Assembly (NCBI RefSeq): GCF_004010195.1
Contig: NC_057718.1
Location: 42,006,444 to 42,070,443, forward strand
From: Chiloscyllium plagiosum
Taxonomy: Eukaryota
Reading direction: 5' to 3'
DNA: 64,000 nucleotides
Shown here: one piece after another, positions 1-64,000 of the stretch
How the letters are laid out: each line of letters starts with the position of its first letter
How positions within the stretch are numbered: position 1 is the stretch's first letter
The notes under the pieces: model-generated
Told to the model about the DNA's origin: nothing
Databases searched by the model: none
The model's input: the letters and a program-made list of their open reading frames with translations, nothing else
Made by a program: the position numbers and the translations under genes

Positions 1-213
1 TTCTCCCCGTGTCTGCGTGGGTTTCCTCCGGGTGCTCCGGTTTCCTCCCACAGTCCAAAGATGTGCAGGTCAGGTGAATTGGCCATGCTAAATTGCCCGT
101 AGTGTTAGGTAAGGGGTAAATGTAGGGGTATGGGTGGGTTACGCTTCGGCGGGTCGGTGTGGACTTGTTGGGCCGAAGGGCCTGTTTCCACACTGTAATG
201 TAATCTAATCTAA
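1..213 (+). mobile_element. HE1-like elasmobranch tRNA-derived SINE, 5' end cut by the window edge
   Basis: Near-identical to the copy at 32245-32563. Has the core GTCTGCGTGGGTTTCCTCCGGGTGCTCCGGTTTCCTCCCACA, a CR1-like tail GGGCCGAAGGGCCTGTTTCCACACTGTA, and (TAATC)n. Confidence 0.9.
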
Positions 214-760
214 TTACAAATGCAAAATCTGCAATGGACTAGTGCAATTGAACAGTTTAATAGAACATAATCATTTCTTTGTTCTCCTTCCACTACGAAG
301 TATTCCTTGATGTATTTATGAATGGTGACCAGATTCAATTTTATTAACATAGTTGAAAATGGTTATTTTCATCTAAAACAAGCAATTTCAATAAGTTTTG
401 TGTCCTCTGGTTGTGAGTAAAATCAATGAAAATAACTTTAAACTCATTTAATTGCCTCTTCTGTTATACTAGTCCACTTTCTTGGTGAACTGAATATCTT
501 CTGATATGAAAAAGCTTTTTAAATAGGTCTGCTACTGGCTGCAAACAGTGCACTTGGCAGAAGGCCATAATATTGGCCTAGGGACATAGTCAGTTTTGTG
601 GATGAAGCCTGATCCAGGTGAATTGCATGCTGATCCAAAATTAAAGATCATGAAAAGCACAAAACAGGGTGGAAAAGGCCTTAACTCAATTGCCTTTAGG
701 AATCCATTATCTTTTAAACTGCTTCGAGTGATTTTGCCAGGTTACACCGATGTAACTGTC

Positions 761-1205
761 GGCTGTGGCTCAGTTGATATCACTCTTTCCTCTGAAGCCA
801 AAAGGTCCAGGGTTTAAATATTTCTCCACGACTTGAGCACAAAAATCAAGGATGGCAGTCCAGTGCAGTACTGTGAGGGCACTGGCACAGTTGCCAGCTT
901 TTGAATGTAATGTCAACCTGAGCCTCCATTTCCCTACTTGGATTGATGCAAAAGTTCCTATGGCACTATTTTGAAGACCAGTAGGGGAATTATTTCAGAT
1001 AGCCATACTTAAAGTTGAGCTTTCCACTGCTATTATAAACATAAATAAATTGTCACTATACTGTGTCGTATTGCTGAACCCAAATTAGAAGTCACGTTTC
1101 GTGTACCACATTAGTGACGACACTTGAAAAGTACTCCATCAGATAGAAAATGCTTTGAGACCTCAAGTGGTTGTGAAAGATGGATTATATATGCAAGCTT
1201 TTTTT
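761..1205 (+). mobile_element. Old DeuSINE (SacSINE1/AmnSINE1-like)
   Basis: tRNA-like head GGCTGTGGCTCAGTTG; Deu-like body (GACTTGAGCACA...CCAGTGCAGTACTG...ATGGCACTATTTTGAAGA); L2-type tail (GCTTTGAGAC...GTGAAAGA...TATATATGCAAGCTTTT). Matched to a recalled consensus. Confidence 0.7.
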
Positions 1206-2091
1206 ATTGGTGTAAACGAATGGGAACTCAACTATTAACTTTCCCAAAGATGTATTTCTGCTAGTGCCTTTCCGTCATATCAGCGATGCAAGACTGCAAC
1301 AATGTCGGGCGAGTCCTCTAATATTTCCGATCTGGCATCTAAATTAATGTTCTTGGTGATTTGAGTGTATTCACCCTCACAGTCCATTGTTGCCTCCCAG
1401 CAATTTTATTCATGTCAGGAAATAAGTGGTAAGTAAGCACAGCACCGAAACCGAACATATCAGCAGGCACCCCCTCCCCCCCACCCCCAACCCCCACATA
1501 TCTCGAATGCCGTTGGCGTAGTGCTTTACACCAACATTAATTTCTAAGTTATCAGTTCAGACTAATGAAGCTGTGTGGTAAGAAGCCTTCATGGGGAAAT
1601 GAGAAGTTAATGTCAAATTGGATTGGGGGATGGGAGCTAAATGAAGACTCTACATTCTGTATGTAACAGAACATAAGTTGTGCATTGATTGTCTTTTGTC
1701 AAGGATCTTACATTTGGTGCAACCTACATATATCTGACAATTTAATTGAGAAACATCTGTTCCCTGCTTGAGGCATGTGTTGCTTGTTTTACCCTTTGAT
1801 TATTGCTTATTCATTTTAGCTTGATGTACCTGAAGATTCTTTTAACTCTTTAAGAACCAAACTTCTTTTTCACTTACAAAGTGAGTTTAAATGTGGCTCC
1901 TGCGCTGTTCCTTGAGGTAGCAGTGTTGCTGCATGGCATCAAGTATTCTCTTTTATATCAAATGTACCATAAGAACACAAAACAAAATGATCTAGTTGGT
2001 TGCTCACATAATGAAGATTTACCATCTACAATATAGTAAATTAATAACATTGAGTAGTTGAAGAACATTGTAAAATACAATTGAAAGCTTA

Positions 2092-3070
2092 GTTTTTATT
2101 ATTTGTCCATGAGATATGGGCGTCACTGGCTAGGCCAATATTTATAGTCCATCCTTAATTTCTCTGGAGAAGGTAATAATGAACTACCTTCCTGAATTAG
2201 TGCAGTCGATGGGATGTAAGTGTAATCACAATGCTATTAGGAAGGGAGTTCCCAGTACTATGACCACATGTGCCTGTGAAGAAATGACAATATTGTTCAA
2301 AGTCAGGACGATATATGGGTTGGAGAAGAACTTGTAGGTGATAATGTTCCCACGTTGTTTTTGGCTTTCTAGGTTCTAGGGGTCACAAGTTTGGAAGATG
2401 TTGTTGAAGGAGTTTTGAAGAGTTGCTACAATGAATGATGGTACACACTGCTTCCACTTTGTCTGAATAGTGAATGCCTTGAAAGAAAGTCAGAAAAAAA
2501 GATAGCAAAACTTGGAAATGAAAGTACTAGTCATACTCAAAATCCATTCTGAGGCATAAATGATGAGTCATACCAGTATGTGTGATTCACAAGATTTCCA
2601 TGCTTTATTCCCTTCTGGGGAGTGAATGTAGAAGGTAGTTGATGAGGTGTCAATTAAGTGGCCTGCTTTGTCCTGGATGGCGTTGAGCTTCTTAAACGTT
2701 AGTGAAGCTGTACTCTTGCAGACAATTGGAGTGTACTCCATCACATTCTTGGCTTGTGCCTTGTAGGTGGCGAGTAGGCTTTTGGGATAAAGAGATTAGT
2801 TACTTGCCACAGAATTCCTAATCTCTGACCTGCTCTTGTAGCCATAATAGTTATAATAAAGGGTTCATTTCAGTTTCTGGTCAATGGTACCCCCAGTATG
2901 TTGATTGTGGGGCATTCAGCAATGGTAATACCATTGAACAAAAGCGATGGTTAGAGTTTCCCTTTTGGAGATGATTATTGCCTGTCACTGTGTGCCCCAA
3001 ATATCACTTGTCACTTATCAGCACAAACGTAGATGTTGTTGCTTCATATGGACTCAGTTTCCTTCTAGTT
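2092..3070 (-). mobile_element. 3' fragment of a CR1/L2-group LINE (same family as 55370-57830)
   Basis: Shares sequence with 55375-55990 (e.g. TTGGAGATGATTATTGCCTG...CACTTGTCACTTATCAG). The 3' tail is the reverse complement of 58680-58780. Contains an insert of about 145 bp at 2477-2620. Confidence 0.75.
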
Positions 3071-3859
3071 TTAAGGAGTGTACAATATAATGTAAATAAA
3101 ATAAATAAACTGTACCGAGAGATGAGTCGGATTCTTTGATTGAATTTAACATGACATTAATTATTTAATTCTTTTGTTATGCTTGGCTTCACAATAGACA
3201 CCAAAACAAATGTGGTTAATCCTCTGCATTAAAATAAACTAGATCCTATCCATCATAATTGGGCATTGTCTAGGATAATGGCAACGTTTTGATTGAGGGG
3301 GAATCCAATTTTATATTGCATTATTAACCTAATATTAACTCAGCACTACCTGGTCAGAACTGTTCCTAAATAAGAGTCAGGAACAAATCTTTTGATTCAT
3401 CCATCTTGTCCCACACAACTGTGTTGCCTTGTCCATCATGTTAGGCACTCTCCTCACTGCATCCATAACCATTTGATCTGCCGCGGAGGGGGCTATGATA
3501 AACAAGGGGGGGTGTCCGGAACTGAAGACAGGGAGATTCAAAAATATGTTGAGAAAAGAAGGACAGCTTTAAAGTGCTAGAGGGTGGAGTGTTAAAGAGG
3601 AAGATAGGAAAAGAGGAACGGAGGGACCAGAGCAACATCAACATATCCAAGGCTATCAGACAACAAAGCAAAATATTTAACAAATGTTTGGGATCACCTA
3701 CCAAATCCTGCAGCACATAAGAATGCTGAAAGTGAAGCATACAGAGAGACACTTCTCTGGTGCAGATACATTATTGCAGAAGCTGCAACTTCAGTAGGAG
3801 ATACCAGCCACAGCACATAGGGCCAGATAGGTTGTCAACAGAGGAAGGGCATATGGAAG

Positions 3860-4620
3860 GTCATGATGTAACCTGGAGTGTGTAGCATCTGGATGAACTA
3901 TCAGCAGATGTTGAGCAGCAGAGCTGGAGAAAACTCTGCCTCCTCAGTTACCAAACGATGAGCCATAATGCAGGGTAAGCTGGATCCAATGAATTGGGTG
4001 GTTGCCCTATGTTAGCAGCATTCAAAGTGACCACAATGATCAACTTTCATGCTAATGGATCTGCCAAAAATATGAAAGGAATCACACTGTCAATAGGGCT
4101 GTTGACTTTATACGCTACGACACTGACTTTGACAGCCAGGCAGGGAGGCTTTTAGCTTTCACTGGCCCAGCTGGGTTTCAATGTGTGCAAAGTATCATCG
4201 ACTTCACACATGTGTCACTATAAAAATCCCATCTGAGTAGTCAGCGGCAGTCAGCAATAGAAATGGCTTCTTTTCAGTCAACATTCAAATTGTGTCCATT
4301 CCAGGAACTACTTTCTACCAGTCTGACCCCAACGTCCAGACAATGGTGCTTCAGTTGCCCCATCTGCTCCTGCCTCCTCCGCAGTGTCAGGGAATACCCC
4401 TTCAGAACTTGGTGCATGATGCCAATCAGGAATCTTTTTGGTGAGGCAGAGGAAAGGTACAATGTCAATCATAGCTCCACAAAGGCCATAATCAAGCAAA
4501 CAATAGGGGCTGCCCAAAATGCACTTCTATTGAATGGACCTTTGTGAGGGAGCTCTACAGTATGGGCCAGAAAGGGGGGCATGGAACAACATTGTGTATG
4601 GCACAACAGACCTTGTACAT
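3860..4620 (+). mobile_element. Decayed PIF/Harbinger DDE transposase (HARBI1-like) remnant
   Basis: Frame-shifted translation gives Harbinger motifs in the expected order: AAFKVTTMINFHANGS, GFQCVQSIIDFTHV, NRNGFFSVNIQIV, EYPFRTWCMMPIRN..EAEERYN..H..TKAIIKQTIG. Confidence 0.8.
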
Positions 4621-5387
4621 AGAAGCCATGGAGAAGACACGATCCTCAATGGGTTATGATATTGGAGAACTTAAGGTTCAGCAGGCAGGATTGTAAAATC
4701 ATCTGCCTTCAGCAGGGAAAAAAGGATAGAAATATATATGAGAGAGGGCAAGAAATATTAATATTCACCCACTTCAATTTTTCTCACAGTTCAGCATCTT
4801 TTCTCCAAGTTGCATCAGCTGCTTTAAATGTCTTGTCTCTTTGGAATGATGTGATAGTACAGAACAGAGTCTTGCATATGGACCATCCCATTCACCAGAG
4901 AGAGCTATTGATCAGAAGACATCTGTCCCATCCTTGTGTGGGAACGCAAAAGTTTAATCAACCAGTTATTTAGCACCAAGGAGTAAATGACACATTAATA
5001 GGAGCATAACTAAAGTCAATCACGTAGACATGTTAACATAAAAATACATCATAGTGCAACACAGTGCTCTTCTTAAAGTGCTGTCTTTTGCTGTAGCTAC
5101 CCAGCATTTACAGTTGAGGTGTAGGCAAGCTCCTGATCTCCACATCTTGCAACTTGTGATGACTATATCCAGTGTCTGAGGCTTGGGCGCCTGATGGGGT
5201 CATGAGAGACTCCTCAATGGCTACTTCCACTGGAGAGGCTTGGTTTTCTGGCAGACTGGCAGGAGCTCCTACCAATCCTCAGAGCACTGCAAGAGGAGCC
5301 CTAGGATGGCTGGCTGCAGCTCTTCTGGCCTTGGTACATGTTGTTGCCATCATGCTGTCTCTATGTGGAGGAGGTGTCCCATGAGGG

Positions 5388-5597
5388 TGAAATAACTCTT
5401 GAAAGGCCAGCATCCCATCATCAATCACACTTTATTGATTAATGCATAGCCTTTGACAGAGTCTCACTGAGTCAGGCATAAAGATCAATATCCCTGATAT
5501 TCATCCTTTTATGTCAGCCAGGGCTCCCTGATTGGACCAAATCAGGGAACTCCTATTTTATATGGTTCAGCTGGCTTACTTTGTTACAATTGCTACA
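5388..5597. mobile_element. Short solo LTR (about 210 bp)
   Basis: TG...CA termini with a 5-bp TSD GAGGG at 5383-5387 and 5598-5602. Internal inverted CCAAT-like motif CCCTGATTGGACCAAATCAGGG. Confidence 0.7.
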
Positions 5598-6589
5598 GAG
5601 GGATGTCCGGAGGCATAGTCCATCTCCTGCACCTATTACTGTAGTGAACTGACTGCTATAGTGACGGTCTGCAAATTCAAACTGAGTGGTCTGTTGGATT
5701 AGCCTATCCATGACCAGTCACCAATCTTCCCGTAGACAAAATGATGCTCTCATCTGACTGAGACATGGCAGAAATCATGGCATAACTTGGATGGGCACCT
5801 CCACATCCTGTCAATGCCTCAGGCATTTCAGCTGAGTAAGTGTGTCTGACCTCAGTTGGCCATCATCAACCTGGGCATATCTGACTGTTATGTGTGTAAG
5901 AGATAGAAAGTGAGCAATATCAAAGGATTGTGTATCAGCTGAAGTGTTAAAAATAGCCAGAAGCTGTTCTCTCCTGGATTGGAATTGTAGAAAGCTTAGT
6001 GATAGCCTAGGGACAGAATAGCAGTAATATTGTAATTGCAACTGATTTAGAACTACACAGCACAATGCATAGGTTATAACCTGAGCCTCTGGAATACAGC
6101 TTTGGTTAATTGTACTGAACTCTCTTGTAAAAGCTATTTAGGGAATTGGGGTTGATTTACTGGTTGTTGTTATTTATAGAGTGGGTTCATAGAAGAAATC
6201 CAGGCAGATGTTAAAGTAAAACAATGATTTCAAAGGATTATATAGGTCAGTCCAAACCCATTTTTATTTTTAAATATTTTTGTCTGTTTTGTTTATACAT
6301 ACACTAATAGTAAATAGTAAAACTCCAAATGTAAAAAGAACACTAACTAGGACCAATTATGTTTGAGGGCAAACCTTCTCTCTGTGTGAACAGAGATTAG
6401 GGAAAGTCCATTTTTAATAGGGAAGTTAGTTAATTTGATTTCTCAGATAAGACAGAGTTGTAAAGGGTCTTTTCCTATGTAGAACTGCCCCATTAATGAA
6501 ATTATGAGCAGTGAGTGCTGCTCAGTTGCTTTTTATCCTTACTGTAATGACACAGAAGCAGACTTCATGAAATTATTCAAATGTCTGCC

Positions 6590-8900
6590 AGAAGACAAGG
6601 ATGAGAGTCATCATTTTTCAGAATCCAGGGCAATTTGAATCAATTGTCTCTTCTTTCCTGTGTTTATGACTGAAACTCTTTGAAAATCTAGAATTACAAT
6701 TGGAAATAATAGAGAAGAATAATTTTAGCACTGATTAGAGCACAATGAAGCATTAACCCCACCTACTGCCCTCTTTGTTAGGGAGGTATAAATGTAATCA
6801 GTTGAAGAATGGCTGCATGCAGTTAAACCAAATGAAAAAAATATTATCTGTGCAAAACAAAACTAAAATATGGCAATGAGACTTGGACAGATATTTTGGT
6901 CAGATTTAATTGGATAAATTAAGGACTGAAGGACATTGCAACACATTTTTTGAACTTTTAAAGCTGATTTTGAGGAAGTCTAAGCAATTTGAAAGATTAC
7001 ATATTTGGCTGAAAGTGGATAAATTGGGAGACAAAGATAAAATAAATATTTTAGCTCATTATGATGGGGTCAAGTGTGGTTGACGTGTCGAGAAACCAAT
7101 GAGAAGCCAGCACAACTGAAGAATTCTGAGATTAATGAGATTCTGCACATAATGAGATATGGCACAGCTAAGGATGAGATTGTGCTGAAAGTTAGAATCA
7201 ATGAAACGAAGCAGTTGCCAAGTGAAACTGCTTGGATTATGAATGAAACAAAAAAAGGTCACTCATCAGTATGGAGCAAACTTTGGAATCAACCATAGAA
7301 ACACAGTCATAGAAGCATAAAGGACAAAAACCACAGACCTAACTTTTGAGCAAAGATGATAAACTGACGTGGAAGGAAACCTGTATTGAAGCCAAAGCTA
7401 GAGATTTCAGCAATATCCAAAACACAGCAGCAAGGTTCACAGTCTCAGACTGAGAAATTTAGATGCTACAATTGTCAGGCAGCCACCAATCATTCATTTA
7501 ACTGCTCATGTTTCCAGTCAAAGTGGTGCATCCTGTGGGAAAGTCAGTTACATCTGGACAGAATGCGTGAAGAAAGGAAACAGGAGCAAGCCAGATCATT
7601 GTAAAGCTCCTGGTTACAATCATGTACCAGGTCTATGCTACGGGAAGTCTGAAACTAATTCAGGAATCTGACAATCCTAGATGTTAGATGTGGAAACAGA
7701 AACTGAAGTTATCAGCGGAAAGATCAAAGGTTAAACCTGGTCAGAAAGCAAAGGGAAAAAAAAACACATAAAACAGTTCATAATGATACAGATGCAGATA
7801 TTATTCCAACATTTAAAGTAGAAATGAAAATTAGATATTCATAGCTTATATTCAGGTTCGATGCATCGAGAACTATGTCCGTTATCTTGGAAAGAGAATA
7901 TAAGATTGGTTATTCCAATACAGTATTTCAGTGGTAGGCAAAGTTACTATTAAAATGGAATATGATGATCCATTGTAATACTTATAGAAGTAGTAAAGGA
8001 AAAACTTCTTCCTGATGGGAAAGAAATCATTTAAACATATCTTGTTAAACTGAGCTGAATTGTAAGCTGTAAGAATCAGTAACAGTAAATCCAATTTTGA
8101 GAAAGTGCTAAGACAACAAGTGATCTTTCAGCAAGCAGAAACAATTGATAAAATTAACCATTAGTTCAATATTAAATATCGTATGTCAGCAGATCATACA
8201 CATGTTCTCTCAAGATTTCCTATAAAGATTAATTCATTTATAACCATTGAATTACCTGTGTTTACTTTTCAACAAAATCACAAGTGATTGTCTGTTAGAG
8301 AAATTAGTGAAAAAACTGATGAGCGTGTAGTAATCGATAAAGCATTCAACTATGTTATGATTGGCTGATAGAGTGTGAGAATGAGCTACTGTGAAAGTAT
8401 TTCCCGCATAGAAATGAACTGTGTGTAGATCAAGATTGTCTTCTGCGCCAGTTGAGAATCATTATCCTGTCATGGCTTCAACAGAGATTATTAGAGGAAC
8501 TTCATTAAGAGCACACAGGGATGGTCTGGATGAAAGCAGCAGGAAGAGGGATCTTTGATAACTAAAAAATAGGTAACGATACTGAAAGGTTTGTGGAAAG
8601 TGTGCCTCCAAATGAGAAATAATCCAATCATGGATCTTTTCAATCCATGCTGAAATAGAAGAAATCCATGAGAACAAGTCCATGTTGGTTATTTGGAAGT
8701 GGAAAGGAAAGAATACTTTGTTTTGACTGATTGCTATACCAAGTGAACACATACTGAATCCAAAACCAAATTTTGTAACTTTAGTGATTACACAAGAGCT
8801 TCTAAGAATTTTCAATATACAACCCTCACATAAAAAGCTAGATTAGATTTTTAGGGACTTCTTGCCTTCATTTAGAATCATCTGCTACAGACTGCCCAGT
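6590..8900 (+). mobile_element. Decayed Ty3/Gypsy internal region (gag zinc knuckle, protease trace, integrase; RT apparently deleted)
   Basis: ORF 7386-7604 has an FRCYNCQ...H...C.FQSKWC knuckle. 8410-8750 translates to NELCVDQDCLL..LRII, LEELH*EHTGMVWMKA and P*EQVHVGY...YFVLTDCYTK*, which are integrase zinc-finger and core motifs. Confidence 0.75.
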
Positions 8901-9237
8901 ATTATGGTGAGTGTGCATTCCATATTCCCTTAAAAAGGGAACTTCAACTCAATTGCTATCTGAAGAAGTCTTTCTGAAGGAGGACAGAATATTTATTTTG
9001 CTCCAGACTTTGTTCCCTTATCATTCCTATCCCAACTTAATTATATAATTCTGCACTTATGTTTAAGACCCCAAACTGCCTTGTATGTGTATGTGCGTGT
9101 GTTGGGGTGGAAGGGAAGTGTCCCTGGAGCAGTCTGAAGTTAGAAGGTATTCAATGTCCCTACTGAACATTCCAACACCTAAATCAATCTAACTTGAGCT
9201 GCTTATATCTGAAGACAAATTGAGGGATCTTACAACT

Positions 9238-10030
9238 TCATAGAGGTTTACAGCAGACACAATAAAAATCCTTTTGTCACATCGAGTCTGTGTGGTCCAA
9301 AACAACTCCTAGCTATTCTAATCCTGTTTTCCAGCATTTGGCCCATAGCCTTGTCTGTAAGTATACATCTGAATACTTCTTAAAAGTTATAAAGGTTTCT
9401 GCCCTACTATCCTTACAGCGTAGTAGGTTCTGGATTCCTACCACCCTCTGACTGAATAAAGAAGATTTGCTGACATCCTCTCTAAACCTTCTACTCCTTA
9501 CCTTAAATCTAAGCCTCTAGGCATTGATCTCTCCATCAAGGGGAAAGGTTCCTTCCTGTCTACCCTGTCTTTGCCCATCATAACTTTATACATCTCAATC
9601 ACGTTCCCCCCTTAGTCACCTTGCTCCACGGAAAACAACCCCAATCCATCCAAAATATTACAAAGAACTGTGGATGCTGGAAATCTGAAACAAAATCAAA
9701 AATTGCAGGAGAAACTCAGCAGGTAGGTCTTGTAGGCATCTGTAGAGAGAAAGCAGAGTTAACATTTCAAGTCCAGTGACCCTTCTTTAGAACAAATGTC
9801 ACTGGATTCAAAACATCAATCTATCCAATCTCTCTTAATAACTAAAACTCTACAGCATAGGCAACATCCTGGTAAATCTCCTCTACACCTTCTCTAATGC
9901 AATCACATGCCTCCTATAATCTGGATTCCAGAACGGCACACAACTGTGGCCCAACCAACATTTTATACAGTACCAGCATCACCTTCCTACTCTTAAACTA
10001 TGCCTCGACTAACCAAGTGCATCACCTCAC
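9238..10030 (-). mobile_element. CR1 LINE 3' fragment
   Basis: Homologous to 39952-40730 and 63152-63990 (CATAGAGG..TACAGCA tail, GGCAACATCCTGGTAAATCTCCTCT). Interrupted at 9654-9816. Confidence 0.85.
9654..9816. mobile_element. Short PLE-derived insertion, family 2 (partial fold-back, degenerate hammerhead)
   Basis: Flanked by CAATCCATCCAA (9642-9653) and CAATCTATCCAA (9817-9828). Internal inverted TCCAGTGAC/GTCACTGGA. Related to 43635-43868 and 47054-47128. Confidence 0.7.
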
Positions 10031-11214
10031 ATTTATATCTTATTTGAAGTTTATTGTTAAATGTTGAACCTGCTGTTTATGGGCTTTGAAGCGTTACTGC
10101 ATGAGTATTGTTAAATGATTTACAGCCTCACCTCTCCACCCCAATCACCCCTCACCCTCCTTACAATTTTCTGGAGGTCAGCTCCTTTCCTCTTTGGTTT
10201 TCTGTTTATCTTAACTTGTGACTTCCACCACAGATAGTTGTCCATGTTCCCGGCTCTGAATTTCCCTCCTTAAACATCTTGTCCACTTTTTTTTCTTTTA
10301 AGACTATCCCTATATCGTATCTGATTAATCAATATTTCGTCAGGATTCATAGGCTGAATCTTACATCATTTGGGCTAAGTGTCAGATGTGTCAAGCTTTT
10401 TGGAAGGTTTAGCAATACAAGGTCTAGCAATACTTCTCATTGTATCTTAACAAACTGCCTACCCTGCACCAATTACATTTCTCTCATCTGATTCGAGCCC
10501 AACGTAATACATGCCTTTCCTGGAACAATTCATTCATCACAGGATATCCACCAAAACATTGCCATCCGTTGTCTCACACCATCTTTAAGAGGCTGCTGTT
10601 GCTGCACCTGAACAAACCCTGGCAATCTGGTATTGCTTCTCAATGACAACATAATGACACACAGCAACCACAAAGCCTTGCTACTCACAGCACACAGCCA
10701 GCATGGCTGGTGCATTCCCTCGCATGAACAACTCTCATCCTAGTCACCTCTTAACCTCCACACCACACAGTTTATCTTTCCTAATCCTAATTCCATGCAA
10801 ACACCCTCTCTAAGTCACTGCTACTCTATCTCCAATGTCCACTGGATACCGTAATCTGTCATCATCCAATGGGGGAGCCAACGTATAGAGACAAACAATC
10901 GAACAATTCCAAACATGAGATTTTATTTACACTGAGCAGAGGTAACCCCCCCCAAAAAAACCCAATAGAAGTTGCAGTTCACCCCCACTATGTCAAATGC
11001 TGGCATGCTGACTAATGACTCTTTGGAATTCCGTGACTGTCTGCCAGACCCAGCTCTCACCTACTGGAACCGAATGTTAGTCAGCTCCTGTCTGGCTTGC
11101 AGCACTTGAAGCAGCTGAGCTCTGTCATGGACAAGGAGAATTTCTTCCTCCCCATACCCTTCACATGACTGCTCCCATTCCTTCAGCTCCTCAGCATCTA
11201 TCATTTTGCTTTGT

Positions 11215-11400
11215 TACCTGCTCCAGTTGTGCAGAGCACAGCATGCAGCAATGATTCAGTACAGTCTGTCCATGTTAACCTGGGTGGGCTCATCTTCAAA
11301 TCAATCCAAGCTGCAGAGATCTTTAAGAACCCTGTTGTCTGCCCTCCCACTGTTCTGGGCACAGCATGTGCACCAACTTGGAGAATAGGCCACAGCAGTT
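11215..11400 (-). mobile_element. Harbinger transposase C-terminal remnant
   Basis: The minus strand reads HAVPRTVGGQTTGFLK (cf. H..TR..IEQTIGLLK) followed by IIAACCALHNW. Confidence 0.65.
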
Positions 11401-13312
11401 GAGTGAACAACACTTTAATCCAAAAAGGGAATACTTGCTCCATCCCAGACCCATTGCAACCATAAACTTATAATTGAATTTAGCAGTCCATCATCATACT
11501 TAAATAATAGATGATGCATCAATATTCCTCTCATCCCACAATACCTTGCAACGTTCTTAAGTGATGGGACATTTTCCCCTAGTATTTACCTACTTGAAGT
11601 CATCACTGCTAACTTCTCGAACACTGAGATTACAATGTGAGATTTCCAAGCACCACTGACATTGTGCAATGTATCTTTGACCAGTGTTTCATGCCAAGGT
11701 ACACTCACTCTGCATACAAATACGCAAAGAACTGATTACAACTGAAATATAGCTGGAGTTTGCAAATGCATATTTCTCTCTTTAATGTTATAGCATCCAA
11801 CAAACATGGATCTCATCATAGCGAGTTTTGAGAAGATTTGTAACTCAGGTTGAGGTTCTGGATGTAGGTTTGTTTGCTGAGCTGTAAGGTTCATTTCATT
11901 TGAATACATGGTCTGCTCTGTGTAGTTCCTCTGTGCTGAAGTGTGTGTTGGCTCGTTGCAGCTTTGTTTATGGATGTTAGGATGATTGCTTCTGTAGTTC
12001 AATATTCGCTGTACTGTGACTACACCAAAGACTAAAACACATGGTAGAAGACTCACGCCACTCCATCCACTCCACCCAAGAATTCCTGAAGATCATCAAA
12101 GACACTAAGATTGAAGAGGATGAAATAAATGGTATCCTCTGATGTAACAGCCCTGTTTACATCAATCAACATTAACCTGGCCAAGGAAACACTGACTACA
12201 CTATTAGAAGACCCAAAGACACATACACCAAACACCACTAACATCATCAACAAGGATAATATCATCAAGCTAGTGGACCTATGTCTTACCATACACTTCA
12301 CCTTCAATAACAAAACCTACAGACAAACCAACAGAACACCCATGGGATCTCCGATATCAGGGTTCTTAGCAGAGGCAGTAATGCATAGTCGTGAACAAAC
12401 AGCTCTGCCAACCATCCAACCCAAACTTTGGGTCCACTACATGGATGGTACCTTTGTCATCACTAAACGAAACAAATTAGAGGAAACCTTCAAGACCATC
12501 AATAATACCCTTACTGGCATAAAATTCACTAAAGAGGAGGAAAATAACAAACAACTGCCATTCCTAGATGTCAAGTAGAGCATACAGCGAATGGGGAACT
12601 TCAAACCAGCGTCTACAGGAAAACAACACGTACAGACCAAATATTGAACTACAGAAGCAATCATCCCAACTTCCACAAACAAAGCTGCATCAGAACATTA
12701 TTTCAACGAGCCAACACACACTACAGTACAGAGGAACTAAACAGAGCAGAGGAAAACCACCTATACTGTATATTCAAAAAGAATGGGTACCCAATGAACC
12801 CAGTCTGCCAATTTCTTAGCAACAAACCCAAACAATCAGACAAACATGTCCAGAAACCCTAGCCACTCTCCCCTACATCAAAGACATCTCGGAAATGACT
12901 GCCAGACTACTCAGACCCATTGGCATCATGGTAGCCTACAAACCCACAAACATACTAAAACAGCAGCTAATGAACTTGAATGACCCTATACAGACAACAA
13001 GCAAAACTAATATAATTTACAAAATACCGTGCAAGGACAGTAACAAACACGACATTGGACAACAGGCAGAAAACTAGCCACCAGGATACATGACCACCAA
13101 CTAGCCACAAAACGACCTGACCCTCTCTCACTAGTATCCTTACATACAGATAAGGAAGGACACCACTTCAACTAGGACAACACATCCATCCTAGAACAAG
13201 CCAAACACAGATGCACGCGAGAATTCCTAGAAGCATAGCACTCCAACTGGAACTCTATCAACAAACACATCGAGTTAGACCCCATCTAGGCCCCCCTGAG
13301 AAAAAGAACAGC

Positions 13313-13362
13313 AAGTGACTTCACCACAGGAAGTGACATCACCACAGGAAATGACATCACCA
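13313..13362 (+). repeat. 18-bp tandem repeat, about 3 copies, in the PLE 3' region
   Basis: AAGTGACTTCACCACAGG / AAGTGACATCACCACAGG / AAATGACATCACCA. Confidence 0.85.
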
Positions 13363-13417
13363 ACCCAAAGAAACCCAAACATATACATAGGAATTATCAG
13401 CAGTGTCTCGCCTGATG

Positions 13418-13458
13418 CCCACTGAAGATGTTACCTAGTAGGGTGACAAAACATCTGG
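13418..13458 (+). ncRNA. Degenerate type I hammerhead ribozyme in the PLE 3' terminus
   Basis: CCA-CTGAAGA-T-GTTACC(TAGTAG)GGTGAC-AAAA-CA-TC-TGG. Stem I is CCA/TGG and stem II is intact, but GAAACGTC has decayed to AAAACATC (two CpG-type G>A changes). Confidence 0.7.
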
Positions 13459-15016
13459 AAATGAAATTTCCAGTTCAGTGAGCAAACCTACATCTGTGGA
13501 TCTCATCAAATTCACCATCAAAATGGCACTTACCTTCCCCCTCCGTCCTGGTCTTCATTCCAGTCATTTTCCAGTTGCATTTCACATTAAGAGAATGGCA
13601 AATGATGGCAAGGAACATAGCTCAGGGTAGACACCATCAGTATTGGGCTCTGCCTTGTCATCAGGTATTTCCCTGAAACCTTCATGTTCCCTTTGATCTT
13701 GCACAACCCCGACAGCCCATTTCCACTCACCACTCTCTAATGTGGAGACCCAACACATCAAACTTCACCTTTCACTGTCCTTCCTGTCGCAAGAACTCTG
13801 ACATTACACATTAAGAATGTCCACTCTGTTCCCCATCGCATTCCTTATGGAGGCCAAGGTAGTGGCCAATGTCAATAATACCCCTCCCAAGCCTACTGTG
13901 CCTTCCAATGAGGTTCTGCTTACCTTCAAGCCACCTTGAGCTTTCCCCCACCTCAATGTACTTGCCCCACTTCTACGCAAATCTTATCTTTTCTCTGTCA
14001 CCACTCACCATTCCTCACCACACAGTTCAGTGGATGGGCCCCAAGGCTCCACAACTCTGACCACCTTCAATATCATGTGGGACTGACTAGACTCTTGATC
14101 AATGACATATAATTCCTCCAACTGCTTGTGCTGGCCCTACACCACTGACTGGTGTCCACTGTGAATGAGGAGGACTATGTGCAGACTGTGCCTGTGACTG
14201 ATCGTGTTGAGACCTTCTGATAGAAAGCAGTCCCCCGTAATTGGAGTGAAGACTAACCCTCACCAGTTTCTGACATGACCATTTGGTTGAATACAGTGCA
14301 GTGTGTTTGCTACACAAGTAGCTGGCACATGCTGTCGCTGGTAGATTGAAGTCTCGATGTATCATTCATAAATATGAGCCCCTCCACCTCAACAAGCTCT
14401 TAATGACACGCAACTTGTCTGTATGCCTGCACAAAAGAGCCTGTCAACACAGCAGTGCTGGTAGCTCTTGGGTCTCGGAGTCACTAATACGCCAACAAGC
14501 AAGTCAAAGCAAAGCAAGACAAGACAAGACTTGAATACTGCAAACATGGAGGTAGATGCTAAGTGAGTGATAAGAAAGCAAACAAGTAGCCTTGAAATAC
14601 AGCCTGATTCAATTCATGAATGAGGGTGCAAGTCTGTGCGCATAAAGTGTCCTTGCTCCAGTTTTTTTGCTCCAGAGCACCCTACATTGCAAGTTTATTC
14701 TTCTTGAGTGGCTTACACATGGATTGGAGAAGTCTTATGATGGTCATGAAACATTGGCAAACATTGGATGCCAATGTCTGTGAATGAGATGTACATGCTG
14801 CTTTGCCCATAGATTATGCCCAGAGCTGCTGTTTACTGCTGAGCTACACGGAGGCTCCTCACAGCCAACAGTGATCTGAAGTCATCAGATATCTGCTCTG
14901 TGTCCCATGGTGAGAATTCTCAAAGGAGAAAGTGAGGACTGCAGATGCTGGAGATCAGAACTGAAAATGTGTTGCTGGAAAAGCGCAGCAGGTCAGGCAG
15001 CATCCAAGGAGCAGGA

Positions 15017-15054
15017 GAATCGACGTTTCGGGCATGAGCCCTTCTTCAGGAATC
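15017..15054 (-). ncRNA. Minimal type I hammerhead ribozyme
   Basis: Minus strand reads ATTC-CTGAAGA-A-GGGC-TCAT-GCCC-GAAA-CG-TC-GATT. The catalytic core is complete. Confidence 0.8.
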
Positions 15055-15061
15055 AGATTCA

Positions 15062-15097
15062 ATTCCTGAAGAAGGGCTCATGCCCGAAACGTCGATT
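15062..15097 (+). ncRNA. Minimal type I hammerhead ribozyme
   Basis: ATTC-CTGAAGA(15066-15072)-A-GGGC-TCAT-GCCC-GAAA-CG-TC-GATT. Predicted cleavage is after GUC at 15093. Confidence 0.8.
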
Positions 15098-17275
15098 TTC
15101 CTGCTGCTTGGATGCTGCCTGACCTGCTGCGCCTTTCCAGCAACACATTTTCAGCTGAGAATTCTCAATGTCTAGTTTGTTTGGTGTGTTTGATTAATAA
15201 GGTTTTTAACAAGCTATATTGCCCTTTAACTGGCAATTCGCCACTGCCTAGCAAGAAATGAATAAAACAGCCAGCAAAGTGCTTCCAATAGCAAAAAAGG
15301 CCTTCTGCCAGAACTGTCACCAGAGCTTATATTGCTTAAGTCCCCATAAGATTCCACACCTAATATTCTTTGAGTGAACATTCTTCTTTTCCATTGTGTC
15401 TCTGTGAAAGGTCTTGCAGCTATTTTTACAGTAAAGACACCGTCTAAATACAAACTCATGTTGAACATCTATTAATTACAATATTTTCTGTTTTCATTTT
15501 AGATTGCTGGCATTGGCATTTTCTTCTTTTTTATTATACAAGTCATCTTATCTGACAGCAAGCTTTATTCTCTTAGCTGGTCACAGACAGCTCTGACATT
15601 GAAATCATAGAGAAGTCTATAGCTGCTCATTGCATTCCCCTCCCCATGAACATCCATTCCACTCTACTTAGTAAATGGTAATATTGTGGCAAAGGCTTAT
15701 ATAATAAAGAAAATTGAAGAGGAATCAAGTCAAAGTGTAAGCTTCTTATTCTCACCACTGTCAAACATCGCTTTAGCATCAGAAAAATGGTCATTAAAAT
15801 TATAGCACTCGAAGCCTGCACATCAGTGTTTTGCCTTTCCAGTGAACAGCAGATGGGAACCAAAAAATGTTCACAATGTTGTGATGTGATTTAAATCAGT
15901 TGATGCATTTTGATTGCACAACTAAAAATTACTCCTTTAAAACAGCAGAATTTGTTGTTCAAGTCTTAAGTCAGTCTTTAACAGTTAATTTAGAAAAAAA
16001 GTAACATGACCAAACTGTTCCATTTTGGAGCGACACAGAGCTTGCTGTGCCCATTTTATGTTCCCATTTAATGAAGCTGTTAAAGCAGCAAGAATGACAG
16101 GTTAATTATCCTTTATGAAAGTGGGACAAATTGAACTGTGTCTTTCCATCATTTTTTGATATATCAAGAAGCTCCTGAGGTGCTCAGCCGTCACTCTGGT
16201 GAATACAGCAACTAATCCACTCCACTATTCTCTCTTGACCTGGGTCTCACCAACAGGGGTTTGCAGTATATTGCAGCAGTTTTTGTTTCACATTCAACAG
16301 ATTTCTCTTTATTATGAATTCCAAAAGATTTTTTTTTGAACAGCCATCCATATGTTGGTTGACAGCTCCTGAAATAACTGATGGCTAAATTTAAACTATG
16401 ATGAAAATTAACCCAAGTGTTAAATGCAAACAGACCTGTTCAGAAGAAACCTATCGTGGCAGATGCCAAACAGTCAAAAAATTGTGTAAATTAATGGAGC
16501 CTCACTGGTGACAAGCTGTCAGCAGGTTTGATGGCTTGTGCTTGTGCTTCAGTCCCACAGAACTTGGCCAGAGGGCAGCGTGGACAAGTCTTGTGTTTGA
16601 AAAGACCACGGGAAGCTTGACAGTATTGTTAACTAGATCATCAGCAGTTCATGGTCATAAAGGAATGAATATTCTACAGCCTGCATCAAATATATTTTAG
16701 AATTCATTACATTTTTCATTATTAACCTACATATCTACTGAACTGCTTAATGTAATAATACTGTTTTTAAAAATAACCAAATTTTACACTGGAACTATTT
16801 CATCTTATTTTGACAGAATAACACTCGATACAGAAATTATTCTTTGTTGGCATGGATTCCCTCTGACTGTTATTGTAAGCATCACATATCTCATCAGGTT
16901 ATTAGTTTAAACTTTAATATTTCCAGTACACTGGAACTCACATCTCCCAATCAAACTATATTCTTCACTCAGAACTTGGCGGAAAGATAGCATTGAACAA
17001 TTCAATATATTAATTACGTATTCAACAAAGAATGGTTGCACCTTATCAAAAGCAAGCAATGCTAAAAATGAATGAAATGTACCTGTTATAGATAGAGGAT
17101 TAGTCATTGGACTAGGGAAGAATGGCACTGAATTTTCATGTACCAAATAGATATCAAATCTTCATATATCACAACATAACAGAGAAAGAGGCAATAAAAA
17201 AGAATGAAGAATAAATACCCCTATATTGAAATTGCTACTGCAGAGCTATTTTATGTGAATAAACCTGTTTGAAGG

Positions 17276-17898
17276 CAGTCTAAATATATAATTTTAAAAT
17301 GATTAAAGATAGTATAAGAAAACTTAGATCAGTAAATCAATAAACTTTGCAAGGGATATTAATCATTTTTGCTGAAATGCTGAAAGATAATTTTTCGAAC
17401 CTTATTTTGACCCTTGATTTCACATAATGATCTGCATTTGACTGTAACCAGGTCCTTCGTCCTCATAGGCTAAATGTTAAGTTTAACCCAGAATTATTAT
17501 GGCTACAAACGTGGGAGTAAATATAACGGAAGTGAGAAGTTGTCTATTTGGGTACGCATCATTGTAAAGAGCTTGACTATCTCCACATGATAGAGGTATT
17601 TCAGAAAACTGCAAATTATGTTTGTTCAGCAGCAAAGTTATTCTGTGGATGTCTGATCCATGTAGCAGATTACAATACCTTTGACTTTGCAAACTTTACC
17701 AGTGTGGCGATATGAACTAAGTAACTACATCTTGTGTCCGAAACAGCCAAATGCTTGTTTCTATTCGTCTACTGCTGGACTCCTTTATCTGAATGCATCT
17801 GGTTAATGACAGTCTAAAATATAATTTTAGAATGATTAAAGATAGTATAAGAACACAGGGATCAGTAAATCAATAAACTTTGTAAGGAATATTAATCA
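17276..17898 (+). repeat. Dispersed direct duplication of about 90 bp (17276-17365 and 17810-17898)
   Basis: CAGTCTAAA.ATATAATTTTA.AATGATTAAAGATAGTATAAGAA...GATCAGTAAATCAATAAACTTTG.AAGG.ATATTAATCA occurs twice. Confidence 0.9.
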
Positions 17899-20014
17899 AG
17901 AATATGAGATAAATCCTTAACCTCTTCCACTTTAACTTCCCATCAAAGAACCATCTGGAAATTTACTGTCATATTTAGGGAAGTAATGGTTTCCTAAATT
18001 TAGCTCACTAAGATTATTTTCCATCTCATGGCTAAAATATATTAACAGTTACATTACCGACTCCTTATTAGGATATAAGCAAGCTACCGAATAAATGATT
18101 TAACCTCATCTTGACAAAATCATCAAGGGACATCATACCATGAAATCCTGAACTGACATTTCATTAATAATTTATTTATGTTAATACAATTAACGGCATT
18201 TTAATATTGAATAATAAGAGTACACACAGTATTGCAGGAGAAGATATAACAAGTAGAAGAAGGTGCAGGAAGTGTATCAGAGTAAATTAGCATCATTTAG
18301 GGTACATTTATTACAAATGTTCAAGGTTGGTCCATTTACAATAATGTTATTTAAACTTCGCTCCATGCATGGCTGACAATTAGTAGCCCTGAACTACAAG
18401 TCTATCAGATGTATTAAAGTCAAGTTAATTTGGCAATGATTCCAAAAGTTCAAATAACCTCAACTTTCTGAGTTGCGGTGATAAGATTGGTGTCTTGTCT
18501 TCATTTAGGATGCTTAAGAAAACCTTTAGAATTTCTCCTTATCATCATAACAGTTTGGATATCTTTTGAAATGTTCCACTTTAGTGGCGTTAACCTTCAG
18601 TCTATTCTCAGAAACTTGACAGCTACAAGATGGAATTGTAAGATGTTTTTAAAGCAATGTTTGCATGATCACCCAATGTAATTTCAGCAGAGGATTGTCA
18701 GAAACCAAGAGAAGGTGTACAGTTAGCCCTTGTGCCTCATTTCTGGGTGTTCTGCCAAAGAAATTCCAGGTGAAAATCTTTCTTAATTCCTGCCAACTTT
18801 AACTCTATTTAATATGCTATGAGCAAAGGGCAGGTAATAGGACTAGCTGAACTTTGTGGATAACAAGCACAGAGTTAATGGGCCAAATGGCCTTCTACTG
18901 TCCTATAAACTTTCTATGATTCTATTAACCTCGCATTTGAATGACTTCTTTCTCTCAGATCTTTTGGTCTAGATTTTTGTGCCTTCCTCTGGGTTGGAAC
19001 AAAGGTGAGGGATTTAAAGTTGGTGGCTGTAATCTGAATACAGGATCCCTATCTTCATTCCCAGAGTGTGTGATTTTTATGGCCTTAGGATAAAGGTGTG
19101 ACAGGCAAGTCCACATGCAGCAATCCCATCCTGCTTATCCTTTGCAGGAAAAGGGAATTTTAGATCTCCTGCTGTTTTCATAGATCTGAGGCATCTTATT
19201 AGAAGACCTGGTTCACAACATGTCAGAGGAGTTGTAAACCTTGAGAAAGACCTGTTGTGGAGTCAGCAACCTAATGACAGGTAACTTCAGAAGTCTCAAC
19301 TTCTAATATCATTGTTAGTTGCTTTGTAGTAAGTTAAATATGTCACTAATACATTGATTGCCATGTTAAGGACTCTGTCCTTAAATGACAAGTGATCAGT
19401 AAATTGAACCAGCATTCTGTGAGCATTCTAATGCATTTGAATCATTTCTCAAGTAGATAAAGTGCTCTTCTGAACTTAACACTGTTAGAAATAAGATATT
19501 TTTGTGTAAACTTTATCATCTGTTTTGATTTTTATATTGATTTAAGTCCAAACATTGGTTAAGCCTTTGGAATAGACCTTGTGCTATCTTTGGGAGCTCT
19601 GACGCCAGTCCATGTTTGGACCATACTATGAGAAAAGTATTGCCAGTCAGAAGATGGGATTTGTGCAATCAGGAAATGGCTCAAATCTTTCACTTTCTGT
19701 CACAGTACCATTTTTGATTATTACAGTAAATGCTTTCAGTACTTCAATCAATCTGTGTGATATATTTTGTTGTAAGTATTCCTTTATTTGGTGTCAGTAC
19801 ATTACACAGGCATAAACTAAGAATTCACACTGAGCAAATATGAATCACTTGCTCAGATTAAGGTTACTCTTTGGTTGTGAAAATTATACTGACTTCTTAG
19901 GCTTTCCATCAGAGTATGAGAATGGGCTCTGAAAACCCCTCTCACATTTCCTAGCTTTAAAAGATGGCTTAAGATGGGATGTTGTTAAGTTTAGCAGCAA
20001 ATGGTGCAATTACA

Positions 20015-20347
20015 TAGAATACCTAGAGTATGGGAACACGTCCTTCAGCCCAACAAGTCCACACTGACCCTCTGAAGAGTAATCCACCTAGATCCATTCT
20101 ATTACTCTACGTTTCCCCTGACTAAGGCACCTAAGCTACACATCCCTGAATACTATGGGCAATTTAGCATGGCCAATTCACCTAACCTGCAAATCTTTGG
20201 ACTGTGGAAAGAAACCAAAGCACCCGTAGGAAACACATGCAGAAACAGGAAGAATGTGCAAACTCCACATAGACAGTCGTCCGAGGCTGGAATTGAACCC
20301 GGGTCCCTGGCACTGTGAGGCAGTAGGGCTGAGACACCATGCCACCC
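20015..20347 (-). mobile_element. HE1-like SINE
   Basis: Reverse complement of the 32245 copy, with A- and B-box-like head; more diverged. Confidence 0.9.
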
Positions 20348-23300
20348 CAACAAATCAGATAAATCCGTGGAGAAACGTAAGATGACATTTCAAATCATAT
20401 GTTCAGTATTCTCACGATAGGAGAATACTGTAGATTAGAAAGCATTTGGAAAAAGAACAGACAAGTGATAGGAGGTAGGGAAAACACAAAAAAGCAAAAA
20501 GATATCTGGGTGGGATATAGGGATGGTTGGGTAGCAGAAGCAATATTATCGAGACATGAGAAAAGAATTAAAACTCACATACAAGAAACAGAAAGGTTGT
20601 AAATACCTAATATCAGATGTATAGAGAGGGAGACATTCAAACGTCATGTGCTTTTGTAGCTTTTTACGCTTTTTGCTTTCAGATCAACAATAATTGCAGC
20701 AAATTGTATTCACTTCAAGTTCAGGATGGTCCTATTTTAAGCTAGCTGTCCACTGTTGAGAACTTCGCCACAAAGTTACTTTCTTGGAATATCTATGATT
20801 CTTTGCATTAGCTCTTTCCGTGTATTTTTGGTGCTTATTAGAATTGTTGTAAATACAGCTTTTCAAAAACATCTCCGGACATTTTAAAGGCACTTTTAAG
20901 TTATGTCTTCTACAGCATCCTGGTTATAATGTGTGAATGTTCATAGAAAAAAAAAGATTCTCAGACCATCTTCCTTTTGTAGAAGTGATAGTATGCTCAG
21001 ATTCAATGAAATTTTTTCATATATGAAAGAGATTCAGCAAACCAGTAACAGATTCTACAACCGTTCCTCCAAGTTTCATTCACTTATATAGATTGAAGTG
21101 GAACTAATTCATTGCCTGTTTTCAGATTTATAACCAGGAGTCAGCAAATAATCAGGAGTAGAAGCAGGAGCCATGAGACCAGACTGATATTAGTCCATGG
21201 GATTCATTAATGTTTCATTCCCAAGCTGCTGATGCTTGTCAAATCTCCACAAGTAGCCCCAGTCTTCACTTGCCACACGTCGCTGCCTGAAATAAAGTTC
21301 CAGGGAGCATTCATCACAATGATCATAGAATTGGGAACACCTTGACTCTTCCTGACCACACAGATTTTTTCATATATGACAAATATTGACTGGGCCATAT
21401 GGACTGTTTAAAAGTGGTTCCAATTCCTGCTCCACTCAATCAACCAATTTTTGAAAGGCCCTAAAACCAGCAAAAAAAAACTTTCATTGGTATAAGGCCC
21501 AGTGCCTGTTTTGTCAGTCACCCAGAATGCTTTGTCGGGCATTGATTCCTGATATTGCAGGTGCAAATCAACTATTCTTTCCCAATTTAGTCCCCTTTTC
21601 CCTTTGTTTTCTGTCTGGTGGAGAGGTTCACTGAGTTCTGCTGGAAATAGTTAAAGATCTGTAAGCAAAGTTAATGTATCTGTCATCAGACAATAGGGCC
21701 TGGATTTTCCTCATCCACTTTGCCAAAAATCAGGTCAGATCGGTGGGAAAAGATGGTAGATATGGTTTGTGAGAGCCAGATTACTGTCACTTTTCTACCC
21801 TGGACTTAATTTTCTTGGCACTAGGAACTGCAGCTTGCTCCTAGACCTTTAGGTATCCTCTGCCTTGTTGGAAGATTACCACTTCTCCAGTACATCTGTA
21901 ACATTGGCAGAATATTACAGTACACCCTTTTGCAGAGTGCTTCCTACTTCGAACTCTCCAGGCAGTAGAAATTGTGTCTCAACCTATTCTCGCAGTGAAA
22001 CTGAAAACAGGTCTTACAGCTTTGATTCTATTTGCTAAGAGAAGTTTGAAAAACTAGATATTAAAATTAAATAGTTACTCAATTCAATTGTGTGAATTTA
22101 GTGAGCACCCTGAATAGTTTTAGTTTCTGTATATTTGTATATCTCCCTACAAATTCAAATCAATAGCCCAGACTGTGTTATATGGACTGACTGCAATATG
22201 TTTCATTTTAAGAGATGGCAGAAGAATATTGTGGGTATCCGATGTGTGCACTAGGAGGCAATTTGGAATTATTTGTTCAATCTAGACTTCCTTAAAGTTT
22301 GTTAGGGAACAAGTCATGTTGAGTCAGCCTGGATGGTGAGAGCAATGAGAACTGTAGATGGCAGATGGATTCTTACATTTTGTTGAATTACACTGAGTCC
22401 CAAACTCTCATGCAAGGAACAGTTACTGAATGGAGTTCAGACAATTCCCACAAAAGAACAAAATAATGTACAACCAGAGGATAAGTCACCTTACACAGCA
22501 CTTGAAAATCAACTTGGAGTGGCCTTGAATCAATCTAAAATAATATTAGCATTAGATTAAAGTTCTATTGATAAATGCGTGAATTCTTTTCAGGTTGTAT
22601 GTCCAAGAGCCACCATACAGATGGAAGACAGGTTTGTCAATCACCTTTCACATGCCAACGATAAACCTCAGTGATGAACATATGAAGACTGACATCCCTA
22701 AAATGGACGTTGTTTTATAAGAAAAGAATTGACAGCACTTTTTTTGATATGACATGTCATTGAATTTAAAAAAAAAACCTATATTGGCAACCCTTTGATG
22801 TTTGGGGTTGTTTTTGAACCACTTGAAACACTATAAAGGGTTTTGATCTATTTGAAATACATTCCAGGACACCTTGCTGGTATCCCACACTTTGAGCTTT
22901 GGTTCTTCACCTAGATTTCTCGATAAAAAGGTCAAATACGCAGCAACTAAAGGATACCTAAATCTAATCCTTCGTTCTCCTTTTGCTATTTGTCTCATTC
23001 TGTTTGGCAAGCAAGCAAAAAAAGATTACTAAGACCATTAAAAAAGTAAAAGATAGGGATATGATTATTGATCACTCATGGAAAATGCCTAAACAATATA
23101 TAGCTGCTATCAAAACTAATCATGAATTTTAATTTGACACAGGCATGTGGCTACAAGTGGAAACAATTTATTCTCACCTTATATTGATCATTGATCAAAC
23201 GCATTTGGGATGTTGTGAGCAGCTACCAGCATCTTTACCTTTGAAAGACATTAATACCAAGGAGAAGGTGAAGAGGGTAGGAGCAATAGTGATTCTTAGG

Positions 23301-23744
23301 CTTTTAAGTTATGAAGCTAAACTTAAGATATTGGCATTGTAGTCATGAGAGAAAACATTGCAAGCAGACTTTATGGTGGATTCAAACTCAGAACAGGTCT
23401 CTGAAAATAAATCCTTCTGGTAAGTTCAATGTATAAAAGGAGGCAATTTTAACCAGTTTATGGGAATTCTGCCAGTCCATTTCCTGCCTGTCTGACCAGA
23501 AAAAAAGGCTGCACAGTGACAGAAAAAGATCATCACTTGTTAGCTTCCAGGTAAGTGCTGTGGAGAGAGTCTCAAGGGTGTCTCACAGGATGGAAACAAG
23601 AGGAATACCAGGAAGAAGAGTCCACAGTTTTCCAATCTTCTGGATAGCTACTAAACCTAGTTCCATCTGGAGGGAGCCAGGCCTCAGTTACATTGCCATT
23701 GGCATAATGCCTTTGAGCGATATGGATAATTAGTCAGGATTAAG

Positions 23745-23940
23745 CAAATACCAACTCTACCTATATCTCTCATTATTTTATAAACTTCCATCCTGTCACT
23801 GCTCAACCTCTTATGCTCTAGTGAGAAAACTCCCAGACTAACCAGACTTTCTTTACAACTCAAACCTTCCATACCTGGCAACACCCAGGTAAATCTCTCC
23901 TGAACCCTCTCCAGTTTGATAATATCCTTCCTCTTACCTT
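23745..23940 (-). mobile_element. CR1 ORF2 C-terminal fragment
   Basis: RKDIIKLERVQERFTWVLPGMEGLSCKESL..LGVFSLEHKRL..D.MEVYKIMR. Confidence 0.85.
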
Positions 23941-24917
23941 GCCGCTTGTGAAGTGGATAAAAGATGGCATGAGTTGTTTTCAATGTCAAGATGGGCCTAA
24001 CCAGATATCTCACCCAACTCTGCCACAAATCTCATCATAGTCCATGTCATTCACAGCCTTAAAGGTTTCCACCCTATTCATCTGAAATGACATAAATTTA
24101 AGGGTCACTCAAGGTGAAAGAGGCCAAGAGGTGGTTGTTGGTTGCGGGTAGTGTTGTAAGAAATGTGTGTAGTTACTGAAAGTGGCAGCACTGATTAATA
24201 AAGACTTAATAGTGGATGAGAAGTCCTGGGTGGTATAAATGGAGCAATAGGGTATGATTTTCTGAAACTTTGGAGGCAGGTTTGGGGATGTTGGTCTGAG
24301 GAAAATGGAAAAATGTACATCAGATCAGGATTCTGACACAACGCCACCCCCACGTGGCTTTTCTGGGAGCAGATTGAGAATACAAAGGGAAATTCACATG
24401 GTTGAGGCAAGAAGACAATTGAAGTTGTTTGGAAAGTCATTAGAGACACATTTATCCACAAATTTCATCTTTGTCAACAGAACATGGGCTCCATGGAAGA
24501 GGCAAAAGGAGGATTTTATTTAATCAAACTGAGGATTTGTTCGTCTAAAGAGCGCCAGTCCTGGCCATTGACAGGCTGCTGGTTAAAGCATTTCTCTGCT
24601 CAGAAAATGCCATCACTTCTTGTCAGGTGACTGCCAACTTCTTAGAAGACATTTCACCTTTTCAGGCATTCCAGCCGTCTTCAGACGCATTTCCATGCTG
24701 CCATTCTTCACACAGGACATTATATTATACAACTCTATATTTCACCCCCACTGAGGGACAAGGGCAGGGAGCTCACTGCTTCTGAAAGTTGCAGCAGCAG
24801 CAGCAGTTGTCTTCTTCTCAGATATATGCTCTTCTGCAGAGCAGTGGGGATGGACATTGAGACTCAGCCAGAATGGAAAGAAATCCCCAGCACAGGGTCT
24901 ACAGGCAGAGATTCAAT

Positions 24918-25050
24918 ATATTTCCTGATGAAGGGTTTTTGCCCGAAACATCGATTCTCCTGCTCCTTGAATGCTGCCTGACCTGCTGTGCTTTTCCAGT
25001 ACCAAACTCTCAACTCTAATCTCCAGCATCCGCAGTCCTCAATCTCAGCT
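24918..25050 (+). mobile_element. Single-arm PLE-derived mini-element with a hammerhead at about 24922-24956
   Basis: CTGATGA-A-GGGT-TTTT-GCCC-GAAA-CA-TC. 11-bp TSD AGAGATTCAAT at 24907-24917 and 25051-25061. Confidence 0.8.
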
Positions 25051-25539
25051 AGAGATTCAATCTCTGAACATCAGCATCTAGGGAGGTTTGGACTCCCATG
25101 ACAGGTCATTGATAACAACTGCAGTCACCTAAAAAAGACCAGACAGACATGCATTGTCAACGGCTGATAGGGGTCCAACACTGAAGAGCTATCACATCAC
25201 CTAGTCCCTACCACCTCACTTCTCTTCCTTTTGCCAAATGGTGCCTGTCTTTTCCTACAAGGCAAGAAAAGCAGGTCAATGTAAATGTGCATAATTGCTT
25301 GTCTATTGCTATTTGTTCAGGGTGACTGTGAGGCTTGGAAGCAACAAAGCCATCAGCTGGGGTCATTGAGCTTGTTGGCTATTGAAATGGGAATGCGAGG
25401 ATTTGCAGACAAAGGAATACATAGAACCGCAAACAATACTCTTCTGAAAAGTGCTGTGCATTAAAATACCAGGAAAGACAGAGTCTGGAGAATTAATATC
25501 TGAAAGTGTTACGTTATTCATTTGTGTAGCCTTCCTATG

Positions 25540-25700
25540 ACCCTGAATCCATTTGGTTCACTGTCTCCAGTTTGGAGAGGAGACACTTCAGCTGGAGATT
25601 TCCATCCAAACCTGCACAGTTGGAAGGTTTGCCTTCTTCCTCCTGCCTTCCTGAAGAAGCTCACCCTCATTGTAAACCGTCCACATCTTCAGCTGGAACT
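25540..25700 (-). mobile_element. Possible Myb/SANT-like (Harbinger ORF2-type) remnant
   Basis: The minus strand, with frameshifts, reads VWMEIS.AEVS....WRQ*TKW, resembling W.EIA..V....R...QC.KKW. Confidence 0.3.
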
Positions 25701-26049
25701 TCAGGTATGAGACTCAGTGAGTAGCTTTCCCATGTCTGCTTGCACTTTCTGTAGGTGCTGTGTTGTTGGACAAATCCAGGTGTTGCTTTCCAAAACCTTA
25801 GGGAAAACTAAGGGCTTTTACTGAAATATACTACCATCCCATTAAACAGACGAAATGCCTGTGTCAGCCCACTCACCTTCCCAAATTAGTTGGCCAACCA
25901 AGAGACGTAAGTTTTGCTCTGAGAAAAATTAATGAGAAGGCCCATATATTGAGAAGTCCAGTTCTGAACCTGAAAACAATGTCGTTGGTGCACGAGGAAC
26001 TAAGTCAATACGTTTCTCTCACCAAGTACAAAAGCCATAAAGACGTGTG

Positions 26050-26585
26050 AAACCAATGTAAAATATGAGGTCAGCTCCAGCTGGAGGGTTCCCAGCTCTG
26101 AGCACCATGATCTACGAAGAATATGAAGACTTTGGAAAGGGTGCAGAAGAGATTTACTCAGATGTTTCCAGGAATTGGGAATTATAGATATGTAGATAAA
26201 TTGGAAAAACCGGAGTTCTCCTTAGAGCAGAGAAAGCTAAAAAAAAATTAAGAATAGTCTTTAAAATTAGTAAGTGTTTCAAAGGAGAAAATAAAGGGGA
26301 ACAGTTTCCAATGGCTGAAGAGTGGACAACCAAAAGGCATAGCTTTCTGCTGATTGGCGAACAAACCAGAAACAATATCAGGGAAAACATGCTTCTGTAG
26401 CCAAATATTTAGGACCGGATTTTCAGTGACTGATGTTTGGTGAATACAAATTCAGTAGTAGCCTTGAAAAGGAAACTGAGATGGGAAAAGCAATGTTGAG
26501 ATACAGAGAGAGGGACAGAGAGAAAAACTGGTTATTCTTCAAGGAGCTGTCACGGTGTTGATGGACTGAAGACCAGTCTCTACTG
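26050..26585 (+). mobile_element. Old CR1 3' fragment
   Basis: TTGGAAAGGGTGCAGAAGAGATTTACT (LERVQKRFT) and a decayed 3' tail GATGGACTGAAGACCAGTCTCTACTGTG. Confidence 0.7.
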
Positions 26586-28339
26586 TGTTTTTTTTAATCC
26601 AATAATTTCTCAAGCCAACATCATTTTTTGTTTTAGATCAAACTCTTTCTATCTTCATGATAACTTTCCACATTCTGTGAGTCAAGTAATAATAAACACC
26701 ACTAATAGTATGCAAATGACTTATGGTTCAGGCACCGTGAATTATAATGGTGCTTCACCGGTTTCATTATCCACTCCACTGGATTCTCAATTTAAGTTAC
26801 TCAAGAGTCACTGCAAAAGTTAGTCTCACACTGTTTCACTTCACACTAGTCTCAATGTTTGACAGTCAATTTAGGATCTGTGAAAAGCTGGAACTGCTCA
26901 ACATTGATGTTAAACTTGTGTGAATGCACCATAAACTTCTTGATGATATACCTCTTAAAACTATTTTGTTTTTGAAGCTTTAGTCATGAGTGGTTTATTT
27001 TAAACAAGTGAAGAATGCTAATATTACTTGAGGCCATAGATGACTTCCCGAGACAATGTCAATACTGTTATTCTAAGTGTTCCTACAGGCTGCACCTGAC
27101 CTGTGAGTTCAAATGCACTCAGTTTTCAGCATTGTTTTTATGCCTAACAAGGACAAACAGGTTATTTGTTTGTAATTTCTCCTAAAGAATAATCATTAAT
27201 TTTCTAATACTCTGATTGTTGCAGCTCAGCTCAATTGAGTATACCTCATCCAGATTACTCCTGTGGGGTGGTTGTTGGGCTGTGTGTTGACAGGTTTATT
27301 TATTATGTTTTCCCCAAACAGACATGTTATTTTCATCAAGCTGTTGCTTGCTTTAGGTTCCTGCTTTCAAATGAAAGTAGTTCTGTCATCACATGAATGT
27401 TGTTTGTTTCGCTGAAGTCTGGCTGTGCATTGAGCAAACACAGCAGATGGGAATATGACAGTAATATATGTTTACAAGTACTGTTGGTGACTATTCTCTG
27501 CAGGTTGACAGAAGTGACTAAAGGATGCAGTACAAAGTGTCACCAAGCCGCTGCATAAGTGATGCTTTCCCAGACATCTCAGAAACCAGAGCACACCAGT
27601 AAACTGTGGGGGTTTTGTTAAAAAAAAAATTCTAGTGTATAGGATTAAAATAAATGTAAGAATATAGTGAAGTTAGAGGTAAAGATAAAGGAGCATAATG
27701 ATTGGATGATGGCCATTGACAAATCTCTGAACAAAATTTACTGTTATACATCTGTTTTTTGAAAAGTAAAGCCAATCACAGCCAGTAAAGGAAAACTAAT
27801 TTCACTACATAATGAGAGAAGGATAAACATATACTGAATTATAATCTTCTAATTTTGATACTCAAAGCTGATATAAGTTTAATCTAAATTCACAAAAATC
27901 TTTGGGCTGCTGAAATAAAATTAATTGCAACATTTTTCATTCATTATTCCTGAATCTTTTAACCTATGTTTTTATACAATGTTGGTGAAGGTGGTCTAAC
28001 TAACTAACTCCAGGCACTTCTTTTATGTTTGCAAGGAAAATTCTATTTTCACAATGAAACATTGATTGAGTAATAACACCATTTAAAATGTTCATAAATG
28101 TGGGTCACTTACCTTTTGCTTCATAGCTTTCATTCTGTGAATGATATTTGTCTTCGTAAATGGTGAATAAACCCTGAAACTCGGAAATTACATCACCACT
28201 TTCCTGTTGAGATTTCCCTATATTAGAATGGACATTTGCATTCTGCACACAGCAGAATCCCACCTCATATGTGACATTCTTTACTTTCTACTATCAGAAG
28301 AGTTTGAGATGAAAGACCATGGGCATCTTCTGGAAGAAG

Positions 28340-28556
28340 CTGAAAATGTGTTGCTGGAAAAGCGCAGCAGGTCAGGCAGCATCCAAGGAGCAGGAGAATC
28401 GATGTTTCTGGCATGAGCCCTTATTCCCGTCGTAAGAAGGGTTCATGCCCGAAACGTCGATTCTCCTGCTCCTTGGATGCTGCCTGACCTGCTGCGCTTT
28501 TCCAGCAACACATTTTCAGCTCTGATCTCCAGCATCTGCAGTTCTCACTTTCTCCT
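28340..28556. mobile_element. Fold-back PLE-derived mini-element, family 1
   Basis: Inverted arms. TSD ATCTTCTGGAAGAAG at 28325-28339 and 28562-28576. Hammerhead cores are partly mutated. Confidence 0.88.
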
Positions 28557-28985
28557 AGAAGATCTTCTGGAAGAAGGCTTGTCACCCAATACTTTTCATT
28601 TAAATTATTTTTTAGGCAAGCACCATTTAATTATACACCAAGATAATACATTATGAGATCCAATCATGTAAACTTGATAAGTTAAAACTGCAAACCATCA
28701 TATGTCTGAGATGTAAGCTCTAGGTTTTTGCTTGACTCACATTGAGTTTAAAAAGAAATTGCAATAATTGAATTGTTTTACTTTTAATGTGATCTTGACA
28801 TTAATAAAGCTCTCTGTATAAACTGCAAAATGTTAAATAGAAAGGAGTCTTTTATATACTTACATTTGAAAAGAAAAGAGTGCCGAGCCAACCTACTTTG
28901 TTGATCATCTTTTGTATTCCACAGCTTATGGTTTCAGCATAGTGTCACTTCTTGGCAGATGAAAAGCTGCCTATATGGGATTTAG

Positions 28986-29083
28986 AGCTGGAAATGTGTT
29001 GCTGGAAAAGCGCAGCAGGTCAGGCAGCATCCAGGGAACAGGAGAATCGACGTTTCGGGCATAAGCCCTTCTTCAGGAAAGGG
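28986..29083 (-). mobile_element. Single-arm PLE-derived mini-element with an intact hammerhead (29044-29079)
   Basis: Minus strand reads TTC-CTGAAGA-A-GGGC-TTAT-GCCC-GAAA-CG-TC-GATT. TSD ATGGGATTTAG at 28975-28985 and 29084-29094. Confidence 0.85.
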
Positions 29084-32000
29084 ATGGGATTTAGCCAAAC
29101 ATGAAGTGTGTTCTATCAAACTGATCAATTAGTTTGCTGATCCAAGCAAAAAAGAAAAGCTTAAATCTCAGACATATTGTTAAATTCTGATATTACGGGT
29201 TTAAAATGTAGTCTTGACATAACTTCTGCATTGATGAAGTGCCTTTTGTCCCTACTTGGAGTCCCTCACTTCTAAACTGTAGGAACTAAAATCTTTTGAT
29301 GCTTTCTGATGATCCATTCGGTATCTTTATTTTTACTCAAGGACATAAGCAACTGAAGGAACTTTCAACATATTAATAGGTAGTTTAAGACACCTTGATA
29401 TTTAAATAGTGGAAAGTATTTTTCCACCAGAAATGGTGAATATGAAAAATATGTCTGCTCAACCTCTTTAGTAAACTGGGACTGAAAGATAGTTTAAGGA
29501 AAAAAATAACAGGCTGCAGGTAAATAACTGCCTGTGTTCATAATGGGCCACAATATGTCAAGGATATAGATGTCATTCCTCCTAGAGAAGTATTTCATGT
29601 TTAATATGATCTGAACAAATCTTTTGTTAATTTTGTTAAATTTGCTGAATATTTGACATTTTTGATACCTCAATATCTTGTCAGAAATTTCCATTGCTTT
29701 GTCAGGTAACTTTCTAAAATAAATTTGATACAAATAAAAGTAGAACTTGAAATAAAGCTACAAAGTGAATCATTCAGTAACAGTTCTACTTTAATTACCA
29801 TTTGCATTAGTAGTCTCATTATCAGACATAGGTTACATTGTTGCAGTTTACATTTTACTGTAATTATGGAAAGGGTAAAGCTGCAAGAGGTGGAGTACAG
29901 TATAACTTGCTTGGCCTTCATTAATTCCTGTCACCTCTATTATCCAGGACTGTTAAGTGAATCTGCTGCATATCCAGCATGGATTTTTCTGCCTTTTGAG
30001 AACACAGTTATGGGTAGCCATCATTTCCTTGTCCATTAGGCCTTGTATTTGTTTTGAGTTTAAACACTGAATAGACAAGTTTAGATTGAAGATCTTAAGA
30101 ATTATTAAGAATCAAAACAACAGAGCCATGTTCAAATTAATTTCAGAAAAAAAATGAAAATATTATTTTTCTTATGGGATGATGAACATTTCCAACAACA
30201 CTGACAGTGAGTAACATAGTAGTCACATGCTTGTACTAATAAAGAAATGTCAGGACATAAGGTGCTAAGGAGATCATTAGCTCACTGGATGGACAATGAA
30301 AGAGGTCTTAAAGTGTATATTGAAGCTAAGAGGCCAATTAAAGATCTTTGTTAACAATGTTGTCATTTTGTGGGAACTGTAGCCTGGCTACTTCCTGATC
30401 TTCCTCTCCCATTGGAGAGAGCCAGTAACCTCTTGATTCATTAGGGAGTTGATATTATTGTAAAAAACTAATACCTCATCTCAAGTCAAAGAACAATGCT
30501 ATTCTGTATTGTTAATTATCACTGTAAATCCTGATGCTGATGGGAAAGATGTCAGGAAGAGTTGTTCAGCCCGCAGTGCAGCTGCTTGAGCATGTGCAAG
30601 ATACAGAACTGCCTCATGGCTTTTACAATCCAGTTTTAACTGGGGAGATATCGCACAACGACTTTTATATTGCTGCTTTCGGAGGCAAGAAATTGATTTT
30701 GATTCACCTACTGGAGAATCACTTCATATTGATTTTATGCAGGAGTTATTGATATTGTAACTCCCATAGCAACACAAATATATATGCAATCATTTTGAAT
30801 TGTTAAAATTTGATAAATACTAAAATGAAAATTAATTTTTAAAACACAGAACTTCCCATCAACAAATGTTTGTTAAAGGAGTGCATTCAGTTCAATGGGC
30901 TACTTTCTTTTTAAAGATATAAAGATGCAAAGCTTCTAACTGCATCATGAATGCACCTTCCTGTTTATGAGGAATGTAGTATGCTATTTAAATCAAAGAA
31001 TCTATACTGAAAGCAAAAGTTGAAATTCGTTCTGTAAGAAATGAACTGTGTTAAGGCTGATTGGTTGGAAAGAAGATTCTCACCCTCTAGCTGGAGACTG
31101 GCCCGAGTTACCTTCCTTGGAAAGGCCTATCACATTAAATGTCAACAAAGTGGTTGGAAAGGACCTTGGGGTGGATGTCCAGCCCCTGAGAGTTTGAAGA
31201 CAGACAGAGCGTTGGCACCTGCTTGAAACTCATTCACTTGAGGTCCACAATCAGATAGGAACTAAAATCATGTATGAGTCAAGGTCGATTGGGGGTCACA
31301 AGCTGGAGGATAGAGATGGACTGGGAATGGGAGGCAAAGGCAGCTGGTGTGGTTCTCAGTAATTCCCCACCTCGTACTTCCTGTTTCCAGGTCCCTCAGT
31401 CAGACAGTGAGTGACCTGACTATGAGGAATCCACACCCCACCCCATCCTGGAAGTGGACAATCAAGAACAAGGTTTTTTTCTTGCTTTTTTCTACTTTTC
31501 AAATAAAGATGAATTTGCCCATAGGATCACTTTCAACAAAGGAACATTTCAATTTGTATGAACATTATTGCATGCTTAATGAATTGAAGGCATGCTTTCT
31601 GTTGAGTGGGACAATTGGCTACCAAAACCAAATAATCTGCTCACCATGGCAGTGCCATTGAGAACTTCAAAATCAAATTTATAAACATAACTGGCAATTC
31701 TAAACTGTAGATGGTCTAAGGTCTTGAACTAATGGCTGTTTGCTTTTGAAGCTGTTACAGATAGACTGTTGCCTATATATCTACTGTGTGTTTAAAGGGT
31801 TTATAGAATGTTTTCGAGTGTGTCTTGCACACCTTCGTTTAAGAAGCATTCACCATATTAACATTTCAGTGCTAGATTTTTGTGTCCTGTCAATATCTAT
31901 TATGATTTTTCCCAGATATCAAAGATATTTCCTCAAATGTTTTAAAAGTAGTTTCCCACATTAAAATAAAAACCTGTAGCAGGGAAGCAATTTCATCTGA

Positions 32001-32119
32001 AATTCCTTTGGGAATTGGAAGGCATTTTGAAGAAAGTTTGGTTGCATGGATACTGCTGTAATTCTTAAAGGGGTTATGGTGTGGTATATGTGGTAATGAC
32101 ATTGGCCCTAACTTTGTAA

Positions 32120-32244
32120 AGGAGAAAGTGAGGACTGCAGATGCTGGAGATCAGAGCTGAACATGTGTTGCTGGAAAAGTGCAGCAGGTCAGGCAGCATC
32201 CAAGGAACAGGAGAATCGACGTTTCGGGCATAAGCCCTGAAGAA
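32120..32244. mobile_element. PLE-derived mini-element left arm, truncated by a SINE
   Basis: Same sequence as 14924-15040. Ends in CTGAAGAAG directly at the SINE start. Confidence 0.85.
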
Positions 32245-32563
32245 GGTGGCACGGTGGCACAGTGGTTAGCACTGCTGCCTCACAGCGCCAGAGACCCGGG
32301 TTCAATTCCCGCCTCAGGCGACTAACTGTGTGGAGCTTGCACGTTCTCCCCGTGTCTGCGTGGGTTTCCTCCGGGTGCTCCGGTTTCCTCCCACAGTCCC
32401 AAGATGTGCAGGTCAGGTGAATTGGTCATGCTAAATTGCCCGTAGTGTTAGGTAAGTGGTAAACGTAAGGGTATGGGTGGGTTGCGCTTCGGCGGGGCGG
32501 TGTGGACCTGTTGGGCCGAAGAGCCTGTTTCCACACTGTAAGTAATCTAATCTAATCTAATCT
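32245..32563 (+). mobile_element. Full-length, young HE1-like SINE
   Basis: A box TGGCACAGTGG, B box GGTTCAATTCC, CpG-rich body, CR1-like tail, (TAATC)4. Confidence 0.92.
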
Positions 32564-33519
32564 CTTTTAGCAGCAGGCTAATCCGTCTCGGAGCCAAAAC
32601 TACCCAGTGACCTAACAGCACTGAAAAGTTGATTTAGAGCACACGGTATTGCTACTGTTATGATACAAATTACAATCTATTCACAAGTTGTGAAACTGGA
32701 GTTCTTCAGGCAATCAGGTTCCTCAAATTTATTTACACTTAAAATGTCCTTTGCTGCATAATAAATGTAGCTATAGAATTTAATTTCTACTTTGAAACAA
32801 TTCAGGGCAGAAGAAAATAAAATATATATGATAACATATAATAAATTATAAAAAGACTTCTCAATAAAGCTCTAGCAGGATCAGTATGATTTTGCCAAAT
32901 ATATTAAAGACTAAAAGACACGGAACACAAAGGTATAAATTATATCTCTACTTGGCACTGTGTAGATCCTATATCAGGTGAGATGATATTTGTTAAAGTT
33001 AATTATCCAGCATAGTTAAACATTCCAAACAATTTTGTTTATCAACTCAGGCAGGATTAATTCTATTTGAATTGAATTCTTGAATTGTGACATCTCTCAT
33101 TGATAAGTGTGAAATGATGCACAGATTATTTTGAGATCATCTTTTTAGATTAATAGCTTGGATTTTGTGGTGGAAATAGTCATAAGCATACCTACGCCCA
33201 CTGTCCACATGATGATTGAGCAGACAGCAACTGGAGATGTACACTCTTTTGTAGTGAAACGTTAAAATCAGGAAGCTGCCTAATAATTTGCTCTGCGTGT
33301 TCATGACCATAATATGATAGAATTTTTCACTATGCTTGAAAGTGAGGTAGTTTACCCTAAAGCCAGAGTGAAAAATCTGAACAAAAGACATATAAATGTA
33401 TGAAGGCCAAACCATTTGACGTGAATTGGGGCAATGTGCTGGACATAGACAATATGTAGTCTTTTAAAAAAAAATTACATAGTTTATAGTAACTATACAT
33501 TTCTTTGAGGCACAAAATC

Positions 33520-35490
33520 ACACACATTGTCAGTCAACCATGGCTAACAAAGGAAATTAAGGATTGAATAAGACAAAAAGAAAAGGCATTCTAATGTTGG
33601 GCAAAAATAGCGACAACCTAAGGATTGAGAGGATTTTAAAATACTCCATAGGAGGATTATGACAGTGATAAAGAAATGAAGAATAGGATATTAATGTGAA
33701 CTGAAAAAAATCATAAAAATGGATTGAAAAGATTTCTATAGGCATGTAAAAAGAAAATGTTTGGCTAAGAAAAATGTGTGTCCATTGCAGCTTGAGTCTG
33801 GAGAATTTATAATGGAGAATGGAGAAATGCCAGAGAAGCTAAACACTTACTTTGTTCTTGTCTTCACTGAGAAAAATATAAGAAATCTCTCAGTATTAAA
33901 TATCCAAGGGATTAGGAGGAATGGAATTGAAGGAAAGAAGCATTAATGAAAGATTTTGTTGGAGAAATTAATGGAACTGAAGTGGGTAGTCCTTGGGATC
34001 TATATTCGATATCCCAGAGTTTTGAAGAAGGTATCTATGGAGATAATGGATCCATAAGTGATCATTTTCCAAAATTCTGTAGATTGTGGAATGTTCCTAC
34101 AGATTGGAAGAAAGCAAATGTTTCCCCACAATTTAAGAAGGCCGGGAATGAGAAAAGACTTACAAACTTGTCAGCCTGACTGCAGTAGTAGGGAAAATGC
34201 TGGAATCTATTACTGCATAAAGTTTGTGATAAATTGATAATACTGATCTGAGTGGGTATAGTAAGCATGGAATTGTGAAGGAAAATCATGTTTTGGTTTT
34301 TTTATAGATGTTACTCACAGACCTGACAAAGGGGAGTAGGTGGACATAGTATACAGTACTTGGATTTTCAAAAGGTTTTGCAGGAGTTTTATTAGCAACT
34401 TTAAAGCACATGGGATAGGAGGTCATGTACTAACATAAATTAATGATTGACTGACATGCAGAAAACAGCAAGTAGGAATAAACTGGTCATTCCCACTTAG
34501 GCAGGTCATGACTAGTGATGTACTGCAAGGATCGTACCTGCACCCCAGGTACTCAGGATATATATCAATGATTTGGATGTGGGGATAAAATAAGTGCAAT
34601 ATTTCCAAATTTATGGATGACTAAAAGCTAAGTGAAACTATATGCAATGAGGAAGTTACAAAGCAGCTTCAAGAGGATTTGGACAGATGTTTAAGTTGCC
34701 AAAGTATAATGTTGAAAAATATAAGGTTATCAATATTGGTAGGATGTACACATCAGCAGAGTGCATCTTAAATGATAGGAGGTTAGCAAATGTAGATATA
34801 CAAAGGGATGTTGGCTTCCTGCCAACAAGTTACTGAAGGCTATCGTGCAGGTGTAGCAAACAATTATGAAGGCTAACGGTATGTTAGATTTTATCACAAG
34901 AAGATTTGAGTATGGAGTAATGAATTCTTCATTAAATTGTGCATTAGGCTAATATACTGCATGCTGTTTTGATCCCCTTGCATTAGGAAGGATATTCTGC
35001 CTTTGAAGCATTGCAACAAGGTTGCAATCAGACTTGCTATGGGCTGGTCCTACAAAGAGAAATGGGTAAACTGTGCCTATTTCCTCTAAAGTTTTGAAGA
35101 ACGAGAGGTGATCTCATTGAAACCAACAAGATACATAAAGGAAAAGACAGGTTTGAGGCAAATAATCTCTTTTCCCTGGGTGTGGAGACTAGAGCCAGGG
35201 GACACATTTCCAAAATAAGGGGGAAACCACTTAACACCAAGATGAGGAGAGTTTCTTTTTACTCCGAGGGTTGTGAATCTTTGAAATTTTATATCCAAAG
35301 GGCCGTGGAAGCTTAGCCTTTGAGTGGGTTTAAAGTAGAGATTGATAGATTTCTGATTACCAGTGAATCAAAGGTTTATGAAGATAGCCTGGATAAAAGG
35401 CATTGAAGTGTTTGACCAGCCATGATAATATTGATTGGAGGAGTAGCTCCAAGGTCTGAATGACCAGCTTCTGTTCCTGTGTTCTTCCAC
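33520..35490 (+). mobile_element. Decayed CR1 LINE (ORF2 RT through the 3' end)
   Basis: VPTDWKKANVSPQFKK, a YLDFQK-like segment, RRTRGDLIET.KI.KG, and a CR1 3' tail. Confidence 0.85.
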
Positions 35491-35840
35491 CAGTTACTAA
35501 TACTTCAGAGACTCATCATTCACCTACATGACAGGTGTGAAGTTGGAGCACCTTCTCACTAGATTACCATTAAATATGTCATAAAAAGTGTAAGTGAATT
35601 TGAGATGGTGGAATAAATTTTGATTATTAACAACCAATCTCTCTGGTACTGAAACATTAACCAAAATGAGTCATGCCATTACTTCAGATTTAAATTATTG
35701 TTGGAGATTTTGAATTTTTTCAATTCCTCTGTCTCCCTCTCATCTTGCTTTACTTCTCTTTTCCGTATATGATTTCATGTTGTATTAACTGTTCCAACTA
35801 ATACTTCTTGGCTTAGACTCTATAGGATAGAAATCTTTTT

Positions 35841-36165
35841 TAGATTAGGTTACCTACAGCGTGGAAATGGGCCATTCTGCCAAACAAGTCCACACTGACC
35901 TTACAAAGAGTAACCCACTCAGCCCCATTCCTCTACCCTACATTTACCCAACTGATGCACCTAACATTATGAACAATTCAGTGTGGCCAAATCACCTAAC
36001 CTGCACATCTTTGGATTGTGAGAGAAAACAAGAGCACCCAGAGGAAACCCACACAGACACAGGGAGAACGTGCAAATTACACACAGATGGTCCCCCAAGG
36101 CAGGAATCGAACCCAGGTCACTGGTGCTGTGAGGCAGCAGTGCTAACCACTGAGCCACTGTGCCC
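35841..36165 (-). mobile_element. HE1-like SINE
   Basis: Reverse-complement homology to 32245-32563. Confidence 0.9.
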
Positions 36166-39100
36166 AATGTGGTGGGCAATATCAAATCACCTGCCCATAA
36201 GATACAGCACCTGACATTTAATTCGGTGCATATAGCAGGTGACCAATATGAAAATGGGCATGTGTGTCATTAACCTGAGGAAAATCACTACCCAATATGC
36301 CTCAATATGGATTTTGTAGTCTGATGGGTTGAAGATGTATACTGTTGCTTGTCCTATTTATTTCAATTCCGGCTCTTCTGTAGAGGGCGCTGCACTGTTT
36401 GAATGCCTGATGACCACAAATTTGTAGAGAAAAGATGCAAAGAGTCTGTGGGCAGTTATAAACACAGTGAGGGTGAGCGACATTATTTTTCCACTGAACA
36501 TATAGGCAGGTTATTGTTTCTCTTCTGATTAATCGCTGACAAACTATTCTAGAATTTTGTTAGGTTCCTGTTCTGTACCTTCACATAATCACACACTTGC
36601 ATCAAGTTTTATTGTTGAAGTACAAGTAAACAATAAGGAAGCATTGTTGAATTATTTCCTGCAAGCTCCCAGCTCTGGAGATGTCAGCTGGCATGCTCTG
36701 TAAATCAGGAGACTTATCTTAAGTTGATGTAAAAACATTTGATGTGCACCTCTTGTCCTTTTTGTGTATGCACCAAGGTAGTAATTTAATACTGTCAGTC
36801 AGTCCAGCCTATCAACTGAACATGGACAGCCCTCAGTACAAACCCTGGGCGATTGTACTCTGCTCAGGTTATCCTGATTTGAACTGGATGTGATCTCTGT
36901 GGGGCTGTACTATAAATGGGGTAATAAACTTCCTGTGATAAACTGAGCTCAATCACTGCACCACATCAAGGTATGTATGCTTGGCAGTGCTCCTAACTAC
37001 CCGTCTGTCTATAACATGAACGAGACAGTCTGTAACTGGGGAACTAAAAAAAATTAACATGGAAGCTTTTGAAGAGAGTTTTGTTTAATCTTTCTCTTTT
37101 ATTTGTATGTCTGTCCTGAGCAGATAGCAGACACTGAATTAAAAGTGTCATCATAATCTTTCTTAAGGTTGGAATTGCAGCTGTTTCTTGGTGTGACTTT
37201 CCACGCAGAACTGTTTGCATTAAGATTAAATATTATATTTATACTAAAGCTTCTAACTTCACACAAATAATCACATCTTGGACACCGAACTAACTTTATT
37301 GGAAAATATTAGGTATCAGCATAGAAGTGCCTATAAAAATAAGGCTTTTTAGCCTGAAAGTGTATTAATTATAGACAGAAAGAGGCAAGGATACAGAGTG
37401 GTGGATTGAAATATTTTTAGTGCTGAGGAAACTTGATATTTATTTGCATCTTCACATTTGTTTCAAGACTGAAAAAAAATGGGGCAGATTAAAAATAACA
37501 CTGAAAACCTGCTGGAAATATATTGACACAGCACCTCAATATGCTGGTACTGAATCCTCTGTATTGACAGATGTAAACTTTGGTTGACAGCTCTACAAAT
37601 GAAAGCCTGGAAAGCACAGGAAGCTGGAAACTAATGATACCGCAAACCATATCCAGCTTTGCAGGTAACTGACATCATGACTTCCCCACAAACCAAAGTG
37701 AGTGTTCTTCCCCCTTTCTGCCTCCTTTCCATCTGTTCATGCTGCTCTAGCAGCCTCCTTGCTCTATCCCCGAAGGGGCCTGCCTAAGCAGAAGGGTATT
37801 AGAGCCTCTGATGAGGAGGGCCTCCGGCTCTTCCATCACTCTTGGCCACAAGGAAGGCACCAGCTGTCTGGCCTCATTTGCATTTTTTCTCAGAAATAAT
37901 GAAATTAGCCATGAGTTTCCTGAGGTGATGCAAGACGCAAATTTAGGCTAGATGTGTCAGTGTGTGATGGGGAGGGAGCTAGGAAGGTCATCAAAGCACT
38001 CAGAGAATGCTTGTAGCATGAAAATTGTGAAATAAAACCTCACATGTTTTATGAAGGCAGGAATTATTTCAATGTCCTCTAACTGCCATGGAGTTCATAC
38101 GGGTCCTGTATTGTTTCGGTCCTTGTGAATTTCTTTGCATTTATTATCTTCAAGTGGAAATAATCCTCAATTTGTAAGTATAGTCATCCTAATTCTTTAG
38201 CTAATCTAGCTGCTGTCAAACTAAATTCACTTCTTTTTTTTTGAATTAATCTCTAAGGTAGTTCTTCGCACAATGTGGATCAATAATGTGGCTTTGCCAG
38301 GTCGCTCTTCATCAAACATTGGTCTGTGCCTGTGTCCAAATAAGCTGCTGTTGCACCATGATGTGAAATCAGCTCATTTAAACACTTCTCAGATGTTCCC
38401 AGCGCATAATGTCCTGGGATTGAGGGCCAGAAGGTGCCTCAGAAAGCTCAAAATGCATTACTGCCAGCAACTACTGGGCACTTGATGTAAAATAGTTACA
38501 TTTCATATTTCTGCTGCAGTTTATAGGATGGATAATCTTTTTTCCACAACAACACAAAATGTCCTTGTAGCAAATCAATTGCCATTTTTTTTTCTCTGAG
38601 TATTTTGTTCCTCGTTTGATTTGCAAAATATAGTCAAGAATTTTCATTTCCAACCAAAGAAAAGTGACAGTAAGACAAGAGTCCAAAAACAGTTTTAACT
38701 ATCATTATGTGGATTTCCACAGAAAGAACGTTAAATGCAATAAAACGAATCAGTGCCAATTCTAGCTTATTTCATGCTGTTGGAGTGGGTAAATTTCTTT
38801 CTTTGAATACAACTATAGCCTTTATATGGAGTTAGGGCTCAATCTGACATCAATGTGAAGAAGGAAGAGACTCCCTTGAAGCAGTCATCTTTACTCTGTT
38901 TCAATTAGGAGTCAATCTAGGTCTTGATTCACACTTTGTGTTTAGTGGAGTTCTGAAACCATGAGGCCAAATGCATTACTAGTTTCTTGAAAAGATTGGT
39001 GAAGTGTAAACTAGAGGAAATGAATGGACAATAAATAAGAATGACCCTCTATTAAGGAAAGGACTACTCAACATCAAATGGTTTGGTAACCTCTTCTCAT

Positions 39101-41827
39101 TCCTTTAACCCCATTCATGGTGCCTGGTTATTTTACAGTCCAGTGAGGTGCTTTGGAGTATTTTACTACATTAAAGGTACTATATAGGTAAAGGCAACTT
39201 TTGTTGCTGCAATTTTTGTTACTGCTCAAATAAATGCACATTCAAATTACAAACTGCTGAACTTTAACACAATATCAATCAGCACTTTTAAAGCATTGAT
39301 GGGAAATTATTGTCACATGATAATATTGTATGAACCTTCAGTGTGTTTGCATAAAAATCCTCTGTCTGCTATGTTAACAGAAATGCTCAGTGAAACCACA
39401 GGAAAGCACATGGAGGAATTTAATACAAGTATGTTAACATATGTATGAAATCACAATTTCCAGGCCAATATTGCTTCAAAAAGATTGACCCCTTGTGAAT
39501 TCTGGGAAGGATTGGTTTTAAATGTTATTTATATTCCATTGCAGCAATTTGTTTTATGTCCTTAATCAGTGGAATGACTAGAATTTATAAAATTGATCAT
39601 TTAATTACTGGAGACAGTGACTTTGTGATAATGCACTACCTACAGCAGTCTTCTTTATTATATGAAATTAATATTTAAAAATCAGTAATTAACAGGCTAT
39701 ATCTTCAAATAATTATTTATAATTTTATCTGAAATAAACTCTGGCCAGTTTTGGCCATTTGGATTTATTCATTAATGTTAATAACAGAACCAATCTGCTG
39801 TAAACAATATGCATTGCAATCATTTATTTATATCTTTCAATTTGGAAATATTATACCACCAAAAGAAGTTCATGTTTATTTATATTTGGAAGAGTGAAAG
39901 TCCTGTGCATTATTAAAAGAGCATGGGAAGTAGCTGGAAACGTTATATCACAAAGTCACAGTCATAGAGGTCTACAGCACAGCAAAAGGCCCTTTGGCCC
40001 ATTGATTCTGCACCAGTCAAAGACAGCTACCTAACTATTCTAATCTCATTTTTCAGCACTTGGCCCATAGCCTTGTATGTTTTGGCTTCACAAGTGTACA
40101 TGTAAATACAACTTAAATGTTATGAGGGTTTCTGCCTCTACGTCTTTACAGGCAGTAAGTTCCAGATTCCTACCACCTTCTGAGCGAAAAGCAATTTCCT
40201 AATCCTCTAAACTTCCAGCCTTTTCCCTTAAATTTGTGCCTCCCGCTCATTGATTTCTCCATTGAGGGAAATGCTTCTTTCTGTCTCTACTTTCTATGCC
40301 CTTCATGATTTTGTATATCTTGATCATGTCTCCCCCCGCACCCCCCCACCCCTCCCCATCCCACCTCAGTCTCCTCTGCTCCAAGGAAAACAATCCCAGT
40401 CTCTTCATTTTTCTTCATAACTCTCCATCCCAGGCAACATCCTGGTAATCTCCTCTGCATCCTTTGAATGCAATCCCATCTCTCCTATAATGTGGATTCC
40501 AGAAATACACACAATACTCAAGTTGTGACCTAATCAATGTTTAATACAGTTCCAACATAAGCTCTCTGCTCTTAAACTCTATGCTTTCGCTAAAGAAGGT
40601 ATGTATTTCATATGCCTTCTTAACCACTTTATCTACCTTAAGGGACCAGTGGACTGCTGATCCTCAATGCTTCTCACGATTCTGCTATTCATTAAGTATT
40701 TTCTTGCCAAGTGCATCACCTCACACTTATGTGTATTGAATTCCATTTGCCACTGGTCAGTCTGACCAGCCTGTCTACATCTACTTGTAATCTCAGACTG
40801 TCCTCCTCACTATTTACCACCCAATTTTCATTTCATCCACAAACTAATTGATCAACCCTTCTACATTCAAATCTAAATTAGTTACATATACCACAAACAG
40901 CAAAGACTCCAATTCTAATTCTTCCAGAATCCCACTGAATACAGCTTCCAGTCACAAAAACAGCCTTTGACCATCACCCACTGCTTCTTGCCAAATCTGG
41001 ATCCAATTCACAGATCTCCTTGGATTCCATAGGCTCATACCTTCACTGTCAGTCACCCTGCAGTTGCTTATCAAAATCATTGTCGAAATCCAAGTAGACT
41101 ACATTAAATACATTTTCCTTATCTGCACACCTGGTCACCTTTTTGAAGAATTCAATCAAGTTTGTAAGCCATGACCTCCCCTTAAAAAAACTATGCTGAC
41201 TCTTCTTGACTAATCCCTGACTCTCCAAATTCAGATTAATTCTGTCCCTCAGAATTGCCTCAAATAGTTTCCCCCTCACTGAAGTTGCACTGTGGACCTA
41301 TGTTTCCTGGTTTAATCCTTGTTCCCTTTTTGAATAATGGTACCACATTGGCAGCCATCCAGTCCTCTGACACCTCTCCTGTGACCAGAGAGGAATTGCA
41401 AATTATTGCCAGCACTCCTGCAGTTTCCTCCCTTGCATTACTCCATAGCTTGGGATTCATTTCATCTGCACCTGAAGATTAGTTTACCTGTAAACCTGCA
41501 AGACCACTCAGAACCTCCTCTCTATTTATGCTAATTTATTTAAATATATCTCAGGCCTCTTCCTGATTTCTATAATCACACATCCCTTACACAAATGAAC
41601 ACTGACACAAAGTATTCAAACCCTACCTACATCCTCCAGCTCCTTGCAAAAATTACCATTGTGGTCCTTAATGGGCCCTAGTTCATTCCCTAGTTATCCT
41701 TTTACCCTTAATGTGCTTGTAAAATAACTTTGGATTTTCCTTAATTTAACTTGTCATTTTTCTTTCATGCTTGCATTTTGCTCTCCTACTTTCCTTTTTA
41801 AGTTTCCCTTTACAAATTCTGCACTAG

Positions 41828-43427
41828 GAGAAAGTGATGTCTGCAGATGCTGGAGATCAAAGTTGAAACTTTATTGCTGGAACAGCACAGCAGGTCAGGC
41901 AGCATCCAGGGAACAGGAGATTCGACGTTTCGGGCACAGGCCCTTCTTCAGGAATGAGCAGAGAGTGTTCAGCAGGAGAAGATAAAAGGTAGGGAGGAGG
42001 GACTTGGAGGAGGGGCGTTGGAAATGTGATAGGTGGAAAGAGGTCAAGGTGAGGGTGATAGGTCGGAGTAGGATGGAGGCGGAGAGGTCAACAAGAAGAC
42101 TGCAGGTCAGGAAGGCGGAGCCGGGCTGGAGGGATTCGGCTGAGACAAGGTGGGGGGAGGGGGGATGAAGAAACTGGTGAAGTCCAAGTTCATCCCCTGT
42201 GGTTGGAGGGTTCCCAGTCGGAAGATAAGACGCTCCTCCTCCGACCGTCACGTTGTTGTGGTTTGGCGGTGGATGAGTCCAATGACCTGCATATCCTCGG
42301 TGGAGTGGGAGGGGGAGTTAATGGTCATCTTAGTTTCACTTCCTCTTTCATTCTTTCACACATTGATCATTTTATAAGTTTGTCCCCCTTACAACAGCTT
42401 GTTCCTTTTATCTAACTAAGTTCATAGACCTTTATCAAGGTGAGATGGCATCAATAATCAATTGATGCATCTGTTTAAAATCTGCAGTGGCACTTCCTAG
42501 TGATTAACAATTATTGCAATGGATGCGACTTAATGTTGTTCAAAATGTATTAATTTCCTTTTAACATAAGAACCATATCTAACTGGACAGTAACTGTTAT
42601 TATCCATTACAAGTTAACACTCAAAATAACCACAGAAACAAGACCATTCTAAAGCGCACTGAAATGTGACCTGTGTAAAAGCCTTTGTACCTCAAAAGAG
42701 TTTCCTCATTTGTCTTCTGATTAGCAACCATAAACTGTGTCTCTTCTCTTCAGAAGGCTGGACAGAATAGATGAAGGGATGATGTTTCCCCTGGCTGGGG
42801 AACAGAGACCAGAATGAGGAAAACAGTCTCAGGAGAGGTCTTGTTTATGCAGTTGGCAATCTTGGACTCAGTTGAAGAGAAATGTCTTCACTCAGAGGGT
42901 GGTGAAACTATGGAATTCTCTACCACCATTGAAGCCAAGTCCCTGAATATACTTAAGAAAGAAATAGATTTCAAGAGGCTAAACATGTTAAGGATATGAG
43001 GAGGGATTGAGAGTATGGTGGGGTTGTTTGAATGGTGTGTTCCTGAATCTGTTTTCCATATTTCTATGTTACAATGTTCATTTCAGTTAGAAAATAGCAA
43101 TCAAACCATGAACATTAATTATGATCTAGATATGGATATATTCCCTATGGAAGTTATTAAACAACTAACCATAATGTCGGAATATAATTTAATTTCTCAC
43201 CTTGAGCCCAGTCGAAGGAGGGTGTCGGTGGAAGGGTACTGGGTGGTACGGCGGGAAAGGAAGAAGCGGAGTGCTTTGAGTCCTTCGTGATGGGGGATGG
43301 AGGTGTACAGGGACTGGATGTCCATGGTGAAGATGAGGCGTTGGGGACCGGGGAAGCGGAAATCCTGGAGGAGGTGGAGGGCGTGGGTGGTGTCACGAAC
43401 GTAGGTGGGGAGTTCTTGGACTAGTTC
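41828..43427 (-). mobile_element. Penelope-like element (Neptune-like) with its interior replaced by foreign DNA
   Basis: 43200-43425 encodes LPTYVRDTTHAL...LIFTMDIQSLYTSIPH (RT). 42170-42319 encodes EEERLIFRLGTLQPQGMNLDF (GIY-YIG C-terminus). 9-bp TSD CTGCACTAG at 41819-41827 and 43428-43436. Confidence 0.85.
41920..41955 (-). ncRNA. Minimal type I hammerhead ribozyme in the PLE 3' end
   Basis: ATTC-CTGAAGA-A-GGGC-CTGT-GCCC-GAAA-CG-TC-GAAT, with a perfect 4-bp stem I (ATTC/GAAT) and stem II. Confidence 0.85.
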
Positions 43428-43634
43428 CTGCACTAGTCAAAGCATTCTGCTGTTTTGAGCCTTTGGTTTCTGCCATAAGGCTCCCTTTTCCAATTCTGTA
43501 TATCTCTTGATATCCAAGGTTTATTGGATTAGTTGGTTCCATTCTTTATCATTATTGGAACATGTTGGCCCGATGACTCTCTCTTTTTCCTACTTGATGT
43601 GTCCTTTCGCTCTTACACAGATTTAGTTTAAAGT

Positions 43635-43868
43635 GAAGCACAAACAGAAGTTGCTGGAGATACTCAGCAGGCTTGGCAGCATTTGTGGAGAGAAAGCAGA
43701 GCTAATGTTTCAGATCCAGTGTCTTAGAAACTCAGAAGGTCTGGCAGCATTTGTGGAGAGAAAGCAGGGTTAATGCTTCAGATCCAGTGACCCAGACCTG
43801 CTGAGTTTCTTCAGCAAATTCAGTATTTGTTTCACATTTATAGCATTTGCAGTTCTTTGCTATTTGTT
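43635..43868. mobile_element. PLE-derived family 2 insertion (tandem plus inverted arms)
   Basis: TGGCAGCATTTGTGGAGAGAAAGCAG...TTCAGATCCAGTG occurs twice, followed by an inverted CCTGCTGAGTTTCTTCAGCAA arm. Related to 9654-9816. Confidence 0.7.
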
Positions 43869-44434
43869 TACCTCAGAGTGTCTGCTTGCAGTCCACTCAT
43901 GACTGAGCCTTCTCCGAGTCTAGACTTTTAATTTTAGGCCCATCCTTGTCCTTTTCCATAGCAACCTTGAATTTAACAGAGTTATAATCATGATATGTAA
44001 AATGCTGTCCTACTGATGCTTCAAACATTTGCCTGGCTTCATTAAATCCAGAATCATATCACCAATTCCCCCTTTCCTCGTCCTCTTGTAGGGCCTTCTA
44101 TGTACCTCCTTATAAAATGCTCCTAGATGCATTTTAAGAATTATGCCCCCCTCTAAACCTTTCACTCTATCACTACCCCATTTAATGTTGGTGAAGTTGA
44201 AATCCCCTCCTATCGGTGTCCTATTATTTTTACCTTTCATTGAAATTTGCCTGCACATCAGCTCTTCTAGTTCACATGGACTGCCGGGGATCCTACAATA
44301 CATTCCCAAAAATACAATTGCTCCACTATACATGGGTCTACATTTGAGGAGCCTTCTAAATTGTGATCCCTCCTTACTGCACAACTAGGTCAGCAAGGTC
44401 ACAGTAAATCAGCTCTCCTGCACATATTTTTAAT

Positions 44435-44533
44435 CAACCCTTTTAGACACATTGCAACACATATCAGGGGCAGTTAGGATTTGAACATAAGCCTCCTAAC
44501 TCAGAAATAGGGACACTAAGACTGTGCCACAAA
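44435..44533 (-). mobile_element. tRNA-derived SINE head fragment
   Basis: Minus strand TGTGGCACAGTCTTAG...TCTGAGTTAGGAGGCTTATGTTCAAATCC has A- and B-box-like motifs. Confidence 0.5.
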
Positions 44534-44562
44534 AGTCTTCATCTCTTCTGGAATGTGATGAT

Positions 44563-46140
44563 TGTAACTCTGTGAGCAACCACCAGAACCTCAAGTATCA
44601 TTTTCAAGATCAAGATTCACAATATATAAGAAAACTAATAAGAAAATACAATCTATACTGTAGGAGCGAGATCACTCAACCAGGGACAAAGACTCAGGAG
44701 GGAAACAGGATTCAGGTACGTAGTGGACTTCTATTCAAGAATAAATTGATTAATGCAGGGAGATGGACAAAGGATCATCCCCAAATCTGACTTTGACATG
44801 AGATCACAATTGTCCTCTTAATCTTCAACTCAGATTGGAAGAGAGATCAATGACGCTCTCTGATTTTTATAGTAAAAAGCAGGATTTTTATACATTTTGT
44901 GTTACAATAATCATACACAACGTGGTTACTGTGCCCTCCCCTCCCCCCCCATCATGGGACCCAATCCTATAAAACACCTGATCAATGATGGGCATCCCTA
45001 TAGTCTACCTTACGTTCCCTTAGTCTTTTAACAATTATTGTAATCTCTAGGCCTTGGGATCTTTCTATATTGCATTCCAAAGTCACTGGCTGTTCTCTTT
45101 TGGTCATGTCCCTAGTTTGTTTAACTCTGAGGAATGTTTGAATTCTGTTGTTCATTGTACTTGCTATCTCTATAAAATTTCATTATTTCTTTTTATATAA
45201 AAGACAGTTGGTTCTGTTATAAAATTTGTAACATTAAAATTTTATAATTACTCCTATTATTAATACTCTTCGGCTAATGAGACAAGATATGCCAGGTATC
45301 TCTTTAATGTTTTTCCGTAGGATTTTCATTATAAAGTTTTATAATTACATTGAAATCTATCTCTCTGATTATTTAAAGAATCTTTATCTAGAACCTATTA
45401 ATATTGTAAATAATTTTAAAGAAACAGCTAATTTCTGGAAGATAGGTTTAGCTGCTTTTTTTTTGGCTGAACACATCCTTTCCTTCGTGTGACTGGAATT
45501 AATTACTTGTTGTAATTTAGTGATCTTTCAAAATTTTTTATGAGTTACAATTCCATTATTTCTTCTATGTTTGTTGCAAATCTTCCAAATGTTCTTCTTT
45601 GAATTTTTGCATTCTTTGGAATCTTGCCATTCAGATAATGCTTTCTTTTGCTTCAGGATAACCCCTTTCTCAAAGGCACCTTTTTTTTCACTTAAATGCT
45701 GAAGTAAGCTTTTTAAATTTCAGCCATTTTGTGGCTGTTAACTTATGGCAGTTCAAGCAGGCTTTTCTTTAAATTCAGGTCATTTTGTGCCTCTTAAAAA
45801 TAGGAGCAGCTCCAACATATACCCACATATTGGAATTACTCAAAGCATAAATCTCTTTCATTTTAACATTAAAGGCCTGGTAATGAGTACTGGTGATACT
45901 GCACAATTCTTCACCATTCATATGATTGTCATTTGTTAGCTGTTTAATCTGTTTGTTTTAAATTGGACTATTATATCTTGAAGTAACAGATTCAGGGACA
46001 GTGATTGCTACCCCAAGTTTATCCATAAAAATGCAAAATCATAGCATCTCCCAAAGATTTGAGGCCCAAAATTCTATGAGGCCTATCAATGAGGGTCAAA
46101 GTAGCACTTACCAAATCTGCCACTGACGCCAGAATCGTCT
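44563..46140 (-). mobile_element. Possible decayed LTR/ERV-like element (LTR, PPT, gag trace, PBS)
   Basis: TGTAAC...GTTACA ends at 44563-44906; purine tract at about 44935-44950; tRNA-Ser-like PBS TGGCGTCAGTGGCAGATT at about 46117-46134, followed by GTAAGT. No matching second LTR and no clear TSD. Confidence 0.35.
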
Positions 46141-48793
46141 GACTTACATTAAACTGCTAGAAAAGTCAATTTAATTTTATGAACTTTTAGTTAATATTTT
46201 ATGTGTTTTTTGAATGATAACTATTTTTGTACATTAAATAAACTTGTATTTAGAACTTCTGGAGAAAATTGCCTTACCCTAACACTGCTAGAAAGTCAGA
46301 CATTTACAGGATTTAAAAAGAGCAGGGACAGAAAAGAAAAGGTAATTTTGTATGAGACTGTAAAGTTCTGAAGAGTTAATGCTAAGGAGTACATTAAGCA
46401 CTGGCCATGATATTTATATCATTTGGACTCAGGCAGTGAAACAACTTAGGACCTTAAAGGAGTAAGAAGACATAACATTGAGGTTTCCCTCTGTCTTGGT
46501 AGCAATGGCTATCATATCAATATAATTTGTACCTAGTTGCTATCATGTAATAATCTAAAGATTATTTAAGACAAGTGTCCCTTCTAGTTTTCCTCTGCCA
46601 GATAAGATCAAACAGGAAAGAAACTGATGACAACATTCTACCAGATGCACCTTACACCACGATGAGCTGTGGTGAGTATCCATTACACAACATAAAGGGC
46701 TGATAACCACCAGTTTATGACCTATCAAGCTGTTTGGTCTTAAAAGAGCACTGCTCCTAAGACTATAGCTAAATTATTATCACTTTTCATTAAAGTAAGA
46801 GGGAGGCAGAAACATAACTGCCCATAGTAAATGCTCAATAAGGGGGATCTCTACTTATTAGTGCAGTACTCCCATTGTGTGACAAAATCTCAGCAGAGTA
46901 GTATCTAGCACAATAACACAGAAACCAAGACAGAAGGCTCACATGAGCTGTACTTCTCTTAAAGCAGAGGCTGCTGAAAATAGTTTGAGTGGTGCTGAGG
47001 AATATACAGCTACGATGATTGGAGAGTCATGGGCCAGGAATTCCATGCAAGTAAAAGGTCACTGGATTCAAAACATCATCTCTGCTTTCTCCCTCCACAG
47101 ATACCACCATGTTGGAGTTCTCCAGCATCCACAATAGTATGAGTGGATGACTTCACACTAATCCACATTATGGTCCATCTGCCGCATTCTTATTGATTCA
47201 CTCAACCCGTCTCTTTGTATTCTCCTCAGAAGCCATATTCCCACCAAGTTTTGTATAACCGCAAACTTGAAAATATTACAATGCTCCCATAACAAAATCA
47301 TTGACATGAACTTTGAATAGATGGGGACCAAAGCACAGATCCTTTTGGCACCACATGGCTCAGCGTGCCAACGTAAAAATAACCCATTTATTTCTTCCCT
47401 TTGTAGTCTGCTAATTAGCTCATCCTGAGTTCATGCTAACATATTGATCCCAATCCCATGTGCTATAATTTAGTTACTAACCTTTTGTCATCAAAGGGTT
47501 TCTGAAAATTCAAATACACCATGCATACTGCCTCTCCAGTATTGATTCTGCTAATAACTTGCTCAGAAAACTCTGTCAGGTTTTCTAAAAATGTTTTACC
47601 CTTCAAAAATTCATATTGATTCTGTATAATCAATTATTTTCCAAATATCCAGTAATGGCATCCTTCAGAATAGATTCCAGTACTTCCCCAACTACTGACA
47701 TCAAGTTAGGTGTCTGTTGTTCCCTATTTTGTCTCTCCCTTCTTTCTTAAACAGTGTGGTTACAGCACATATTTGATGGACTGAAGAGCCTTTTCCTGTG
47801 CTGTGGACCTCTAAGACTCTGACTATGACAATGCATCCACTATTTCTGTAGATGTGTCGTTCATCACTCAAGGGTGAAGTCATCATGTCACAGAGATTTG
47901 TGAATTTTCACTCCCATTATTTTCTTCAATTCTGTTCTTCTACTAAATTATTTTAGTCCCTCACTCTCACAAAACCGTTGGACTTTAATTATTTCAGAGA
48001 GATTTCTTGTATCTTCCTTAGTAAAAACAGATACAAAGTACTCATTTAGCTTCTCTGTCAATTCTTTTTGCAAATTCTGCTATCTTTGCCTGTAATATGC
48101 TTGCATTTGTTAACCTTTGCCTTTTTACAAATTTATAGAAGCCTTTGCAATCCTTTTCTATGTTACTTGCTATTTTATGTTCATATTCTATTCCCTCTGT
48201 CTTTTCTAATTTCTTTGGCTTCCTTTGTTGAATTCTATATTTTTCCCAGTCCTCAGGCTTACATTTTTTTCGCAACTTTATAATCCTGCTCCATTGATTA
48301 AATTCTTTAACTTCCCTTGTAACTTATGTCTCTCTCACTTTTCCTGCTGGGTATTTTTGTCTTTGGAGAATCAAGTGTTATTCTTTAAATACTAGCAATT
48401 GCATATCTATTATTATCTCTTTTAATGTATTTTTCATACCACATCAGCCAAATTCCTCCTCATACCTTTTTGATTGCCTTGTTTTGACGTAACATCAATG
48501 TTTGAGATTGAGCTGTATCTTTATCTTTATCAAATATAGTAGAAATTTCTATTATACCGTGGTCGCTATTCCCTTAAGGTTCTTTTACAACTAGATTATT
48601 AATTATTCCTTTATCGCTGCATAATACTAGATCTAAAATAACCAGTCCCTGAGTTGGTTCCTCAAAATGTTGGTGCAGAAAACTATATCAAGCAAATTTC
48701 AGGACATCTTTCCCTACAGCATTGGTGCTTATTAGATTTATCCAATCTATATGTAGATTGAAATCACTATGATTACTGTATTCCTTTTGCAAC

Positions 48794-49467
48794 TGTTACA
48801 ACACAGGGTAAACCCAACTACACAGAACAGCGCTATCCCATGCAGTAACTGTGAAACTTCGAGAGGCCAAGAAATAGTTAAAGTAAAAGTAACAACTTTA
48901 TTTCTTAAAGTATAACAGAGAATAATTAACTAACATCTATTTACAACTCCTTTTACTCACTTATCTTTTACTTTCCCTTCTATAATATTAATCCGATAAA
49001 ACTTCCCATATTAATATTTACCAAAATTTAATTTTTCAAATACCAGCCAGATGTTGAATCATCTTTTTTTCTTTGGGATTTCTGCTTCTCAGGTTACTGA
49101 TCGATAAAGGTACCTTTGAGAGAGCTATTTTTCAGGCAATCTTTTTACATGCTGCTGGCTTGGTAGTTCTCCTCTCAACTGTTCACTTTTCCCCAGTCTT
49201 ATACCCTCAGAGCATTGGATAGTGTCACTGGCTTTTAAGATTGTCAATATACTAAATCCAAACTGAATTAGAGTTTAGTGTTTGTTTTGGGGTACATTTA
49301 AACTGGTTGGCCTAATTCAAATCTGTTTTGTCTCCAGGCAACTAACTACCTTAGCTACCCCAGTAGCTGGAGTACATGCTACATTGTGTCTTATTGAGAA
49401 CACTTGGTACTGTCACTGCTAGCTTTTAACTCTCTTAAAGGTACAGTGCACCCACATCTTCATAACA
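48794..49467 (-). mobile_element. Solo LTR (about 674 bp)
   Basis: TGTTA...TAACA termini. On the minus strand CCAAT (about 49215), TATAA (about 49200) and AATAAA (about 48900) fall in the expected order. It interrupts the CR1; the TSD is not clear. Confidence 0.75.
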
Positions 49468-49591
49468 GTACATGCACCTCTAATTTCCTTACTTTTGTCA
49501 TAGACAGCATTAGATTTACTGTTTGATGACATACAAACCGCTCCTACCAATGTTTGCTCTAGTTGCTGTTTCTTAAGCGGCATGGTGGTCC

Positions 49592-49948
49592 GGGGGCAGC
49601 ATGGTGGCTCAGTGGTTAGCACTGCTGCCTTACAGTGCCAGGGACCTGAGTTCGATTCCAGCCTTAGGAGACTATCTGTGCGAAGTTTGCACATTCTCCC
49701 TGTGTCTGTGTGGATTTCATGCAGGTGCTCCGGTTTCCTCCCACAGTCCAAAAATGTGCACGTTAGTGAGTTGGCCATGCTGAATTGCCCATAGTGTTTA
49801 GGGATGTGTAGATTAGGTGCATTTGTCCTGGGAAATATAGAGTAATAGGATAAGGGAAAGGGTCTGGTTGGTATACTCTTCGGAAGCTTAGTGTGGACTT
49901 GTTGGGACAAATGGCCTGTTTCCACACTGTAGAGATTGTATGATTTAT
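49592..49948 (+). mobile_element. HE1-like SINE
   Basis: Homologous to the 32245 copy. Confidence 0.9.
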
Positions 49949-50325
49949 GATTAATTCCATCCACATTGAATATGTATCCTGTTCTTCCAACTGGCGTCCC
50001 TGTCTCACTGATACATTACCCTGTCCCTGTTACCAGCATACCCCACCTATATTGCCTTGTTGCCTGTTCATCCTATCAAATATCAAATACCCTTTAATAT
50101 TCAGTTCCCAATCTTGGTCACCCTACAGCCATATTTCAACAATGGTAATTAAATCATATCTTTTTACTTCTACTCATGCCATCTATTTTGTTGTGAATGC
50201 TGTATGCAATCAAGTAGAGTGCTATCATTCTGCAGTTTTTACATTATTTTGTAATCTTACTTTTGTTGTTTCTAGAATTTGCTTCGATCGCTTTCCATTT
50301 TCACTTTCACTTTCACCATTTATTG

Positions 50326-50517
50326 TTCTGCTTCTCAGGTTACTGATCGATGAAGGTATCTTTGAGAGAGCTATTTTTCAGGCAGTTTTTAAAATATGCT
50401 GCTAGCTTGGCAGTTCTCCTCTCAACTATTCAATTTCCCCCAGTCTTATACCCCCAAAGCATTGGATAGTGTAATCGGCTTTTAAGATTGTCAATAAATT
50501 AAATCCAAACTGAATTA
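50326..50517 (-). mobile_element. Partial second copy of the 48794 LTR
   Basis: About 190 bp highly similar to 49080-49270. Ends at the start of a SINE. Confidence 0.85.
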
Positions 50518-50840
50518 GGGGCGGCATGGTAGCTCAGTGGTTAGCACTACTGCCTCACAGCTCGATTCCCACCTTGGGTGACTGTCTGTGTGGAGTTTGC
50601 ACATTCTCCCCGTGTCTGCATGGGTTTCCTCTGGGCGCTCCGGTTTCCTTCCACAATCCAAAGATGTGCAGGTCAGGTAAATTGGCCACACTAAATTGTC
50701 CATAGTGTTAGGTGCATTAGTTAGGGTTAAATATAGGGTAGAGGAATGGATCTGGGTGGGTTACTCTTTGGAGGGTCAGTGTGGACTTGTTGGGCTGAAG
50801 GGCTTGTTTCAATACTGTACAGAATCTAATCTAATCTGAT
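50518..50840 (+). mobile_element. HE1-like SINE
   Basis: Homologous to the 32245 copy, with a small deletion in the head and an (AATCT)n tail. Confidence 0.9.
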
Positions 50841-51888
50841 CTCTTTTTGCTTCCCATAACCAGCTTTGTTTTTATTCCATTTGAATTCATGTCCCCACAC
50901 CTTGACAGGCTAGTTTAATCTCTCCTGACAACACTCACAAATATTTCCATAAAGATGTTACTCCCAGCCCTCCAAAAGTGTAATCAGTCCTCCTTGCGCT
51001 TGAAATCTAAAGTCTTCTTCTGCACCATTTTTCAAGTCACATGTTTATTCACTCAATCTTCCTTTCTCTATTCTCAACAGCAAGTCACACTGGCGGTAAT
51101 CCTGAGATTACTTCTTTGAGGTCCTGTATTACAGTCGCTTGCCTGGGTCCCAACATTCTGCTTTCTCATCTCTGTTTCTACCTATGTCAGGTGTGCACAT
51201 GTAGACCATGACCTTGGAGTTTCATGACCTCTAATGCTTTCCACAAGACATGCTGAGGTCCATTGTTTCCCTGGCCCAATACAATCTGTCCTCTCTAATT
51301 ATCATTGCTGCTGTTGCTTCAGCTACAGGCTTAGGAGCACTACTCTCTCAGAAGCAAAACAGTCAGATGTCATAAATCAGTGCACTGTGCCACAAGACAT
51401 TGTTGGACTCAGTGTGCAGTCATAGAGAAGGTGGCCCTGTTGGTTACATGAGCGAGAGATTTTTAGACTAAATCCTTGGCCTCTAAGTGTTCATTGTGCC
51501 CGTAAACAAGGAGTCTCCCTACTAAATGAGGAAAGGTTGGTAAAGGTACCTCCAGAAATACAGAAATTGTGACTGCCTTATGTGATTTCCTCTGAGACGA
51601 TATATGTACAGGGAAACATTATAAATGTAAGACTTAAGATGTGCTCTCTAGAGCTACAGCCCACTGTCATACTCAGCATGATGTGGAGATTGTCCCTGAA
51701 GTTGTGTTATATACACAGGCCATGTCAGCGTAATGGTCAGCAAGCCAAAATAGGCTCAAACAAATCTGGCAGGAAAAGCAGAGCAGACTCTTAACTTTCG
51801 TAACAAGATATAGTTTGTTGTATTTCAGTAACTAAACACAGATAATACTAACAGGCACACTAACTATTACTAAGAAAAGGTAGAGGTA

Positions 51889-53004
51889 GAGAAAACACAC
51901 ATGCCTGTATCAGGTGACTGGCAGATTCCAAGTGATACTGTACCAAGAGGCTATGAGATATCATCAGGCTGTACAGAGCTCAGCATAACTCAAACAGTAA
52001 TTTTTTTCTGAACCATTCCCTTGTTCAATATCTCCCTTAAGCTTTGTTTCCTTTAGCTAATCTATTACACAATCCCGTGCATAACTGTATAACATTAACC
52101 AATATCCTACTATCCTATGGTTTCTGACTTCACAAATTCAAACAGTGCACAATATTCCCAAATACATGCATTTTAGATTTAGAAGATTAGCATGCCTTTG
52201 CTTTGTAGAGATTGACCTTCCTTGTAGACATTGTTGGTCCATTATCTCACCTGGAGACCCTTTAATTTTATGATTGTCCATCATGGAGGACAGAGCTGAA
52301 AATGTGTTGCTGGAAAAGCACAGCAGGTCAGGCAGCATCCAAGGAACAGGAGAATCAACGTTTCGGGCATAAGCCCTTCTTCAGCCCGAAACGTCGATTC
52401 TCCTGTTCCTTGGATGCTGCCTGACCTGCTGTGCTTTTCCAGCAACACATTTTCAGCTCTGATCTCCAGCATCTGCAGTCCTCACTTTCTCCTCCCCATG
52501 GAGGACAATTGTACAAGTGAAACAGACACTTCCTTTTTTGTCCTATCCCGGATTTATGAAGAGGGAAATCTGTTTCCAATTGGAAAAGGTAGTCTCGCTT
52601 TTATGGTATCCTGGATTGTTAGAGCAGACAGCTTCTTCTTTGGGATCTTTCCCTGGATATGCCGCTTAACACCCTTGAGATGTTAATGATGCTGACATCT
52701 TCAGTTACCCTTTGTGATTGTTTGAGTTGTGAAATGGACTTTTCCAAATTCTTTTAAATATTTTACCAAATGGTAGCTCAGCTGCAACCCTGTCGCTAGC
52801 ATTGATTGCTTTGTTTTATTAATGTGTTCGGCAGACTGTTACATTATATGGACAACTTCAGTTGAAAGGTGGCAAATGAACTTCAGAAAGAATTATTGCT
52901 TGAGCTATGCTGAGCTCTGTTCAGTCTGATGATATCTCACAGCCTCTTGGTAGAGTATCAGTTGGAATCTGCCAGTCACCTGATACAGACATGTGTGTTT
53001 TCTC
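51889..53004. repeat. Inverted repeat pair of about 124 bp (51889-52012 / 52882-53004)
   Basis: GAGAAAACACACATG.CTGTATCAGGTGACTGGCAGATTCCAA.TGATACT.TACCAAGAGGCT... and its reverse complement. Confidence 0.9.
52293..52496. mobile_element. Fold-back PLE-derived mini-element, family 1
   Basis: Inverted arms. Minus-strand hammerhead at about 52352-52384 (GUU triplet). TSD CATGGAGGACA at 52282-52292 and 52497-52507. Confidence 0.88.
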
Positions 53005-54800
53005 ATTCTTGCTCTCAGTTTTTGATTGCTGTGCCAAACATTGTTGGTGGTTATCATCTGAAAGTCTTTTTGCTGATGATAGGAATGGAGCCATTTCCTG
53101 GGTGAATCTGTGACTTCCTTGCTGTTAAGGATAAGAGATAATTCTCATAGGTATTTTCATCAGGAGTTTTCTTCTATTGATTAAATGGATTTTAGACAAT
53201 AACATAACTGATTCATATATGTTCGACGATTAGTCTTCAAGGGACTATGACTGGTTGGTCAATTGTTTGTTTCTGAAGGAGTGAAGCTATTGAAACTAAT
53301 TCAACTCCAGCTGTGACTTTCAGGATGTTGAGGTCAGGGCATGTCTGCAAGCTTAAAAATAAGTGTTAATTATGAGCTACATACACATTTTCAACCTTCT
53401 TAAGGACATTGGGTTACCAGATTTTCTTGGAGCATACATTTAGCCTTGTTAATTATTCCACCTGCATCATGCAGTTTTACTTGTGTGAGCTGGAAATTGT
53501 TATTCTTCAGCCATGGTACTTGGTCTGTCAGGACAGCCCTTGTCCCTGTATCAAGTAAGATGGCCACTGACATAAATAGGTTCTGTCAAACTTGGTTCAG
53601 ATGGATCATCAATTTCCCTTAAGAATGCCTGAGGTATTCCCTCTAATGAAGGTGCATTTACAAATGAGGAAATTTGATGTCACAGAGGTGTAGAGAGTGG
53701 TTCCACTGTTCTGGAACAGTTTCTGATTTGGGCATGTCCTCTGAAAGTTACATTTTTACAGATTTAACATTCTTCTGTAATAGCTGGACATTGTTTTTAC
53801 TTGTGAGGTGTTCCTGTTCATCAAGGCTGACATTATCACTTCATACATGATGTTTTGTCTTTTGTTTTGGCTTATCAGGAAGCTGATAAGAGTATTTGTA
53901 CCTTATAAAGTTGATCATTTTTGTTGCTTTTCCATGCTGAGGTTCTTCTTGGCCTCTCAGGATTTGTCTATGATTTTCCCTGTCCTCTGCTTCAAGCACA
54001 ATTTGAATAGTTTTCTCCAAAGTTAGATTTTCTTTAGACTGCAACCAACTTGATCAAATCATTCCAACAATGTGCCTCTCAGAATACCAATCGCCATATT
54101 TACAAGTTCCAAGTAATTTGTCGAGGCATTAGTGGCTGCCTCAGTGCCTTTTTCACTGACAAAATAATGCATTTGTGCTCTTTTCACAAAATAAACCACA
54201 TTTTTAAAAAGGTCTCTGAAATGCTTTGCTGTTACTTTTGCAGCAGACTTAACATGTTTCAATTTGTTTCTGATGTCATTGGCTTTAATCTAAATTAGCT
54301 ATGTTGCTGTTGTAAATTTTTCAGCATTTGTGACTGCAGCAATGCACTTTTTATTTTCCCAGCCTCCCACCTTGGGCTATGCATTGTTCAGCTCAGTTTT
54401 CTACTCTTTTCCCTAAGGAATTTGACTTACTACTGGAATCCCCACTGTCTGTTCACTCTCTGGTTGAACTTCGACTCAGGTCCACTCTCTTCTGCCCAAG
54501 TGTAACTGTCTACATCTCACACTGGCTACACTGCTTTCATCCCCAGGACTGGCTTCCTTGTAGCCTTGGAGGACATTTTGCTTATGTTTTCTCCTGTTAC
54601 AACTCCATGAACCTGTGTTGACTGACATCAGTTTAAAGGCTTTTAACTGCTGATCAAGTTGGTGAGCCTTTCTTAAAATGGCAATGCTCCCAAACTGGTG
54701 CTCCACTTCTCTGCAAAATGTTTCCTCTTTTTTTTTCCCTTCAGGTTGCTCTGTGTTTTTTTCACTGTTGGCCTCATATGGACTTTAAACAAAAGTGCAC
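52510..54800 (-). mobile_element. Decayed Gypsy internal region (gag, protease)
   Basis: KENLTLEKTIQIVLEAE (gag); CPAITEEC*ICK zinc-knuckle trace at about 53730-53800; ILLDTG protease motif at about 53545-53562. Confidence 0.65.
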
Positions 54801-55369
54801 TCAGCACCAGTATTTGGTATTCAGCAATGATGTACACCACTGATAGCATGAGGTATTCCAGTGTGATACCAAACACTGGTGGCTTGTGTTTAGGGCAGGA
54901 GTACTGTCACCAACCCTCCTTCCTATACAACAGTAAGGGGCTGTGCAGTGGCAGAAGATATATCACAAATATGTCTCAGGTGAAGGATATATCTCATCTC
55001 TGATAAAAGATGTAGTTTATTACATCAGTGTAGTTATACATCATATCAACCATTGCAAGTAAGTAGTAAAAAATACACTTGTGTCTCAGTAAGGAGAATA
55101 AGCAAGGTTCCAGCTGATTTTCTACCCAGAAATTGAGTGATAGCATCATATTGGGGGAGCCTAGATTAGCTGAAACATTAGCTCTTTCAGAATCATTACC
55201 CTACACAACACTACCAGCCTTCCGAGTTCAAACAGAATGCATTCTAATGGAATTGCAAACTCTCCAGACCACTTGAATTTGTTAAGTCAAAGTCTAGGAG
55301 GGAGATGTGTGGTAAATATAATTATAAATGCATAAATGTATGCATACTAATAGTAGGAAAAAAATTGGC

Positions 55370-57830
55370 ACAATTTTTCATATTCATTCATGGAGTCTAG
55401 CTAGGCCAACATGTAATGCCCACCCCTTGGCAAAGATGGTGGTGAGCTCTAAGTGTGTAGGGACACTTACATTGCTGTTAGGAAGGGCGATCTATGATTT
55501 TGACCCAGCGACAGTGAACTAACAACAAGCTATTCTTGTAGCCACAATATTCAAATGGCTGGTCTCAAACAACCAAATATGTACAGTATGTACATGGAAC
55601 AAGCCTTGTGCACTACACAATGTTGAAGAATCATTTTACTGTCTGTTCCCCTTTTCCTACAAGGCCTCCTTCTCACAAAGTCACCCTTGTTTCCAGAGAG
55701 GATCCATTTGTTTCAGCTGGCCTGCCCCACTGTCGCCTGCTGCTGGAGGTTCTGATGCAACTGTTCAAGCTCGCCTGTTAACCATTCTCCTTCACCATCA
55801 CTGTTGTTGCTGGATGTTCCATTACATCATTAAACATCAAAAAGTGATAGTTAGATTCTCTCTTATTGGAGATGATCACTGCCAGGCACTTGTGTCATGA
55901 ATGTCACTTGCCACTTATCAGTAGCCCAAATCTCAATATTATCAAGGCCTTGCTACATAAGGACATGGATTGCTTTTGTATCTGAAAAGTCCATGAATGT
56001 TGCAGAACATTGTGCAAAATTAATTAATATACCCACTTTTGACCTGATGATGGAAGGAAGCAGCCTAGGACACAAACCTAAGGGTCTCCTGCAGAGATGT
56101 ACTAGAGTGGAGATAATGACCTCCAATAATGACAACCATTTTCCCTTTGTTCTGGATATGACCACAAACAGTGGAAACTTCTCTCCTTGATTTGCATGGT
56201 TTCTAGTTTTGCTAGCACTCCTTGATGCCATTCTCAATCGAATGCTTCTTTAATGTCAATGACAGTCACTGTCATCTCACCTCTGCAATTCAGTTCTTCT
56301 GTCCATGTTTGAACAAAGCTTATAAAAAATATCAGAAGCTGAGTGGCCCTCATAAAACCCAATCCGTGAGCAGATTATGCAAACACTGCTTGATAGCATT
56401 GTCAAAGACCTCTATCATTTTGCAGATGACCAAGAATAAACTGATATGATGGTAATTGGCTGGGCTGGATTTGTCCTACATTTTGTGCACAGGGCATACC
56501 TGGGCAATTTTCCACATTGTTGGGTAAATGCAGTGTTGTAATTGCACTGAAACTTAACTAGAGACATGACTAATTCCAGAGAACAAGTCTTCACTACAAT
56601 TGCAGAAATATTGTCAGAGCCCTTGAGCAGTTTCTTAATATCACTTGCAGTAAATTGAATTGGCTCAAGCTGGCAAATGTACTGTTGGTGCCCTGAGGAG
56701 GAGACCAATGTGGATTTTCCATTCTTCAGTTTTAACGAAATATTGTGGCAAATGCTTCAACCTTGTCTTTTGCACTGAATCCTGAGTGCTGCCATCATTG
56801 AGGATGGAATTATTTGCAGAGCCTCCTCCTCTAGCAAGTTTTAAAAAAATATCCTCGATTCATGACTGAATTTTCTGAGACTGCAGAATTTAGAGCTTAC
56901 CAGATGAATAAGCTTTCATTTAACTTTTGTCTATTGCATGTTATCTGACATATAAGTACGCGTGTGATATCGCCTCATCAGGTGAAAACGTTCATGCCCT
57001 CCTGAACTCTTTATTGAACCAGAGTTGATCTGCCAGCTTGAAGGTAAAGGTAAAATGGGGTAATATACTCGGCTGATTGTGGCTGAACACAACTCTGCCA
57101 CTGCTGATGGCCCACAGTGCCTCACTGCTGCTCAGTTTTGAATTATTACAGTCTGTTTGAAATCTGTCCCGTTTTGCACATTGATAGTACCACACAACAT
57201 GACGGGAGGTATTGTCAAGGCGAAGACAAGATTTCATCTACACAATGACTGACAATGTCATGGACAAATGCAGTTGCAGTAAGGAGACTGGTTACAATAA
57301 TGTCAAGCAAATTTTTCCCTCTTGTTACAGAGCCAGTCCTGCAGCTACTGACTTTGCCGTGTTTGGTTAATAGTGATGCTTCTGAGCCATTCCTAGTGAT
57401 GGACATTGAAATCCCCCATTGTTCTGTGTCCTTGCCACTGACAGTGCTTTCTCCAAGTGTGAAGTTCAACCTGGGGAAATGCTGCTTAATTAGCTGAGGG
57501 GTGCAGTGGGAGATCATCAGCGGGAGGTTTCCATGCCTACATTTAACTTGAAACCATGTGATTCCATGAGATCCAGAGCCAACGTTGAGGAAACCCAGGG
57601 CAACACCTTCCCTCCTATATAATCACTGTGCTGCCCCCTGTGCTGAGTCTGTCTTGTCAGTGAGACAAGACATATCCACGGATAGTGATGGTGGTGTCAA
57701 GGACATGCTAAGATATGATTCCAAGAACATGACAATCTCAAGCTGATGCTATGTCAGAACTTTATGGGGTGGATAGGGTTGGGTTTGTCGTGGTCATTGC
57801 TGGATGGTCAGTCTGTTTTATTTCTTTGTT
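55370..57830 (-). mobile_element. CR1/L2-group LINE (APE + RT), decayed
   Basis: GKNLLDIIVTSL..A.VHD (APE C-terminus); IQFTASDIKKLLK..DNISAIVVKTCSLEL; a WKIAQVCPVHK...SSPANY-like segment. The 3' tail is shared with 2092 and 58680. Confidence 0.8.
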
Positions 57831-57839
57831 TAAACATTA

Positions 57840-58148
57840 TGGTGGCTTGATACAATTTAGTGGTTTGCTCGGCCATTACAGAGGCCAATTAACAGTCAAC
57901 GACATTGCTGTGAATCTGGAGTTACGTGTAGACTAGGTAAGATCAGGATGGCACATTTCCTTCCCCAAAGGACATTTGTGAAACAGGTCAATGGCCACAA
58001 TCATCGTTATACTAGTTTATTTCTTTTAAGTTTCCAGATTTTAATGAATTCAGATTTAACAACCTGTTGAGGTGATTCAAATCCACATTCTCAGACATTA
58101 GCCTGTGGCTTTGGAATTACTAGTTCCGTGACATTACCGCCAGGCTAC
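57840..58148 (-). mobile_element. tRNA-headed SINE-like segment abutting the LINE 5' end
   Basis: Minus strand reads GTAGCCTGGCGGTAATGTCACGGAACTAGTAAT...GGATTTGAATC, then GTCCTTTGGGGAAGGAAATGTGCCATCC...TAACTCCAGATTCACAGCAATGT. Confidence 0.6.
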
Positions 58149-58639
58149 TGCATTCCTTTATTGATGTTGCATAATATGTGGTTGTATCAGGGTGTAAATG
58201 TCTGAAAGCATTAATGCTGAGGAGTGCATTAAGCACTGCCTAAATGAAAATGCCATATGAACTGGAGTGGCATTACAGCTTATGACTTCAAATGAGTTTG
58301 ATCTGATGCCTGTTTAAGATAAGAGCTTTTTATCATTGTTTTCCTCAACCACAATAAACCAAGGAGTTTGTAAAAAAGATAAGCAGGAGCTAGAACAAAC
58401 TGTTGGTTCCAGTCATCCTATCTCCAACTGGATCCCTGTACAGGTGCATAACACGGGCTGAAGAGCTTGTTCTCATTGTCATACATATAGGTGATCGTAT
58501 ATATGTGACTACATGGAGACTAAGTTGAGTCTACAACACAGATTCTACTGTCAGCAATATCAAAGCCAGCCTCCTCCTCTCAGCGTTTTCTGTCACCTTG
58601 CACCTATACTGCAATTACTGCCCTGAGGAACTCCCTTCC

Positions 58640-58780
58640 TAACAACACTGGAGTATCCCTATGTGCCAAGGACTGCAATAGTTCAAGAAGACAACTCACC
58701 ACCATCTCCAACAGGGCAGTTAGGGTTGGGCAAAAAAGGCTGGCTGAGCCACCAACTCCCACATCCATGGATGAATAAAG
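58640..58780 (+). mobile_element. 3' tail fragment of the CR1/L2-group family
   Basis: GTTCAAGAAGACAACTCACCACCATCT...AGGGCAGTTAGGGTTGGGCAA...CCCACATCCATGGATGAATAAA. Confidence 0.7.
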
Positions 58781-59463
58781 CAAAGAAATATTTTCATACC
58801 AATGGTTGGAGAATCTCTGGAACAGCGTAGACTGGATTTTTCAGGCTGGGACCCCACTGGATCTCTGATGCAGCAGGCTCCATGTGAATTGAATTTTCCA
58901 ATAAGTACTTTCCTCTGTCTGGAATTCTTCATTAGAATTCATATAAGTCAGATATTTCAGTGGGTGTACTGACACACTTTAGCTCAAAAGTCACCCAGGA
59001 AAAGTTAGATGATTAAAAACCAACTAAAACTCCAGGGTAACTATTACATTAAACCCTCAACTCACCATGCATCCACCCAACCACATCCCCCCCGAACCCT
59101 GACACCTACTGAAGTAACACCACTCCTCCAGCCTTGCCTGGCCTTGCTGCAACTGACACCCTTCTCAACCCCATACCTACTGTGCCTGGACTGATCTTGT
59201 TGGATATCCACATCCTCACCCACACCCACACTGATCCAACCCAACCCAACACACGTACTGACCCTAAACACCCACCTGACACCTTACCCACCTCCCAACC
59301 TGGCACCCTACCCCTTCTCACCCACTGAGCACATTAACCCCCTTAGCTACACACCTGGCACACAACCTCCACATCTCCTATACATTTCTATTTCCTCAAC
59401 CACTGTGGGACCTTTAACATCTGAAACAGAGCAACAAATGGACTGAAATCTACAGAGTAGTTT

Positions 59464-62400
59464 TAGAACATAGAACAGTACAGCACAGAACAGGCCCTTC
59501 AGCCCACGATGAAGTGCTGACCATTGATCCTCATGTCAGGTAAACCTAATGTACGAACCCTCAAATTTCTGTGACCATATGCATGTCCAGCAGCGTCTTA
59601 AATATCCCCAATGACCTCGCTTCCACAACTGCTGCTGGCAACGCATTCCATGCTCTCACAACTCTCTGCGTAAAGAACCCGCCTCTGACATCCCCTCTAT
59701 ACTTTCCGCCAAACTGCTTAAAACTATGACCCCTCGTGTTAACAATTTCTGCCCTGGGAAAAAGTATCTGGCTATCAACTCTATCTATGCCTCTCATTAT
59801 CTTGTATACCTCAATTAGGTCGCCTCTCTTCCTTCTTTTTTCCAATGAAAAAGGTCCGAGCTCAGTCAACCTCTCTTTGTAAGATAAGCCCTCCATTCCA
59901 GGCAGCATCCTGGTAAACCTCCTCTGAACCGTCTCCAAAGCATCCATATCTTTCCTATAATAGGGCGACCAGAACTGGACAAAGTATTCCAGTCTAACCA
60001 AAGTTTTATAGAGCTGCAACAAGATCTCATGGCTCTTAAACTCAATCCCCCTGTTAATGAAAGCCAAAACACCATATGCTTTCTTAACAACCCTGTCCAC
60101 TTGGGTGGCAATTTTAAGGGATCTATGTTCCTGCACATCAAGATCCCGCTGTTCCTCCACACTGCCAAGAATCCTGTCTTTACTCCTGTACTCAACTTTC
60201 AAGTTCGGCCTTCCAAAATGCATCGCTTTGCATTTATCCAGGTTGAACTCCATCTGGCACCCCTCAGCCCATCTCTGCATCCTNNNNNNNNNNNNNNNNN
60301 NNNNNNNNNNNNNNNNNNNNNNNNNNNNNNNNNNNNNNNNNNNNNNNNNNNNNNNNNNNNNNNNNNNNNNNNNNNNNNNNNNNNNNNNNNNNNNNNNNNN
60401 NNNNNNNNNNNNNNNNNNNNNNNNNNNNNNNNNNNNNNNNNNNNNNNNNNNNNNNNNNNNNNNNNNNNNNNNNNNNNNNNNNNNNNNNNNNNNNNNNNNN
60501 NNNNNNNNNNNNNNNNNNNNNNNNNNNNNNNNNNNNNNNNNNNNNNNNNNNNNNNNNNNNNNNNNNNNNNNNNNNNNNNNNNNNNNNNNNNNNNNNNNNN
60601 NNNNNNNNNNNNNNNNNNNNNNNNNNNNNNNNNNNNNNNNNNNNNNNNNNNNNNNNNNNNNNNNNNNNNNNNNNNNNNNNNNNNNNNNNNNNNNNNNNNN
60701 NNNNNNNNNNNNNNNNNNNNNNNNNNNNNNNNNNNNNNNNNNNNNNNNNNNNNNNNNNACAAGGTCCTTTTCTTTAGTAAAGACAGAAGCAAAAAACTCA
60801 TTTAGGGCTTCCCCTACCTCCTCAGACTCTATACACAAGTTCCCTATGCTATCCCTGATCGGCCCTACTCGTTCTTTGATCATTCTTTTATTCCTCACAT
60901 ACGTGTAAAATGTCTTTGGATTCTCCCTAATCCTTCCTACCAAGCCTTTTTCGTGCCCCCTCCTGGCTCTCCTCAAACCATTTTTGAGCTCCTTCTTCAC
61001 CTATCTGTAATCCTCTAGAGCTGAGCAAGACCCTTGCTTCCTCCACCCTACGTAAGCTGCCTTCTTCCTTTTGACGAGAAGCTCATCTGCTCTCATCATC
61101 CAAGGTTCCTTTATCTTACCCTTTCTTCCTGTCTCAGACGAACACATTTAGGCATCACTCGCAACAACTGTTCCTTAAAAAGTCTCCACATGTCTATAGT
61201 GCCCTTTAAAAACACTTTAAATAGATGCGTTTCCACTCAATATAAATTGGAAAATATTACTCATGTATCTGACACATCGAATGGGAATGGGAAACAAACC
61301 CATTGCAGATGGTCGAGAAAGATTGGCGGGACATATAGAGAGAGCAATTGCTCCCAGTCCATGCTTCCCAACTCACGTCTGATAGCATCATAGTTTCCTT
61401 TTCCCCAATTAAATATCCTCCCATTGTGCCTGCTTCTCTCCTTCTCCATAGATATGTAGAATGTGAGGCAGTTGTGGTCACTATCACCAAAATGCTCTCC
61501 CACTGCTAGATCTGACACCTGCCCCGCTTCATTGCCGAGCACCAAATCCAAAATGGCCTCTCCCCTCGTCGGCCTGTCAACATACTGAGTTAGGAAACCG
61601 TCCTGAACACACCTTACAAAAATAGCTCCTTCCAAACCACCTGCCCGAAGGAGGTTCCAATCAATACTGGGAAAGTTAAAGTCACCCATTACAACAACCC
61701 TACTACATTCACACTTTTCCAAAATCTGCCGACCTATGCTTTCTTTAATCTCCCTGCTGCTATTGGGGGGCCTGTAGTAAACCCCTAATGAGGTGACTGC
61801 TCCCTTGCTGTTCCTAATTTACACCCATANNNNNNNNNNNNNNTCCCTATTCTTTTTAAATGTTCTAAACCCTGGAACATCCAGCAACCCTGAGAAACCC
61901 ACGTCTCTGTTATGGCCACAACATCATAGCACCAGGTACTGATCCATGCTCTAAGCTCATCACTTATTCCTGATACTCCTTGCATTAAAGCAAACACACT
62001 TTAACTGATCCCTTGGTTCTTTCCCAGGAAATTCCTTCCCACTGGCTGCGCTACCTCTTGCTATTGCCTCATCTCCATCGACTCTCACCACCGGTATATA
62101 GCTCAGGTTCCCACCCCCCTGCCACACTAGTTTAAACCCTCCTGAACCACTCGAGCAGACCTTCCACCCAGGACATTGGTCCCCTTCCAGTTCAGGTGCA
62201 ACCCGTCCTTCATGTACAGGTCCCACCTACCCCAGAAGGCATCCCAATTATCTACATATCTGAAGCCCTCCCTCCTACACCAGCTGCGCAGCCACGTGTT
62301 ACCCAGCTGCACCCACTCCCTGTTCCTCGCCTCGCTATCTCGTGGCACCGGTAGTAAACCCGAGAACACTACTCTGTTCGTCCTGCTCTGCAGCTTCCAC

Positions 62401-62950
62401 CCTAACTCCTTGAAATCACTTCTTATATCCTCAATCCTTTTCCTGGCTATATCATTGGTGCCAATATGTAACACGATTTCTGGCTGTTCACCCTCCCCTT
62501 TCAGAATCTTATACACCCGATCGGAGACGTCCAGGACCCTGGCACCAGGGAGGCAACATACCTTCCGGGAATCCCGATCCTGACCACAAAATCTCCGACT
62601 GATTCTCCTAACAATCGAGTCTCCTACCACTAGCGCTTTTCTATTCTGCCCCCTTCCCTTCTGGGCCACAGTGTCGGGCTCAGTGCCAGAGAACTGACCA
62701 CTATGGCTTTCCTCTGGTAGGTCATCCCCTCCCAGCAGTATCCAAGACGATATACTTATTGCTGAGGGGAATGTCCACAAGGGATCTCTGCACTGTCTGT
62801 CTGTCCCCTTTCCTTCCCCTAACTGTAACCCATCTATCCTTTTCCTGAGCCTCAGGAGTGACCAACTGCCGATAACTTCTCTCAATTACCCCCTCAGCCT
62901 CCCGAATGATCTGCAGTTCACCCAGCTCCAGCTCCAATTCCCTGGCTTGC
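59464..62950 (-). mobile_element. Young, near full-length CR1 LINE (ORF1 esterase, ORF2 APE-RT), with assembly gaps
   Basis: Long ORFs 59561-61000, 61261-61722 (VVMGDFNFP...LDLVLGN..SDH) and 62127-62885. (TTCTATG)-type 3' microsatellite tail. N gaps at 60284-60758 and 61830-61843. Confidence 0.95.
62127..62885 (-). pseudogene. CR1 ORF1 SGNH/GDSL esterase domain
   Basis: VVGDSIVR (block I), LPGA, HIGTNDI (block III), DGLHLN (block V). Frameshifted relative to the upstream coiled coil (ELELELGELQIIREAE). Confidence 0.9.
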
Positions 62951-63151
62951 TCCAATGGATATATTTAGGACAGGCGAGACCAGAACCTTAGCCTGAAAAA
63001 TCACTGACAGCTAAATGGATAACTTTTGAATCTGTTCTCATAGTAATTGGAATATCTGGGACAACATTCATCAGAACCTTCACTTCTCCAGGCTATCAAT
63101 CGAGAGTCTACGTCACCTGCCATGGATTCTGTTTCCTGCCCATATTGTTTT

Positions 63152-64000
63152 TAGAGTCGTAGAGTCATAGAGATGTACAACATGGAAACAGACTCTTCGG
63201 GCCAACCTGTCCATGCCGACCAGATGTCCCAACCCAATCTGGTCCCACCTGCCAGGATATGGAGGGCCCATATCCCTCCAAACCCTTTCTATTCATATGC
63301 CCATTCAGATGCCTTTTAAATGTTGCAATTGTACCAGCCTCCACCACTTCCTCTGGCAACTCATTCCATACATGTACCACTCTCTGTGTGAAAGTGTTGC
63401 CCCTTAGGTCTCTTTTATATCTTTCCCCTCTGACCCTAAACCTACGCCCTCTAGTTCTGGATTCCCCAACCCCAGAGAAAAGGCTTTGTCTATTTATCCT
63501 ATCCATGCCCCTCATGATTTTGTAAACCTCTATAAGGTCATCCCTCAGGCTCCGATGCTTCAGGGAAAAAAACCCTAGCCTGTTCAGCCTCTCCCTATAG
63601 CCCAAATCCTCCAACCCTGGCAACATCCTTGTAAATCTTTTCTGAACCATTTCAAATTACACCACATCTTTCCGATAGGATGGAGACCAGAATTGCACAC
63701 AATATTCCAACAGTGGCCTAACCAATGTCCTGTACAGCCGCAACATGACCTCCCAACACCTGTACGCAATACTCTGACCAATAAAAGAAAGCAGACCAAA
63801 TGCCTTCTTCACCATCCTATCTACCTGCCACTCCACTTTCAAGGAACTATGAACCTGCACTCCAAGGTCTCTCTGTTCAGCAACACACCCTCGGACCTTA
63901 CCATTTCATGTATAAGTCCTGCTAAGATTTGCTTTCCCAAAGTGCAGCACCTCACATTTATCTGAATTAAACTCCATCTGCCACCTCTCAGTCCATTGGC
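63152..64000 (-). mobile_element. CR1 LINE 3' part, running off the window end
   Basis: LYRTLVRPLLEYCVQFWSPSYRKD; VQKRFTRMLPGL...DLIEVYKIMRG...FTQRVVHVWNELP. Confidence 0.95.

Follow-up and report, generated by a model that had tools for sequence, protein, structure and literature searches.

Inverted pairs of a Penelope-like terminal unit in Chiloscyllium plagiosum as probable products of single insertions

EN+ Penelope-like elements (PLEs) insert as units composed of a pLTR, an adjoining inverted and 5'-truncated copy, a tail of 30-40 bp and a target-site duplication (TSD) (PMC3846280, PMC8557442). How these inverted ends and tails arise has yet to be defined, according to PMC8557442. The minimal type I hammerheads of metazoan PLEs can also occur as dual motifs on opposite strands, approximately 100-700 bp apart, and have low activity (PMC4209133). 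In the anole Poseidon element PAc, the protein cuts and extends both strands in vitro and uses two internal RT starts that bound the tail, and hammerhead mutants insert normally, the hammerhead being dispensable (Frangieh 2024, PMC11167929). Non-LTR retrozymes consist of tandem direct units with two ribozymes on the same strand and have circular RNA (PMC7229834; 10.64898/2026.07.22.740005). Fold-backs of the architecture considered below have been published before (Arkhipova 2013, Cervera 2014, Craig 2021); a literature search for an account of them in sharks gave nothing relevant.

The hairpin at 14924-15155 lies in a window of 64,000 nt, the whole stretch of C. plagiosum DNA that was analysed. 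EN+ PLE units share with it the head-to-head inverted terminal copies, the tail on one arm, a TSD of the 8-13 bp class, a pLTR hammerhead and a parent with RT plus C-terminal GIY-YIG, whereas here there is no body between the arms and minimal units are very numerous (approximately 29 per Mb in our sample). Compared with the minimal type I hammerheads and dual motifs of Cervera and de la Pena 2014 (PMC4209133), stem II has 4 bp and the motif starts are only 17 nt apart. Poseidon PAc of Anolis (PMC11167929) likewise has two fixed 3' ends flanking the tail and no sign of templates ending at the hammerhead cut, but the parent here has a Neptune/Nematis CX2-5CxxC linker, and its ORF starts after the tail, that of PAc at stem II. 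Non-LTR retrozymes (PMC7229834; 10.64898/2026.07.22.740005) are similarly non-coding and PLE-related and carry a type I hammerhead; in contrast to their tandem units, the hairpin pairs two units in inverse orientation, each strand having a single ribozyme.

Structure of the locus and its parent element

The two 93-nt arms (14961-15053 and 15062-15154) are 97% complementary with a spacing of 8 nt, and the fold has a z of -23.5, with none of 200 shuffles equally good. The sequence-only reading of this DNA had proposed arms of approximately 93 bp, a 13-bp TSD and a Penelope-like origin. All three were borne out, and the arm was shown to form one end of an element with RT and GIY-YIG. The initial 12 nt of the 13-bp TSD are palindromic, and the T at 15156 in its right copy could derive from the element instead of the target. 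The features of an EN+ insertion are present: an inverted 5'-truncated terminal copy adjoins the 5' end, the 37-nt tail falls within 30-40 bp and occurs at one end only, and the TSD belongs to a class of variable length, a flanking direct repeat being detected by a tolerant finder in 30 of 37 sampled pairs. As a single locus, the hairpin is a real and ordinary Penelope-type insertion. Positions in the terminal unit (U) are numbered along the left arm on the minus strand (131 nt): the arm starts at U2 and the core at U6, the cut follows U33, and the tail spans U95-131. Seven copies of the arm family, including this one, lie in the window; the 37-nt tail and the six further copies had escaped the earlier reading.

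Features of the fold-back at 14924-15155 and further family copies in the window
Feature	Position	Strand	Remark
TSD, left copy, 13 bp	14911-14923	+	direct repeat
Penelope tail, 37 nt, left arm only	14924-14960	-	parent counterpart 36 nt upstream of ORF start codon
Left arm	14961-15053	-	parent's terminal unit, inverted
Minimal type I hammerhead motif	15018-15053	-	core from 15049, predicted cut after 15022
Junction, 8 nt	15054-15061	.	first nt is complement of extra G; contains short repeat of arm start
Right arm	15062-15155	+	terminal unit without tail; begins at 5' breakpoint hotspot of family
Minimal type I hammerhead motif	15062-15097	+	core 15066-15093, predicted cut after 15093
TSD, right copy	15156-15168	+	direct repeat
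Six further family copies	24909-25041, 28335-28556, 28984-29079, 32118-32238, 41826-41958, 52284-52493		two fold-backs, solo arms, one with parental UTR

Upstream of many arms in the genome there is a common pyrimidine-rich 3' UTR and, further upstream, GIY-YIG and RT sequence. A search with the RT piece gave 43,769 first-look candidates. One long locus (L148) contains an open frame of 893 aa with RVT_1 (E 6e-8) and GIY-YIG (E 3.5e-4, below the Pfam cut-off), followed by the terminal unit. In some copies, an ORF follows the tail, with its ATG 36 nt beyond it. Because copies extend both into the UTR and RT and into the ORF start, U serves at once as 5' leader and as 3' pseudo-LTR end. The parent of the arm is an autonomous EN+ PLE whose ORF combines RT with a C-terminal GIY-YIG. 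The Neptune clade is defined by a CX2-5CxxC linker before GIY-YIG together with CCHH (PMC8557442). The parent protein (P0001) has C-X4-C-X2-C in the upstream linker and a CxxC inside the nuclease core, which marks the parent as a putative member of the Neptune/Nematis type, Neptune-like by motif. Among 20 long loci, many of them gapped in the assembly, no complete pLTR-ORF-pLTR copy was found. A common 5' start of the long copies was rejected, as it coincides with the truncation point of the reference. The N-terminal part of the L148 ORF (L148:3883-6561) contains several in-frame tandem duplications of approximately 35 codons.

Hammerhead motifs and RNA

The plus-strand motif consists of CUGAAGA (15066-15072), an extra A (15073), stem II (15074-77 with 15082-85), GAAA (15086-89), CG and then UC with C17 at 15093. 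In the minus-strand mirror motif, which starts at 15049, C17 is at 15022. Both have a stem I of only 4 bp including a U-U mismatch, a stem II of 4 bp, an extra A after A9 and a palindromic stem III (ACGU). With the core, these are the features of a minimal type I hammerhead, so that the assignment of such a motif with stem III ACGU to each strand holds by motif reading. In Rfam searches, no hammerhead match was obtained in the whole window at gathering score or in 14800-15300 at E up to 10; the latter gave only generic hairpin and miRNA matches below gathering, and a miRNA identity was rejected on account of these generic scores.

In fold prediction, forcing stems I and II within the fold-back carries a penalty of 58.6 and 57.5 kcal/mol, one value per strand. 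For a single arm, stem II is predicted to form and stem I is not, with a stem I pairing probability of at most 0.01. The proposal that the antisense arm serves as a ribozyme switch gains no support from a fold that costs approximately 58 kcal/mol inside the hairpin. Each transcript contains one sense motif, and therefore neither a cis dimer nor excision of the unit is possible, which leaves the suggested viroid-like architecture unsupported as well. Viroid-like hammerhead RNAs are circular units in which distinct ribozymes process the multimers of each polarity. The present locus differs in being a linear DNA inverted duplication between TSDs with both motifs copied from one sequence. We take the hammerheads of the fold-back to be passengers that would lie hidden within double-stranded RNA upon any transcription of the locus. 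What remains of the earlier interpretation is the PLE origin, the minimal type I hammerhead and the TSD.

Of 82 arms, 76 were in register. Their subfamily variation falls at N7, within loop II and on the 3' side of the cut; other variation consists mostly of CpG decay. A double change in stem II occurred in only 2 of the 76, so there is little covariation. This pattern fits constraint in the parent element. By a strict pattern, both cores are intact in only 1 of 28 sampled fold-backs, so the copy at 14924-15155 is better preserved than most.

In one polyA single-cell RNA run, of which 2% was read, family reads were present on both strands, and 94% of them continue into unrelated flanks. The same run, a weak test of cleavage, contained no RNA ends or back-joints at the cut site, no pile-up of ends and no reads on the unique flanks of the 14924-15155 locus; a second run gave zero family reads. 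At genome scale, the approximately 100,000 near-perfect 93-bp hairpins (an extrapolated number) could be a large source of double-stranded RNA in the host.

Copy number and 5' breakpoints

To estimate frequencies, we used a genome sample drawn from large contigs at round coordinates, with 958,716 non-N bases in total. Its 147 arms were sorted into classes, among them 28 tight fold-backs; in 39 cases parental UTR precedes the arm, 25 are solo arms that begin at U2-6, and a further 27 begin later. Extrapolation gives approximately 545,000 arms and 104,000 fold-backs in the genome, or 29 fold-backs per Mb. By exact count, the 36-nt motif variant of this locus has 4,669 copies, and fold-backs with both cores beginning within 15 nt occur at no fewer than 7,363 loci. 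Many of the best 30 whole-element relatives are near-identical, at 90-95% across the full 232 bp. These were picked by likeness to the query copy and for that reason were left out of frequency claims; they were used for arm concordance and a table of junctions by haplotype. No empty-site contig for the insertion at 14924-15155 was found among the joints and pieces listed. Contigs of a second organism contain the left flank followed by 23-25 nt of the element, below the 31 nt needed for bridging, and only suggest that the insertion is shared.

The 5' breakpoints of the family cluster at U2, which lies 4 nt ahead of the hammerhead core; in most cases an extra G precedes them. The base directly before U2 is non-parental in 8,445 of 38,729 copies; in the first 100 listed, we counted by hand approximately 95 true junctions and a preceding G in 60, A in 23 and T in 17. 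All junction fractions are such hand counts of the first 100 places listed, and the patterns cover younger subfamilies only. On this basis, approximately 1,800 junctions follow an A at U2, against approximately 45 at the position four bases further upstream (27 among 100 listed, with 164 in all). At the hammerhead cut site, junctions after a purine number approximately 310 (about 30 among 100 listed, with 1,046 in all); a control site has approximately 370 (about 25 among 100 listed, with 1,467 in all), so by hand count the cut site has no breakpoint excess over the control site. By these counts, the 5' end of the RNA would fall at hammerhead stem I, and RNA cleaved by the ribozyme does not usually serve as template.

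The extra G lies within the TSD in 5 of 6 solo G copies having a detectable TSD. As the G is target-borne in these cases, a C on the cDNA is deduced from pairing bias; an endonuclease preference for G may alternatively be its source. An extra 3' C on the cDNA would also account for the commonest fold-back junction: two ends of this kind can pair at 4 of 5 positions. U2 is the A within TCATTCC, which we take to be initiator-like by consensus. The Penelope element of D. virilis has an internal promoter with a start inside the pLTR (PMC2377424). Neither a breakpoint hotspot with an extra G nor a tail-orientation test was found in the text of the papers searched.

Junctions, outer ends and origin of the fold-backs

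Among the first 50 listed of the 7,363 loci, 34 distinct junctions were counted by hand. The commonest junction occurs at 1,380 loci. Its first 30 loci represent at least five subfamily haplotypes; the tail lies on a given side in 11 of them and on the opposite side in 14, while 5 were scored as having two. The tail at this junction thus has no strand bias (11 versus 14, p = 0.69). Identical junctions were also found on differing subfamily haplotypes in the table that includes 29 loci selected for query likeness. The outer ends, in contrast to the junctions, are confined to two sites separated by 37 nt, one near U94 and the other near U131, and solo copies end at either of them. Exactly one arm has a tail in 35 of 37 sampled pairs (chosen by coordinate) and in 11 of 13 and 15 of 15 pairs of two pattern-chosen sets. 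A single master would yield one orientation; both are seen, on varied haplotypes, and junctions are therefore likely created anew at each insertion. Many junctions among the first 50 listed contain short copies of adjacent arm sequence, which resemble the templated insertions of polymerase-theta end joining.

We consider it probable (approximately 70%) that in this hairpin the terminal unit of an autonomous Penelope-like element is present twice, back to back, that both copies were joined in one insertion and that the product is likely immobile. The element protein would nick both target strands approximately 13 bp apart, and each nick would prime reverse transcription at one of two internal sites, the end or the start of the tail. 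The template would be an uncut transcript with its 5' end at the breakpoint hotspot. Both short cDNAs would run off this end, often acquiring a C, and would be united head to head via microhomology or small fill-ins. In L1 twin priming, both target nicks prime cDNA and leave an inversion between TSDs; the second priming site is variable and the segments do not overlap. Priming from two nicks would be common to both cases, whereas the sites of the fold-backs are fixed and the segments overlap almost wholly. The anole element, which supports twin priming, belongs to another clade than the parent here. In the literature searched, no paper joined 'twin priming' with 'pLTR', and further searches on insertion mechanism or cap added nothing.

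At 212 of 237 diagnostic calls, the two arms of a pair carry the same subfamily letter (after shuffling, 61% on average and 74% at most). This is expected if both derive from one RNA or one source, and it is equally predicted if the hairpins are dead-end products of self-priming. In that case a single cDNA or an antisense template would fold back on itself and be copied, and the second arm would be trimmed by the endonuclease at the boundary of the tail. Self-priming has been proposed for palindromic inverted junctions (PMC3846280), the tail has been ascribed to endonuclease resolution (PMC8557442), and short arm copies in several junctions look like snap-back products. We nevertheless regard it as unlikely, in view of the lack of strand bias at the commonest junction and of the solo copies that end at both alternative sites. 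Moreover, the arm without the tail reaches further 5' than the tailed arm in 17 of 35 pairs, with the reverse in 7 and equality in 11, which excludes snap-back copying of the tail cDNA for the former cases, although deletions at the palindrome centre after insertion could blur arm lengths. Six of 64 young pairs are discordant at two or more of 4 diagnostic sites. Together, the absence of strand bias, the arm reach and the discordance favour two independently primed cDNAs.

The fixed outer ends, the many whole copies at 90-95% over 232 bp and the recurrence of some junctions are what a self-propagating non-autonomous family would show, its unit being copied by the Penelope protein and its ribozyme regulated by the antisense arm, as the sequence-only reading had supposed. 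That idea now appears very improbable. Recurrent junctions lie on several haplotypes and in both orientations, the junction at 15054-15061 has no match among the 29 best relatives or the first 50 of the 7,363 fold-back loci listed, and both the scarcity of fold-backs with two intact cores (1 of 28) and the folding penalty of approximately 58 kcal/mol oppose it. The anole element also needs RNA 3' of the RT start (PMC11167929), and this is missing from the fold-back copies. Random breakpoints had been named beforehand as the mark of mere truncated or inverted ends, and variable breakpoints were found at the junction, though not at the two outer ends. A different source RNA, namely mini tandems (unit, ORF 5' piece, unit) whose two hammerheads lie on the same strand as in non-LTR retrozymes, is doubtful as the main origin of the short copies. 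Most of 19 loci with an ORF 5' piece do have a second unit 200-600 nt downstream, often started at the hotspot, and retrozymes are reported as PLE derivatives (10.64898/2026.07.22.740005), but the internal joints vary among copies, few reads cross the tail into the ORF, and the cut site is without breakpoint excess. Such sources concern the source RNA only and are compatible with two terminal-unit copies joined in one insertion.

We judge it evenly balanced whether the fold-backs form a genome-wide fossil record of PLE insertion by twin priming, in which an uncut RNA, capped and starting at stem I, is primed at two fixed sites and the run-off cDNAs anneal through a cap-derived C. If true, this would account for two long-puzzling features of the class as a whole, the inverted pLTR and the tail at one end only, and would argue against self-priming. 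The population is of modest importance; its thousands of independent junctions let models of PLE insertion be tested by counting.

Several further loci were recorded. Mini tandems with two same-strand hammerheads 200-600 nt apart (L167, L170, L173-L177, L184 and L185) are retrozyme-like candidates and possible non-autonomous sources. A larger fold-back (L169/L172, G000:C34:38.588 Mb) has the ORF 5' piece and UTR in both arms. At L169:1497, 178 reads exit the tail end into one flank with 86% agreement; the flank contains AATAAA, suggesting that one copy sits within the 3'-terminal part of a host transcript that is expressed. In the window, a decayed Penelope-type element of a different family at approximately 11825-13500 contains RVT_1 (E 2e-6) at 12129-12575, a degenerate hammerhead-like motif near 13424 and an apparent inverted terminal copy near 11825-11890. 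Decayed ORF fragments, presumably of LINE-like type, are located at 59561-61818 and 62127-63656, one with an assembly gap. A local 131-bp duplication (17235-17365 and 17769-17898) has 84% identity between copies 534 bp apart.

Follow-up and report, generated by a model that had tools for sequence, protein, structure and literature searches.

Minimal hammerhead ribozymes (min-HHRs) are carried in the terminal repeats (pLTRs) of metazoan Penelope-like elements (PLEs). As described by Cervera and De la Pena (2014; PMC4209133), they combine a type I core lacking helix III with an extra nucleotide after A9, a G10.1-C11.1 pair, and palindromic positions 15.2-16.2, and they occur mostly as single motifs from truncated PLEs, with some opposite-strand pairs and several families per genome. 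That study puts the copy number in the thousands for fish, coelacanth, and frog. Studies of EN+ PLE insertions have described inverted pLTRs, a tail, and target duplications (Arkhipova 2013, PMC3846280; Craig 2021, PMC8557442); Frangieh (2024, PMC11167929) tied a 30-40-bp tail to two RT start sites, with both strands cut, and found cleavage to be dispensable for insertion in vitro. Non-LTR retrozymes, as set out in a preprint by Li, Clavereau, and Pollet (2026, bioRxiv 10.64898/2026.07.22.740005), are non-coding, hammerhead-bearing sequences derived from PLE pLTRs and built as tandem units that each hold a complete hammerhead; dispersed monomers are common, and the one chondrichthyan genome sampled was reported to contain them.

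Seven loci in the window, the 64-kb stretch of shark DNA analyzed here, carry 10 related arms of 90-130 bp each and occupy 1,132 bp, or 1.8%, at a density of about one locus per 9 kb (Table 1). The preliminary description had reported at least seven related hammerhead modules; the related loci lie where it placed them, but the number of modules was an overcount, because only 6 of the 10 arms, at 5 of the 7 loci, keep both core boxes. Its view that this is a very abundant PLE-linked hammerhead family holds. The arms are real but belong to an already described kind of sequence, dead PLE end-pieces with all or part of a hammerhead. Our main reading, to which we assign a probability of roughly 0.85, is that they are the 3' terminal repeats of related Neptune-type PLE subfamilies of the shark, stumps left by insertion that are decaying neutrally.

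The shark arms share with min-HHRs the core features and modes of occurrence listed above, and all four emergent traits given for that class in PMC4209133 are matched in part or whole. Among the differences, helix II has 4 bp here and 7-8 bp in the Schistosoma families, the shark is not among the hosts named in the text examined, and one locus per 9 kb, if it held genome-wide, would far exceed the 4,000-9,000 motifs reported. With the retrozymes of the preprint text the arms share a non-coding, hammerhead-bearing nature, derivation from PLE pLTRs, and frequent dispersed monomers, but none of the seven loci is built of tandem units.

Table 1. Coordinates of the arms, their target duplications, and the PLE remnants in the window
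Feature	Position	Strand	Remarks
Long arm (hammerhead, body, and 35-nt tail)	14924..15053	-	C3 15049; predicted cut between 15022 and 15021; helix I 3/4
Short inverted arm without tail	15062..15156	+	C3 15066; head-to-head with the 14924 long arm, 8-nt spacer
Target duplication, 13 bp, exact	14911..14923; second copy 15156-15168	.	Target, as reconstructed, a 12-bp palindrome
Single arm, diverged subfamily (CTGATGA, loop TTTT)	24922..25041	+	G16.2 lost; 11-bp target duplication 24907-24917 / 25051-25061
Head-to-head pair, neither core intact	28337..28556		Short arm 28337-28426 (-), long arm 28434-28556 (+)
Target duplication of the 28337..28556 pair, 15 bp	28325-28339 / 28562-28576
Single short arm, intact core	28986..29079	-	C3 29076; helix I 2/4; 11-bp target duplication 28975-28985 / 29084-29094
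Long arm cut within core, with a few bases of inverted arm	32120..32245	-	Target duplication: none found
tRNA-type SINE adjoining the 32120 arm	32246-32545
Long arm, sister subfamily	41826..41955	-	Loop CTGT; perfect 4-bp helix I; C3 41951; AATAAA in body
Exact 9-bp duplication flanking the whole 41826-43421 unit	41819-41827 / 43428-43436
PLE 3' UTR and last ~50 endonuclease codons (42322-42170)	41956..42322	-	Contains one stop in frame; lacks the GIY-YIG motif; 61% identical to P0054 across 51 aa
Unrelated DNA (~880 bp) replacing ~360 codons (RT catalytic motif, thumb, zinc linker, GIY-YIG)	42330..43205	.
RT fragment, probably of a Neptune-type PLE	43206..43436	-	~72 codons, no YIDD motif
Head-to-head pair	52293..52493		Short arm 52293-52384 (-), core kept, helix I lost; long arm 52384-52493 (+), starts in stem II
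Target duplication of the 52293..52493 pair, 11 bp	52282-52292 / 52497-52507

A descriptor requiring the exact core and a stem II of at least 4 bp matched the window 6 times; across 30 dinucleotide shuffles the mean was 0.03 and the highest count 1. The min-HHR core, CUGANGA ... GAAA ... UH, is present in 6 of 10 arms; it is cut or mutated in both arms at 28340, in the 32120 arm, and in the right arm at 52293. The sequence variation reported earlier was all recovered: stem II GGGC/GCCC, which takes the GGGT form in the 24918 arm and the 28340 right arm; GAAAC; loop II as TCAT, TTAT, CTGT, or TTTT; and CTGAAGA alternating with CTGATGA, the latter in one of the six intact cores. All six have the unpaired nucleotide that separates position 9 from 10.1 and the G10.1-C11.1 pair. 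None has a helix III, and 15.2-16.2 is palindromic in five, the C15.2-G16.2 palindrome at 24925 having been lost through a CpG change. Helix I, which has 4-5 bp in published min-HHRs, is complete (4/4) only at 41951, with 3/4 pairs in both arms at 14924, 2/4 at 29076 and 24925, and 1/4 at 52384; pairs are fewer where the 5' strand is truncated, and helix I of the main short family contains a U.U mismatch. Two unrelated PLE families within the window have the same core with different paired stems.

An Rfam search of the whole window at E values up to 1 returned no hammerhead family and six sub-threshold miRNA or snoRNA matches; because the motif lacks helix III, the missing hammerhead match is not counter-evidence. 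For the 41.9-kb arm, the predicted structure of lowest energy is the hammerhead skeleton, and the dimer in its predicted active fold is 5 to 13 kcal/mol less stable than at its minimum. Folding z-scores for six arm segments (-0.8 to +0.5) were no better than those of shuffles. Scanning metagenome contigs for a 20-nt pattern turned up 17 loci, all of them chance matches of 20-29 nt without arm homology, and ARAGORN found no tRNA genes.

Exact target duplications of 9-15 bp flank six of the seven loci; among 3,000 random pairs, a match as long as 9 bp arose only 6 times. Measured from C3, the 3' ends of the arms fall at +125 (five arms), +90/91 (four arms), and +116 (one arm), giving two fixed 3' ends 35 nt apart; the full arm consists of the pLTR and a 35-bp tail. 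The commonest loose ends in the read data include 14924/14925 and 14964-14969. Four loci have a single arm and three are head-to-head pairs in which one arm carries the tail and the junction is different each time. The earlier description of the arms was incomplete in missing their nature as insertion stumps, the target duplications, the tail, the one-off nature of the inversions, and the fact that the class has been known since 2014.

At three loci the arms form long inverted repeats flanked by target duplications, and Rfam gave only sub-threshold miRNA matches and no hammerhead, as would be expected if the palindromes were MITEs or miRNA-like hairpins with an incidental likeness to hammerheads. 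The asymmetric ends, differing centers, and four single-arm loci tell against this, as do an arm that follows a PLE endonuclease and a core far above chance (0.03 expected), and we consider it extremely improbable. MITE identity, tried as a candidate, is contradicted by the PLE coding link, and the loci lack fixed symmetric terminal inverted repeats and a fixed structure.

The anatomy compares closely with that of EN+ PLE insertions (PMC3846280, PMC8557442, PMC11167929), in which head-to-head inversion, a 35-nt tail on one arm, target duplication, microhomology or filler at junctions, capture of unrelated DNA within the element, and the lack of RNA ends at the hammerhead site are likewise seen. 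Unlike those insertions, most of the present ones consist of the pLTR end alone, truncated at the hammerhead. The targets look palindromic, an observation made post hoc, whereas PAc in those studies prefers AT-rich targets.

The link to PLE coding DNA is provided by the 41.9-kb copy, whose core at 41951 lies about 220 nt past the endonuclease C terminus. The terminal-repeat position within a PLE is therefore observed for this subfamily; for the short arms it is probable by homology. This arm had been described as attached to RT and GIY-YIG coding sequence, and the attachment to an endonuclease C terminus stands, but the GIY-YIG motif is absent and the RT piece lies 880 bp further upstream behind unrelated DNA. 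That DNA had no protein match among 139 and no second copy in the window. The RT and endonuclease pieces were identified through homolog searches, the RT piece being 84-86% identical to a Chiloscyllium punctatum protein; Pfam, run on six window translations, gave E = 0.078 for the RT piece and no match for the 32-aa endonuclease piece. Arm translations, which would have matched if the pLTR overlapped an ORF start, had no counterpart among the 139 proteins. Of the 78 homologs longer than 750 aa, 69 have a CX2-5CxxC zinc linker ahead of GIY-YIG, as does the shark protein P0054; the corresponding region is missing from the window copy, and the linker is also shared by Nematis (PMC8557442).

The further claim that this copy identifies the autonomous partner is not borne out: it belongs to a sister subfamily and is decayed, with about 360 codons replaced and a stop in the endonuclease tail, and it has no intact open reading frame with an RT catalytic motif and GIY-YIG. 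It gives the partner's class, probably a Neptune-type PLE, not the partner itself. A full-length element bearing the arm of the short family was not encountered.

The earlier suggestion that the source elements were selected for RNA structure turned on whether core positions vary as much as loop positions among subfamilies. They do not: among three arm subfamilies, the 11 fixed core positions showed 0/22 changes against 5/8 in loop II (P = 0.0004). The same comparison with the non-ribozyme part of the arm (23/179) was not significant (P = 0.08), and a stretch of 18 nt beyond the ribozyme shows no more variation than the core. The case for selection thus rests on the fast loop, the two unrelated PLE families with one core and different stems, and the literature. 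Loop II and position 7 vary among subfamilies and in reads from three organisms, with the core unchanged between subfamilies. Among the variants listed from reads and contigs, the best supported were in loop II (52-85%), at N7 (9-37%), and at CpG sites (5-17%), and rarer core variants may exist besides; CpG sites within the core decay, G12 and the palindrome doing so at CpG rates. Two T>C sites were enriched on one read strand, for which A-to-I editing was considered; subfamily variants explain them equally well.

Arm sequences were found in 3,737 of 12,955,460 records of raw RNA reads from a poly(A) single-cell library with the same species label. Both strands are represented (peak bin, 1,533 versus 1,018), and 96% of the reads pass from the arm into unlike sequence. 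It could be supposed from this plentiful RNA, and from the six arms that keep both core boxes, that the genomic copies are working ribozymes that cut host transcripts. We regard this as very improbable: full helix I occurs in 1 of 10 arms, helix III is lacking, a head-to-head transcript is predicted to form a -191 kcal/mol hairpin that buries the core, and G12 and the palindrome decay as CpG sites do. Read starts and ends did not pile up at the predicted cut site, a weak result from one poly(A) single-cell library. Single min-HHRs remained uncleaved in vitro (PMC4209133), and so did 8 of 9 Xenopus dimers in the retrozyme preprint.

The 5' ends were taken from the alignment. All nine short-family arms start between C3-4 and C3+16, and 5 of 5 arms of a second family start at about -3 to +12. 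Ordinary 5' truncation would predict a looser clustering than this one within the hammerhead, and the cited PLE papers do not account for such tightness.

Such starts might mean that the short copies descend not from truncated full-length elements but from a separate non-autonomous RNA, about 130 nt long, mini-PLE or retrozyme-like and beginning at helix I, that was trans-mobilized by a Neptune-type protein. The short arms agree with one another at 91-99% and with the 41.9-kb arm at only 84-91%, they do not have the AATAAA found in the latter, and head-to-tail joints of the 130-nt unit occur in 18, 20, and 2 contigs and in 1 read, a joint of the poly(A) library that is also present in DNA contigs. 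However, these joints make up a minute share of 106,120 and 111,696 contigs, the window has no head-to-tail tandem of the arm family, RNA starts and ends do not pile up, and the sequence beyond loose ends at 15053 is often PLE-like UTR, where an RNA-read consensus matched 41956-41985 at about 25 of 30 positions by eye. A strong RT stop at the hammerhead would yield the same pattern, and we think a discrete RNA unlikely.

Under our main reading, of pLTR stumps left by PLE insertion, the repeat of the source element would encode a minimal type I hammerhead with a 4-bp helix I, a 4-bp helix II, and an extra A after A9, in which an ACGU palindrome would stand in for helix III; judging from published work, cleavage may be possible only as a dimer or with protein help. 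By analogy with the systems cited, the PLE protein would cut both target strands 9-15 bp apart, and reverse transcription would start at either of two RNA sites, 90 or 125 nt past C3. The cDNA would mostly halt at or inside the hammerhead, one cDNA leaving a single arm and two leaving an asymmetric head-to-head pair with a one-sided tail and a new junction each time. Inserted copies would then decay neutrally and be transcribed only as passengers of host RNA.

With the class known since 2014, the window adds one shark family. No published description of it was found in the literature searched, to which Repbase/Dfam and subscription journals were external, and paper supplements may list sharks. 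Repeat annotation is affected, because the stumps resemble MITEs or miRNA hairpins. Because its insertions number about one per 9 kb and have sharp ends and target duplications, this family is material that would allow a genome-wide count of cDNA stops relative to the ribozyme and of endonuclease cutting preference. We offer as a speculation, more doubtful than not, that the hammerhead sets the 5' boundary of shark PLE cDNA, either as the start of a discrete, SINE-like RNA of about 130 nt or as a folded, perhaps dimerized, ribozyme that halts RT and pairs templates, so that a dimeric endonuclease cutting a palindromic target would yield two cDNAs joined head to head. If so, PLE hammerheads would gain a structural, non-cleaving role and would rank, in a vertebrate genome, among the most numerous repeats derived from ribozymes, leaving natural insertion records by the hundreds of thousands.

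The hammerhead arms of this window are real, and their kind is already known. All seven loci of the preliminary description were recovered, resolved into 10 arms of 90 to 130 bp. Eight of these form a main family with 91 to 99% mutual identity in the arm alignment; the arms at 24918 and 41828 (loci are named by start position) are 82 to 91% identical to the remainder. Read in ribozyme sense, an arm comprises the 5' strand of helix I, CUGANGA, an extra A, and a 4-bp helix II capped by a 4-nt loop, followed by GAAA, CG, UH, the 3' strand of helix I, a body of about 60 nt, and an optional 35-nt tail. A hammerhead descriptor (exact core plus helix II) scanned across the window found six sites, versus 0.03 in dinucleotide shuffles (n=30), and five versus none in 30 shuffles when the CG palindrome was demanded. 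An intact core is missing from 4 of the 10 arms, and loci 28340 and 32120 contain none, so that the seven loci exist but "seven hammerhead modules" was an overcount. Helix I is complete at one of the six core-bearing sites, and an Rfam search of the window did not find the hammerhead family.

The preliminary description classed the arms rightly as hammerheads of Penelope-like elements (PLEs): the 41828 arm adjoins a 3' UTR and the C terminus of a PLE endonuclease. By most testable features they are the same as the minimal hammerhead, lacking helix III, of PLE terminal repeats in the available text of PMC4209133, one searched supplement of which contains no shark names. They fall outside the tandem definition of the non-LTR retrozyme in the accessible part of bioRxiv 10.64898/2026.07.22.740005, where tandem elements are reported in one chondrichthyan. 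A literature search for the shark arm family found no paper describing it.

Within the window the family accounts for 1,132 bp, at a density of one locus per 9 kb. Contigs matching the 14924 arm numbered 106,120 in one DNA run from the window's own organism (14,391 leave the arm into other sequence), 111,696 in a second organism (16,518 leaving), and 10,821 in a third; in the first two, nearly all matches lay on the arm and hardly any on its flank. These totals are not copy numbers, but they show that the family is very large in at least two organisms. A single contig from the second organism crosses from flanking DNA into 23 nt of the 14924 arm and carries 17 substitutions over 442 nt; this insertion is therefore older than the split of the two organisms.

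The 41828 copy, previously proposed as the autonomous partner, is not autonomous. Its arm comes after the 3' UTR and the final 51 codons of the endonuclease (61% identity to homolog P0054, one stop). A reverse transcriptase (RT) piece is 84% identical to homolog P0001 over 77 aa; its nearest named proteins are from Chiloscyllium punctatum (86%), Stegostoma, and Mobula, which marks the host as a shark. Between the two pieces, 880 bp with no match among 139 proteins and no other copy in the window stand in place of about 360 codons, among them the RT catalytic motif, the zinc linker, and GIY-YIG. This insert, which begins at a GT resembling a splice donor, may be captured host sequence, as described within PLEs in the available part of PMC3846280, or a later replacement. 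An exact 9-bp duplication (10/11) bounds the whole unit, and the RT and endonuclease pieces are therefore probably one damaged insertion. We call the element putatively Neptune-type from the zinc linker of its full-length homologs, not from a tree; the linker precedes GIY-YIG in 69 of 78 homologs over 750 aa and is a mark of Neptune and Nematis in the text seen of PMC8557442. Judged by sequence, the 41828 arm is a sister subfamily of the short family (the main family of short copies), from which it differs at three loop positions, in a perfect helix I versus a U.U, and in the presence of AATAAA. The consensus of RNA-run loose ends at 15053 resembles the UTR of the 41828 copy (about 25/30 by eye), and the 41828 type is therefore common. 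The shark PLE RT piece also shares 97% identity with P0005, a database protein labelled Proteus mirabilis, whose record probably contains host contamination.

Features of the window
Feature	Position	Remarks
Palindromic or near-palindromic reconstructed target	14924	arms 6 bp
Palindromic or near-palindromic reconstructed target	24918	arms 8 bp
Palindromic or near-palindromic reconstructed target	28340	arms 5 bp
Palindromic or near-palindromic reconstructed target	52293	arms 5 bp
RT piece, 41828 unit	43436-43206	
Insert, 41828 unit	42330-43205	
Second PLE-end family	9660-9818, 43634-43839, 47054-47105	core identical, helices I and II not; decayed; includes a partial tandem with inversion and a head-to-head pair bearing a 12-bp duplication with a single mismatch
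Poseidon-type PLE	11807-13508	decayed; RT and endonuclease; hammerhead at 13422; no zinc linker seen; inverted tailed arm at 5' end; 12-bp exact target duplication
tRNA-type SINE (presumably HE1-like), six copies	1-203, 20139-20346, 32246-32545, 35850-36164, 49599-49931, 50523-50819	copy at 32246 adjoins a PLE arm precisely at its inversion junction
LINE fragments (presumably CR1-like)	59561-63965	one ORF with GDSL esterase domain; 489-N run near 60.3-60.8 kb

Exact direct repeats of 13, 11, 15, 11, 9, and 11 bp flank six of the seven loci, a length of 9 bp being attained by 6 of 3,000 random pairs. Arms end 3' at C3+125 (n=5), C3+90/91 (n=4), or C3+116 (n=1), numbered from core position C3. 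At three loci a long arm faces a short one head to head; a fourth, 32120, shows the onset of an inversion that gives way to a SINE. Inversion junctions differ at every locus; the inversions were therefore made at each insertion, not copied from a palindromic master. The insertions match the published PLE pattern, an inverted 5'-truncated copy with a 30- to 40-bp tail at one end (PMC8557442 and PMC3846280, in the parts available). Tail-to-tail joints of long-arm to short-arm ends (14925-14927 with 14961-14964) and, rarely, units of 130 and 92 nt joined head to tail occur in contigs of three organisms.

All nine short arms start between C3-4 and C3+16, and all five second-family arms at about -3 to +12. 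The cDNA thus ends on the 5' side of the hammerhead, 25 to 30 nt upstream of the predicted cut site, and the template therefore spans an uncut or religated site. Such ends would result if the RT were firmly halted there, or if the template were a discrete short RNA. According to the portion seen of Frangieh et al. (PMC11167929), PLE protein in vitro cuts both DNA strands and reverse transcribes from two internal sites set a tail's length apart; the hammerhead cleaves only with protein present, insertion works without cleavage, and RNA-seq reads have no ends at the hammerhead site. Inverted repeats of at least 5 bp per arm occur in four of six reconstructed targets versus 13.5% of random sites (summed p=0.0015), a pattern noticed before testing, with n=6 and targets reconstructed from filled sites. 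The 5'-end clustering and the palindromic targets are leads that the cited papers, in their available text, leave unsettled.

Energy minimization folds the 41828 arm into the hammerhead skeleton, and no arm folded better than its own shuffles. The computed active dimer lies 5 to 13 kcal/mol above the dimer minimum, and a head-to-head locus is predicted as a single long hairpin with both cores buried. Among 12,955,460 RNA records, 3,737 fall on the arm, on both strands, and 96% continue into unlike sequence; in this sample, drawn from roughly 2% of a single poly(A) single-cell run and poorly suited to ribozyme ends, there was no site on the arm where many molecules begin or end. The arm RNA points to passive transcription. 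Variant shares in RNA reads depend on strand at 14955, 14993, and 15024-15030 (T>C 30% versus 12%, 19% versus 6%), and CpG changes differ roughly twofold from one strand to the other; this could stem from editing, from a mutation bias linked to transcription, or from the expression of a few loci.

When the 41828 and 24918 arms were each compared with 14924L, the long arm at 14924..15053 (-), changes numbered 0/22 in the fixed core, 1/16 in helix II (a G-U wobble), 5/8 in the loop, and 23/179 elsewhere. Across these three subfamilies the core is thus less variable than the loop (p=0.0004), and the loop differs from the rest (p=0.002). Among the 25 arm rows listed, drawn from sequences that passed an 80% likeness filter biased to conserved copies, ribozyme variants fall in loop II (52 to 85% at one position), the free core position N7 (9 to 37%), CpG positions C11.1, G12, C15.2, and G16.2 (5 to 17%), and helix I position 1.3 (2 to 19%); no non-CpG core position is among them, with 63 further variant rows beyond those listed. 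Two other PLE families have an identical core on stems unlike those of the short family: one, with its core at 9790 (-), pairs helix II over 5 bp and has both sides of helix I altered, and the other, at 13422 (+), has a 7-bp helix II directly after a Poseidon-type ORF located by translation, independently of the motif. The fast loop, the unchanged core, and these stems favor the proposed selection for RNA structure in source elements, but the core differs from the remainder of the arm only at p=0.08. The pattern fits source elements under constraint whose inserted copies then decay neutrally, as Cervera and De la Pena have already reported for PLE hammerheads (PMC4209133, in the text available).
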